The position numbers and the translations under genes were made by a program. Positions 1-64,000 of a stretch of DNA of 64,000 nt are shown one piece after another (the first letter of the stretch is position 1; every line of letters begins with the position of its first letter). The DNA comes from Cyanophora paradoxa CCMP329 (Eukaryota > Plantae > Glaucophyta), in the NCBI GenBank assembly GCA_004431415.1, contig QPMI01000207.1, forward strand, positions 62,001-126,000. Reading direction: 5' to 3'. The notes under the pieces were generated by a model that was not told the origin of the DNA, ran no database searches, and saw only the letters and a list, made by a program, of their open reading frames with translations.

Positions 1-366
1 CGGCTCTGCGGAAGCGCGAGCAATCAGAAACACGCAAATGCGCGGCGCTGCATCGCGGAGGCGTGGGGCGGGGTGCGCTCACCCTCGACCGAGGCCGGCG
101 ACATATCCTGCTTGCTTCTCGAGGGCTTGTTGTCTGAACTTGTCATCTGCCGGTTGGAACATGGCTGCCGATCGCTTCTGCGTCTGGGTGCTGTCAACTA
201 CGCCCGTACCCGGGTTCAGCTCGTCCCCCCAGGAGAAAAACAAAAGGCGGGAACTCGCGCCGCGCATCCCTGGCGTCGGCAGCGCGTCCCAGCGCCGCCC
301 ACGAGGCGCCTCTGTGATTTTAGAAGCATCTGAGCGCCCGCTTCTGCGGATCGGGCTTCGGGAGAG

Positions 367-3300
367 ATGGCGCGCCGCGGCGACGCAACCGACTCGTCTG
401 GCAACTTCAGCGACTCGTTCGAGAGGTTCTACAATGCACCTCTATCTGAAGACGACAGCGACGCCTCCCCTCGCTTTGGGCCGCGCGGCGGAAACCCGAA
501 CAAGGTCCCGTTAGCTACGGCCAGCTCCGCGCGCGTGCAGGGCAGGCAGAAGACTTCTCTCGATGGTACGGCACGGCCCAGGCGCCTCTGGCGTCGCTGG
601 CGCTAACGGCGCACCGCATCCGCAGAGTCGACGAGCGACCTGAGCGAGGGGGAGCTCCAGAGCTTGGCGCAGCTGCGGGAGGAAGCGAAGCGCAGCGGCA
701 CGGGCGTCTCTACTTCGGGCAGCCGCGACCCGTACTCCGGCATCGACCTCGGGTCCAACCCCTTCACGTCCTCGGCCGCCCCGCGCGGGGGCGCCGCGAG
801 CGGCGCGCGGGACCCGTACGCGGCGATCGACCTGGCGGCGCCGCTGCCGGTGCCGCGGCGAGGCCAGGCGCGGGGCCAGGCGCTGGTGGCGGCGACGTCG
901 CCGCTGCATCGCTCGCGGCCGCCGCCGTTCGAGTCGCTGCCGGAGGGCGACGACGCGTTCGAGTCGGCCTTCGACGAGGACCCCTTCAAGCTGGAGAGCG
1001 GCGAGCCGTCGCCGGCCGCCCGCCCCGAGCTCGCCGCCCGCCGCGCCCTCTACGGGGACGAGAGCGAGGGGGAGGGGGAGGACGAGGACCTGACGCTCGG
1101 GCCCGGCCCGCCGCTCCCGGGCCTCGAGGGCCCCGCCGCCAAGCCGGGGGCACCCCGCGAGCGCCCCCCCTCGCCCCTCTACTCCTCCCCCGACGCCAGC
1201 CCCGGCGCCGCCCCGGAGAGCGCGCCCAGCAGCGCCGCGCCGAGCTCGGGGCGGGCGGCGCCGCCTCCGCCCGAGGCGTCGGAGAGCCCGGGGGCCGGGG
1301 CGGGGGCCGGCGGGGCGGCGGACGACTCGTTCGGGCCGGAGGGGCGGAGGACGGCGAAGCGGAACCTGGACTTCGGGGCCGGGGCCGGCTCGGGGGAGCG
1401 GCGGAGCAAGGCGGTGAGCGCGAGCGTGGAGGCGCTGGTGGCGGAGGCGTCGGACGAGGAGGAGGCGCGCGAGGCGGAGCGCAAGCGCGACTTCTTCGCG
1501 CGCCTCGCGGAGACCCACGGGTGCGGGCCGCCCGCCGCCCCCAGCGCGCCCGAGCTGAGGGGGCGGGGGCAGGTCGGAGTCGCTGGACATCTCGCGCCTG
1601 CAGCAGACGCTCGACGCCGAGATCGCCGCCGAGGCCGACGAGGAGGACCGGGAGGAGCAGGCGGCCCCGGGGCCCGGCGCCGCCCCCGCCCCGCGGGCCC
1701 CGGCGGCCCCCGTGCCGGACCTGCTCGGCTCGTCGAGCCCCGCGCAGGGGCCGGCGGGGGCGGGGGCCGGGGGGCGCGCGGGGGCCGGAGCGACGAGGAC
1801 TCCGTGCGCATCACCTTCGCCTCCACCGCCCTCGCCTCCCGTGCGCCCCGCCCCTCTCCCCCGCCCTCCTCCCCGCTCACGCCCCGCAGCCCCGGCCCGC
1901 CCCTCGCCCATCGCCGAGTCCCCCTCGATGTCCGCCTCCGCCTCCCTATCCCCTCGCCGGCCCCGCCCGGCCTTCGCCCCAGCCCGCCGTCCACCTCACC
2001 CCGGCCGCACCCTCCCCGCCCCCGCCCTGAGCCCGCTCTCGCCCCGTGCCCGGCAGCGCCGCCCCTCTCCGGCCGCCGCCGTCGCCCCGTCCCCGTCCCG
2101 CGCCCGTCGCCGCGTACGAGGCGAGCCCCGCGCCGGTCCCCGCGGCGCGGCCGGGGCCGCAGCCGACCCCCGGGGCCCCTCGGGCCGAGCGTGGTGGAGA
2201 GCGCGGTGGCGGCGGCCGTGGCGGCGGCGATGGCCTCCGTGCCGCCCGTCGCCCTCCGCGCGTCGACGCCGCCCGCGCCGCCCTCGCCTCCCGCACCTCC
2301 GCCGCCCGCGCCCCCGCCATCGCATCCACCGCCCTCCTCCCCCGCGCCGCCCCTCCCCGCCCCCAAGGCCCGCACCCCCGCCCCGCTCGCCCTCTCCGCC
2401 CTCTGAGCCCGTCGCAGAGCCGTCGGAGGGGTCGGAGGGGAGGAGACGCCCCGGTCGAGCGCGGCGCCCTCGGCGACGCCCTCCCCGGCGGCCCCGCGCC
2501 CCGCCCGCGGCGCGCCGATGTCGGCGCCCTACGCGCGGCCGGCGAGCAGCGGGGCGTTCGCGGCCGGCCGGCCGCAGGCGGTCGTGCCGAACTCCCCGCG
2601 CACACGACGGCCCTCCCGCGCCCCTCCACGAGCGCCGCGTACCCCTACCTGCAGCACGGGGAGCGGCGGGAGCGGGGGCGGGGGCGGGCTCCCCCGCGGC
2701 GCCGGGCACGCCGGCCTCGCCGCAGCGGGGCCTGCCGCCGCGGAGCCCGGCCAAGGCGAAGGCGGGGCGCCGGCGGGGCTCGGCCCGCCCTCGCCCTCCA
2801 AGGCCGTCCCGGCGTCGCCGAGCCGCGCCGCCCTCTCCGCCAAGTTCGAGGAGCTCCAGCAGGCCGTCGACTCGGCCGGGCGCGCCGCCGCCGCCGCCCA
2901 GCCCCCGACTGGGCCGAGCGCGAGCGCGAGTGGCGCCGCGAGCGCGCCGCCTGGCGCATCAAGGCGCGTCCGCACGCTCCCCGCTGCCCGCGGGCGCAGC
3001 TGAGGGGGCGGGGCGCAGGAGGCGGAGCTGCGGGGCAACGCGGCGCGCCTCGAGGCCCTCCTCGAGCACGAGCAGGAGGCATGCCGCGCCGCGCCCCGGC
3101 CCGGCCCGCGCCGGCTGAGGCGGCGCAGCGGTCGCGGCAGGCGCTGGGCGCGATGGACGACGAGCGGCGCTCCCTCGAGGCGAAGATCGCCGAGGTGCGC
3201 CGGACCTGCGCCCCGCGCCCCCGGCCCCGCTGCGCCGCGCGACCCGTGGCCCCGCAGCTCGAGGCGCGCGTTGCGGCGCTGACGGAGGAGAACGCCGCGC

Positions 3301-6300
3301 TCAAGGGGCCCCAGGCCGCCGCCGCCGGCCCCGCGGCCGCCGGGGAGGCGCAGGGCGCGGCGGCGGGTGCGCGGGAGCGGCTGCGGGGCGGGGTGCTGAC
3401 GGAGGAGGAGCTGCGGCGGGTGGAGAAAGAGATGGCGGAGCAGGAGCGGCTGCTGGCCGGCTACCAGCGGGAGAACGAGCGGCTCGTCGAGGAGCTGCGG
3501 CAGGCGCGGGACGCGGCGCGGCGGGCGGAGGCCGGGGCGGCGGCGGACGGGCACCGGGCCTCGCTGCGCCTCCACGAGCAGGCCGAGCAGCTCTCCGCCC
3601 TCCGCCAGAGCCGCCGCGACGAGGCGCGCGCCGGCGAGGGCGCTGGCGCCGGCCTCGGCGGCGTGGCGGCGCGGCAGCGGGCGGCGGAGGCGGAGGCGGA
3701 GCTGGAGCGGGAGCGGGCGGGGGCGCGGGAGCGGGAGCTGGAGCTGCGGGTGGAGATCGACCGGCTGCGGGCGGGGAAGAAGGAGGCGGAGGCGCGCTCC
3801 GCCGGCGTCGACCTCGCCAAGCTCGAGGCCGAGGCCCACGAGGCGCGCCCCCGCCCCCGCCCCGCCCCCGCCCCGGTGCGACGCGCGGGGTGGGGCGGCA
3901 GGTGCGGCAGCTGCGGGCCGAGCTCGCCGAGGAGCGCGCGCGGGGCGCCCGCGAGGCCGACGAGCTCCGCGCCAAGCTCCGCTGGCGCGCCCCGCCCCGC
4001 CGCCGCCGCCCGGGCGTGGCGGGGCTGAGCGCGCGGCGGGCGCAGGTACGTGGAGAACCAGGAGATGCTCGACCGCAACGACGCCGCGCTCAAGGAGCAG
4101 GCCCGCCCCGCCCCGCCCCGCCGCTCCGCGCGCGCCTCGAGGCCTCCTCGCGGCGGGGCGCTGAGACGGGGTCCAGGGGGAGATCATCCGGGACCTGACG
4201 GCCCGCCTGCGCACCTACGAGGGGCCCTCGGGCCTCCCCGTCGCCCCCGCCCCCGCCCCCGCCGGCCCCGCCGACAAGTCCAAGTCGAAGAACAAGCAGG
4301 CGGCGGCGGGGCAGGCGGGGGTGGCGGGGGCGGGCGGGGCGGTGGGGCCGGCGCGGCGGATCCGGGAGCTGGAGGGACAGGTGGCGGAGCTGGAGGGGAT
4401 CCTGCGGGAGCGCCACCCCAACTCCATCGCCGCCCTCATCCGCGCCACCAAGCCCTCCCTCGAGGAGGAGGCCCACACCGCCGCCCTCAAGGCGCCCCCG
4501 CCCACCTCGTCCCGCCCCGTCTCTCGCCGCTGACGGGGCGGGGGCAGGAGCGGGTGGCGGCGCTGGAGGAGGAGGCGAAGGGGCGGGAGGAGGCGGCGCA
4601 GAAGGCGCTGCGGGTGCTGCGGCAGGAGCACGAGCGGGTGCGGGCGGGGTACGAGAAGCAGCTGCGGGCGCTGCACGAGGAGCTGGGGCGGCTGCGGGCC
4701 CTCGAGCGCGAGGCCAAGCCGGCCTCCGCCCGCCTGAAGGAGCTCGAGAAGCAGCTCGACGAGGCGCGCGCCCCGCGCCCCGACCCCCGCCCTCCCCCCT
4801 CGCTCGCCCGCTCAGCGGGGCGGCAGGTGCGGGCCTTCTACGCGAAGAAGGTCCGCACGCTCCAGGAGAAGCTCGACGCCAAGGGGCCCCCCGCGGAGGC
4901 CGGCCCCGAGGGGCGCCCGCCGGCGAAGCGGGCCGGGGCGCGGGGCGGCGGGGCGGGGCGGGAGGAGGCGGAGCGGCTGCGGGCTCGCGTGCGGGAGCTC
5001 GAGGCGGGGCTCGAGGCGGCGCAGGCCCAGGCCGCCGCGGCGGGGGCGGCGCCGAGGCGCTGCGGGCCCTCGAGGAGGCGAACGCCGCGCAGGCCGCCCG
5101 CGTCGCCGAGCTCGAGGCGCGCCCCGCCGCCCCCGCCCGCGTCCACCGCGCCGGCTGACCGGCCCGCAGGCGCGCATCCTGGCGATGTCGGCGGAGTACG
5201 ACGACCTGGCGCGGCACGCCGGGGGCCTGGCGGCGCGGCAGCAGCTGGCGGGGGCGGGGCTCCCCGGCGGGGGCTACGGGGGCGCCCTGGAGGAGCTGCA
5301 GCGGCGGCTGGAGGGGAGCGAGCTCGCGCGGCAGGCCCTCCAGGAGAACCTCTCCCGCATGGTCCGCAGGGCCCACTCCGAGGCCTCCGCCCGCGTCGGT
5401 CCGCCCCGCCCCGCCCCGCCACGCCACGCCCCGCGCCGGGCGAGGCGGAGGCGGGCAGAGGCGCTGCGTGCGGAGCACGAGCAAGCGGTGCAGCGGATGG
5501 TGGCCGAGCACCGCAAGGAGGTCGCGGCGGCCGTGCAGCGCGCCGGCCAGCGGCCCGCCCGCCGCCCCCGCTCCGACGAGAGCGACCCCGCCTCCGCCTC
5601 CCCCTCCGCCTCCTCCGAGGACGAGGACGAGGAGGAGGGCCGGCGGCGGCGGCGCGGCGCCGAGGCTAAGGCTGCTGCGCGGGCGGCGGCGGCGGAGGCG
5701 CGGGCGGCGGCGGCGGAGGGGGAGCTGCAGCGGGCGCGGGCGGAGGTGGCGGCGGCGCGGCGGGAGGCAGAGGCGGAGCGCGCCGCCGGCTCCGCGCTGC
5801 GCGTGGAGGTCGAGCGCGCCGTGCGGCCGCCGGTGCGCCTCGCGGGCCCCGCGCGCTGCGGGCGCCGCGCTGACGGCTCGCGCGGCAGAGCGCGGCGATG
5901 TACGCGTCGCTCGAGGCGAAGGTGGCCGCCATGGAGGCCGCCACCGCCGCCCGCGAGGCCGAGGCGAGCCGCCCGCCCGCCCCCGGCCCCCGCCGGCCTC
6001 GCGCGCGCGCGGCTGAGGCGGGGCGGGGGGGCGTGGCAGGTGCGGCGGCTGCTATCGCGGGCGAGCTCGGACGCCGACGAGCGGCTGCGCGCCCTCAAGG
6101 ACAAGTGCCGCCGCGTGCGCCCCCCGCCCCCGCCCCGCCTCGAGGAGGAGGAGCGAGGGGGCGGGGCGGGGGCCAGGCGCTGGCACGGAAGAACGCGGCG
6201 ATCGAGCGCTTCCGGCGGGAGCTCGACGAGCTCCTCGACGCGGCGGCCCGCGCGGGGGCGCCCCGCCCCGGCCCCGGCCCCGCACCGGCCCCTCCGCCGG

Positions 6301-6484
6301 CGCGGGGCGGGGCAGGCGGGAGGAAGAGGAGGAGGAGGAGTGGCTGAGCGAGGGGGCGCACGAGGCGGCGGCGGCGCTCGGGGTGGCCCTCAGCGACGGC
6401 GAGGGCAGCCTCCGCGCCCCCCGCCTCGCCTGGGCCGCCCCCCGCCCCGCCCCCTACACCCCGGCCCCCTACTCCCGCTCCTGA
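367..6484 (+). CDS. CEP162: Centrosomal protein CEP162/QN1-like coiled-coil protein (about 16 introns)
   Basis: Hand-spliced exons give LLAGYQRENERL, KLRW|YVENQEML, ILRERHPNSIAALIRA and RKNAAIERFRRELDELLD, matching recalled CEP162 blocks. Introns include 566-625 (GT), 1521-1572 (GT), 2964-3018 (GC) and 3985-4045 (GC). The Pro/Ala-rich N-terminal half has apparent 1-nt indels, so the ends are approximate. Confidence 0.8.
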
Positions 6485-7041
6485 CCTCTGCCCCCGCACA
6501 CCGACGAGTGAGGCCGGAAAGGCGGACTGGAGCGAGGCGAAGCGGGCAGAGGCGGCGGGGATGCGGGGGAGGCTCGACCAGCGGAGCCGATCCCGAGGGC
6601 CTGAGGGGGAGGGGGGCTCTTAAGGGGGGCAGCGGGCATGCCGCGATACTTCAGGGGGCGAGGGCCTCGATGCAGCTTGGCAGCGCGGCATGGCATTTCT
6701 GCCGCCAGTATCAGCAAAGGCGCGGGACGCACCTGCAGGCCGCCGGGCCGTGGCCCGAGGAACGAGGTACCCAAGCCTTTGGAGTTCGGCGGGCGTCTGG
6801 GGCCCATAGCCAGCTGATCCGCGGGCCAAGGCCCTGAGGCATCCGCGCCCGGAACTCGGAGCTTGCATTCGGAATCAGACTCTGAGACGCGGGGACAGGC
6901 TCGGCCTCGCCGGCTTCATCCGACTGACGGACTCGGCGAGGCCTGAGAGAGGCCCTGAGGGGTCCGAGGCCTGAGGGGGGTCCGGCGCCGAGGTGAGGGC
7001 CTCCCCAGGCTTCAAGGCTTCACCGAGCTTCAAGGCTTCAA

Positions 7042-7109
7042 AACGCTTTGAAGGCTTCGAAGGCTTCGAGCCTTACTACGTTAAAGGCTTCCGAAGCCTT
7101 CAAAGCGTT
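7042..7109. repeat. Perfect 18-bp inverted repeat within an AAGGCTTC-rich array
   Basis: AACGCTTTGAAGGCTTCG (7042-7059) is the exact reverse complement of 7092-7109. It lies between two convergent genes. Confidence 0.8.
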
Positions 7110-7652
7110 CCTCGGTGACCCGTGACCGTCGCGTCACGGCGTCGGGGCTCCGAGGCTCGGCCGGCGCCAAAAGCACTGTGATTCAGTGACATGAAACTTG
7201 AAATGTTCAACGTTAACGCTCACGGGTGAAACTTGATCATGATCACGTCCTCCGAGGCTCATGATCATCCTCGAGCCTCGAGCTCCGAGGCTCAGGATCC
7301 GGACTCTGAGGAGTCAGGGCTGGGTCTGGGCTCAGCTGCTCAGCGGCTCAGCGGCTCCGGGCTCTCAGGCTCTGATCATGAACTTCGAATTCGAAATGTG
7401 CCACGGCCCGGCGGCCCGGCGGCCACCTGGTGTTCTTTCTTTCAGAGTCTCCTGCCGGGCCGTGTTTCGAGGCTGCACTGTGGCAGCTAGCGCTGGCAAC
7501 GCGCTCGGCGGCTTTTGTCTCCCGTGTCAGGCCGCGCGAATGATCGCGAGTTGCTTTCAAGTTGAAGTTCGAAACAACGGTTCGAAGGGTCGGGTTGTGG
7601 GTGTGCTCGGGGCTCGGGTGCTGGGGCCACGGCGGGGCGGGGCGGGGCGGGC

Positions 7653-10600
7653 TCAGAGGTGCTCGAGGATCCAGTAGGCGCCGTTGACGAAGCCGTCGGA
7701 CTCGGCCTCCACCCGCGCCAGCGCGTGCACGTCCTCCGGGTACGTCAGCAGCCTGCCGGGGGCACCCGCGCGTCGGCCGGCCGGGGCGGGGGAGAGGGCG
7801 GGCGGGGTGGAGGGGCGGGTGGGAGGGGGCGGACCGGGCCTCGACGCCGAGGGCGCGGAGGGCGTGGTAGTAGTCGAGGCCCTGCGAGGGGGCACCCGCC
7901 GGTCCTTCTCCCCCACCAGCAGCAGCGTCGCCGCCTTCACCTGCCCGCACCCCGCCCGCCCCCTCGGCCCCGCCCCGGCCCGAGCGCGCGGGGCGGGGCG
8001 GGGCGGGGCGGGCCTTGTGGACGTGGGCGGCGGGGGAGGCGGCGTACAAGGCGGCGACGGCGGGCGGGGTGAGGGGCCGCTCGCGCGAGGCCGGGAGGAC
8101 GCCCGCCTCCGCCAGCCCGCCCTCCACGAAGCACCAGTCCGGGATGTCCGTCACCCCTGCCGCCCCACACCCCACCCGCCGCCGTCGGCTGCGGGCGGGG
8201 CGGCAAGCGGGGGGCTCGCGGCCGGGGCGCGCCGGTCATGGAGGCGATGTTGGTGACGGGGTTGCGGGCGACGGCGGCGCGGTAGGCGTCGGGGTACTGC
8301 CCGATCAGGTGCAGCGAGAGGAAGCCGCCGTGCGAGCCGCCTGCGCGCCCCCGCTGGCGTCGGGCGGGGCGCGCTGGGGCGGGGGCGGGGCGGCGGGGGC
8401 GGGGACCGGTGATGAAGACGCGGGAGGGGTCGACGAGGCCGCTCGCGCGCGCCGCCTCGACGGCCTCGTGCGAGTCCCTCACGTCCTGCTCCCCGACGCG
8501 CCCCAGCAGCGAGAGCAGCGGGGCCTGCCCCGCTCCCAGCGAGCCCCGGTAGTTCACTGCCCCGCCCCTCAGCCCCGGCCCGGCGGCCTCGCGGCGGGGA
8601 GGCGGGGCGGGGGCGCGCCGAGGAGGACGGCGAGGCCGAGGCGGCAGTAGGCGGCGCAGGAGAGCAGGTACTCGCCCTGCGGGGCCCTCGCGAGGGGCGG
8701 GGCGGCTGCGGGGCGGGCGGGGCGGTGGGGCGGACGGCGAAGGCCGAGTGGGGCCCGCCGTGCACGAAGCCGACCAGCGGCGGCCGCTCCCCAGCCCGCT
8801 CTGCGCCTGCCGCCCGCTCGGCGGGGGCGGGGCGGGGTCGGGCGGGGCGGGGCGGGGCGGGCGCACGGGGCGCAGGAGGAGCGCCTCGTAGTCGTCCGCG
8901 TGCTCCCCAGCGCCTGCCGCCCCCGTCACCGCCCCGCCCCCACGCCCAGCGGCCCCCGCCCCGCCGGGAGCCCCGCGCGCCTTCCCGTCGCGCGCGTGGC
9001 CGGCGGCGGTGCGGCGCGAGGCCTCCGGGCGCAGCGTGAAGACTGCAGCGGGGGCGCGTGGGCGGGGGCCGGCAGGGCGGGGGCGAGGCGCTGCACCGGA
9101 GGCCGCGATGTCGGGGAAGGGGGCGGCCGGCTGCAACACGGGCCGCCACGCGATCGGCCCCGCCCGAGCTCCCCGACCACCACCCGCTGCGGCGCCCGCG
9201 GCCCGCTCACTGCGCCCCCGTCGGCCCCGCCGCCGCCGGCACCGCGCAAGGGAGGGGCGAGGGGAGGGGGCGGACCGGCGGCGAGGAGGGTGGTGCCGGC
9301 GGCGTCGAGGAGGGACCAGGCGACGTCGTCGGAGGCGAGCGGGGCGGGGGCGGCGTTGGGCGCCCGGGGGCGTAGGGGGCCGGCGTGAGGCGCTCGACGG
9401 CCCCCGTGGCGGCGTCGACGGCGACGAGGGCGCTCGAGAAGCCCCACAGCGTCGACGCCACCAGCCGCCTCCTGCGGCCCGCTCCCCCGCTCAGCGGCGC
9501 TGCGGGGCGGGGCGCGGGGGCGGGGCGGGCGGGCGGGCCCGTCGGGGTCCAGCAGCGGCGGGGCAGGGCCGAGGTGAAGAGGCCGGGGAAGGCCCCGCCG
9601 CCCCCGGCGCCTGCCCCGCGTCGGCCCGCGCGGGGCTCCGGCGCGCGGCGCGAAGGGCGCGGCGCGCACGTCGACGATGTCAACGACGACGCGAGGGGGG
9701 CCGGCGGGGCGCCCCTCCGCCCTGGGCGGCGTGAGGGGGCGGGGGCGGGGGCGGGGGCGGGGAGGGTGGCCCCCGGGGCACCAGGGGAGGATGCGGAGGC
9801 GGGCGGCGGCGAAGTGCGGGCCGAGCGCCTCCGACGAGAGGAAGGCCAGCGAGCGCCCGTCCTGCCCCCCCCATCAGCCCCCGGCGTGGGGTGGGGTGGG
9901 GGGCGGGGCGCGGGGCGCACGGGGCTGAAGCGCGGGGAGCGCGCCATCGGGTCCCCGCACTCGAGGGGCACCGCCTCCTCCTCGCCGCCCTCGCCGGCGG
10001 CCTCCTTCTGCGCGGCCTCCTCCTTCTTCTCGTCCTTCTTGCCGGTGAGGGGCCGCGTGGTGCGGGCGTTGAGGGGCACGAGGTAGAGGCGGGAGGGCCG
10101 GTTGTAGCAGTAGACGATCCCCAGCCGCCGCGGCTCCGTCTCCCTGCGCCCCGCCTCAACGTCCCGCCCCGCCCCGCCCCGCGCGGGGCCGCCCGCCCGC
10201 ACCAGCACGTCACGACGAGCGCCTCGTCGCCGGGGGCGAAGCTGCGCGCCCCGTTCGGCACGTCCGGCAGCGACGCGGGGCCGGGGCGGGGCGGGGCGGG
10301 GCGGGGCGGGGCGGGCGGGCAGGGCGCACGTGACCTGGCCTGCGGTGAGGCGCGCCGGGAGGCCCCGCGGCTCGATCCCGACGATCTGCCCCCGCCCTCA
10401 GCGAGCTCCTGCCCGGCTGCGCGCAGCTCCCCGGGGGGGGGGGGAGGGGAGGGGGGAGGGCGGGCCTGCTCGGCGCGGATGTCGGCGATGAAGGGGCGGG
10501 GGCAGCGGCGGCGCACGTAGGTCTCCCCCCAGTCCTCCTTCGGCCCGAAGTTGAACGCGTCGCGCACCGCCACCTCGCGGTTGCCGCCTGCCAGCGCCCC

Positions 10601-11322
10601 CTCGGCAGGGGCCCGGGGCGGGAGGGGGAGGCGCGGGCGGGCCCTGGTCCTCGTCGAAGACGGAGGCGGCGGCGGGCGGCGGCGGCAGCTGCTCCGCCAC
10701 GTACGCGAGGCGCGACTCGTCCGCCGACCAGCTGAAGCCCTTGAACCACTCGTCGGCGTAGACGGCCCCGTGCTTGCCCTCCGTCGCGATGTTCGCGACG
10801 ATGCCCGACTGGTCCCAGACCTCCACGTACCCCTTGGGCCGCCCCGCCTCGTCCGCCTTGGCGTCCGGCACCGGGCGGAAGTACGCCGTGTAGCGCCCTT
10901 CGCCGCCGGCGTCAGCGCCGCGGGGGCCCGGCGCCGGCGACGGCGCCGGGCGGGGGAGGACGGACCCGAGGGCGAGACGCTGACCGCCACCTCCGACGGC
11001 ACTTCGATGGGAATCGCCGTCTGCCGCACCGCCCCTGCGCACCAGGCGACGCGCCCCGCTCTCAGCGCGCCGCTGGCGGATGGCACGTGAGGGCGTCGCA
11101 AGCGCCCGCACCGCCCTCCGTCGCGTGCTGAGTGATGAACGACCGCTGCTTCTTCTGCTTCAAGTCCCGCTGCGAGGATCGCACGAGGATGCGCTGGCCG
11201 GCGCCGTCGCCCGGGAGCAACCACGCTTCGGACGCCGAGCTCAGCGTCGCCAGCTCCTTGAATACCTGCTGCGGAGTCTTCGAACCGAGGCCGCCGGGCT
11301 GCTCTGCTGCGCTTGAGGCCAT
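7653..11322 (-). CDS. APEH: Acylamino-acid-releasing enzyme (peptidase S9C), multi-exon
   Basis: HGGPH; nucleophile motif GGSHGGFL; AVARNPVTNIASM; EKDRRVP (Asp); YPEDVHAL (His). The N-terminal propeller has EDWGETY and LGIVYCYNRPS. Starts MASSAAEQ at 11322. Confidence 0.9.
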
Positions 11323-11655
11323 TGCGCGAAGAGTCCCGCTGCCGAAAGCGTCAGCGCGTACGTGCACGCGCCCATAGGGCGCGCGCACGTGCAAAGTCGC
11401 TCAGGATGTCGAAAGGAGACGACGCCGCGAAAGACCGGCAGGCCGTGGAACGACCGACGCGCGTAGACCCGGCGCGTGGACCTGGTGCCGTGGAGCGAGC
11501 CGATGCAGCTGGTCGATAATGCAAGTCGAACGGTCCTTGCGCTGATCGGGACTACCGGCGTAACGAACATTACCCCACCGCAGTCTGTCCCCCGCCCACA
11601 CTTCTCCCCCGTCCAACCGCCAACTCGCGCGCAAGCTGCGTATGGCCACGTCGAC

Positions 11656-13736
11656 ATGGCGCTGGTGCTGCTGGTGACGACTGACGGGCTGCTAGAGGCG
11701 GGCGCTCGCGCCGCCGTGGAGTCGAGCGGGGGCGCCGCGGTTACTTCCGCGCTCGAGTTGGCGCTCGAGAAAATCGAGCAGCGCGAGTACGATGCCCTGG
11801 TGCTCGATGGATCGACCGTAGGAGACGGGCACACGGTCTTGCGGCTCCTGGTGAGCACACACAGCAGCCGTGAATCCTGCCGGAGCACACGACGCTCTCG
11901 CAGGAGGCAGCGAGACGGAAATCCTCACGGCGAACGTTTTGTGTCATCTTCGATGCGCAAGCGGCGCGCGACGCTCACAGCCTGAACCTGTTGTCGCGGG
12001 CGGTATGCCTTGCGCATGCCCCGTGAACCTGGCGCTGGTCGCGGATCGACGGCCGCGCGGCAGGGGGCCCACGTGGTTACGCACAGGGTTCGCACCCTCT
12101 GCGAAGCGTTGAAGAGCGCCGGCGAATCCGTGCGCCGGCGCGCCCCTCGTCGCCGGCGGCCGCCCCGCCGACGCTCCTGCCGGGGCAGCTGCGGGGGGCG
12201 TGGACGGCGCAGCGCACGCGGGAGGAGGCCGAGGCGGGGCCGGAGCCGAAGTACACCTGTCCGGAGTGCAACCGGCGGGGCCTCACTGAGGACCAGCTCT
12301 GGCAGGTGCCTCCGGACCCGGCGCCCAGGGTCGCGCCCCGCGCCCCCCGCCCACAGGCTCGCGCCAGCACCAGCAGCTCTTCCACTCGCACGAGCCTAAC
12401 GTCTCCGCGCGGTGCCCCATCTGCCGCAAAGACCAGAAGGTGCCCCGTGCCGCAGCCGCAGCCGCCGCCGCCCCGGCCCGGCGGCGGCGCTCAGGGCGCG
12501 GGAGCAGAACTGGGCGACACACGTGCACCACTCGCACGGCCCGATGGGGCGGGGCGAGCTGCCACGGGAGACCCGGGAGGCGCTCCGTGCGCCCAGCCCG
12601 CCGCCAGCGCCCCGCCCCGCGCCGCCCCTCGCCCCGAGCGGCCGCTGCAGCGCTCTACGCCTTCGCGCTGCTCGTCTGCCGCCGGCCCTCCGACGGAAAG
12701 TTCCTTCTCGGTGCCCGCCCCAACCTGCCGCCGACCCCGCCGCGCCCGCCCGCCTCACCCGTGCGCCGGCCCCTCAGTGCACGAGGCGGCGGAGATGGGC
12801 TGGTGGCGCGCCGCCCCCGCCCGCCCCCTGGGGCCCCCGAGCCCCCGCCGAGGCCCCGCGCAGGCTCCCGGGGGGTCGCGTCGAGCGCGGCGAGGACCTC
12901 GCGGCCGCCTGCCTCCGGTACCCCCCGCCCGCGCTCTGCCCCCGCCTTCCGCCTTTCACGCCGTGTCCAAAGGGAGGCGCGGGAGGAGGCCGGGGTTGAA
13001 GTGGGCGGCAGCGAGCGCCCCCCACCCCCGGGCGGTGGCTCCTCGGGGGGGGGCTCACGATGCGGGGCCCGGGGCGGGGCGCAGGCGGCTGTGAAGGGGG
13101 TGCTGCGGGTGGAGTTCTCGCCGGGCCCCTCCGGCTGCTGGATGCGCGCCCTCTTCTACGGCGAGGTGCCATCCCCCCCACCCCTTGCTCCCCAGCCCGC
13201 CACCCGCCCGCAGCCGCCGCGCACCCCCGCGCCCTTGACCGCCCCCCGCCGGCAGCCCGTCGATCCCCAGGCGGAGCCGAAGCAGGCGGGCTGGCGCCCC
13301 GCCCTGGGGCGCGCGCGCGAGGGCGGCCCCGCTGACCCCGCGGCGGCGCCTCCCTCAGATCCCCGACTACGAGAGCGTCCGCGCCGCCTGGGTCACCCCG
13401 AGCGACGTGCGCCGCCCCCGCCCCGGGAGGGCCCTCGCTGCATCCGCAGCAGCAGCTGCCGGCGCGGGGCGGGTCTGGGGCGCTGACGCGGGGGCGCGGG
13501 TGGGCAGCTGGCCTCGCTGCCCCTCCGCGGCGCCGAGCCGCGCGTCTGGTTCGACCACGTCGCCCGCGTGCGCGCCCCGCCCCATCCCCCGCCCCCCCCC
13601 CCGACTGCCCCACGCCCGCCTCGCACTCACATTTCGGAGAGGGCAGGGCGGGGCCATCCACCCCCTCTCCGTCCTCTCGGCGGTTGGCGCCCCGGGCCCC
13701 TCTCCGCCCGAAGCCCCCCCGCAGCAGCAGCAGTAG
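11656..13736 (+). CDS. Nudix hydrolase (NUDT18-like) with C2H2/Di19-like zinc fingers and a degenerate receiver-like N-terminus
   Basis: Spliced Nudix box GWWLPGGRVERGEDLAAACLREAREEAG. Zinc fingers YTCPEC...HQQLFH and CPIC...HVHHSH. C-terminal PDYES and LRGAEPRVWF. Confidence 0.8.
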
Positions 13737-14346
13737 CGAGCCCAGGCGAGAGCGGAGAGCCGTGGAGCGCTCGTCGCAGTGCATGCACGTGTGCGTGCGC
13801 ATCCGCCGCCGCGCATGTCGCCGCACGTACGCGCAGCGTAGCTCATGATCAGGCGCCGCGCCCCCACGCCGCGCGCCACGCGCTGAGCTTACAGAGCCGC
13901 AGCTGCAGGTGCAGATCTAGCTACCCGTACAACCGTAGAAGGCTGAACCGAGCTAGGGGTGCTAGGCTTGAATTTGAAATTATGGCGCGCACGTGCACCA
14001 TTGGCGAATACATTATCGGACCATTTGCCCCCCCCCTTAGACCCGGGTACCGCACAGCTTGCCCCCCAGCTCATAAAGGTTTGTGCGCGTTCAAGGGAGG
14101 GCAACCTAGTTCCTGGCGTTCGCAGCAGCACCGGCAGCGTGACAGCCATTGCCTAACGAGGCGCCCGCGCCGGAATCTTGCTCGGGTGCGTCTGCGCGTC
14201 GACTGTTCGCAGACACTCGCTTGCGCACACAGGGGCGGGCCCCTGGGCTCGTCTATGGCTTCCTTTTACTATAGTCGATGTTCTGATCGACTTCCACGTG
14301 CGCGCGCGCAGGTATTCGCGCAGTTCTCTCGAGCGCAGTTCGCATT

Positions 14347-16747
14347 ATGGCGTCAAGCACGGGGCGCATGAGCCCGGCGGCATTCTCCACGGCTGCTCCG
14401 GCCACTGGAAGCCGTGTGAACACGATTCGGAGCTCGGAGATCGCCGGCGCAGAGGAGAGGTGTTGCGCGCAGCAGTCCCCTCGAACCCTTCGTTCCTCCT
14501 CGTCCACCCCGCCCCCGTCTGCCCAGCCAGTGGCTGGCCGTCGCAACCTGCGCTTCCACGCCACGGAGTCTCCCACCCGCCTTCAGGCGTCAAGCAGCCG
14601 GTTCCATGGCCTTCAGTTTGCGGAGGCGGACTGCAGCCCGCGCCGGTCGGCCTCGCCGCATCAAGCAAGCACGCCCGCGTCTATTGAGGTGCGCCAAATC
14701 GTTTTGCCTAGTTGGATAGGGCCTAGAGTGCCGCCTCCCCGATGACTTCGCAAGATGCGAGATCCCACGTGCGAATAGAGATGAGCGCTCCGGGCTCTAC
14801 AGGTTGTGCCCTTATCGCCCACCGTTTGATGCGGTTAATGCGCGGTTATCCAACCGCACACCCGTCCGCTAGCGCTTCCGGTCACGAACCGTTTCTCATG
14901 CTCACCACCCGCGCGCAGGCGTCCTCCAGGCCCCGTCGCATCGGGCGCCAGCCCCGTGCAGTGTCTTCGGACCCAAATCACATGGATGAGGGTCTCTATG
15001 AGCAGCACAGCACAGACTCGATGGGTCAGCACCAGCACAAGTGGACCGTGAGCGCCGTGCAGCCTGTACAGTTCTACGTGGAGGAGACTCCGGGGTTGTT
15101 CGATATTCGGAACCGGACTCTGCTCGAGCGCTTTGTGGACCCGTCGCGCCCGCTGCGCCGGTTCTTTGTCGTCGATGAGAACGTGTGGAAGATTTACGGA
15201 GAGAAGATCCAGCAGTGCGTACCGGCGCGGCAAGTTTTCTTTTACCTTTCTGATCTGACTTGAATTGTCGCAGTTATTTGGACCACCACAAGGTCGAGCA
15301 CAAGATTCTCGTGATGCCGGTCGATGAGACCGACAAGACGATCGAGAACGTACTCAAGGTCCGCATGCGCCGCGCTTGTCCCATCACGCGGCTGTAGAGA
15401 TCTTAGCTTTGCTCCGCAGATTGTAGAGGAGCTGTGCACTTTCGGCCTGCTCCGGCGGCACGAGCCTGTGATCGCTGTTGGCGGCGGTGTGCTGCTCGAC
15501 ATGGTCGGCATGGCCGCGTCCCTCTACCGGTGCGTTTTCCTGTTTCTGCAGTGCGACGTTGCAGTTCTGAACGCCAGCGCAGTCGCGGCGTGCCCTACAT
15601 CCGCGTACCGACCACCCTGCTCGGCCTGGTCGACGCGTCCGTCGGCGCGAAGACCGGCTGCAACTACGTTCACTCGACGTGCGCCCGAGAGCCCCTGCGC
15701 GATCATGCAAGACTCGCTGACGGCGGCGCGCAGGATGGGCGAGCTGAAGAACCGCATGGGGACCTACTGGCCCCCCCTTGCGGCGTTCCTTGACAAGACC
15801 TTCCTCCCCACCGTCGACAGCCGGTGCGCGGCCCGGGGGCGGCCCCTCTCCCGGGGGGGCCCGCGCTCAAGCCGGGGGCGGCAGGAACATGCGGAACGGG
15901 ATCTGCGAGATGCTGAAGATGGCGATGGTGCGGAGCCCGGAGCTCTTCGAGCTGCTGGAGAAGTACGGGCCGGAGCTCGTGCGGAACAAGTTCCAGACGC
16001 CGGAGGGCTCCAAGGCGATCGCCCTGAGCGTGGAGCTCATGCTGCAGGAGCTGCAGCCGAACCTGTGGGAGATGGACCTCGACCGCCTGGTCGACTTCGG
16101 GCACTCGTTCTCCAAGGTGATGGAGATGAAGGCGCTGCCCGAGCTCCTCCACGGCGAGGCCGTCAACATCGACGACGCCATCTCCACCACCATCGCCTAC
16201 CTGCGCGGCTGGATCACCTCGGAGGAGGTCCGCCCGCCCCCGCCCCCGCCCCTCCCCCGCCCCGGGGGCGCTGAGCGGCGGGGCGCAGCGGGAGCGGATC
16301 TTCCGGTGCATGCACTCGCTGGGGCTGCCGTACGACCACCCGCTGGTGAAGCAGGACATCCTCTTCGAGGGGATCAAGGACTCGCTGGAGCACCGGGACG
16401 GCAAGATGCGGCTGCCGCTGCCGACGGGGATCGGCAAGGCCGACTTCTGCAACGACGTGACGTACGAGGAGCTCGCCCTCGTGGCCGCCGAGCACCGCCG
16501 CTTCTGCAAGGAGCTCCAGCAGCGCATCTCCATCGAGGAGGGCGTCGCCAAGAGCCCGCGGGGCCCCCGCCCGGCGCCCCTCCGCCGCTCCGTCTCCCCC
16601 CGCCGCGACGCCGTCCCCGTCCCCGTCCCCGTGGCCATCCCGAAGCTGCGGCGCTCCAACTCGCGCGACTCGCTCGCCGGCGCCGTCTTCGCCTCGTTGG
16701 ACAACAACGGCCCCCAGTCCAACGTCTTCCACGCCCGCCCCGAGTAG
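14347..16747 (+). CDS. Sedoheptulose 7-phosphate cyclase, 2-epi-5-epi-valiolone synthase (EEVS) type, with a long N-terminal extension
   Basis: DHQS-fold motifs [36 protein letters not shown] and LLHGEAVNID. The EEVS-type segment is MLQELQPNLWEMDLDRLVDFGH. First exon 14347/14368 to about 14687 splices in frame to 14919. Confidence 0.88.
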
Positions 16748-17350
16748 CGCCCGACCCGGCGCCGCCCCGTTCCAGTTTCGCGTTCCGCTCTGTTCTTCCT
16801 TCCGTTCCAGGCCTTAGTCTAAATAATATAAATTCCGCTCATTTCAACCACAACCACCTTTACTTCGCGAATTTTTCATCCTCCGGCTCTCCATATTGGG
16901 CCTCGTGTATCATATAGCACAGGCCTAGCTAGCCGTTGACTTTTTTGGGGTTGTGGCCATGGCTCTCATGATGATAGATTTTATAGCCGTTCCCTGCAAT
17001 TGCTATTACGACGTACTATGATCAGCTGCAGCGCCGCCTCGCGCGCGCGCGCAGCCGCCGCCGCCGCCGCGGCCGAGCAGCTGCGCAGGGGGATCATGCA
17101 TATGCACTTCGGTGCGCCTCGGATCATGCGCATGCCCGTACGCGTGCACAATATTCCAATCGCGACAGCGCTACATCTAGATCTAGATCTAGAGGGCGGT
17201 ACTAGCTATAGTGCATGTACGCGTAGAGGCGCGGCTCTGTACGTCTGTGCACGTGGAAGGTACAAGCTGAATGCATGATTCGGCATAGCGTGCGAACGAA
17301 AGACATAGTACCCCGGCAGAGCGCACTGCCGGGTCAATATCGCGAGCGGA

Positions 17351-18503
17351 ATGCCTGTGTCGTACCTCGAAGAGTATCTTCAGAGTGCGTGCCTTCATTC
17401 TTTCCGCGCAGCCGTCGTGGTGCGGCGGATGTTGTGGATGCCGCTCACCGACCGACGCGCAGGCGTGAAGGATTTGCCAGATGAGCTCAAGGCTAACTTC
17501 AAGAAGCTGCGAGAGCTCGATGCCAGGGTGAACGGTGAGCGCTTGGTTTCAAATGAGCGCGCCCGGTCCGCCGACTGCGGGCCAGCGCTATGTCACGTCC
17601 TTCAACTGACGCCCTCTTTGCAGATATTCTGAAGAACCTTCAAACCATGACCGAAGAGTGTGTCGCGGCGTCGAGGAAGGAGACGAAGGAGGGCATGCAG
17701 GAGTACGAACGCATTCGCAAAGAGATCGAAAAGGAAGACAAGGAGGCGCAAGCATTGAGCGATCAGAAGGTTCAGCTGGCGTACAGCACATACGAGCTGG
17801 TGCAGGTTTTCCCTTTTCCTTTTTTGCGCCCCACCCCCCTACATTCGGCATCTTCAGGTGGACCAGCACATCCGAAGGCTTGACAGCGACATGAAGAAAT
17901 ATGAAGAGGAGATGAAGCAGGGTGCGGCGCCCGTTCTTGTTTGTTTGATGATGCGTCTCAAATGCACACCCCAGAGCGCAACAAGCAAGAACAGCCGTTC
18001 CCCTCCGAGCAGCGCAAGGACAAGAACGTGAAGAGCTTGTCTCCGCGGGGCAAGGGCACTGTACAGGGCCATGCGGCGGGCAAGGGCCACGGCCGGAAAC
18101 GGTGTGTGCCCCCCGGGTGCCCTCGCTGTGCGGGCCGCTGAGCGGGCGCAGGCCTTCGGATGACGGCGCGGGACCAGACGCGGGCGACCCGCGCGTGCGG
18201 CACCTGGAGGACGACCTGCCGATCGACCCGAACGAGCCCGTCTACTGCTACTGCCGGCAGGTCTCTTTCGGAGAGATGGTCGCCTGCGACAACTCGGACG
18301 TGCGCGCGCTTCACGCGCCCTGCTTCCCGTGCCCCACTTCCCGCTCTATTATCTCCTGAACCGGGGCTGTGCATGCGCAGTGCCAGATCGAGTGGTTCCA
18401 CTTCCAGTGTGTGGGCCTCACCCAGACGCCCAAGGGCAAGTGGTACTGCAAGGAGTGCAGCGCGGCCATGCGGAGAGGGCGCATTGGCCGGCCCGTCGAG
18501 TAG
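17351..18503 (+). CDS. Inhibitor of growth (ING) family PHD-finger protein
   Basis: N-terminal [26 protein letters not shown]-terminal [54 protein letters not shown]. Confidence 0.93.
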
Positions 18504-18734
18504 CCCCGCTCCTCTCCCCTGCGATCGAGCACGAGCGACATCGATGTACATTTTTTTAAGACGCCAATCGCTCATCTGCTAGCGCTGGCGCTGGCGGGGC
18601 CCGCTGATCGTTTGTTCAGATTCAGAGAAAAGTAGCAGCATTCGCTAGCCTCGTAGCTTTGGGCATTGCTCGAAATTCGATCCAGCCCGCCTCCCCCCCC
18701 CCCCCCATTCTGGGCGGGTACAGACCGCCGGACC

Positions 18735-19947
18735 ATGAGTCTCTCGGCGACCGACCTGTACCGACTGGTCATCGACGATGTCATCTCGAAGCTCCGAAGC
18801 GAATTCACGAACCAAGGCGCCGACGAGGGCGTCCTTGCAAAGCTTCAGGAGGTGCGAGCCAATTCGTTGGCGGGGGCGCAGAGGGCGAGCCTGATCGTCG
18901 CGCCTGGGCTCCATTTCGTCGCTCAGATGTGGGAGTTAAAACTGCTTGAAGCTGGGGTCATGGAGGATGTGTATCTGCCCGGCAACAACGAGGGCGTGTA
19001 CGGCGTCGATCCCGCGTACGCAGCGGGCTTCGCTGGTTATGCAGAGGCCGCAGCATCCTCGTCAAACGCGCCCGTGCGCCTCTTCCGCGCCCCATTGAGT
19101 GCCGACCGCAGCTTTTGGCGCCCGTCCATTCTGATCTTGCCCTGCCTGTCGATGCAGGACGCCGCGGTGAAGCTTCCGCAAGTGGATGGAGCGCACGACA
19201 TGTCGGAGAGCGGGAGCGAGGGAGCCCGGAAGCCCCTTAAACCAACTGCAGAACCTGTTGTCGCGCGGCCTGCTGTGGGCGACGAGGTGTGCTGCCTTTC
19301 GGTGAGCGCCCGCTTGCGACAGTGAGCGCCCGTGCAGACTGTCGACCGCCTTCTGTTGGCGCGCTGGAGCGAGGCGGCGCGCGCTGCGCAGTCCGACACA
19401 CCAGCAGACGCCGCAGAGCCGTCGTCGTCGTCGGCTGCCGTGCCTCCCGCGGGTGCGTTGCCCTTTTCGAGCGCCTGCCGCGCCGGCGGCTGACCTCTTG
19501 GCACAGAGGGCGGGTCGACCGCAGAGGCGCCGGCGCGCCGGCGAAGGCAGGTTGGCGGGCAGGCGGACGGGGCGGGGCGGGCGGGCGGGGAGGAGGATGA
19601 TGAGCGGGCGGAAGGGGGCGACGACCTTGGCTCCTCGGACGACGACGATGATGAGACCAACGTCGACCCCGAGACCGACCACCTGATCCTCAGCCAGTTC
19701 GACAAGGCGCGCCGCGCCGGCCGCGCCCCCGGCGCCGGCGCTGACTGGCCGGGCCCCCGCAGGTGGCGCGGACGAAGAACAAATGGAAGGTGCAGCTGCG
19801 GGAGGGCATCATGCACCTCAACGGCCGCGACTACATCTTTGCGAAGGTGCCGTGCCCCCCCCCCCCCCCCCCCCCTTCCTTCCCCTCTCCCTCTCCCTGC
19901 CATTGCTGATTGCGCCCGCCTAGGCCAACGGTGAGTTCACGTGGTGA
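18735..19947 (+). CDS. GTF2A1: Transcription factor IIA large (alpha/beta) subunit
   Basis: YRLVIDDVI..F...G.DE.VL..L...WELKL N-terminus; QVDG and QADG motifs; acidic linker; C-terminal LILSQFDKVARTKNKWKVQLREGIMHLNGRDYIFAKANGEFTW. Confidence 0.93.
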
Positions 19948-20074
19948 CCGCGCGGCGACGCAACCGCCGCTGGGGCCGGCTCCACGCCCCTCCCGGGCGC
20001 AGTTTTGTTCCTCTTCGACCCTCTGCTTTGTACATGTTCTCTGCATTCGAGCGGCGCGCCCATAGCGGAAGCCG

Positions 20075-21984
20075 TCACGCGAGAGCCTCGGGGGGGATGC
20101 GGGCGGGGTACGCCTCGCCCTCGGGCTCGAAGACGCGCCCCATTGCAGCCTCCCAGCGCGCGCTCTCCCCCGCGCCCAGGCGGCCCCCGTAGCTCAGGGT
20201 GACCTGCGCGGCCGTCGAGGTCGGCCGGGGCGCGCGCGGCGGGGAAGGGGAGGAAGCGGGCAAGGGGCGGGCCTGCTGGCCGCGGGCGATGGTCCGGGTG
20301 CAGTAGAGTTACGATCGTCTGGGCTGTTGTTACGATCGTAAGAATTACGATCGCGAGTTGAAGAAGATTACTACAAGCCCCAAGAAGCACCTTTTTGGCG
20401 CCCTGTATGATCGCGATCACCTTTGCCCAGCGATAGCTGCGATTAATATATATAGCTAGTTAAGCGAGATAAGCTTAAGAATTACGATTACGATCACCAT
20501 AGCTGGCACTGAAGAATTACGACGATCGTCTATACGACAAGCTCAGGCGTCTATACGGGTACCAGCACGTAGCGTGTAGGCGTGTCGCTACCGTGTAAAG
20601 AGCAGTAGAGCACGGGGCAGCAGGCCCGCGAAGAAGCAGAGGCCCGCGAAGAAGCAGAAGGAGGCGGCGTTGGGCGCCGCGCTGTGGTTCACGAACGCCG
20701 CCAGCGCGCACTCCACGCGCCCCGACACCACCGGCGCCGCCTCCGCCCCGCCCGCCTCCTGCCCGCACTCCTGCCCGCCCCGCGCCTCAGCAACGGCGGG
20801 CGGGGCGGGGCGGGGCGGGGCGGGGCGCGCCATCAGGAAGCAATCCCCGGGCTCGACCTCGTTGGGCAGGGGCGGGAGTGGGCCGCCCCCCGCCCCGGCG
20901 CCGGCGGAGATGACGATGCGGCCCGCTGCGCGGCGCGCGGGGTGAGGCGAGGGCGGGGGCAGAGCTTCAGGTTGACGCGGGGGCACCGTAGTGGGCGATG
21001 TAGTCCCCCGGGGCGAAGTCGCGTGCGGCGAAGGCGCCGTTACCCAGGCCCTCGATCCAGCCCACCTGGCCCCGCCCCAATCGCCCTCCGGCGGCGGCGG
21101 GAGGAGGGAAGGGGGCTGGTGGGGCGCACGAGCAGGTTGTCCTCGTCGAGGCAGCCCGGGGAGGCGCCACGGGCGCGGCGCAGCGCCTCGGCGCGCAGGG
21201 CGCGCTGCTGCTCGGGCGCGAGGCCGGGGGAGTCCGCGGCGTCGGAGGAGAGGGACGCCCGGAGGATGTAGCGCAGGTACCCCGCGCTGCCCGTCCAGCC
21301 GGGCCGCAGCCGCACGCGCCGGCCCTGCCGCCGCCACACCTCCTCCTCCAGCTCGCCCGGCGCGAGGCGCCGCACGGACCGCAGAGCGGGGTCGTAGAAG
21401 CCGATGCGAAGCTCTAAGGGGAGCCTCGGTGGGGCCGGCGCGAAGAGCGCGCGGAGGCAGCCTAGCGGCCCGTCCACCAGCGCACTGCGGAAGCTTAAGC
21501 CGTCGCCCTCCGCTGACCCCCCGCTAGCGACCATAGCGGACGGCGGCGCGACACGCGTCGCCAGCCGAACAAGCTCCGGATCTCCCCGCAGGTACGCAAT
21601 GTGTGCTGGAGTCAGGCCGAGCGAATCCGGCTGCAGGAGCGCTTTCGGGTCAACAGCGGACAGCTCCCGGCACCAGGAGGCCCTTGCGGGAGCGGAGAGT
21701 TAGGTCAGGGGAGCATTTAGAGGAAATTAAAAAACGCGTTAGCGGCTCAGCCCGGGGCAGCAAGCCGGAGGGCCTGGTCGGAACTTACTCGGAAGCATCT
21801 AGAATCGAGACGTACGCACTTTCCCAGCATTGCGGCGAAATACAAAGCCGTGCGCAATGTGCCGGGCAGGCGTTCGTCCACGCTCCGTGCATGCGATGCC
21901 CGCGACTGTTCGGCCAGCGAATTCGAACAGCTGCAGCGCAGGTCCGAATTCGAAGGGGCCCCGGCGCAGACGAGCTCCTCGAAG
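20075..21984 (-). pseudogene. Ankyrin-like plus SET-domain gene, 3' part, disrupted by two insertions
   Basis: SET motifs GLGNGAFAARDF..G..IAHY, AAFVNHSAAPNA and LYCTRTIARGQQ|VTLSYG. Ankyrin-like RTALYFAAMLG and DSLGLTPAHIAYLRGDPELV. Interrupted at 20309-20601 and cut from its 5' end by the 21985-27747 element. Confidence 0.75.
20309..20601. mobile_element. 293-bp insertion with a 9-bp target-site duplication and no TIRs
   Basis: GCAGTAGAG occurs at 20300-20308 and 20602-20610. Removing the insert and one copy restores ...P V L Y C T R T I A R G Q Q of the SET domain. The insert is AT-richer than its flanks and has repeated TTACGAT(CG) motifs. Confidence 0.8.
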
Positions 21985-22430
21985 CACAGGCCCGGTCATC
22001 TAGGGATTCAACTAGGGCTACCCATTTTTTCCTCTAGATGAGCACGAGTTGGCAGGCCGGCACCACTAGATGGCAAGCGGTTCCGGGAGATCCTGTCCGG
22101 CGAGCAGCGGGCCGTGTAGCTCGCTAGCTATGTTCTGTTATTAGTATAAACACTGCCCGCGCCCGCGCCGCTGTCCGCTGCATGAGTGGCATGTCAATGG
22201 TCCGACGGTCAGTGCGAGGAGCGGCGGGCCGCAGCAGCACGATAAGTCGCGACAGTTATGCTCTGGCTATCCATGGCCAGCGCCGCTGTCTGATCCCTAT
22301 GTCCCCGCTCTCGAAGTGCGCGCGCCCGCGGGCCGGCGCGCGCCCGAAGTTCGCGCTCGCTTCCCTTAGGTGCGCCATCGGCTTTCTTTAGCGTTTCAGA
22401 TGGTCCCTGGACTCTCCCGTTAGGTAAGGA

Positions 22431-23275
22431 AGGCCAGGTTCGCGCGCGCCGCGCGCCCTCGCCGCCTCCCCGCCCCGCAGAGAGCCGCCCCGATGCCCGC
22501 GCGCAGGCCCGATCAAGCCCCGCGACCGGCCGCCCGCCCGCCTCGCCCCGCCCCGCGCCGCCCCCCCGCCTCGCCGCGGGGCCAAGGCCAGGTCCGCGCC
22601 GCCCTCGCCGCGGCCGCCTCCCCGCCCCGCAGAGAGCCGCCCCGATGCCCGCGCGCAGGCCCGATCAAGCCCGCGACCGGCCGCCCGCCCGCCTCGCCCC
22701 GCCCCGCGCCGCGACCGCGCCGCCCCCCCGCCTCGCCGGCGGGGCCAAGGCCAGGTCCGTGCCGCCCTCGCCGCCTCCCCGCCCCGCAGAGAGCCGCCCC
22801 GATGCCCGCGCGCAGGCCCGATCAAGCCCCGCGACCGGCCGCCCGCCCGCCTCGCCCCGCCCCGCGCCGCCCCCCCCGCCTCGCCGGCGGGGCCAAGGCC
22901 AGGTCCGCGCCGCCCTCGCCGCGGCCGCCTCCCCGCCCCGCAGAGAGCCGCCCCGATGCCCGCGCGCAGGCCCGATCAAGCCCCGTGACCGCCCGCCCGC
23001 CCGCCTCGCCCGCCCCGCGCCGCGACCGCGCCGCCCCCCCCGCCTCGCCGGCGGGGCCAAGGCCAGGTCCGCGCCGCCCTCGCCGGCTCCCCGCCCCGCA
23101 GAGAGCCGCCCTAATTCCCGCGCGCAGGCCCGATCACGCCCCGTGACCGCCCGCCCGCCCGCCCCGCCCCGCCCCGCGCCCCCCCCCCGGTGCGGGCCAA
23201 GGCCAGGGGCCAAGGTGCGGGCCGCCCGCCCCGCCCCGCCCCGGCGGGGCTAAGGCCAGGTCCGCGCCGCCTGCC
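22431..23275. repeat. GC-rich tandem repeat, ~155-bp unit, ~5.5 copies
   Basis: CAGAGAGCCGCCC recurs near 22478, 22630, 22787, 22941 and 23099. Confidence 0.9.
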
Positions 23276-23438
23276 CCGGGGCCCCGCGCAGACCCGCAGC
23301 GTGCGGGTAGCTTTAGTTGGCAGTTAGCAGTACTAGTTAGCCGTAGGCATGCAGCTGGATTTTGTGTTTATAATTACGATGTCACAGTGTCCGGATCCGT
23401 GGCCGATACTTCGAAATTTTACATATGCATTTTAATTT

Positions 23439-23920
23439 GACATTTTCGGGGATGCATCTCAAGAATATCTGAAATTCTGGCGAGCACGAGATTCTGGCGG
23501 CAATTCGGGGCAAGGCGGTTTCCGGTTTCGACATTTTCCCGGAGAAAAGCCAACAATCTCAAGAATGTCAGAAATTCTGGCGAGATTCTGGCAACAATTC
23601 GGGGCAAGGCCCGGCGGCCGTTTCGGGTTTTGACATTTTCCCGTAGAAAAGCCAACAATCTCAAGAATGTCAGAAATTCTGGCGAGATTCTGGCAACAAT
23701 TCGGGGCAAGGCCGTTTCCGGTTTTGACATTTTCCCGGAAAAAAGCCAACAATCTCAAGAATATCAGAAATTCTGGCGAGATTCTGGCAACAATTCGGGA
23801 CAAGGCGGTTTCGGGTTTTGACATTTTCCCGTAGAAAAGCCAACAATCTCAAGAATGTCAGAAATTCTGGCGAGATTCTGGCAACAATGCCTCCGACCTG
23901 GCTTGAGAATTCGACATTTT
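23439..23920. repeat. AT-richer tandem repeat, ~94-102-bp unit, ~5 copies
   Basis: GACATTTT...AAAAGCCAACAATCTCAAGAAT.TCAGAAATTCTGGCGAGATTCTGGCAACAAT repeats, with GACATTTT near 23439, 23530, 23632, 23726, 23820 and 23913. Confidence 0.92.
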
Positions 23921-24162
23921 CGCTGGAGAATTCGATATTTTCGCGCGCCCCCCGGCCCTTGCCCCCCACCAGCTGTGCGTGCAGCCCGCAGCGCCGGCCC
24001 CACCGACCCCCGCCGCTGCCCGGCACGCGTACGCTCTGGGCCCCGGCACGCCTCGCGCGCCCCCCGGCCCCCGCCTCCCCACCCGGCGTCCCCCTCACCC
24101 AGCTGCACATGCAGCCCGCTGGCGCCAGGTACCGGTGCAGGTGCTCACGCAGCCTGGCAGCG

Positions 24163-24490
24163 GGCCTCGAGGGAGTGGTGGGGCACAGGAGGGGCCGGGA
24201 TGGGCCCGCGGAACCGTGCCCGTTCTCCTTCTCCCCAGGGCGGGCCCCGCGCCTGCGTCGGAGCCCTGTGAAAGAACATGTATTATACATGGATTCAGAA
24301 TCTATAAGATCAGCGGGGGGCGCCGGGCGTGAGACACAAGGCCGGCCTCGAGGGAGTGAGGGGGGCACGTGAGGGGATGGGCCCGCGGAACCGCGCCCGT
24401 TCTCCCCAGGGCGGGCCCCGCGCCTGCGTCGGAGCCCTGTGAAAGAACATGTATTATACATGGATTCAGAATCTATAAGATCAGCGGGGG
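24163..24490. repeat. Two-copy direct repeat (~150-180 bp)
   Basis: GGCCTCGAGGGAGTG...GGAGCCCTGTGAAAGAACATGTATTATACATGGATTCAGAATCTATAAGATCAGCGGGGG occurs twice and contains the near-palindrome CATGTATTATACATG. Confidence 0.9.
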
Positions 24491-25119
24491 TGCCCGGGCC
24501 CTAGGGGGATGGCAATGGCGAGACCAGGGCACCATGTGCCATCCACATCCGTTTCTTTTCGAACTGAATATCTTTAGATGGCAATTAGGTTTATTAAATC
24601 AAAGTACATCATAAGAACGACAATCAAGAGGGCTTTCAGAATATATAATAAGGTCGGGGCTCGCAAGTTAACCTAACCCGTAAAAGGCTGCCAAAACGTC
24701 TGACAAGCTCTCAAACCTGACATCTGATCATGAGTCTCCCTCAACGTTTTAACTCTGTCATCATGAAAACTGACCTCGAAGGATGACTACATTACGACTG
24801 AACAACAGCCTTTATATTATACATAAAGACTTAAAAAAAGCCTCATATATCACCCATTCACTGGGCATAGCTTGTTGGAACGAGATTTCGGAAATGATTG
24901 CGGCCGTGCCCTGACGTGCCCCACCATACCCCACCGCCGTGCCCCAACGTGCCCCACCGTGCTCGCTGCCGTGCCCCGACGTGTCCCCTACGTAAACACG
25001 TTACTCTTGAACATCGCCACACGCATGTGAGCCGCGCCGCCGCCTGCCAAGCCGCCTGCGCCGCCCGGCGAGACGCGCCGCCGCCCGCCACGCCCTCGCC
25101 CCGCCCGGCGAGCCGCCGC

Positions 25120-26200
25120 ACCGCCGCCCGCCGAGCCCCTTCCTGTGCAGCGAGCCCCGCCGTCGCGCGCCAGAGCCGCCGCCCCGCCCCGCGGGCCTCG
25201 CCGCCGCCCGCCGCGCCTCCGGCCCGTGCGGCGAGCCCCGCCGTCGCGCGCCAGAGCCGCCGCCCCTCCCCGAGAGCCTCGCCGCCGCCCGCCGCGCCTC
25301 CGGCCCGTGCGGCGAGCCCCGCCGTCGCGCGCCAGAGCTGCCGCCCCGCCCCGAGAGCCTCGCCGCCGCCCGCCGCGCCTCCGGCCCGTGCGGCGAGCCC
25401 GCCGTCGCGCGCCAGAGCCGCCGCCCCGCCCCGCGGGCCTCGCAGCCGCCCGCTGCGCCTCCGGCCCGTGCGGCGAGCCCCGCCGTCGCGCGCCAGAGCC
25501 GCCGCCCGCCCCGCGGGCCTCGCCGCCGCCCGCCGCGCCGCCGGCCCGTGCGGCGAGCCCCGCCGCCGCCCGCCAGAGCCGCTGCCCCGCCCCGCGGGCC
25601 TCGTCGCCACCCGCCGCGCCTCCGGCCCGTGCGGCGAGCCCCGCCGTCGCGCGCCAGAGCCGCCGCCCCGCCCGCGGGCCTCGCAGCCGCCCGCTGCGCC
25701 TCCGGCCCGTGCGGCGAGCCCCGCCGCCGCCCGCCAGAGCCGCCGCCCCGCCTCGCGGGCCTCGTCGCCACCCGCCGCGCCTCCGGCCCGTGCGGCGAGC
25801 CCCGCCGCCGCCCGCCAGAGCCGCCGCCCCGCCCGCGAGCCTCGCCGCCGCCCGCCGCGCCTCCGGCCCGTGCGGCGAGCCCCGCCGTCGCGCGCCAGAG
25901 CTGCCGCCCCGCCCCGAGAGCCTCGCCGCCGCCCGCCGCGCCTCCGGCCCGTGCGGCGAGCCCCGCCGTCGCGCGCCAGAGCCGCCGCCCCGCCCCGAGA
26001 GCCTCGCCGCCGCCCGCCGAGCCCCCTTCCTGTGCAGCGAGCCCCGCCGTCGCGCGCCAGAGCCGCCGCCCCGCCCCGCGGGCCTCGCAGCCTCCCGCTA
26101 CGCCTCCGGCCCGTGCGGCGAGCCCCGCCGTCGCGCGCCAGAGCCGCCGCCCCGCCCCGAGAGCCTCGCCGCCGCCCGCTGCGCCTCCTCCCTGTGCGAC
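25120..26200. repeat. GC-rich minisatellite, ~81-bp unit, ~13 copies
   Basis: GC(G/A)GCGAGCCCC recurs at about 81-nt spacing (25147, 25228, 25309, ...). Confidence 0.92.
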
Positions 26201-27747
26201 GAGCCGCGCCGCCGCACGCCGCGCCGCCGCCCGCCACGCCGCCGCCCGCCGCGCTGCCACCCGGCCCGCTCAGCGAGCGGCCCCATGACCTGTCTATGAG
26301 AAAACTTCTAAGCGTGGTACGAACCGTTGATTTCGGTTGCTGCAAGGCCGGGTCCCTGCATGGATCGCGCTGCGTCAGCATCTGCGCTGTGTCGCCGAGT
26401 CGCCCTGCGTGACCGAGTACTCAGCCCCGGAGACTCATAGGAGACATTGTACCAGAAGTGGCACGCACGAAGCTTTTCGCTCGCTAGCAGCTCGGGCTGT
26501 GTACCGGTTGCCTCTCGCCATATCGCGCTGCAACTACGGTACTCTCGCCGGGGCGCCAGTTCTTGGTACTTTCTGCAACTACGCGCCGCTGCGGCAGTTG
26601 CCGCGCGGTAGTAAGTGGCAGCAGTTGCGGCGCAGTTGTACGCTGCAGTACGCAATTTGTACCGGGGTACACATTCATAAGACCTTCGTCAACGGCACTG
26701 CACAGGCTGGCTTCCTCCAGCTGACCGGGCTGGCTGACGCCCGAGCAGCAGCGTCGAGCCGCGACTCCTAGCGTGCGTTTGCCTCTTGTTTATGCGCAGA
26801 TTCTGTCCTGTTCACGCACATGTCGGACTAACGGACACCTGCCGCGGTCGGTCTCCCGCTGTACACGTGGCTCCAGCGTGTGCCACGCTCCCTAACTAGC
26901 TTTTTAGAGTGGACGGCGATCCTTCCGAGCGCCGAGACGCGAATTCCGTCGCCTTGGCCAGGTCCGAACAGCCGACATCTGCCTAATCCGTGCCCAACAG
27001 GCCTTCCTGACCATCGGAATGCGCATTGATTGTGCTACTGTGCGCAGGAGCCCTCGGTTGTGCAGGTCCGCCTTGATCTTGTTGGGACTTCCGTTTGCAG
27101 GCCCGAGGCTTGCCCATAAGGCCCTACTGGACATCAATGATGATCTGACTTCCGAAGTTCGCTGTGCAGGAGCCTTCGGTTGCTCACCCGCGTTCCGCGT
27201 TCGGCGGTCTCTCTGGCTCCAGGTACGCTCGCGCCCCAGGGCGCGCCGCGCTTACTAGCAGTGTGTTCCATCCTATTTCTAGCCTATCGGCTTGCAGACC
27301 CTGAGAGCCGCTGCCGCCCCGCCCCCTCGCCCGGAGCCGCTTGTAGTGACTTCCCGCGTGCAGGTACCTCTGGCGACACCCCGGCGCGCGCGCCAAGGTG
27401 CAAGTGGCGGGCGACAGTGCTACATACAGCCCGTTTAGCTTGTAGATAGCTAGCTACGTATCTGTAGCTTAGTAGCTCGCTAGCTAGCTAGCTAGCCGTG
27501 GTTGTACAATTGATACCGTAGTACTGGATCTTGTTGCAGGGCGCGGGTGCGGGATGCAGGTGCGGCGCGGCAGCAGGCGCAGGTGAGCACGAGATGAGCG
27601 CGAGATGAGCCCCTAGATGAGCACGAGATAGGAAAAAAAGGAAAAAAACTCATCTCGTGCCCACCTCGATGTGTCGTTTTGCCCTAGATGAGTGCGAGCT
27701 GCATCTAGGGGTTTTACCTAGGTGAGCCCTAGATGACCGGGCCTGTG

Positions 27748-27994
27748 AAGAGGCTCGGGAGTCGCTCGCCACTTCGCTGCGCGAGCTGCGATTCGACATC
27801 GAGGGCCGCTCGCGCTTCCTCCTCGAGCACACTGCTCACTTCGCGCGCGATATCCGGTGCCAGCTTCGAGGTGCCCTTAGTGGCCAGTCCGTGGCGGGAA
27901 CGGGCGAGCCTCCGGGCACGGCCCGCACCTTTGATCTTTCGATCTTAAGCCCGTAGGGTAAGTAGACCTAGGTTTCGATCTCGAGCTTCGGCAT
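27748..27994 (-). pseudogene. Detached 5' end of the ankyrin-SET gene
   Basis: GTSKLAPDIAREVSSVLEEEARAALDVESQLAQRSGERLPSLF joins in frame to EELVCAGA... beyond the left TIR once one AAG is removed. The putative first exon MPKLEIET*VYLPYGLKIERSK contains an in-frame TAG. Confidence 0.65.
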
Positions 27995-28222
27995 TCGATT
28001 TCGATTTTCGACGTCGCTTGCCTATCTGTCTGAGCCCTTACGATTCGACCGGCGGCCCACTGCTTGCCAAACAGCTACTAGGGCTAGTCCAGATGTCGTT
28101 GGTCGTGTCTGAAATGCACACTGCTCACTGGCACCCGTACCCCTCCCACGATTCGTCCCCCCTGTCCCACCTCCTTGTTGGCTTCTGGGACTGCGCAAGG
28201 CTGCGGGGGCGCTTCCGGGGAG

Positions 28223-31200
28223 ATGGGGCCACCGAGCGGAGAGCAGGTGCTTGCTAGGAGTTCCGCGCCGTGTGCCAAGCGCTGCCGCTGTCGCGCGGTG
28301 AGCGAGTCGCGCCGACCGCACGCCCGCGCAGGAGCTCCGCCTGCTTAGGCCGCCAACGGACGCTCCAGGACCCGCCGCTTCAAACCGAACTCCGACGCCC
28401 GGACCGCCGGCGCCGGCGATCCCACAGGAAGCGGCGGTGGAGATTCGCAGCCTCGAGGGCTACCAGGCAAGTGTGCCGCGCTTCGTTCTGTTCGTGCTCG
28501 GCTGCATCTGCACGGGTGGCATCCTCGGCATCGTCTGCACGTGGTTTCCTCAGCTCTTCACACGGCTCTGCCGCAAGGCATGCCCCGTCGCCGTCGCATC
28601 CCACATTCTCGTCGAGGTGAGCCCGCTCGGCGCCGGCCGTGCAGACCGCGGCGCCTCCGTTATCCGAACTGATCTGGTTTGCGAACACCAGGGCACGACG
28701 GGCAGGCGCATGGAGGTCCCCGTAAAGCACATTGTCGTGCAGGACGACGACGACGTGCGCCGCATCGGGCTGGCTCGGCTTGTGGCGTTCGGGCTGCGGC
28801 TGAGCCCGTGCGGGCGCAGGACGTGCCGCGGGAGCACCGCTTCATAGACTTCTGCACGGTACGGTACATCTGGCGGGCCGGCGCCTTCCAGCACTGCGAG
28901 TACGACACCGCCATTTCGTACCGAAAAATCGACGGGATGCGGGGCGGGCTGAGCGGGGAGGAGCACACGCGGCGGGCGCGGATGTACGGGACGAACCTGA
29001 TCGACATCCCCATCGAGCCGGTGGCGGCGCTGCTCTTCACGAAGTGCGTGCACCCGTTCTACCTCTTCCAGGTCTTCTCCGTCATACTCTGGTACGCCGA
29101 GGCGTACAGCTTCTACGGTGCGCCGGCACGCGGCGAGCGGCGCCGCCGGACACGCGCCGGCGGGGCGCTGACTGAGGGCGGGCAGCGACGACGATCCTGC
29201 TCTCGTCGGGGGCGTCGGTGGCGTGGGAGGTGTACCGGGCGCGCTCGAACGCCCTGGACCTGCAGAAGGCCGCGCACCACGACCTCGCCGTCCGCGCCCT
29301 CCGCGACGGCAAGGGTCCGCCCCGCCCCCGCCCCCCCTCGCCCCGCTCGCGCCGCGCGGCGGGGCGAGCGGGCGCCGCAGAGGTGACGATCTCGTCGCGG
29401 GAGCTGACGCCGGGGGACGTGGTGCGGGTGGAGGCGGACGCGCCCGTGGCCGCCGACATGGTCCTCCTCTCCGGCGAGTGCGTCGTCGACGAGTCCATGC
29501 TCACAGGCCCGCCCCCGACCCCGCCCCGCCCCCCGCTTCCGCCGCCCCCTCAACCCCCCCCCCCCCCCCCCCCCCCGCAGGCGAGTCGACGCCCCTGGCG
29601 AAGCAGGCGCTCCCCTGTGCGGAGAAGCCGGACGAGGTGGCCTGCGCGCCGGCCTCGCCGGGGGGGCGCGCGGGGGCGAGCGGGAGCGGGGCGGGCAGGT
29701 GTACGCGGCGGAGCGGCAGAAGACGTGCTCCCTCTACTGCGGCTCCCGCGTCCTCCAGGCCAGGGGCGCAGCCGGCCAGCCCCCGACGGCTCTCGTCATG
29801 CGCACAGGCTTCTCCACCGCCAAGGGCCAGCTCTTCCGCACCATCCTCTTCCCCCGCCCCATCCGCTTCAAGGCCCGCGCCCCGCCCGCGCCGGCGCCCC
29901 GCCGGCGCCCCGCGCGAGCCGGGCGCAGTTCTCTGAGGACTCCTACAAGTTCCTCGCCTTTATGGCCGTCGCCGGTGCGGGGCGCGGGGCGCGGGGCCGG
30001 CTTCGGGGCGCGCGACGGGGCGGCAGCGGTGACGCTGTGCGTTGTGAACGTGGTGATCAAGATGCAGCGCGGCTCCGCCTCTCTCGGGGACATCATGCTC
30101 TCCTCCCTGTCCGCCGCCCCTGCCGCCCCGACCCGCCCCGCGCGCTCGCTGACGGGGCGCAGGGACCTGATCACGATCACGGTGCCGCCGGCGCTGCCGC
30201 TGGTGCTTACGATGGGCACGGGCTTCGCGCTGGGCCGCCTCAACCGCCAGCGCGTCTTCTGCATCGCCCCGCAGCGGTGCGGGGGCCCCGGGCTGGCGCC
30301 CCCGCGGGGCGGGCCTGACGGGGCGCAGCATCAACTTCGCGGGGCGCATCGACACGATGATGTTCGACAAGACGGGCACCCTCACGTGCGCCCCGCCCCG
30401 CCCGCCCGCCCCCTCCCCCTCGGCGGGCGAATCGGCGGGGGCAGGCACGACAGCCTGGACTTCTACGGGGCGCACGGGGCGGAGGAGGGGCGGTTCGGGG
30501 CTGTACGGCGGGAGGTGGGGCGGGGCGACGCGGCGGACCCGATGGTCCAGTTCATGGCCACCTGCCACGCCCTCGTGCGCCCCCGCCCCGCCTCGCCCCT
30601 TCCCGCCCCGCGCTCCGCGCACCGCCCGGCAGCGACGGCGGCGCAGGTGCGGGTCAACGAGGAGGTCGTCGGGCACCCCGTCGACGTCAAGATGTTCCAC
30701 ACCGCCGCCTGGGTCCCCCCGCCCCGCCCCGCTCCGCCCCGCCCCGCCAAGCCGAGCCGAGGCGCCGGCGCAGGAGATGCTCGAGGCGGACCGGGAGCAG
30801 GATGCGGAGCGGAGCGCGCTGGCGGTGATGGCGCCGCCGGGCTCGGGGCGGGGCGGGCGGCTGACGACGCTCGTGCTGCGGCGCTTCGAGTTCGACGTCC
30901 GCATCCAGCGCTCCTCCGTCCTCGTCCGCGTCGGCTCCGGGCCCTCCGCCGCCCACTTCGCCCGCGTCAAGGGCTCCCTCGAGGCCCTCCGGCCCCTCTG
31001 CCGCCCCGACTCCCGTCCGCCCCGCCCCGCCCGCCGCCCCTCCCTCGGCCCGAGCCGGGGGCCCGCAGTGCCTCCGGACCTGGAGGAGGTGATGCGGGGG
31101 TACACGCGCAAGGGCCTGTACGTGCTGGCCTGCGCGGAGCGCGCCCTCCCGGCCCTCGACGACGCCGCCGCCGCCACCTTCAAGAGGCGCGCCTTGCTGG

Positions 31201-33563
31201 TCCCTTCGCGCGGGGGGCGGGGCAGCGGGGTGACGGCGGGGCGGGGCCAGGGAGGAGGCGGAGGCGGGGCTCACCTTCCTGGGGCTGCTGCTGCTGCAGA
31301 ACTCGCTCAAGGCCGAGTCGCCCGGCGTCATCAAGCAGCTCCTCGACGCCCGCATCCAGCCCCTCCTCGTCGTCCGCCGCCCCACCCCGCCCCCGCCCCG
31401 CCCCCGGCGCGAGGCGGGCGGCAGACGGGGGACGCGGCGCTGACGGCGGTCTACGTGGCGCGGGAGCTCGCCCTCCTCGAGCCCGGGCCCGTCCTCCTCC
31501 TCGACGCCCACAAGGGCCAGCCCGCCCCGCCCCCCGCCCGTGCGCCGGGGGCGAGCGGGGCGCAGGGAAGCTCACGTGCGCCGACGTGGACCGCCCCGAG
31601 GAGGCCCTCGACATCGCCCCGCTGCTCGTCCGCCCCGCTCCCCCTGCCCCGCCTTGCTTGCGAGGCCCGCCGACGCGCGCGCAGGAGGGGCCCCGCGCCG
31701 GCTGGGAGCTCGCCGTCACGGGCGCCGCGATGGCCGCCATGGGGCCTGGCCCGACGCTGGAGAAGGCGCGCCCTGCCGCCGGCCGGGCGCCCGGGCCGCT
31801 CACAGTGCGGCAGGTGGTGCGGCGGGCGAAGGTCTTCGCGCGCGTGCTCCCCGAGCAGAAGGCGCTCATCGCCGAGACGCTCATCGAGGCGCGCCCCGCC
31901 GCCCGCGCCGCGCCCCGCCGCCCCCCCTCAGGCGGCCGGCGGCGCAGGTCCACGGCAAGTTCGTGGGGATGTGCGGGGACGGCACCAACGACTGCGGGGC
32001 CCTCAAGGCCGCGCACGTGCGCGCCAGCGCGCCCCGGCGCTCGTGAGCGGGGGCGGGGCTCAGGGGGGAGGGGGCGCAGATCGGGCTCTCGCTGTCGGAG
32101 GCGGAGGCGTCGATCGTGGCGCCCTTCACGAGCGCCGACCGCCGCGTCGCCGCCATCGTCGACCTCCTCCGGCCCGCCCCCCCGCCCGCCGCCCCGCCCC
32201 CCCGCCCGGGCCCGCCTCGACGCTGCCTCCAGGGAGGGCCGCTGCGCGCTGACGACGTCCTTCGTGGCGTTCAAGTACATGGCGATGTACCCCCTGATCC
32301 AGCTCTTCATGGTCACCCGCCTCTACCTCATCGACCACACCCTCGGCGACTGGCAGGCCCGCCCCGCCCCCCCCGCCCCCCCGGGCCCCTCTGACGCGGC
32401 GCAGTACCTCTTCGACGACCTCGCCCTCGTGCTGCCCCTCGGCGCCCTCAGTGCGCAGGCCCCGCCCGCCCCGCCCCGCCCCGCCTTGCTCCAGCGCCCC
32501 CAACGCCGGGCAGTGTGCGCGACAGGCCCGGCGGGGACGCTGGTGCGGGATCGGCCGGTGGGGAGCCTCTTCAGCCTGCCCATCGTCGCCTCGCTGGCCG
32601 GCCAGATCGCCCTCACGCTGGTCTTCCTGGCGGCGGGGAACCTGCTGCTGGCGAGCCACGCGGCGCGCACGCCGGAGCTCTACTCGCAGTCGGCGGAGGA
32701 CGGGGCGCTGCTGCGGGACGGCATCGCGTGCCCGCCGGAGATGGGCAACGAGGTGTGCAGCTACGAGAACACCGTCTCCTGGGCCTACGCCCACTTCCAG
32801 TTCCTCTCCATCGCCCTCGCCTTCTCCGTCGGCAAGCCCTTCCGCCGCCCCTTCCACTCCAACCGTGCCCGCCCCCGCCCCCCCGCCCCCGCCCCCGCCT
32901 GACGGCCGCCGGCCGCAGTGCCGTACGCGCTCCTGTGCGCGGCGGTCTTCATCGTACTGTCCCTCATCCTCCTGGCCCCCAACGCCATCTCCAACCGCCT
33001 CTTCCTCACCCTGCCCCTCCCCGCCGACCTCCGCTGGGGCGCGTGTCCCCGCCCGCCCGCCCTCCCCCCCGCTCGCGGGGCTGAGGGGGAGGGCAGAGCT
33101 GTACGGGCTGGCGCTGGCGAACTTCGCGGCCTACTGGCTGTGGGAGTACCTGGTGATCGCCGTCGAGGGCTGGCGCCAGGGCCGCCACCTCGAGAAGCTC
33201 GCCGTCCTCGACGCCGGCGTGCCCGAGCTGCCCCTGCCCGCCCCCGGGGGCGGCGGCGGCCCGGGCCTCCGCGAGGCCGTCGCGCAGGCCTTCGTCCGCT
33301 CCACGAGCCCCACCCTCCAGTGCGCCCGCCCCGCCCCGCCCCGCCGGCGTGTGAGAGAGGCGCAGCAGGGCGCTGGTGGCGGCCGCGCCGGGGATCTCGG
33401 TGATGCCGGCCAACGCCCCGCCCGGCGGCCTCGGGCGCATGGCCGCCGGCTACGCGCCCCTCCCGCCCCGCGCCGGCGACGAGGAGGCGCCCGGGAGGCG
33501 CCCCGCCCCCGCCCCCGCCGCCGTCCCCGCCCCGGGCACACCGACAGCGACCTCGAGATATAG
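28223..33563 (+). CDS. P5B-type P-type ATPase (ATP13A2/Ypk9-like, polyamine transporter family), about 28 introns
   Basis: PFYLFQ, DESMLTGES, PPALP (P5B signature), FDKTGTLT, KGSLE, TGDA, FAR..PEQK, MCGDGTNDCGALKAAH and EASIVAPFTS. The 3' end needs one indel correction. Confidence 0.93.
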
Positions 33564-33662
33564 CGCGCGCCCCGCGCCGCCCCGCCCCTGCCGCCGGCGG
33601 CGCGACGTGGGACACAGCAGAGGGAATGCAGAGAACGGAGAGAGGGGAGAGGCGGGGGCGGG

Positions 33663-35761
33663 TCACTCGCGCTTGGGGCGGGCGGGGGCGGGGGCGAGGA
33701 GGGCGTCGTACTCGGCGCGGAGGGCGGCGGTGGCCTTGGCCCAGCCCCAGCGCTCGGCCTCGGCGCGGGCGGCGCGCCCCATGCGCTCGCGCAGGGCGGG
33801 GTCGGCGAGGAGCGAGTCGAGGGCGGCGGCGGCGGCCTCCGCGTCGCCGGGCTCGAAGAGGAGGCCCGTGGCGCCGTGCTCGACGATGTCGGGGAGGCCG
33901 CCGGCGCGGGCCGCCACGACGGGCACGCCGCTCGCCATCGCCTCGAGGGCGACGAAGCCGAGCGTCTCGCTCTCGCTCGGCATGAAGAGCACGTCCGCCG
34001 AGGCGAAGGCCTCCCACAGGGGGCGCCCCGTGAGGAGGCCCAGGAAGCTCGCCCGGCGCCCCGCCAGCTCCCGCTCCGCCTGCGCCCGCTGCGGGCCGTC
34101 CCCGACCAGCGCGAGCCGCGCCCCCGGCGTGCGCAGCCGCTCCATCGTCGGCCCCAGCAGGTCGATCCGCTTCTCCGCCCCCAGGCGCCCGATGTACGCC
34201 ACGATGGGGTCGTCGGCGCCCTCCTCGCAGCCGGCGAGCCGCGCCCGCGCCTCGCGCCGCCGGTGCCGCGGGTGGAAGGTCTCCGTGTCGATTCCCCGCT
34301 GCGCCGGCCCCCGCTGAGCCCGGGGGAGGACGGGGCGAAGGGTGGCGCGGGGGAGGGGGGCGCCTGCCAGACGTGGACGCGGGGTACGCCCTCGCGGGTG
34401 AGCTCGGCGGCCATCGCGTCCGACGTCGCCAGCGTGCGCGCCGCCCGCCGGTGCCACAGCCTGCGCCCCCCGTCGGCACACGCGGGGCGGGGGCGGGGGC
34501 GGGGCGGGGGCGGGGCGGGGCGGCGGTGCGGACCGGATGAGGGCCCACATGGGGTGGACGAGGAAGGCGAAGGTGTAGTCCGGGATGTAGCGCGGGATGT
34601 GCGTGTGGTACGAGAGCACCTGCCGGCCCCGCCCGCTCGCCCCCGGCTGGCGCGCGGGGCGCCAGGGAGGGCGGGGGCACCAGGGGGACGCGGAGGAGGA
34701 GGGAGTAGAGGAGGGAGGACCAAACCATGACGCCCGGGGTCGCCACGTGCAGCACGTCGGGCTTGAACTCGCGCAGCCGCCGCCACACGCTGCCCGCCCC
34801 TGAGGCCCCCCGCAGGCCCGGAGAGAGGGCGCGGGGCACCTGGGGCGGAGGCCAGTGGAGAGGCGGTACCCGTCCACGGGGTAGAAGATGAAGACGAAGC
34901 CCGGGATCTGGTGCACCTGCGCGCTCGCGTGCTCAGGGCCTGCAGGGGGGCGGGGCCGGGGCGGGCGGGCCTGGGCGCCGTGGTAGTCGGTGACGGAGCC
35001 GACGTTGGCCTTTGTCTCGGGGCAGATCACGAGCACCTCGTCCCCCGCCGCCCGCAGCTCCCGGATCGTGTTCTGGAACCTGCGGCGCGCGCCCGCTCAG
35101 CGGGGCCGCAGCGCGCGTCCGCCGCTGCTCGGCGCGGCGCGCGGGCGCGCGCGCGCCTGGAGGTGAGCCCGCAGATGTGGTTGAAGGGGGACGGCTCGAC
35201 GAAGAAAGCGATGCGCTTGCGCCGCCCCGAGGGCCCCGCCTCGCCAGCGCTCCCCGCCGCAGCCGTGATGTGCCGCTCGGTGCTCTCCAGCGCCTCCTGG
35301 AGGTGCTCCACTTGCTCCATCGCATCTACCGCGTGCTCCGCGCTCGCTGCGACCTCCGGCTCCGCCGGCCGCTGCGCCTCGGCACGCGGCGCCGGCACGC
35401 CGCTCGCCGCCGCGGCCGGCGCGAACATCCAGCCGCGCGGCGCTCGCCGGAGCCCTGTTGCCGCGTCCCCGCCGGCTAAAAAGCGCCGCGACTGGCGTTG
35501 GAGCCGGGGGAGCGGCCTGCGCGCGGATGCGGCATCGAATCTGCGGCCGGCTCGGCGCCCGCGCGGAACGGGCCGACGCTGCGCACCTCCTGCAAGAACA
35601 CTCTTGCGGCGACGCGAACGGGCCCGCGAGCGCGGGCTTGGTGCCTCCTTCAAGCGCCCAGCAATGCTTCAGCGCTGGCGGCGGCTGCCGGTAGCAAGAG
35701 GCATGATGCACGCACCTCGAGGCTGGAAGGCGCCCCAGGGGCCGACGAACGCCGGCACCAT
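33663..35761 (-). CDS. SQD2: Sulfoquinovosyldiacylglycerol synthase (GT4), probably plastid-targeted
   Basis: FFVEPSPF, PDVLHVATPG, SYHTHIPRYIP, GRLGAEK and FMPSESETLGFVALEAMASG. N-terminus MVPAFVGP followed by an Arg/Ser/Ala-rich extension; the frame there is uncertain. Confidence 0.88.
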
Positions 35762-35923
35762 GTAAAAAAACGTTTGGGGGTACGCGGTGTGAGTCGGCTT
35801 GCAATGTGCTTGGCTTGAACTTGGGAGCTCGCGAGCTTTAGCTTGAGCTTGAAGCTTGAGCTTGAGCTTGCGGCCTGGGCCCCTCAATTGCAAATTGATC
35901 CGCGTAGGCAGCGAGCGCAGGCG

Positions 35924-38900
35924 ATGGCAGACCCGCCGGATCAGCTTGCAGTGCTAGAGGATCTAATTGCCAACGTCCGCCAGTCTGGCGTGGTCTCCGG
36001 AGCGGCAGTCGCCTCGGCGGGCATAGCGGAGAAGCTGCTGAGCCTTGAATGCACTGATTTGAACTTCTCGGTGCGCCGTTTCTCTCCTAGAATGCCTTCG
36101 TCTCGCACGCGTGTCCGCAGCTAAGCCTCGCCCAGCGGTACGCGCTGGTGCGGGACCTCCGCGCTCGCATCGCTCAATCCATGGGCCCCGCTCTCGAGGA
36201 GCACATTGCAGCGCTCCGCAACGCCGGCACGCGCTCCCGACCGCGAGGGTCCTGTGGTGGCTGACGCGCCGCGCAGACGCGGTCGGGGCGCACGAGGCGG
36301 CCATCGCGGAGGCGAACCTCGCGGAAACTCTCGCTTCGCGACGGGAATTCCAGGAGCTGCTGGCCGACGCGGCGCGTGAGCTGCGTGCAGCGGTTGAAAC
36401 GGCGGGCGGCGGACGTGCCGCGCCTCGCAGGGCGGAGGTGGAGGAAGAGGAGGAGGAAGAGGTGAACTTCTTTGACGACGGGGACGGCCCGGCGCCGGGC
36501 GGGGGCGGCGGCGTGGTCCTCTGGCAGCGCGGCGACTCCGACTCCGACTCCGACTCGAATTTCGTGCGCGCCCCGTCCCGCGCCCCCGGCCCTGCCGCCC
36601 GCCGCGCCGCCGACGCGCGGCAGAGCGTCTCGAGCATCCCGCCGTACGACGAGATGCGGGCCGTGGCGGGGCAGATGGCGCCCGAGCAGCCGGCGGGGAC
36701 GCGGCGGGGGGCGATGGCGGCGGCCGCCCACTTCTCCCCCGGGGACATCCTCTCCTCGGAGCATTGGCCCGCCCTCTGCGCCGCTCTCGGGGCCGCCCTC
36801 GCCGACTCGGAGCCGCCGTGCGCCCTCCCCGCCCTCGCGCTGGCGGGGAGCCCCCTCACCGCCGGCAGGATCGCCCGGGAGGCCCTGCTACTGCACGCTG
36901 CACTCTTCCGCGCCGCCTCGCCCGTGCAGACGGGCGCGCCGGCCCCTCCCCGCCGGGCAAGTGCGGGCCTGACGCGCGCGCAGGGGAAGTGTACCTCTCG
37001 CTGGCCGCCCACCTCGCCGACCGCTACGCCGTGGGCGAGGAGGGCGCCCCGCCCCGGGAGGCCCCGGCCGCGCCGGGCTCCCCCGCGTTCGCCGCCGCCC
37101 TCGCCAAGTTCCGCCTCCTCCGCCGCATGGCCGGCGAGCTGCCGGCCCAGTGGGGTGCGCCCCGTCCCCGCCCCCGCCGCCGCGCGCCCGGCGCGAGGGC
37201 CCCGCAGTGAACTACCCGGACTCGCTGACGGCGGCGCTGATGACGGCCACCTGCCGCCTGCTGCGCCACGCGCACGCGGCGCCCGCCGGGCCCCCGAGGC
37301 CTTCGCGACGGCCGGGGAGTACGCGGCGGGGGTGGACCCCCTGGCGGCCTGGTTCGACGCCTGGTCGGCGGGGGCCCGGATGCGGGCCGCCCTCGCCCGC
37401 GCCGCCACCGCCACCGGCCTCCTCCCGGACCTCGTCGCCTGCGCCCTCGCCCACGCCCCCGAGGGCCCCGCCCCGGGCCCCGCCTGCCGGCCCCTCCTCG
37501 GCCCGGCGCCTCGCGTGCGTGCAGTCCCACGCCGTCCTCTGCCGCCTTCTCCGCTCCGCCGAGGGGCGCGCCCCTTCGAGGCCCCCGGGGGGCCCTCCCG
37601 CCGCTGGCAGACCTCGTGGCGGCCCTCGGGCGGCGGCTGCGGGCGGCGCTGCAGCGCGGGGCGCCCCGGCGGGGGCCCGGATCACGGCGTGCGCGGGCGG
37701 CTGCCTCGCCGACCTCGCCTCCGCCGGCCTCCTCCCCCCAGCGAGCTCTCCGCCCTCCTCGCCGCCGCCTCCGCCGCCGCGCCCCTCCCCCCGCGCCCGC
37801 CGCCGCCGCCGCCGCCACACTGCGCGCTGCCGCTGCCCTCCCCGCCGCTCGCCGCGCCCTCCTCCGCCTCGAGCGGGCCGCCGCCCCGGCGAGGGGCCCC
37901 TCGCCCGCCTCGCCGCCCTCGCCGCCGCCCTCGCCGCCCGAAAACTCCCGCTGGCCTGCGGCGGGGGCCCCGAGGAGCGCGAGGAGGCGGCGGCGGGCGT
38001 CTCGGCGGCCTTCGCGTCAGCCCTCGCGCCGCTGCTGCGGTGCCCGCGCGCGGGGCCGGCGGCCCTCGCGCCGGGCCTGCCGGAGGCTCTGCACCGCCGC
38101 CTCGCGGCTGCCGAGCGTGCGGGCGGCCCCGCAGCCGCCGCCGAGGCCGCCGCGCTCGCCGACGCCCTCCTGGCCGCCGCCAGCACGCCCCTCGGCCTCC
38201 GCCGCCTTGAGGCCGCCGGCCCGGGGCCCTCGCCGCCGCCGCCCGCGCCCTCCTCCCCGCCCTCGCCCACCGCCCTCCCCGCCCGGGGGCCCTCTGGGCG
38301 CTGCACGCCCTCGCCGGCTCGCCGGCGGGGGCGGCGGCGCTCGCCGAGGCCGGCCTATTTGAGCGCTGCGCGCGGGAGCTCCCCGCCGCCCTCGCCGCCG
38401 ACGGGCCGGCCCCTGGCGCCCCCGGCGCGCCCGCGCTGCTGGCGCCCCTCGCCGCTCTCTTCGCCTCGCCGGAGACGTGGGCGCGGGGCTCGCCCTCGGG
38501 GGCGCGGCGGGGGCGCTGCTGGAGGAGGCGGCGCTGGTGCGGGCGGCGGAGAGGCGGCAGGCGCTGGAGCCCTTCGAGGAGGGGCACGGGGCGGGCCTGC
38601 GCCTCCTCGCCGCCGCCGCCTGCTCCTCCCTCGACTCCCTCGCCCTCCTCGAGGCCCGCCTCGGCCCCCGCGCCGCCCTCCGCGCCCTCCAGCGCGACGC
38701 GCCCCTCCACCCCGCCCTCGGCTGCCCCGCCGACCCCCTCTCCCTCCTCCGCCGCCGCCTCCTCGCCCTCACGGGCTCCATCGGCGGGCGCGGCGAGCGG
38801 CGCGTGCCCGCCGCATCCCTCCCCGACGTGGGCCTGCGCTGGGCCCCGCCCCCCAACATCGACTCGGTGCGCCACCCGCGCCACCCACGCGCTGCGCCGG

Positions 38901-40466
38901 TGCGAGGCGGCGCAGGCGGTGACCGTGGAGGAGCTGATGAGCCGGGAGGCCCCCGGCTCGGCCGCCTGGAACGCCCTCCGCCAGCAGCAGGCCCGCGCCC
39001 CGCCCGCCCCGCAGGCCCCGCCCTCACCCGCCCCGCAGTTTCCCCTCCGCATCCACCAGGTCTGGACCCCCGCGGAGGGCACCCGGCCCCGCTTGTCACC
39101 CCCGCCCCTGCCCCCCTCAGCCTGGGCGGACCCCTCCGAGCCCCAACACCATCCCGCCCCCTCCCCGGCCGCCGCGCCGTCCCGCCCCATCCCAGGGGGC
39201 GCCCCCGAGCCAGTGGCGCCCCCGGAAGCGATAGCCGTACCCGTCGACTCGGACGACGAGGCTCCGCCGGCAGCGTCGGAGGCGAGCCCCGCGGAGCGCG
39301 CCGCGGCCGAGGAGGCGGTGGCGGCCGTCGCGGGGGCGCTGCGGGGCGGCGAACCCGACGCCCTCCCGAGCGCCGTTGCGGCCCTGCTTCGCCTGCGCGG
39401 CCCTGCGCTCCGAGCCGCTGCCGCCGGCGCGCTTGAGGCGTGGGCAGAATTCCGTGGTCCGGCGCCGCCGCCGGTTGGCTCGGGGGTGAGCGTGCGGGGC
39501 CGCCGGGGTGCGGAGGAGGCGGAGGCGGAGGCGGCGGAGACATTCGCCGCCGGCCTCCTCGCCAAGTGCCGCCCCGCCCTGGTCCGGCCGGCGCCCCGCC
39601 TCTGACCCCGCGCAGGTATGCAGTGGCGCTGGGGGTAGCCCCTCCGTCGGAGGCGCCAGCCCTTGCCGCCGCCGCCCGCCGCCTCTCCCGCCGCAGCGCC
39701 GCCCGCCCCTGCGCCAGCGCAGCCTGCTCTGCGGTGCGGGCCGCCAGTGCGTCTGGGGGCGCAACTCGACCGACGCGCGGCGCAGCGGCGCGGGGCGTTC
39801 GACTGGCTGGCGGGCGTGCTGCTGATCCTCTGCGGAGGCGACGAGCCGCGCGCGGCCGCCCTCCTCGAGGCCCTGGCGGCCCACGCGGCGGGCGCCCTCG
39901 CGGCCCTCGCCCCGCGGCGCTGCTGCACGTGCGGCGAGGCCGAGCCGGCCCCCGTGCGCGTCGCCCACGCCGTGGACCGCCTCCTCGCCGCCCAGGCCCC
40001 CGCCCTCTACGGCGCCTTCGCCGCCTCCGGCCTCCCGCCCTCCGCGGTCCGCCTGCGCCCCGCCCCTTGCCCGGCCAGACGGGGCGCCCACGTGCACGTG
40101 CGGCAGGTGGCGTCGCTGTGGTGCGGGCAGGCGCTGCTCAACGCGCTCCCGGCAGACGACGTGGCGCGGGGGGCCTGCCTCGCCGTCCTTCTCGGCCCCG
40201 ACGCCCTGGCCGCCTTCCTCGCCGCCGCCCTCGAGCTCGCCGGCCCCACCCTCCTCCCCGCGTGCGTGCCGCCCCACCCCCTGCCTTTGCCCCCGCGACC
40301 CCACCGACGGCCCTGTAGGGCGCGGGACGGGAGGCTGCGCGAGCGCGCCCTGGAGGAGCCGCTGCAGCTGGGGCCGGGGGCGGACCTCGCCGACGACCGC
40401 GGCGCCGGCCGCGTGCTCGAGCTGTGGCGCTCCCTGTCGCAGGACGACCCCGCCGGCGCGCGCTAG
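35924..40466 (+). CDS. TBC1D32: Broad-minded/BROMI-like ciliary protein
   Basis: PGDILSSEHW, VDPLAAWF, IGGRGERRVP, FDWLAGVLLILCGGD and HAVDRLL...P..Y.AF..SG..PS....W...LLGPD match recalled BROMI blocks. The middle part is degenerate or frameshifted. Confidence 0.72.
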
Positions 40467-40649
40467 GCGTTGTTCTGTGAAGTCGCTGGGCTAGCGCTAG
40501 CGCTAGCGCTAGCGCTAGTGCTAGCGCTGTGAATTGAAATCCTAAACCCCCGTGGACCTTCTTCCCTCCCCTGGAGTTTTCTTGCACCCCCAATCGTTTT
40601 TTTCGCATCTCGCATCATCGTTCCGCGCGTGCCTCCAGCCTCTGGCAGC

Positions 40650-41105
40650 ATGAACTCCGCGGCCCAGCTGCAGCCTCAGCAGAACTCTGGCACGCCCTTG
40701 AAGAGCCCGCGCCAATTTGGCATTGCGGATAAACTCGGTGCGTGCTCCCGCAGGCCGAGGCCGGGGACAGCCTCTTGCCTGCGGCGTCGCTTCACTCTTT
40801 CTAACTAGTTCGTTCTCGGTTTATGCAACCGGCAGTACACGGCGCTGGTTCGTTCGAATCGCGTGATTGCCATAGCACGCGCGCGAGCGGCGGCGAGCCT
40901 GCGTGCTGACTGCCGGCGCGTCTCAGAAATGTTCGGAGCATTGGCGTTGCAGCGACCGGGGCTCGCGGTGGACCTCTTCAGGGAGCGGAAGCTCTCGGAG
41001 CACGAATCCAATTCGAATTCGAAGAGTATTGTTGCCCCGGCCGCGGAGCCGCGCCGATCGTTCGACCTGCAGCCGCGCAAGTCGCACGTGGTGGCCAGCA
41101 AGTGA
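40650..41105 (+). CDS. Small hypothetical protein (~100 aa, 3 exons)
   Basis: MNSAAQLQPQQNSGTPLKSPRQFGIADKL|VRSRFMQPAVHGA|EMFGALALQ...VVASK*. Two GT-AG introns with branch-point-like motifs keep the frame. No homology recognised. Confidence 0.5.
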
Positions 41106-41945
41106 GCAGGCTGAAGCCGCCGACTCGTTTCAGCACCAATTTTCAAGGTCCCCAGGCCAAATTCTGCATTGTGCTAGAGCACTTCCGATGTGCAGTCCAA
41201 GCTTCCATCCTCCATCCCTCTTTGGTCCGCGTATGGCCACGCTCATTATGGCCAAGCTCAGTTTTCATGCTTTCGTCGTCAGCCTTTCGCCGCAGAGTGT
41301 CGTGTGTGTTAGCAATTTTGCAAGTGCGATATCGATAGGTTCTGATCTCCATTACTTTCAGATGTTCAGTTTAACTTTAGTAATGTAAGCGGTGCAGTGA
41401 TTTCTAGATTATCTAGACCTTTTCGGAAGATCCGTTGTGAGTGAGTGCATTTTCTACTGTAAATACGTATACCTGCGGAAATCAATGTTATGGAGTCCGG
41501 GCCGGGGAGTGTTCGAGCTCGAGCTCGAGCTCGAACAGGGCCGCGCCGGGGGGGGCGCGGCTGCGGCGCGCGCCGGCCGCAGCTGCAGCTAGCGCTAGCT
41601 ATAGCTATAGCGCTGCAGCTGCAGCGCGCGTGCGGCGCCGGCGCGGCCGGCGCCGGCGCCTGCGCCCCGCGCGCGCAGCCATGCATGCGCAACCGCGCGC
41701 GTATTTAAGTTCCCACCCGCGCGCGTGTACGTGTACATGTACATGTGCACGGTTCACGTGCACGTGCGCATGCGGCATGCACATGCGCATGCGCAAACAT
41801 CGCCGAGTCGACCTAGGCCTGGAGCTCGAGCATGCGCAATGTTGCCCTCTAGATGCGCATGCAAGCCTAGCCGCAGTTCTGGCGTCGGCGCCGCGGCGGG
41901 AGTACAGCGTCGCACCAGGGCAGGGGGAGTACAGTGTTGTGCGCG

Positions 41946-44900
41946 ATGGCGTCGAAGCCGGTGAACCTGCGGGGCCTTGGGCTCATCGGGTGCGAGTTTC
42001 CATTATAATTCGTCTCTGATGGTCGCGCAACTTCTCGAGCTCCGCCCTCTTCTCCGTCCTCGTGCGACGCGCCGCGCGCTGACGCCTGTGCCCCGCGCCC
42101 CGCCGCGCATTACCCCCGGGCAATGAAGAAGTGCGTTAAATGGCTGAATGGGTCGATTTGAGTCTGACCTGGCCTGAATTCAGACTGTAACTTCTCGGCC
42201 CTCATCGACGCCAGAGCGTGCGTTTCCCGGTCTGTCGGCGTGCTGCCAGCGCTCAATGGCTCACAGCTCCATCGTCTGGAGCTGCCTCGTAAGCGCGCTC
42301 GCAGCGCTCATCCGCCGCGTCACATGTTCTCGCTCCCTTGGAATGTGTACACGCACGTCCGCGCTCCCGCGTTGCTTATGAGCGCCTGCGCGTCTTGCAG
42401 CCGCGATTCGATGGCGATCCGGTGTTCTGCAGCCTTCTGCGCAAGGCGAGCGTGGCAGTGGCAGCGATGACTGCAGCTGCGTTCGCGCTCCTGACATTCA
42501 TGCCGCGCAGACGGACGACATGGGGTTCTTCGACATTCAGGTGGATAATTTTGCGTCATCGCGACAGAGCTACGTCCCAGGCACGGCCATTCTCTCGACA
42601 ACGCTTGAAGACGCGAATGGCGGTGAAGTTGAAGTGCTGGTGCGCGGCGGGTTATCGCGCGCCGGGCTGCGTGCACAGCATCGACGTCGCGCAGGACTTT
42701 GCCCCTCGCTTCCGGCGGTTTGGCCGTGTCTTCCGCCCAGTCATGATCATCCGCCAGGTTTCCCGCTTCTTTTTCTGGAGATCTGTCATTCGCTCTTCTC
42801 ACCGCGCGGCGACCGCAGCTCACGCCGACCAAGGGCCGCCCCCGCATCCGCGTCCGGCTCCGGCCGACATTCGCCTATGGGTGCGGCGGCACTGCGGCCG
42901 TGGCGCACAGCGGAAAACGTGTGTTGAATATCCGTAGGTGGGGCACTCCCGAGCGCACGCGGGGCTCGAATCACATCCGCTACCTGCTGCCGACGTTCAC
43001 GTTGCGACTGACGACGAATGCGCCCATTTCATACATCGCGGACGAGACGAAGGTCGGAGAGTGGTTGTCGCCTCGAGCTTGTGGCCTCGAACTCCGCGCC
43101 CGCCCGTCGCCCATGCCGCCGCCCCGCCCGTAGTTCGTGCTGGAGGACAAGGTCTTCCTCATCCTCATGCCCGACGAGAGGCGCGCCGGCGCGCCGGCCC
43201 GCGCGCCGCGCCGGGGGCGACGGGGCGCGCAGCCTCTCCGAGTCGCCGGGGGAGGTGGTCTCCGAGTTCTTGCGCGCCACGCAGGAGTACTGGGGCATCT
43301 TCGTCCGCGGCCTCTCGGCCCGCCCCGCCCCCGCCCTGCCCCGCCCCCGCCGGCCGGCCGCCTGAGCGCGGCGCAGATCCCGTTCGAGTGGCAGGCGGCG
43401 GTCATCCGGTCGGCGATCACCCTCCGCCTCTCCGCCTTCGAGGAGACCGGCGCCATCGTCGCCGTGCGCCCCGCCCGCTTCCGCGCCGGCCCGCCCCTGA
43501 GCGCCGCCCGGCAGGCCCCGACGACGTCCGTGGCGGACGCGCCGGGGCCCTGGGGCCGCACCTTCGACCCCCGCTACTGTTTCTTGCGCGACGCGTACTT
43601 CGTGGTCACGACCCTCAACGAGTCCGCCCCGCGCCGCCCCGGCCCGGCCCGGCCCGGCCCGCCCTCCCCGAGGCGCGTGCCCCGCAGGCTCGGGGTGACG
43701 AACATGATGGAGGGGTGCGGCGGCCTGCGCCGTGGCCTGCGCCGTGGCCTGCGCCGGCCGGGCCCGCCGAGCGGGACGGGGCGCAGGTACCTGGCGTGGA
43801 TCACGAACGTCGTGGCCGGCTTCGGGGGCGACGCCGACGCCAAGAAGCTCCAGCCCGTCTACGGCCTCGCCCTCGAGACCCGCCTCCACGAGAAGGCCCG
43901 CCCCGCCCCGCCCCGCCCCCCGCGCCCCGCCCCGCCGACGGGAGCGCAGGAGGTGCACCGCCTGCCGGGCTACCGCGGCATCGGGCCCGTCCGCGTCGGC
44001 AACAAGGCGCGCCGCCGGCCGTCCACCCGCGCCCCGCGCCTGAGGCGGCGGTTGCGGCCCCGGCGCAGGCGTTCAGCGAGTCGCAGCACGACGTCTACGG
44101 CGCCGTCATCCTCGCCTCCACGCAGGTCCCCGCCCGCCCCCTCCTCGCGCTCCTCGAGGGGCCCGCGGCGAGGCGGGGCAGATGTTCTTCGACGAGCGCA
44201 TCGCGTCGGCGAACCGGAGCCGGAGCCTCTTCGAGCGGCTGGAGGACCTGGGCGCCATCGCCTCCTCGCTCTACGACAAGGCCGACTTCGGCCCCTTCGG
44301 CGCCTCCGAGCGCGCCGTCTTCCACACCTTCTCCGCCGTCATGTGCTGGGCCCGCCCCGCCCCCGCCCCGCCCCCCGCCTACTGCGACGCCCTGACGCCC
44401 CCCCGCGCGCGCAGGCCGGCGTTGACCGCCTCGCAAAGATCGCCGCCCGCCTCGGCCTTCGCGAGCGCGCGCAGGTCCGCCCCGCGCCTTTCTCCCCTCC
44501 CTGCGCGCTTCGCTGAGCTCACGGGCGGCAGCACTGGGGCGGCATCGCCGCCGGCATGCACCCGCGCATCGTCGTGCGCGACGTGGCCCCGCGCCCCCGC
44601 CGCTCGCCGGGGCGAGCGGGGCGGGCAGGGGCGGGCGTGGGAGGAGCGGCGGCAGACGCTGGTGTCGACGGAGGAGGGGGAGGTGCACGCGGACCTGCTG
44701 CTGCTCCCCCAGCTCGGCTTCCTCCCCGCCACCGACCCCAAGTTCCTCTCCACCCTCGCCGAGGTCCCCCCGCCCGCCCCGCCCCCGGCGCCCCGCCGCC
44801 CGACGCGGGGCGCAGGTGGAGCGCCGCCTCCGCAAGGGCGCCTTCCTCGTCAAGTACGACCGCCCGCCGGCCACACCCCGCCCGGGCACCCCCGTCCCCG

Positions 44901-45449
44901 CCGCCTCCCGCCCCCGGCCCCGGCCCCCGGCGCCGCCTGGCAGCGCGACGCCCCCGCGGGGCCACGGGGGCGGCCCCCGCCGCCCCACCGTCTCCGCCAC
45001 CGCCACCTTCTGGTGCGCGGCGGCGGCCCCGGGGCGGGTCGCGGGGGCGGGGGCCGGGAGGGAGCGGGGGCCGGGGGCAGGTACATCGCGGCGCTGGCGG
45101 AGGTGGGGCGGGCGGCCGAGGCGCGCTCCCTCTTCGAGGCCCTCCTCCACTCCTGCGTCAACGACGGTGCGCCCCGCCCCGCCCCGCCCCGCCCCGGGCC
45201 CGGGCCCGGGCCCGGCGCGGGGCGACGCCGGCGGGGCGGGGGCGGGGGCAGTGGGCCTGCTCTCGGACGACCTGCTGGTGCCGGGCGAGGGCGGGCCCGC
45301 CGAGCTCTGGGGCAACTTCCCCCAGGCCCGCCGCCCCCGCCCCGGCCCCTCCTTCCCGCCCTGACGCGCTCGCCCCGCAGACGGTGGCCCACGTCGGGCT
45401 TATCAACTGCGCCGCGACCCTCAGCCGCCCCTGGAAGGGCGCCTTCTGA
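41946..45449 (+). CDS. Glycoside hydrolase family 15 protein (bacterial glucoamylase/trehalase type), catalytic residues divergent
   Basis: SALID...SIVWSCLPRFDGDPVFCSLL, RSAITL, TGAIVAAPTTS, RYCFLRDA, QPVYG, GYRGIGPVRVGNKA, QHDVYG, HTFSAVMCWAGVDR and LWGNFPQTVAHVGLINCA. Confidence 0.9.
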
Positions 45450-45852
45450 GGTTTCCGGCGCCGCCGGGATCAAAACATCCAAGTCGGCGTCCAAGGCACA
45501 CCCCCCGGGCCAGCGGGCCTGGCGCCCCGACCCTGTACAACGTCCCCATTGGCTAACTCGGCTCACAACAGCCCTGAATGTAAATGAAGCACAACATTCA
45601 ATGAACTCGAAGCTTTCTAGGACGTGCAGACTAGGTGCGGACAACGCACGAGCTAGCCGCTGAGTTGCGGCGGTGCTACCTACGAGGTGAGAAGCTGCGG
45701 ACGACGCAGCAGGGCCCTCTGGAGAGGTGGAAGCGCGATGCCCCTGGGCCCCTGCCGCTGGGATCCAAGTGATGCGTGACCGGTACGGGATGTGCGCACG
45801 AAGCGAGCTCTACCCCCCAGATCGCCGCAGCGGCTGTGCGGCGCGCGACAGG

Positions 45853-48800
45853 ATGAAAGCGGGGTTCCTGTCGGGCCGCGCCGCGTCTAAGAAAGGCGTG
45901 TTCGATGAGGTCCTGCCGAGCGGATGCGTTTTCCGGGTGCCGGACGCGCCCACCTCCAGCCTCTTGGCGGCGCTCGTCCCGGAGAAGCACAGATTCGTGA
46001 CGCCGGTGCGAGCGCGGCCTAGCTAACTTCTCGCGGCTTCCGCGCGCTTCGAGCGCTCGCCTCCCGAGCGCCAGACGGGCCGGCAATCTGACTCGGCCCG
46101 CGCGCAGGAGCTGCGAAAGCGTCTCGACCCTGTCCCTGTCTTCGCGATCGCGATCGGAGATGAGCCGCTCGTCATCTCATACCGCAGTCCGAAGGCGCCA
46201 GCGTCGGCCCCTGCGGCGAGCTTCGCGTTCCTCTTCCTGCTCCCGAAGGACGTCGAGGAGGTCTTCAAGCGCGTGAAGCAGTGCGCTCGGCCCCGCCGCC
46301 GCGCCGCGCGCGAAGCGCTCGCCGGCACTGAACGGCCGTGCGCGCGGCCGGCAGGAAATCGCCGGAGCTGTTCAAGCACTGCACGATCGTTGCGTTGCAT
46401 CTGGACGAAGCTCTGGAGCTCGAGTCGTGGAGCCGCGAGCATGAAGCGACGTGGGGCTTTCGATACCGGTTCTTCTCGAACGCGCAGCACGTGCGGATCC
46501 CCGCCTGCGCCGCCGAGCGCCGCGCCCGACCCGGCAGAGCGCGCGCAGAACGAGGAGGCGGCTGTGCTTCATACGGCGAAGGGCCTCGCGGAGGAGGCGG
46601 CCGTCTTCCGGCGGGCCGCCGGGGAGAACAACTTCGCTCCCGAGAACGCCGGCCTGGTCCCCATTCCACCCCGATGAGGCGCTCTGAGTTTCGCTCTCCA
46701 TTAAGTTTCCCTCGCAGGTCCCCATGTTTGTCTCCCAGATGATTCGGTGCGCTGCGCCTGCCGCGCCCCGCGCCCGAGCCGGGCCGAGGGGGGCGGGGCA
46801 GGATGGCGGCGGCGGAGGGCTCGACGGAGCAGCAGACGCCGCTCTTCTTCACGCTGGCCGACGTGGACTACGCGGTGGCGCAGCTCAAGGCGGCCGGCGG
46901 GCCCTCGGAGTTCGCGGAGCAGGAGCGGCCCAAGTGGGTGGACCCGGGCTCCCTGCAGCGCGTCGTCGCCTCGATGATCGAGGCCGGCCGCCTCCTCGAC
47001 ATCGACGAGGAGTGGGCCCAGGCGCGCCCCGCCACCGCCCGCCCCCGGCAGCCGCCGGCGAGCGCTGAGGCGGGCGGGGGCCGCCAGGTGTGCTTCTTCC
47101 CGAACACGGAGGCGACGGAGTACGTCCAGCGCATGGACGCCGAGGTCAACGAGGCGCCCCGTGCGCCCGCCCCCGCCCCTCCCTTTCCCCTGCGCGCCCC
47201 GGCGGCCGAGGTGCGGTGGGGCGGCAGCGGAGTCGATGTACGCGCGGCGGGGCGCCGTCGCCTACGACGACGACACCATCGCCGTCTGCAACAAGGCCCG
47301 CGCCCCGCCCCCGCCGGCGCCGGGCGGCGCTGGGGCGGCGGGCTGAGGGAGGCTGCGGGGCAGGTGGACGCGGTGCGGGACCGGATCGCCCGCCTGGGCG
47401 AGCTCGGCGAGTTCGCGCCCCCCGGCGACCTCCTCCGCATGCGCGCCCCGCGCCCGCCCCGCCCCGCGCCCCGCGCCTCACGCCGGGCCAGGCTGGTGGT
47501 GGACGAGGCGCGCCTGCGCGGCGACCTCGAGCGGTACCGCGGGGAGCTCGCGCGCATGACCCGCGACGCCGCGCCCCGCGCCGCGCGCGCCCTCGCCGCC
47601 CTCGCCGCCGGCCCCGCCGACCACGACGTACGCCGCCCCTCTCCCCGCGGCGGCGGCGGCGGCGGGGTGCGACGGGGCGCAGCTGCCAGCGCACCGGGAG
47701 GTGGACCTGCGGCTGGGCTCGGCGCGGCGGGAGCTCGACGGGGCGCGCCTCGCGCTCGTCCGCCGCCTCGCCAAGTACGCCGAGGGCGGGCAGATCGCCA
47801 CCGGCCTCGCCCCGGCCCCGGAGGCCCCCGCCCCGCCCCGACGCCACCGAGCCGCCCCCGCCCGAGGAGGTGATGAGCCCGATCAGCCGCTCCGAGCAGC
47901 TCGCCGCCCTCCGCCACATCGCCGAGCTCGCCGCCAAGGGTCCGCCCCGCCCGCCCCGCCGGGCGCCGCGCGCCGGGCGCTGGGGCGAGGCGGGGGCGCA
48001 GGGGTGGCGACGCTGGAGATGCACCTCGAGGGCTGCGTGCCCCTCGTCCTGACCCTCCTCGAGGCCCCCGACACGGCCCCCGAGCTCCGCGCCGCCGCCG
48101 CCGCCGCCGCCCTTCGCTTCTGCGAGGCCGACCGTCCGCCCGCCCCGCCCCGCCGCCCGCCGCCCCGCCGAGGGCCCCCCGCAGAGTCGGCGAAGCGGCG
48201 CATCCTGGAGGAGAACGGGGCCGGCCCGCTGCTGGCGGCGGCGAAGGACGCGGGGTGGCGGGGCGGGAGGGCCAGGTGGACGCCGCGCGGGCGCTGCTGC
48301 AGGCGGCCTGCTCGAGCGCCGACGCCCTCGCCCGCGTCGCCGCCACCCCGGGCTTCTTCAACGTCCGTCGGCGCGCCCCGCCGGCCCCCCGCCTCCGCCT
48401 CAGTCCCGCGCAGGCGCTGGTGGAGCTGCTGCGCTCGGGCCCGCCGGCGGCGCTGGAGGAGGACCTCGTGCGCTGCGCGGCGGCCCTCGCGCTGAGCGCC
48501 CGCTTCCTCCACTGCCTCGACCGCGCCGCCGCCGGCGAGCCCGTCGAGCCCCGGCCCCGCCCCCGGAGGAGGAGGCGGCGGCTGGGGCGGAGGAGAAGGA
48601 GGCGGGGGCGCCGCCGGCGGGGGCGCTGGTGGCGGGGGCGCTGGCGCCGGTGCTGCGGGCGCTGCGGAGCCCCGAGAGCGTCGCCAACGCCGGCCTCGTC
48701 CTCCGCCTCGCCGCCGCCCAGCGTCCGCCCGCCCCGCCCCGCCCCGCCCGCCCCGCCCCGCTGAGGCCCGCAGCCGGCCAGGCGGCCCTCTTCGGGCGCC

Positions 48801-50469
48801 CGGCGGTGGCGGCGCTGGTCGCCGGCCTCGGCTGGGGCCGCTCGCACCCCGCCGCCCGCGAGACCCTCGCCCAGTGCCTCCTCGCCGTCACCGACGCCAA
48901 GAGTGCCCGCCCTCCCCGCCCCTCCCCCGCCCCGCCTCTCCCGCTCACGCGGCGGCAGCCGAGGCCGTCGAGTGGTTCGGCGAGGAGGGGGCGCCCCCGC
49001 CGCCCTCTCCCTCCTTCGCGCCGCCACCGCCGGCCGCCTCTCCGCCCGGGCCTCCGCCCCGCCGACGAGCCGCGCCTGTGCGCCGCGGCCGCGGCCTCCT
49101 CGGCCTCCCTCCTCGCGCGCCTCGCCGCCGCCTCGGGCGCCGGCCTTGCGCGCTGCGTCAAGGCGGGGGCCCTCCCCGCCGCCGTCGAGTGCGCACGCCG
49201 CTTCGGCGCCGCCGGAGAGGCCCCCGCCGCACGCGCCGCCCTCCGCCTCCTCCTCGTCGGGGCCCAGCACCGTGCGACCGCCGCCCCGCCCCCTTGCGTG
49301 CGCCCGCCGGGTCCGACGGGGGCGCAGGGGAGCAGCGGGCGGGGCTGCTCAAGGCGGGGGCCTTCGAGGCGGCCCTGGCGCTGCTCGCCGGCCCCACGCG
49401 GGCCGCCGAGGCGCCCGTCCGCCTCGCCGCCGCGCTCCTCGTCTCGCTCCTCGCGCTGCGCGACCGGCTGCGGCTCGACGCGGCGGCCGCCGACGCCGTC
49501 GGCCGCGTCGCCGACTCGATGGACGTCACCGCCGCCAAGGAGCTCCCCTGGGTCCGCCCCGCCCCGCCCAGCCGGCGCCTTGCTTGCCGGCGGCTCTGAT
49601 GGGCGGCAGGCGTCGTACGGGCCGTTGGGGGAGCTGCTGGCGTGCGGGGTGCCCTCCCTGCAGCTCCTCGCCGCCGCCCTCCTCGCCGACCTCTCCTGCG
49701 CCCGTGCGCCGCCCCCGCCCCGCGCCCCGCCGCCCCCTCACCCGCCGGCGGCAGCCGAGGCGCTGCCGCGGATCGCGAGCGAGGGGCCCTTCCCCGCGCT
49801 GTACGGCTTCGCGGCGGGGGCGCCGCCGCCGCCGCCGCCGCCGGGGCCGGGGAGGAGCCGCTGGTGGCGGACATGTTCCTGGCGCCGAGCGAGCCCATCG
49901 AGGTCGCCCGCGAGCGCCAGCGCGCCTGGGAGCGCCGCCGCGCCGGCCCGCAGGCCTTCCACGCGGGGGACCCCCGCGCCGCCTGGATCCAGGTCTACGC
50001 CCGCACGACGCTGGCGCGGCTGTGCGCGGGGGCCGGCGGCGTGCGGGCGATCGAGGAGGAGGTGCAGGCGAAGTGCGCGGAGGCGTGGGAGCTCCGCCAC
50101 GGCGAGCGCGCCGCCCTCGAGGCCCGCGTCACAGAGCTGCACGCCGCCGCCGAGGCCGCCGCCGCCGAGGGCGGTCCCTTGCGCGAGCGCGCCGCGGCGC
50201 TGGAGAAGGCGAACGCGGCGGCGACGGCGGAGGCGGGGCGGGCCCGCGCGGCGGCGGCGGAGGCGCAGGCGGCGCTGCGGCGCCTCGAGGCGGAGGCGGC
50301 GCAGCTGCGCGCCCAGCTCCTCGCCCGCCCGCCCGCCGAGGACGCCGGCGCGCCCGCCCCGGCCCGGCCCCGGCCCGGCCCGGCCCCGGCCCCGGCCCCG
50401 GCGGCGTCCCCGGCGCCACGGGAGGAAGTGCTGGTGGAGGACGCCCCCGACGACGACGAGCTCGACTAG
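45853..50469 (+). CDS. Tic22-like domain fused to coiled-coil and armadillo/HEAT-like helical repeats
   Basis: RLDPVPVFAI...PLVI...F....D.......K...PEL, VPMFV, PLFF...D and W.QVCFFPN resemble the Tic22 pattern. Splicing continues without a stop into Ala/Leu-rich ARM-like repeats and a C-terminal coiled coil. The start codon is uncertain (upstream in-frame ATGs exist). Confidence 0.65.
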
Positions 50470-50606
50470 CCGCCCGCACCCCCCCCACCCCACCCCCGCC
50501 CGCCTCCTTCCGCCCCACGCCTCCCCTCCCCCGCGCCGCCCCTCCCTGTGTTTGAAGCGAGCCCATTCGCGCTCTGTGGGGGCGCACGGGGAGGCCTGCT
50601 CTGTGT

Positions 50607-53600
50607 CTAGGAGGATGGGGCGGCGAGGAGGAGCTCGCGGGTGCGCCGCACGAGGAGGCGCACGAGGTCGAGGGCGCCCGTCCCCGCCGTCTGCCGCCCC
50701 CGTCAGCGCCCCGGCGGCGAGAGAAGGCGGGGGCGGGGCGGGCGCACCGGGGCGAGGCGCGCGAGGGCCTCGAGGGGCTCCCGCAGCGCCCCCTCCGCCT
50801 CCCCCCGCAGCTGCTCCCGCTCCGCGGGGGTCAGCCCGGGGGCCCCCTCCGCTGGCCCCGGCGGGCGCGCCGCCAGCGGCAGCGGGCCCGACACGGGGAC
50901 GATCCCCCGCACGGGGGCGAGCGCCGCCTGCGGTGGCGTCAGCGCGCCGCGGCAGCGTGCGGGGCGGGGCGGGGCGGGGCGGGGCGGGCCTTGTCGGCGA
51001 GGAAGAAGCGGAGGTGGGAGTGGAGGAGGGCGAGGGCGCGCTCGGCGGCGGCGGCGCAGGAGCCGGCGGTGGCCTCGGCGGCGGAGCGCGCGGCCTCGGC
51101 GGCGCGCTGGGCGGCGCGGCGGGCGGCCTCCTCGCCCTCGGGGCGGCGGCGGGGCCGTCGGGCGGCCCCGCGAGGGCGCGCAGCTGGCCCGGCTCGAGGG
51201 TGTCGAGGGCGCGCAGCTGCCGCCCGGCCTCGGCCTCCGCCTCGACGGCGGCGCGCAGGCGGCGCGCCGCCGCCTCCGCCCAGCGCACCAGCAGCGAGAG
51301 GGAGGGGAGGCCCGAGGCGCCGGCCCCGGCGGCCGCGCGCGGCGGCTCGGCGAGGAGGAGGGCGGCGGCGAGCTGGTCGAGCGGGGCGGCGGCGAGGCTC
51401 GGGGCGAAGAGGGGCCGGAAGGTCGCGGCGGGGCCGGCGCCGGCGGAGCGGGCGTGGCAGAAGGCGGCGAGGTTCTCGACGACCTCGGCGAGGCTCGGGA
51501 GGCCGGGGGCCACGGGGCCCTCCTCGGCGAGCGAGCAGGCGGCGAGGAGGCGGAGGGCGAGGGTCTCCAGCTTGGCCGCCTTCGCCCCGAGGCGCTCCTC
51601 GAAGGCCGCGCTCGGGGCCAGCGCCGCCAGCAGCGCCGTCCCCAGGAAGAGGGCCCCCGCCCCGCCGCGGCCGCCCCGGGGGGCGCCCCCGGGGCGGCGG
51701 GGCGGGCTCGGCGGGGCGGCGGAGGGCGGCCTTGAGGGTGTGGCTGAAGAGGCGGTGGTGCGCGGCGACGAAGTCGAGGGCCTGGACGGCCGCCTCGGGG
51801 TGGCCGGGCAGGGAGCCGACGAGGGCGAGGGCGAGGCGCAGCGCCGGCAGCAGCAGCTGCGCGTGCCGCTCGGCGGGCGGGGGCACGAAGTCGCCGTCGA
51901 GCTCCATGGGGGCGGGGCCGCCGGCGCCGGCCTCGGGGAAGGCGTCAAGGAAGGGGGCGCCGCGGGCGAGCAGCAGCAGCGCGCCGGCGTCGAGGAGGGC
52001 CCCCGCCCCGCCGTCGCGCCCGCCCGACTGGGCCGCCCGCACGAGCAGCGCCATCTGCGCCTCGTAGAGGTAGACGCGCCGCAGCATCTCCGCCGTCACC
52101 ACCTCCCCCAGCACCCTGCCCGCCGCCCGGTCAACGCGCGGGCTCGGGGGGCGGGGGGCGGGGAGCGGGGCGGGCGCACGACTCGTCGATGGAGAGGGCG
52201 GCGCGGAGGATGTGGCCGAGGTGGCCCCCGCGCCGCAGCGCCTGCAGCGAGCGCCGCTCGACGGGGCGCCGGGGCGGGGCGGGGGCGCCGGCGAAGGGGC
52301 TGCCGCGGGGGAGCCCGGCGGCGGTGCTCTCCCGCCCGAGCTCCTCGAGGGCGAGGAGCGCGTCGAGGAGGGCGAGCGCCGCCGACTGCCACACCTGGCC
52401 CCCGGGCCCCGCGCCCCGCCCGCCCCCGCCGCCGCCGCCGAGGCCGCCTCCGCCCCGCCGGCGTCCTCCGCGTCGCGCGCCAGCCGCTCGACGAGCTGCG
52501 CGCGCCTCAGCGGCGGCGGGGCGGGCGGGGCGGGGGCGCACGGCGTCGCGGACGGGCTCGAGGAGGGCGAGGGCGGTGTCGGGGAGGGCGGCGGGGGAGG
52601 CCCAGGCGGCCGCCGGGTCGGCGGGGCCGGCGCGGGAGGCGGCGGCGTGGCGGGCGACGGCCGTGGCGTACTGGAGGGCGTGGAGGATGGCGGCGTAGAG
52701 CTGGCCCCGCACCGCCAGCGGCGCCCCGGGCCGCAGCGCCGCCTCCAGCAGCCCCTGCAGCAGCGCCCGCACCCGCCCCGGCGGCAGCGGCGCCAGCGGG
52801 CCCACCTCCAGCGGCGCCCCCGCCGGGAACGTCTGCGCGGCGGCCGGTCAGGGGCGGTGCGGGCGGGGAGGGGCGGGGCGGGGCGGGGCGCCTGCTCGCG
52901 GATCTTGGCGGTGAGGGCGAGGGCGGCGGCGGCGAGGTGCGGGGCGAGGGGCGGGTGGAGGGCGGGGGAGCGGAGGCGCAGGAGGGCGGCCTCGAGGGTC
53001 TCGAAGAGGACGCCCTCGGGGGAGGGGACGGCGGCGGCGAGCACGGAGAAGGCCTCGTATAGCACGACCTGCAGCAGCCGCCGCCACGCCCCGTGCACCC
53101 GCTCCCCCGCCCCCTCCAGCTCCCGCAGCGCGTTCCACTGCACCGCCGCCCGCAGGCCCCGCCGCAGCAGCGCCTCCGCCGCCGCCGGGCCCCGGCGGGC
53201 GGCGCCGGGCCGCCGGGGACGGGGGCCCCGCCGTCGAGGGCGAGGGCACGGCGCAGGCGCGCGTGCAGCGCCTCTATGGCGATGACCCGCACGCCGCGCT
53301 CGCCCACCTGCCGCCGACGTCAGCCGCCGCGCCGCCGGGGCGGGGCGGGGCGGGCGGGGCGGGGGCACCTCGGTGCACTCGGCGGCGGCGCGGTCGTAGC
53401 CGGGGATGCTGGCGCGGGCCTCGGCGAGGAGGGGCGGGTTGGGCGCGGGGCCCCACTCGGCGGCCTCGAGGAGCTGGAGCATGCGGAATGGCCGCTGGCC
53501 GGCGGCGAGCGCGAGGGCGGCCTCCGGAGCGTGCTCGTCGGCCTCCGGGTCGTACAGCGCCGGCGGCGCGAGCAGCAGCCGCAGCAGCTTCTCCAGGTGG

Positions 53601-56600
53601 CGGCGGTAGACGACCTCGGGGCTCCGCCCCGCCCCCGCGCTCACGTGCATCTCCACGGCGGCCGCCTGCAGCAGCCAGGCGCGCTGGTTGAGGGCCGCCG
53701 CGCGGGCGTTGGCGGCGGCGGCGAGGTCGGGGCCGTCGGGGAGGGCGGGGGGCGGGTCGAGGGGCGAGGCGCGGAGGCGGGAGCAGAAGAAGTCGCCGGG
53801 GACGGAGCGGAGGAAGGCGAGGGCGGGCGGGGAGGCGGCGGGGTTGGCGACGAGGCGGTAGAGAACCTCGTAGGCGAGGTCAGCCAGCAGCGGCTGCCGC
53901 CGGCACACCGCCTCCGACTCGAGCAGGCCGACGATGACGTGGAGGCAGTTGAGGGGCGGGGCCGGGGGCTCCTGCAGGGGCGGCAGCTGCCCGCCCTCCT
54001 CGAGGCGCCCCGTGGAGACGTCGTAGCCGAGGAGCATGTGCGCCAGCGAGGCGGCCCGCGAGACGCCCTCCGCCCCCTCCAGGCCCCCGAGCAGCAGCTC
54101 CAGCACCGCGCGGGGCAGCGAGGGCGGCGGCGGGCCCCCCGGCCCCGGCTCGGCCGGCTCGGCGGAGACGGTCTCGTCGGTGGGGGAGAGGGAGCCGAGG
54201 CGGCTGACGTAGGCGGCGCGCAGGGCGGGGGCCACGTCGGGGGCCGACAGGAAGGCGAGGATGCGGTGCGGGTCCTGCCCCGAAAGGAGCGCCGTGATGC
54301 GGACGGCGCGGTGGGCGACCTCGTCGCTGCAGGGGTACTCGACGTAGCGCGCGAGGCGGACGATGCGGGCGCGGTCGCGCTGGAGGAGCTGGAGGAGGGA
54401 GGCCGGGGCGGCGGCGGCGTCGCGCGCGTGCACCGCCGCCATGTAGTCGACCTCGCGGCGGAGGACCTCCTCGACGAGCTCGAGGGCCGCCAGCACCGAC
54501 GCCTCGTGCAGCGGCGCCGCCCCCGTCGGCGACCCGAAGCGGTCCGCCGCGAGCGCCTCGTGGCCGACGGCGAGCACGCCGGTGACGCGGCGGAAGAGGG
54601 CGGCGCGGCCCGTGTCGGCGAGCATCCCCTGCATCACCTCCAGCCCCGGCGCCCGCGCCGCCGCCAGCAGCTCCTCCCGGCTCAGCTCGCCCCGGCCCGC
54701 GGGCCGCCGGCCGCCGCGCCGGCGAGGAGGACGGCGCCGGCGGGGGCGTAGGGGGCGAGGGCGCCGGCGGGGGCGGCGGGGCCGGGGCGGCGGCGGGCCG
54801 GGCGTCTCGCGGGCGGCCTCGGCGAAGTCGGCGGAGCGGACGAGGGCGAGGAAGACGCGCAGCGCCGCGCAGACCAGCGCGTGCCTGCCGGTCCCGCCCC
54901 GCCTCGGCACGCCGGCGGGCGCGGGAGAGGGCGAGCGGGCCGGCGCACCGCTCCTCGGGCTTCTTGTACTGGCGCTCGTCGGCGCGCGCGAAGACGCTGC
55001 GGGGCCGTGAGCGGCGGCGGGGCGGGCGGGGCGCGGGGCGCGGGGCGCGGGCGGGCCTGTCGCGGGCGAAGGCGAGGTAGGGGAGGAAGCCCGGGAGGGG
55101 CCGGAGGCCGGCGCCGAGGTTGGCGGGGCACGGCGCCGCCTCGAGCAGGGCGACGAGCAGCTCCATGAAGGCCACCACCTGCGCGTACTCCTCCTGCGCC
55201 CCGCTCCCACGCTCGGACCCGGCGCACGCGGGCGGGCGGGCGGGCGGCGGGCGGGAGGGCGGGCGCGCCTGGGGCGAGCAGACGTAGTCGAGCTCGAAGC
55301 GGATGTCGGCGGGGCCGATGGGGCGCGCGGGGCCGGCCGCCCCGAGGCCCATCGTCGGGAAGAGGGCCCCACGGGCACCAGCGCCCCCGCGCCCGGCGCC
55401 GCCTCCGGCAGCGGCCCCGCGCTCGCCGCCCGGTACACCCGAGGCCGGCGCCGGGCGCCGCCTGGCCGGCCGCGCCCCGCCGAGGGCGCCGGCGCCGACG
55501 GCGAAGGGCTGCTGCGGGGACTGGCCCGGGGCCGGGAAGAGGCCGGCGGGGCTGGGGGCGAGGAGGGAGGAGCCGAGCGGGGCGGCGGGGGAGGGGGCCG
55601 GGGCGGCGGTGGCGAGGATCTGGGAGGCCTCGAGGTGGTGCCAGAGGGCCCCCGCGATGGCCGGCGTGCGCGCGTACGCCGATAGGGCGCCCATCAGCGC
55701 GGCCTTGAGGGGCCCGCCCACGGGGCAGCGGAGGAGGCCGAAGAGGGTCGGCACGTGGTCGCGGAGGGCCTCGCGGTGGGGCGGGGACCAGTAGAGGACG
55801 GCCCGCAGGAGCCCGAGGAAGGCCACCAGGGCCCGCTCCTCCTCCGGCCGCACCAGCAGCGGGCCGGCCGCCGCCTGCCCCGCGACGCCGGCGGCGGGGG
55901 CCGAGGCGGCGGCGCGCTCCTGCTCCTCCATGAGGCGCTGGTACTCGCCGACGGCGTAGAACATGTGGCTCCACGAGAGGAGCCCCGAGCGGTTCAGGAA
56001 GTCGTACGCCAGGCGCGGGTTCGCCGGCCAGCCCTCGTCCCCCGGCGCCGGCGCGGGGAGGCGGGAGGCGAGGCTCGGCTCGGGGCCGGCGGCGGCGATG
56101 GCGGCGAGGAAGCGGAGGAAGGGGACGAGGGAGGAGCGCTGGACGCCGCCCGTGGCGCACCAGTGGAGGAACTCGCGCAGCGGGCGGTAGGCCTCGCCGT
56201 CCCCGGCCTCGGGGCCGGCGGCGGGGAAGAAGCGGGCGCCGTGCTCGGGGTGGCCCCGGTAGAGCTCCGCCAGGAAGCTCAGCATGTCGCTGAAGTCCGT
56301 CCGCTTCGCCGCCGCCGCCGCCGCCGCCTGCTGCTGCTGCGCCGCCGCCGCCAGCGCCAGCGCCGCCCCGGGCCCGCCGAACGCCGGCGTCGCGGGGGCC
56401 GGCGCCGCAGCCGGCGCCGCCGCCGGCTCGTCGCCGCGCGTGTGGGCCGCCTCCTCCTGCGGGGGCGTCAGGGGGAAGGCGGGCGGGGCGGGGCGGGCGG
56501 GGCGGGGCGGGGCGGGGCGGGCCTTGGCGGCGAGCTCGGTGACCTCGAGGCCCTGGTCGAGGAGGGCGAGGACGAGGTCGTCGAGCACCTGCAGGTCCCG

Positions 56601-58144
56601 CGCCTCCGCCCCGTCCCCCACCCGCCCGCTCCGCTCCACCTGCCCCCGCAGGAACCCCAGCGCCCCCAGCTCCACGCCCCGCCCCAGCAGCGCCCGCGGC
56701 GACGTCTCCGGCGTCAGCGCCGCCGGCCGCTGCGCCCCGCCGCGTTGGCGCCGGCGCGGAGCGGGGAGGGCGGCGCGCGCACCGCCTGCTGCGTGGCGAG
56801 GGCGAGGCCCAAGGCGAGGAAGAGGGCCGCCCGCGGGCCCTCTGCGCGGCGTCCCGCTGCGTGAGGTGGGCGCGGCGGGAGGGGCGGGAGGGGGCGCACG
56901 GGACTCCCAGTCGGGGGAGAGGGCGGCGTGGGCGGCCCGCACGAAGTCGGCGGAGCGGGAGAGGAGGAGCTGGTCCGAGGGCCCGCCGGCGGACGGGTCG
57001 TGCAGCTCCGTGTTCATCGGGTTCAGCGCGCACACCGCCGCCAGCAGCGCGGTGTGCGCCGCCAGGAAGAGCCCGTCGTCCCCCGGGCGCCCCGCCAGCG
57101 CCGCGTACAGCCGCCGCACCGCCCCCATCAGCGCCAGCGCGTCGTCCCCCTTCAGCTGCCGCCGGCCTGAGAGGCCGCGGCGGCGGGGGGCGGGCGGCGG
57201 GGGCGGGCGGCGGGGGGGCGGCCGGGGCGCGCCTGCGTGTTGAAGCAGACGTAGTAGAGGGCGTCGCAGAGCAGCTTCCGCTCCTCCGCCACGTACCCCG
57301 CGTGCTCCGCCTTCAGCAGCGACTCCGGCTTCAGCCAGTCCTCCACCCGCTGCGCCCCCGCTCGCCGACTCGCGCGGCGCCGGCCGGCCCGGCGCGCGGC
57401 GGGCCCGGCGCACCGTAACAAGGGAGGCGAGCTTCCCAGCGAGGCCTTCGCGCAGCAGTTCGTCCGTGAAGCGCACAAACACGTTGCGCAGCTCCGACGG
57501 GATCGTGTCGTCGCCCCGGCCCTGCCCGGCGGTCGCGAGCGCCCCGGGCGGCGCGGTCCCGCGCAGCGACCGGCGCACCTTGAGCAGGCTGACGAGCGAC
57601 TGGAGCAGATACGAACGCTCCGTGTAGTACATGTGTGCCGCCGCGTCCTGCGGGTCGAGGCCGAGGCTCGGGCCCTGCTCGTGCGGTGAGAGCCGTTCGC
57701 GCCAAGGTCGTTGAGCAAGCGGGCCGACCATGTGGATGCCGGTCACGAGCAGCTCCACGCAAGCGATCTCATTCAGCTTGAGCCGCTCGCTCATGAACAA
57801 CGTCTGCGGTGCGATGAGCGCGCCGGGTCGGTCCGCTTCGCTCGCGCAGCGAACCGCGCTGATGAAGTCCGCCGCGAGCTTCGGCATCCCTCCCTTGATC
57901 GGAACATTGGAGTTCTGCACCTTCTGCTTGTCCTGCTCGCTCGGCGGCTGCGCGGGGTAGGCGGATGTGCGGTCGGTCGCGGCTCGCGGCACGGCGAATC
58001 GCGGGAGGGGACCTTGTTCTCGAGCGGCGCCAACAGGGACGCTTTGTGCTGCCGCAGGAGCGCCTGGAGCGCCGGTACGTTCGCTTCCCGGAACGCGAGG
58101 GCGTCCTCCAGCGCTCTCTGTAAGGAAGCGAAAGACGCCGTCAT
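50607..58144 (-). CDS. NUP205: Nuclear pore complex protein Nup205/Nup192
   Basis: MSERLKLNEIACVELL, YYTERSYLL, LFGLLRCPV...LKAAL..AL.A.ARTP.IA..LW..LEASQIL, DIRFEL...EEY....AF..L, PANLGAGLR..GF.PYL.F and R.YK.PEE. Confidence 0.85.
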
Positions 58145-58458
58145 CGCGATCTCCCGCAGCCGACGCAGCCGGCACGCCTCCCGCGACCGCAACAAGCAAG
58201 CGCCTGCCGAGCAAGCCGACGACTTGAGCTTCTACCCCCCTCGCTCCGGCCCCCTCTCCGCAATCGGACTTCCGGAGCGCTCATCGCGGTAGCGCGCCCG
58301 CATCCGGCCTCTGGTCGAGACCGGCTAGCTTTCGGAGTACACGAGAGGCCCCAGCAGCCCCTGGAGCGGCCGGCGGCTGCCAGCAGGTTTTGAATTTCCG
58401 GGCGAGCAATGGCTCCCAGGTCGGTCCAGCAGCTGCCGACCTGTTATCGCTAGTCTGT

Positions 58459-61400
58459 ATGCTAACTACGCGTGCGACAATCCGCTGCAGGCCGCTCGCT
58501 CTGGTCGCTCTGGGCGTTATCGTCCTGGTGGCAGGGCTGGCCCAGGCGGCGGAGCCTATCGGTGCGGCTACTCTGGACTCTGCATATGTGGCACGTTCGC
58601 CCGAGTCTTGTTTGCCCCCGACGCTCGGGATCTTGCGCAGGCTCCACAACTACGTTCGCCGGCGATGGGCACAAGCAGCGCGTTGACGGCAAGTGCCGAG
58701 CATACGTCTAGATCGCTTGAAGTAGTCTCTAATGCGTCGCCTTCTTTTCCGTTCGCCGGCAGGCATGGGCATCGACGCCTCTTTCGACCACCCATGGGAC
58801 ATCAGCGGTGACGAGCGCGGCCGCCTTTTCTTCGTGGCAGATCGCGATTCGAACTCTATCCGACGGATCTCCTCTACCGCCTCGGTGGAGACGTTCGCTG
58901 GCTGCGGCCACGCCGGCTACATCGACAATTCGAAGCCGTCGGTTGCATGCTTCGACAGGTGCTGCCCTGGAGCGCTCGCCTGGTTTACATCTGGCTGGAT
59001 GAGCTCTAGCTAACGAAGGGCGCGTGCCCGTGCAGCCCGACTGGTGTTGCGTACAACTCGAAGGACGACATCCTTTTCATTGCTGACAGCAAGAACCACC
59101 GCATCCGCCGCATCACTGCGGCCTCCCGTGCGCTCATTCCTTCCTTCTTTCGCTGGCCAGGGGCCGAGGGGCGAGCCAGATGAGGACGGCTCGGCGCACG
59201 TTGACACGATCGCCGGCACGGGCGTCGCGGAGGCGGTGGACGGTTTCGGCACCCTGGCCTCCTTCCGCAACCCGTACGTGCTCCACTACGACCGGTACAA
59301 CAAGCACATCTACGTCGGCGACGACTGGCTCATCCGCCGCATCGACTGCGACGGTAGCCGGTTTTGCTTCTTTCCCTTTCCTTTCCCCTCTCTTCCGACA
59401 CGGCGCTGCAGGCCAGGTCACGACCCTCGCGCGCGTGAACGACCCCACCCTCGCGGATCGTTACGGTGCGCCTCTGCGGCTGCGGCGCGGCTCGGGAAGG
59501 GGCGGCGAGCCGGGCACGCAGCGGGCCGCCCGGCGATCACGGGCATGTTCTTCGACTACACCGCCAACCGCCTGTACGTTGCTGATGGCTGGACCAACCG
59601 CGTCAAGGTTCTCGACGTCACCAAGTCCCCTGGTCTGGCCCAGCCCCCCGCTCCGGGGTTCGCCCCGCCTCAACCTGCCCCGCAGCCGTCCTCTCCCTGT
59701 ACGCCGGTGGCGGCGGCCGCTTCCTCTCGCGCGGCGAGCGCCTGTCAGCGGGCGTCGGGCGCCCGTGGGGCGTGGCGGTGAACCCCTACACGCAGACCGT
59801 CTACGCGCTCAGCAGCGAGGACAACCGCGTGCTGAAGGTGACCCCGGAGGGCTTCATCGAGTCGGTGGCCGGCAGCGGGCAGTACAGCTTCCGCGACGGC
59901 GTCGCCGAGCAGGCCTCGTTCCGCTCCCCGCAGGGTCCGCCGCGCCGCGCGCCCCGCGCCCCGCGCCGCCCCTCCCGACCGGCCGGCCAGGCGGCCACTT
60001 CGTGATCACGGAGGGCGCGATGTACGTGACCGACGCTGACAACCACCGCGTCCGCCGCATCGTCGTCTCCGGTGCGGCCCCCGCGTTGTCCCCGGCCCGG
60101 CGCTGCCCCTCACGCCCGCCCCAGGCTACGTCGCCTCGGTCTCCCCGTCGGCCGGCACCAAGCGCGGCGGGTACCTGGTGACAATCTCGGGCGGGAACCT
60201 CGGCAACGGGGCGGCGGGCGACATCTACAGCGTGCTGCTCGCCGGCGCGCAGGCGACGATCGTGAGCCAGTCGGCGGACCAGGTGGTGGTGACGGCCGGC
60301 GCCTCGACGCGCGTCGGGCGCGGCAACGTGGTCGTCGTGTCGCGCTCGAAGGGCATGACGGTGGGCCCCGTCGAGTTCGACCTCGGCTTCACGTACCTCG
60401 ACGCCCCGGAGCCGTACATCGCGACCGTGCTGCCGAACAACGGCCCCCTGTACGGCGGCAACAAGGTGACGATCACGGGCTCCGACCTCGCGTCGGGCAC
60501 CGGCTCGGACATCACCTCCGTCTACCTCGGCGAGGTGCCCGCCACCATCGTCTCCAAGAGCCCGTACTCGGTGGTCGTGACCGCCGGCGCGGCCGCCTCG
60601 GCCGGCACGCGCGACGTCGTCGTCACCTCGGGCACCGGCTCCACCCGCCGCACCCTCGCCTACACCTACAACCCCAAGGGCTCCATCCTCGGCCTCGAGC
60701 CGCCCTCGGGACCCGTGCGCCCCGCCCCGCACCGCCCGCCCGCGCCGCCCCGCTCATCGCCGCGCAGCTGGAAGGCGGGAACATGGTGACCGTGCGCGGC
60801 TCGTCGCTCGGCTCGGGGCGGGACATCTACGAGGTGGTCATCGGGGGGAAGAGCGTGCCGCCGGTGAGCCAGACGAACAAGCGCGTCACGGTGATCGCGC
60901 CGCCGTCGGCCAAGGAGGGCCCCGTCGACGTCGCCGTCCGCTCCATCTCCTACGGCGAGACCTCCATGGCCTCCGCCTACAGCTACGAGGCCGGTGCGCC
61001 GCTCGCCCCGCTCCCTGCCCCCCGCCCCGCCGACGCGCCCCCGCAGACGGCTTCCTGACGCTGGCGGACCCCGAGCTCTCGCGCTTCAGCGGGGGCATCG
61101 TGGTGACGATCCACGGCTCGCGCTTCTCGGACGGCTCGGACGTCTCGAGCGTGGCGATTAACAAGAAGGAGGCGACGATCCTCTCGCAGAAGCAGGGCGA
61201 GGTGGTCGTCCGCGTCCCGTCGGGCTCCGACCTCGGCCTCGACCCCCGCGAGAGCGCCTACGTCAAGGTCACCGTCACCTCGCGCAGCCGCGGCGCGACT
61301 TCGAGCAGCAGCATCCTCCAGTACGTCGCGCAGGGCGTCATCATGAGCGTGAGCCCGAACCTCGGCCCCGTCGAGGGCGGCAACCAGATCACCATCGCCG

Positions 61401-64000
61401 GCTCGCACCTCGGGGACGGCGACGACATCACCGCCGTCACATTCAACGGCGTCGGCGCCAAGATCCTCCTCCAGTCCGCCACCAAGATCGTCGTCGAGGT
61501 CCCCGCCGCCGACGGCCCCGGCACCACCGACATCAGCGTCACCTCCTCGGCCTACGGGCAGACCAGCGCCAAGGACGCCTACCGCTACGTTCAGAGTGCG
61601 CCCCCGCCCGCTTTGGGGCGCCCGCCGCGGCCGACGCGCGGGCGCAGAGGGGACGATCAAGGGGATCGTGCCGGACGAGGGCCCGCTCGAGGGCGGCAAC
61701 TCGGTGACCATCACGGGGGCGTACCTCGCGGCGCCCAGTGGCGACATCGTCACGTGCCGCATCGGCTCGCAGCTCGGCAAGGTGACGGACGCGAGCGCGA
61801 GCCACGTGGTGTGCGTGGTGCCGGAGGGCCCGCGCCCCGGCCTCGTGGACGTCGAGGTCGCCAGCCTCCTCTCCGGCCTCGTCCTCGCGGAGGACGCCTA
61901 CACGTACCTCGCCCCGCCGCCCCCGCTCTCCAACATCACCGCCGTCGTCGCCGGGGCCGCCGGCGACGGCTACGTCATGAGCGCCCGCTCGGCGCCCAAC
62001 GGCGTCTCCGCCGAGTACGACCTCACCGTCACCATGCCGACGCGCCACACCGTCGTCCTCGGCAAGGCCGTCGGCGCCAACGCCGGCGCGAGCGTCAAGT
62101 ACCAGTGGCAGCAGACGAACGGCGACCGCCTGCGGGTGGCGAACGTGGATAGCGCGGACCTGGCGCTCTGCGAGATGGACCCCGGCTACTACACCTTCCG
62201 CCTCAAGGTGACCGACGGCGAGGACACCGATGCCACCGTCGTCCGCCTCCGCGTCAACGGCTGGCACGGTCCGCGCCCCGCCCCGGCCCCCGGCCCCCGG
62301 CCCCGCTGAGGGTGGCGCAGAGCGGGGCGCGTCGCTGCTGGCGGCGGTGATGTCGGCGGTGACGATGGCGGTGCTCGCGTCGGCGTCGACGGCGACGCTG
62401 GTGGGGCAGAAGTTCGGGCACGTGCTCCTCCTCGTCTCCTTCGTGCAGTTCCTGGCCGCGCTCAACGGCCTCTCGGTGGAGTTCCCCGCCAACGTCGTCG
62501 CCCTCTACGACGGCCTCGCCTGGTCTATCCTCCACTTCAACTTCCCCTGGGAGGACGTCCGCCAGGGCGACATGCCCGGCCACATCTTCCGGTGCCCCGC
62601 CCCCTCCGCCCCCCGCCCCCGCCCGCCTCCTCTCACCCGCCCCGCCCCGCAGCCGCGGGCAGCCGGTGCCGGACGAGGACATGCCGTGCCCGCTGGACCA
62701 CGTCTTCCTCTGGACGCCGCAGTCCCTCGGCTGGGGCGCCGCCTTCCTCCTCCTCTCCGCCGTCGTGGGCGCCCTCGGCTCCCTCATCCTGCGCGCCGCC
62801 CTCGGGCGCGCGGCGCTGCCGGGGCGCTTCTCCGTGCAGAAGACCTTCTTCGTGACGGCCTCGCTCGTCTTCTTCGGGATCGCCCTCCACGCCTTCCGCC
62901 TGCTGCGCTTCGCCTCGCACCTGACGACGGGCGGCATCTACAAGGCCATCCTCGCCATCGCCCTCCTCGTCCTCCTCGTCTTCTACCTCCTCTGGCTCTT
63001 CTCCGCCCTGCGCCGCCTCGTCACCGACTTCCGCGCCTTCACGTACCGCGCCGGCGTGCAGCCGAAGATGTTCGGCTCGGCCCTCGCCGGCGCCGCCGGC
63101 TCCCTCGACGGCTCCGCCCTCGCCCGCTCCACCGACGCGAGCGCGCGCGACTCGGAGACGCTCGGCGCGCGCGGCGGCTTCCGCCTCATGAAGTGCCACG
63201 GCGACTGGGAGGCGGCCGCCGGCGGCGAGGCGCGCCTCAAGATGTTCGGCTGGACGCTGCGCAAGTACCGCGGCGTGAAGGGGGCGTACCTCTACCACCC
63301 GCTGCTGCTCGTCAAGTTCCTCCTCATGGGCTTCGTCATCGGCATGTTCAAGGGCGCCGAGGCGGACCGCAGCGCCGGCTGGACGCAGCTCATCGTCCTC
63401 ATCGTGCTGCAGGGCGTGGAGGTGATGTTCCTGGCGATGACCATGCCGTACAACCACAACGCGATGAACATCCTCGCGGTGGGGACCTCCTCCATCGAGG
63501 CCCTCGTCCTGCTCTTCGCCGCCGGCTGCCACGCCCAGTCCTCCTTCGCCGTCTCGGGCCACCTCGGCTCCGCCCTCGTCGGCCTCGCCTTCGGCTGGTT
63601 CCTCATCCTCGCCGCCTGCGAGCTCCTCATCCACTGGTACGTGCGGGCCTGGAAGCGCCGCGAGTTCGTCCCCGCCAAGGACCCCCGCTCCATCTGGGAC
63701 GAGTTCCCCTCCGTGCGCCCCCGCCCCGCCCCCCGCCCGCCCCCCGCCCCGCCCGCCTCCGACGCCCCGGCGGCAGTACATGGGGGCGGACGGCGGGCGC
63801 ACGGCGTACGTGTCGTACACGCAGAGCCCCGCGGCGACGACGGCGGCGCGCCTGAACGCCTCGGTCCGCTCGGCGGCGTCGGGCGAGTCGCCGACGGTGT
63901 ACGGCGCCACGGCGGGGCAGCAGCGGCAGGTCTACGACGGGCCCGGCGGCGGCGGCCTCTCCCTCTCCGCGGCCTTCGCGCAGAACGCGCAGACCTCCAC
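58459..64000 (+). CDS. Large membrane protein: signal peptide, NHL repeats, multiple IPT/TIG domains, PKD-like Ig domain and TRP/FLC-like multi-pass region (3' truncated)
   Basis: Hydrophobic leader LALVALGVIVLVAGLAQA. NHL motifs A.F..P and VAD..N..IRRI. Repeated P..GP..GG..VTI.G. YQWQQ..G...PGYYTFRLKVTD. TM region starting VQFLAALNGLSVEFPA...AWS and including TQLIVLIVLQ...L....PY. Confidence 0.8.

Follow-up and report, generated by a model that had tools for sequence, protein, structure and literature searches.

Does the GC found at the start of so many introns in this part of the Cyanophora paradoxa genome mark a genuine class of GC-AG introns, and if so, has recognition of the 5′ splice site been relaxed or altered, as an earlier note on this DNA proposed? 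The window, the whole 64,000-nt stretch that was analysed, belongs to Cyanophora contig tig00000880, two published proteins matching it near residue-for-residue. We assembled a confident set of 151 introns in 13 genes, of which 103 are HMM calls and 48 have a basis other than the HMM. HMM calls were kept only at a margin of at least 3, a cut-off at which 34 of 34 held-out introns were correct; without this filter the HMM is noisy (43/50 correct). The filter favours consensus-like letters at +3 to +9 in the 103 introns to which it was applied. The introns are short, with a median of 60 nt.

The P5-type ATPase gene (28223..33563, + strand; published model tig00000880_g5186) offers direct evidence from RNA. 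Contigs X1 and X5, from two studies, contain 12 of its exon joints, and the sole register that leaves an AG-ending intron is GC-AG in seven and GT-AG in five. The seven GC-AG introns, all on the + strand and written here as exon/intron, are 31187..31250 (GAG/GCGCGC), 31516..31565 (AGG/GCCAGC), 31766..31813 (AAG/GCGCGC), 31889..31947 (GAG/GCGCGC), 32172..32232 (CCG/GCCCGC), 32357..32404 (CAG/GCCCGC), and 33039..33096 (GGG/GCGCGT). Every one of them follows an exonic G, and the five GT-AG introns (at 30575, 31015, 31372, 31628, and 32017; span 30575..32079, + strand) each follow an exonic C (Fisher p = 0.0013, n = 12). The spliced lengths between the contig pieces, 649, 1813, 642, and 126 nt, equal those of our model exactly. 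An in-frame GT is absent within 30 nt of five of the seven RNA-joined GC donors, and at the other two the joint itself rules out the nearby GT as the true site; the use of neighbouring GT donors, named in the earlier note as one of two findings that would overturn its claim, is thus excluded in this gene. Unspliced contigs (X16/X17) also span the donors at 31187 and, in one contig, 33039 with zero letter differences, so these two donors are not assembly errors, even if the contigs probably come from the same strain and are not fully independent.

The complete ATPase model has 28 introns, nine with GC donors, the count given previously. All nine follow G, and each of the 11 exons with a final A, C, or T is followed by GT, again as proposed. 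The two GC donors outside the listed RNA joints, also on the + strand, are 29507..29580, which restores the TGES motif and is present in the published model, and 29873..29928 (AAG/GCCCGC), placed by our model and the published annotation. A possible 29th intron, 33498-33547, would have GC after G according to the model.

The CEP162-like gene (367..6484, + strand) is also rich in GC donors. Its confident set has eight in 14 introns, one of these doubtful, close to the 9 of 16 first suggested. GC donors in this gene lie at 2964, 3843, 3985, 4101, 4492, 4764, 5117, and 5964, and probably also at 3079. In a local comparison, homologue P0001 aligns gap-free over five consecutive GC junctions (3843, 3985, 4101, 4492, and 4764). 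One of these is the intron in KLRW/YVENQE (3985..4045, + strand); that in WRIK/EAE (2964..3018, + strand) lies beyond the P0001 alignment and is placed by frame and HMM. Both, like 29507-29580 in the ATPase gene, had been offered as examples and begin with GC and end with AG as described. When the long exon of CEP162 was used in a word search, one distant homologue was returned and not the gene's own Cyanophora model, which probably falls outside the length range. The contig of P0003 belongs to another organism and served as a homologue only.

GC donors recur in other genes. In the GH15 glucoamylase-like gene (41946..45449, + strand; published model tig00000880_g5189), G precedes all six (43181, 43318, 43896, 44007, 44350, and 45326). 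HMM-confident GC donors occur at 10642, 10465, 8618, 8232, and 8013 in the acylamino-acid-releasing enzyme gene (7653..11322, − strand), where 8862 is doubtful, and at 57232, 56522, 55268, 55056, 52891, and 50989 in the Nup205-like gene (50607..58144, − strand). The Nup205 region and the 36-40 kb region look frameshifted. None of the 13 confident introns of the incomplete NHL/IPT-TIG protein gene (58409..64000, + strand) has a GC donor; AG-ending exons are few in this gene. A classical G/GCAAGT donor at 58689, found by eye in the same gene, is apparently used. When GA donors were permitted in the HMM, it made 17 such calls, only one with a margin above 3, and for that one the GC donor at 58689 is the better reading; the RNA joints include no GA donor.

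Over the whole set, GC donors make up 32% (95% CI 25-41%) of the 151 introns, so the high GC-AG share claimed at the outset holds. The divergent consensus described with it was recovered too: the donor reads G[T/C][G/C]CGC, with +4C and +5G above background, and positions +3 to +6 are GCGC in 55 introns and CCGC in 40 (95/151). RAG at +3 to +5 occurs in just two of the 151, and the mammal-like RAGT at +3 to +6 is not the pattern here. C is found at +4 in about 90% of introns overall and in 80% of low-GC introns, compared with a background C of 40% (p = 6e-5); +6C shows no significant excess in low-GC introns (p = 0.08). Among GC donors, 90% have −1G (100% in the non-HMM set) and 88% have +5G. 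The mean U1 match score is 4.3 of 9. Human GC donors, unlike those of Cyanophora, fit the remaining U1 consensus closely.

GC-donor use depends steeply on neighbouring positions. GC follows exonic G at 44 of 105 donors and non-G at 5 of 46; in the 48 non-HMM introns the figures are 16/34 and 0/14. The donor at 47441 (CAT/GCGCGC) is a likely exception to the −1G rule, and the doubtful one at 8862 a possible second. In GC-rich introns the share of GC donors falls from 24/26 where AG precedes and +5 is G, to 11/35 where +5 is G and the exon ends in G but not AG, 3/14 without +5G, and 2/35 after non-G. The first of these shares matches the local C share (expected 0.94). The same ladder appears in the non-HMM introns alone, at any GC level (10/13, 5/14, 0/6, and 0/14). 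Donors that retain at most one of −1G, +2T, and +5G are depleted, with 12 observed versus 26 expected (non-HMM, 2 versus 8; permutation p ~1e-4). GT donors carry +5G in 95% of cases after non-G versus 70% after G (p = 0.002), the classic exon/intron see-saw. In a logistic model, −1G (p = 3e-6), −2A (p = 4e-7), +5G (p = 2e-4), and intron GC (p = 0.006) each contribute to GC-donor use, and distance from the ATG has no effect. Introns with less than 75% GC that follow G have GC donors in 0 of 11 cases. The idea of relaxed recognition stands in part: +2C is widely tolerated, but the tolerance is conditional, requiring −1G and being strongest with −2A and +5G.

The GC introns are excised from mRNA with GC and AG ends at the seven joints described above. 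A branch-like CT[G/C]A, a putative branch point, lies at −25 to −8 in 65 of 143 introns versus 4.2 in shuffles; adenosine peaks at −11 to −13, and C occupies acceptor position −3 in 92%. There is no polypyrimidine tract: positions −12 to −5 are 35-63% G and 2-7% T. Such a tract, typical of animals and plants, does not define the class, nor does the strong RAGT match typical of mammalian GC donors. The minor-class donor RTATCCT occurs at no intron, its lone match in the window lying at 103 outside the gene models, and the U12 branch site TCCTTAAC has no match in the introns. We therefore rejected a U12 assignment. An Rfam scan found no snRNA in the 64,000-nt window.

We favour, at a probability of roughly two in three, the reading that the GC introns are ordinary U2-type introns in which supporting contacts make +2U dispensable and GC pressure fills such sites. 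A donor would be accepted once enough standard contacts remain: −1G and −2A probably with U1 C9/U10 and U5 loop 1, +2U with the active-site network and with A7 of U1, and +5G with U1 C4 and the U6 ACAGA box. AG before the cut together with +5G would render +2U nearly dispensable. Gene bodies are under strong GC pressure (intron C/(C+T) ~0.94), by which most such donors would become GC, and +2T would be increasingly retained as supporting contacts are fewer. The T-to-C changes are probably driven by mutation or biased gene conversion rather than by selection. In the genomes richest in GC, the GC-AG share is high and U1 is canonical, although GC content alone predicts that share poorly across species, Micromonas RCC299 having 2.7% at 64% GC (PMC3033335). 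Composition cannot explain the whole consensus, because +4C remains high in low-GC introns and a C at that position pairs with neither canonical U1 nor canonical U6. The poor fit of these donors to the remaining U1 consensus also counts against the favoured reading.

This excess of +4C, together with the near-absence of RAG at +3 to +5, speaks for the strongest alternative, a changed spliceosome, which we consider possible but improbable. A variant U6 ACAGA box, loss or change of m6A, METTL16, or SNRNP27K, or an altered U1C, LUC7, or Prp8 would read +4C, +5G, and +6C, and proofreading of +2U would be relaxed. The +2 position seems unconstrained in the best context, and +4 preference tracks the state of U6 m6A and SNRNP27K (PMC11732430). 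However, compensation among −1G, +2T, and +5G is what standard snRNAs predict, a donor of classical form is apparently also in use, the excess of +6C fails to reach significance where intron GC is low, and other algae with high GC-AG shares retain a canonical U1 (PMC3033335). The specific claim that a changed U6 ACAGA box, m6A mark, or partner proteins have moved the major spliceosome of glaucophytes towards reading a +4C+5G donor, leaving +2 effectively neutral in AG/G.S.G, is slightly more doubtful still.

Intron hairpins that pair a C-rich 5′ half with a G-rich 3′ half, joining the splice sites and replacing donor recognition, are very unlikely. C and G make up 61% and 27% of the first halves and 44% and 41% of the second, and the donor and acceptor consensuses are nearly reverse complements; yet intron-specific covariation of the ends is absent at every offset (z never above 1.3), own-half duplexes are no more stable than swapped ones (−26.4 versus −26.5 kcal/mol), and mean folding z is +0.25 relative to shuffles, GC introns being no stronger (+0.38 versus +0.20). 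Marginally less credible is an origin from introners, transposons that generate introns, the GC being taken from the target-site duplication as has been described in some algae. Both Aureococcus and Micromonas carry introners, which are able to co-opt splice sites (PMC9860276), and the GH15 gene, with at least 20 introns and mostly bacterial relatives among the matches listed, suggests much intron gain. Donor/acceptor direct repeats are nevertheless not in excess (4.32 versus 4.24; 3 versus 3.6 at 7 nt or longer, by permutation), exons downstream of GC introns show no preferential GC start, and intron-intron matches among 143 window introns are of low complexity only, shrinking to short partial matches once C/G runs are masked; an old origin that has since decayed might leave no such traces. 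Finally, T-to-C assembly errors or mistaken GT sites, conceivable in a long-read assembly that is very GC-rich and frameshifted in places, have next to no probability overall and are refuted in the ATPase gene by the RNA joints and unspliced contigs; assembly errors would not, moreover, depend on the bases at −1, −2, and +5.

The abundance of GC-AG introns in Cyanophora is real, and similar rates and the same neighbour rule are already known from GC-rich algae and human, respectively. GC donors are reported at 14-65% in Emiliania, Aureococcus, Micromonas, and Pelagomonas (PMC4028052, PMC3033335, bioRxiv 10.1101/2024.10.30.620910). Emiliania (Gephyrocapsa) huxleyi is likewise a very GC-rich alga, in which GC donors, at 56-65%, form a major class and the AG acceptor is canonical; its GC donors were ascribed to genome GC content and are missed by ab initio models (PMC4028052). 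Cyanophora differs in its lower share (~32%), its lack of RNA-supported GA donors (4% in Emiliania; PMC4028052), and its supergroup, and published models of two of its genes already contain GC donors. Aureococcus anophagefferens, Micromonas pusilla, and Pelagomonas calceolata have 14-40% GC-AG in genomes of 65-70% GC (PMC3033335; bioRxiv 10.1101/2024.10.30.620910); in Aureococcus and Micromonas (22-40%) the U1 5′ end is canonical (PMC3033335). Aureococcus and M. pusilla carry introners, whereas the Cyanophora window has no introner signature; Cyanophora has ~9 introns per gene (PMC6704402). Human U2-type GC-AG donors share the −1G/+5G consensus, +2C being compensated by exon-side and +5 contacts, but account for ~1% of introns (PMC11732430, PMC3167603); their −1G/+5G rule has been explained through U5/U6 cooperation (PMC11732430). 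Cyanophora departs from human in having [G/C]CGC instead of RAGT at +3 to +6 and no polypyrimidine tract. The mutual compensation of −1G and +5G in GT donors parallels the AG//GU and //GURAG classes (Parker, Fica and Simpson 2025, PMC11732430), except that +4 is C rather than A/U and that a third trade-off, with +2, is frequent enough to measure. We found no paper reporting frequent GC-AG introns for Cyanophora in a literature that took in few subscription journals.

For annotation, the concern that standard gene finders would fail here proved partly justified. A GT-only parser placed 17 of 29 ATPase introns correctly, versus 22 with GC allowed, and scored 159 log units lower; the published BRAKER1/Augustus models, in contrast, carry all nine ATPase and six GH15 GC donors. 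GT-only prediction thus fails in Cyanophora and RNA-guided prediction copes. Glaucophytes (Archaeplastida) join the short list of lineages in which GC-AG is a major intron class. Tens of thousands of GC donors are expected genome-wide, so that the trade-off among −2A, −1G, +2U, and +5G could be measured far more powerfully than human introns allow. What the preference for +4C means for U6 and the m6A mark it carries is a concrete question, and if the spliceosome has indeed shifted, Cyanophora would be a natural test case for the conservation of +2U and for U5/U6 cooperation.

RNA contigs assembled from several runs were compared with the genome over 28200-34190, which covers the P5-type ATPase gene (28223..33563, + strand). 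Contigs of runs X1 and X5, from two studies, are spliced; those of X16 and X17, from one 2012 sample, continue through the introns. Twelve short joints, present in both spliced runs, were each slid through all equivalent registers, and exactly one register per joint ends in AG. Seven joints are GC-AG (31187, 31516, 31766, 31889, 32172, 32357 and 33039) and five GT-AG (30575, 31015, 31372, 31628 and 32017), counts that record the presence of a junction and not its proportion of use. The base before the cut (-1) is G at 7/7 GC donors and C at 5/5 GT donors. The earlier note had proposed junction mapping as its check, and these seven GC donors survived it. A 28-intron model with nine GC donors matches the contig offsets to the base; two ATPase GC donors are spanned by unspliced contigs with no letter differences.

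Two published proteins extend the comparison. Tig00000880_g5186.t1 (ATPase), found by protein search, places 1232/1235 residues on 28223-33560, and its RNA-guided model shares 27 introns with ours, including all nine GC donors. EukProt tig00000880_g5189.t1 (EP00741 Cyanophora paradoxa), found with the stop-free frame of a glucoamylase-like (GH15) gene, places 602/602 residues on 42324-45446 and uses six GC donors. Because both map onto the window, it belongs to the assembly of Price et al. 2019, described as 67.6% GC with 9.2 introns per gene and a BRAKER1 annotation (PMC6704402); the passages of that paper retrieved here do not mention GC donors. A GT-only parse of the ATPase gave 17/29 introns and required one frameshift. 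The warning that standard gene finders would mis-annotate this genome holds for GT-only tools, but not for the existing ATPase and GH15 annotation. The published ATPase model reads through a GT intron at 33320-33365 (+), where both RNA contigs depart from the genome at ~33317-33319; within a CAGCAG, the first or the second AG may serve as acceptor.

In the CEP162-like gene (367..6484, +), a distant homologue aligns gap-free over five successive GC junctions. These include LRW|YVENQE at 3985-4045, an example from the earlier note. Splicing there at the nearest in-frame GT would insert nine extra residues and shorten the intron to 34 nt, when no intron observed is shorter than 46 nt. Reading frame and gene model suggest a GC donor for the predicted intron 2964-3018, another of the note's examples.

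The window is gene-dense and 74.5% GC, with genes interrupted by introns of ~50-80 nt. A gene HMM was built with a donor model blind to exonic bases and giving T and C equal weight at +2; to parse any one gene, it was trained on the remaining genes. Calls were kept at a score margin >=3, at which 34/34 were correct on held-out ATPase and GH15 introns. Adding the introns supported by RNA joints, by our ATPase model or by the published GH15 model brings the set to 151 introns, 49 of which start with GC (32%, CI 25-41%), bearing out the proposed high share; a stricter set gives 43/143 (30%). GC donors number 44/105 after G versus 5/46 after other bases; for the 48 introns that come from sources other than the HMM, the corresponding counts are 16/34 and 0/14. 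Of the five GC donors after other bases, three are removed by filtering on intron length and acceptor, one could be replaced by a GT donor, and the last, 47441, is possibly a true exception. There, a 51-nt intron-like stretch (47441-47491, +) has CAT|GCGCGC, after T, as its sole fitting donor, a possible exception or an assembly error.

Several neighbouring features were observed. A sugar-phosphate cyclase gene (DHQS_C domain; 14347-16747, +) in a lower-GC stretch has GC donors at 0/6 confident introns. Apparent frame breaks in a Nup205-like gene (51100-51750, 53170-53270 and 54670-54820, -) and in the 35.9-40.5 kb gene (37250-38500, +) are long-read errors or unresolved introns. In the GH15 region (41946-42510, +), the published model begins at 42324 and seems to omit the N-terminal exons (IGNC region) of a homologue from another organism; the start is likely ATG 41946. 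An in-frame Pro-rich stretch (44866-44943, +), not in that homologue, is a retained intron or a real insertion. Relatives of this gene (41946-45449, +) among the matches listed are mostly bacterial or metagenomic, and it has at least 20 introns; horizontal acquisition followed by heavy intron gain is possible. Three tandem-repeat tracts (22440-23250, 23460-23900 and 25100-26250) lie in an intergenic-looking block, and a predicted gene (45853-50469, +) runs from a Tic22-like N-terminus into an ARM-like region.

The divergent donor consensus G[T/C][G/C]CGC recurs across the set, with +4C at ~90% and +5G at 83%; the HMM filter includes +5G but is the same for all donor classes. Even in low-GC introns, +4C (p = 6e-5) and +5G (p = 3e-7) exceed background, whereas +6C shows no significant excess (p = 0.08). 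Donors lacking two or more of -1G, +2T and +5G are rare (12 observed versus 26 expected; 2 versus 8 without HMM calls). Among GC-rich introns, GC donors follow a graded context rule: 24/26 with AG before the cut and +5G, 11/35 with another G and +5G, 3/14 with G but no +5G, and 2/35 after non-G. Non-HMM introns on their own give the identical order. Since neutral C/(C+T) in these introns is 0.91-0.94, +2 looks nearly unconstrained in the AG and +5G context, with T kept elsewhere. Intron GC content has an independent effect (p = 0.006), and GC donors occur in 0/11 low-GC introns after G. For a low-GC intron at 58689-58762 (+), the best reading is a donor of the classical kind, G|GCAAGT, which restores RVDG|MGIDASF of an NHL repeat; at this predicted donor, a U1-matched GC type appears to coexist with GCGCGC. 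At the 3' end, introns carry GCAG and a branch-like CT[G/C]A motif (65/143 versus 4.2 in shuffled sequence), and no pyrimidine tract was found in the set. Intron GC rises from ~73% near the start codon to ~91% beyond 1.5 kb; the first half of an intron is C-rich (61% C), and G is commoner in the second (41%).

We favour, at a probability of about 0.68, standard U2-type splicing with compensation, in which GC pressure converts permissive sites. Beyond the observed pattern, we infer that exon-end AG and +5G would provide enough U1, U5 and U6 contact for +2C to be tolerated, and that neutral GC pressure would then turn such donors from GT to GC. Human GC donors obey the identical -1G/+5G rule, attributed to U5/U6 cooperation (Parker, Fica and Simpson, PMC11732430). 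The +4C preference lacks an explanation under standard splicing and so keeps alive a change in U6, m6A state or proteins, which we consider rather unlikely. Hairpins pairing the two intron ends in place of donor recognition fit the end complementarity at consensus level only: the ends show no covariation, own partners have no advantage over swapped ones, and folding is not in excess. For introners as a source of GC donors, no target duplication was found, and comparing 143 introns of this window with one another gave only low-complexity matches.

Over 61 species, GC-AG introns make up 1.3% of introns. Aureococcus, at 39.6%, and Micromonas pusilla, at 22.2%, each have a U1 end that is canonical (PMC3033335); Emiliania reaches 56-65% (PMC4028052), and newer pelagophyte annotations give 14-17%. 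Our literature search found no paper reporting frequent GC-AG introns for Cyanophora. Cyanophora joins these algae as GC-AG-rich, and what this window contributes is the graded context rule and the +4C preference.
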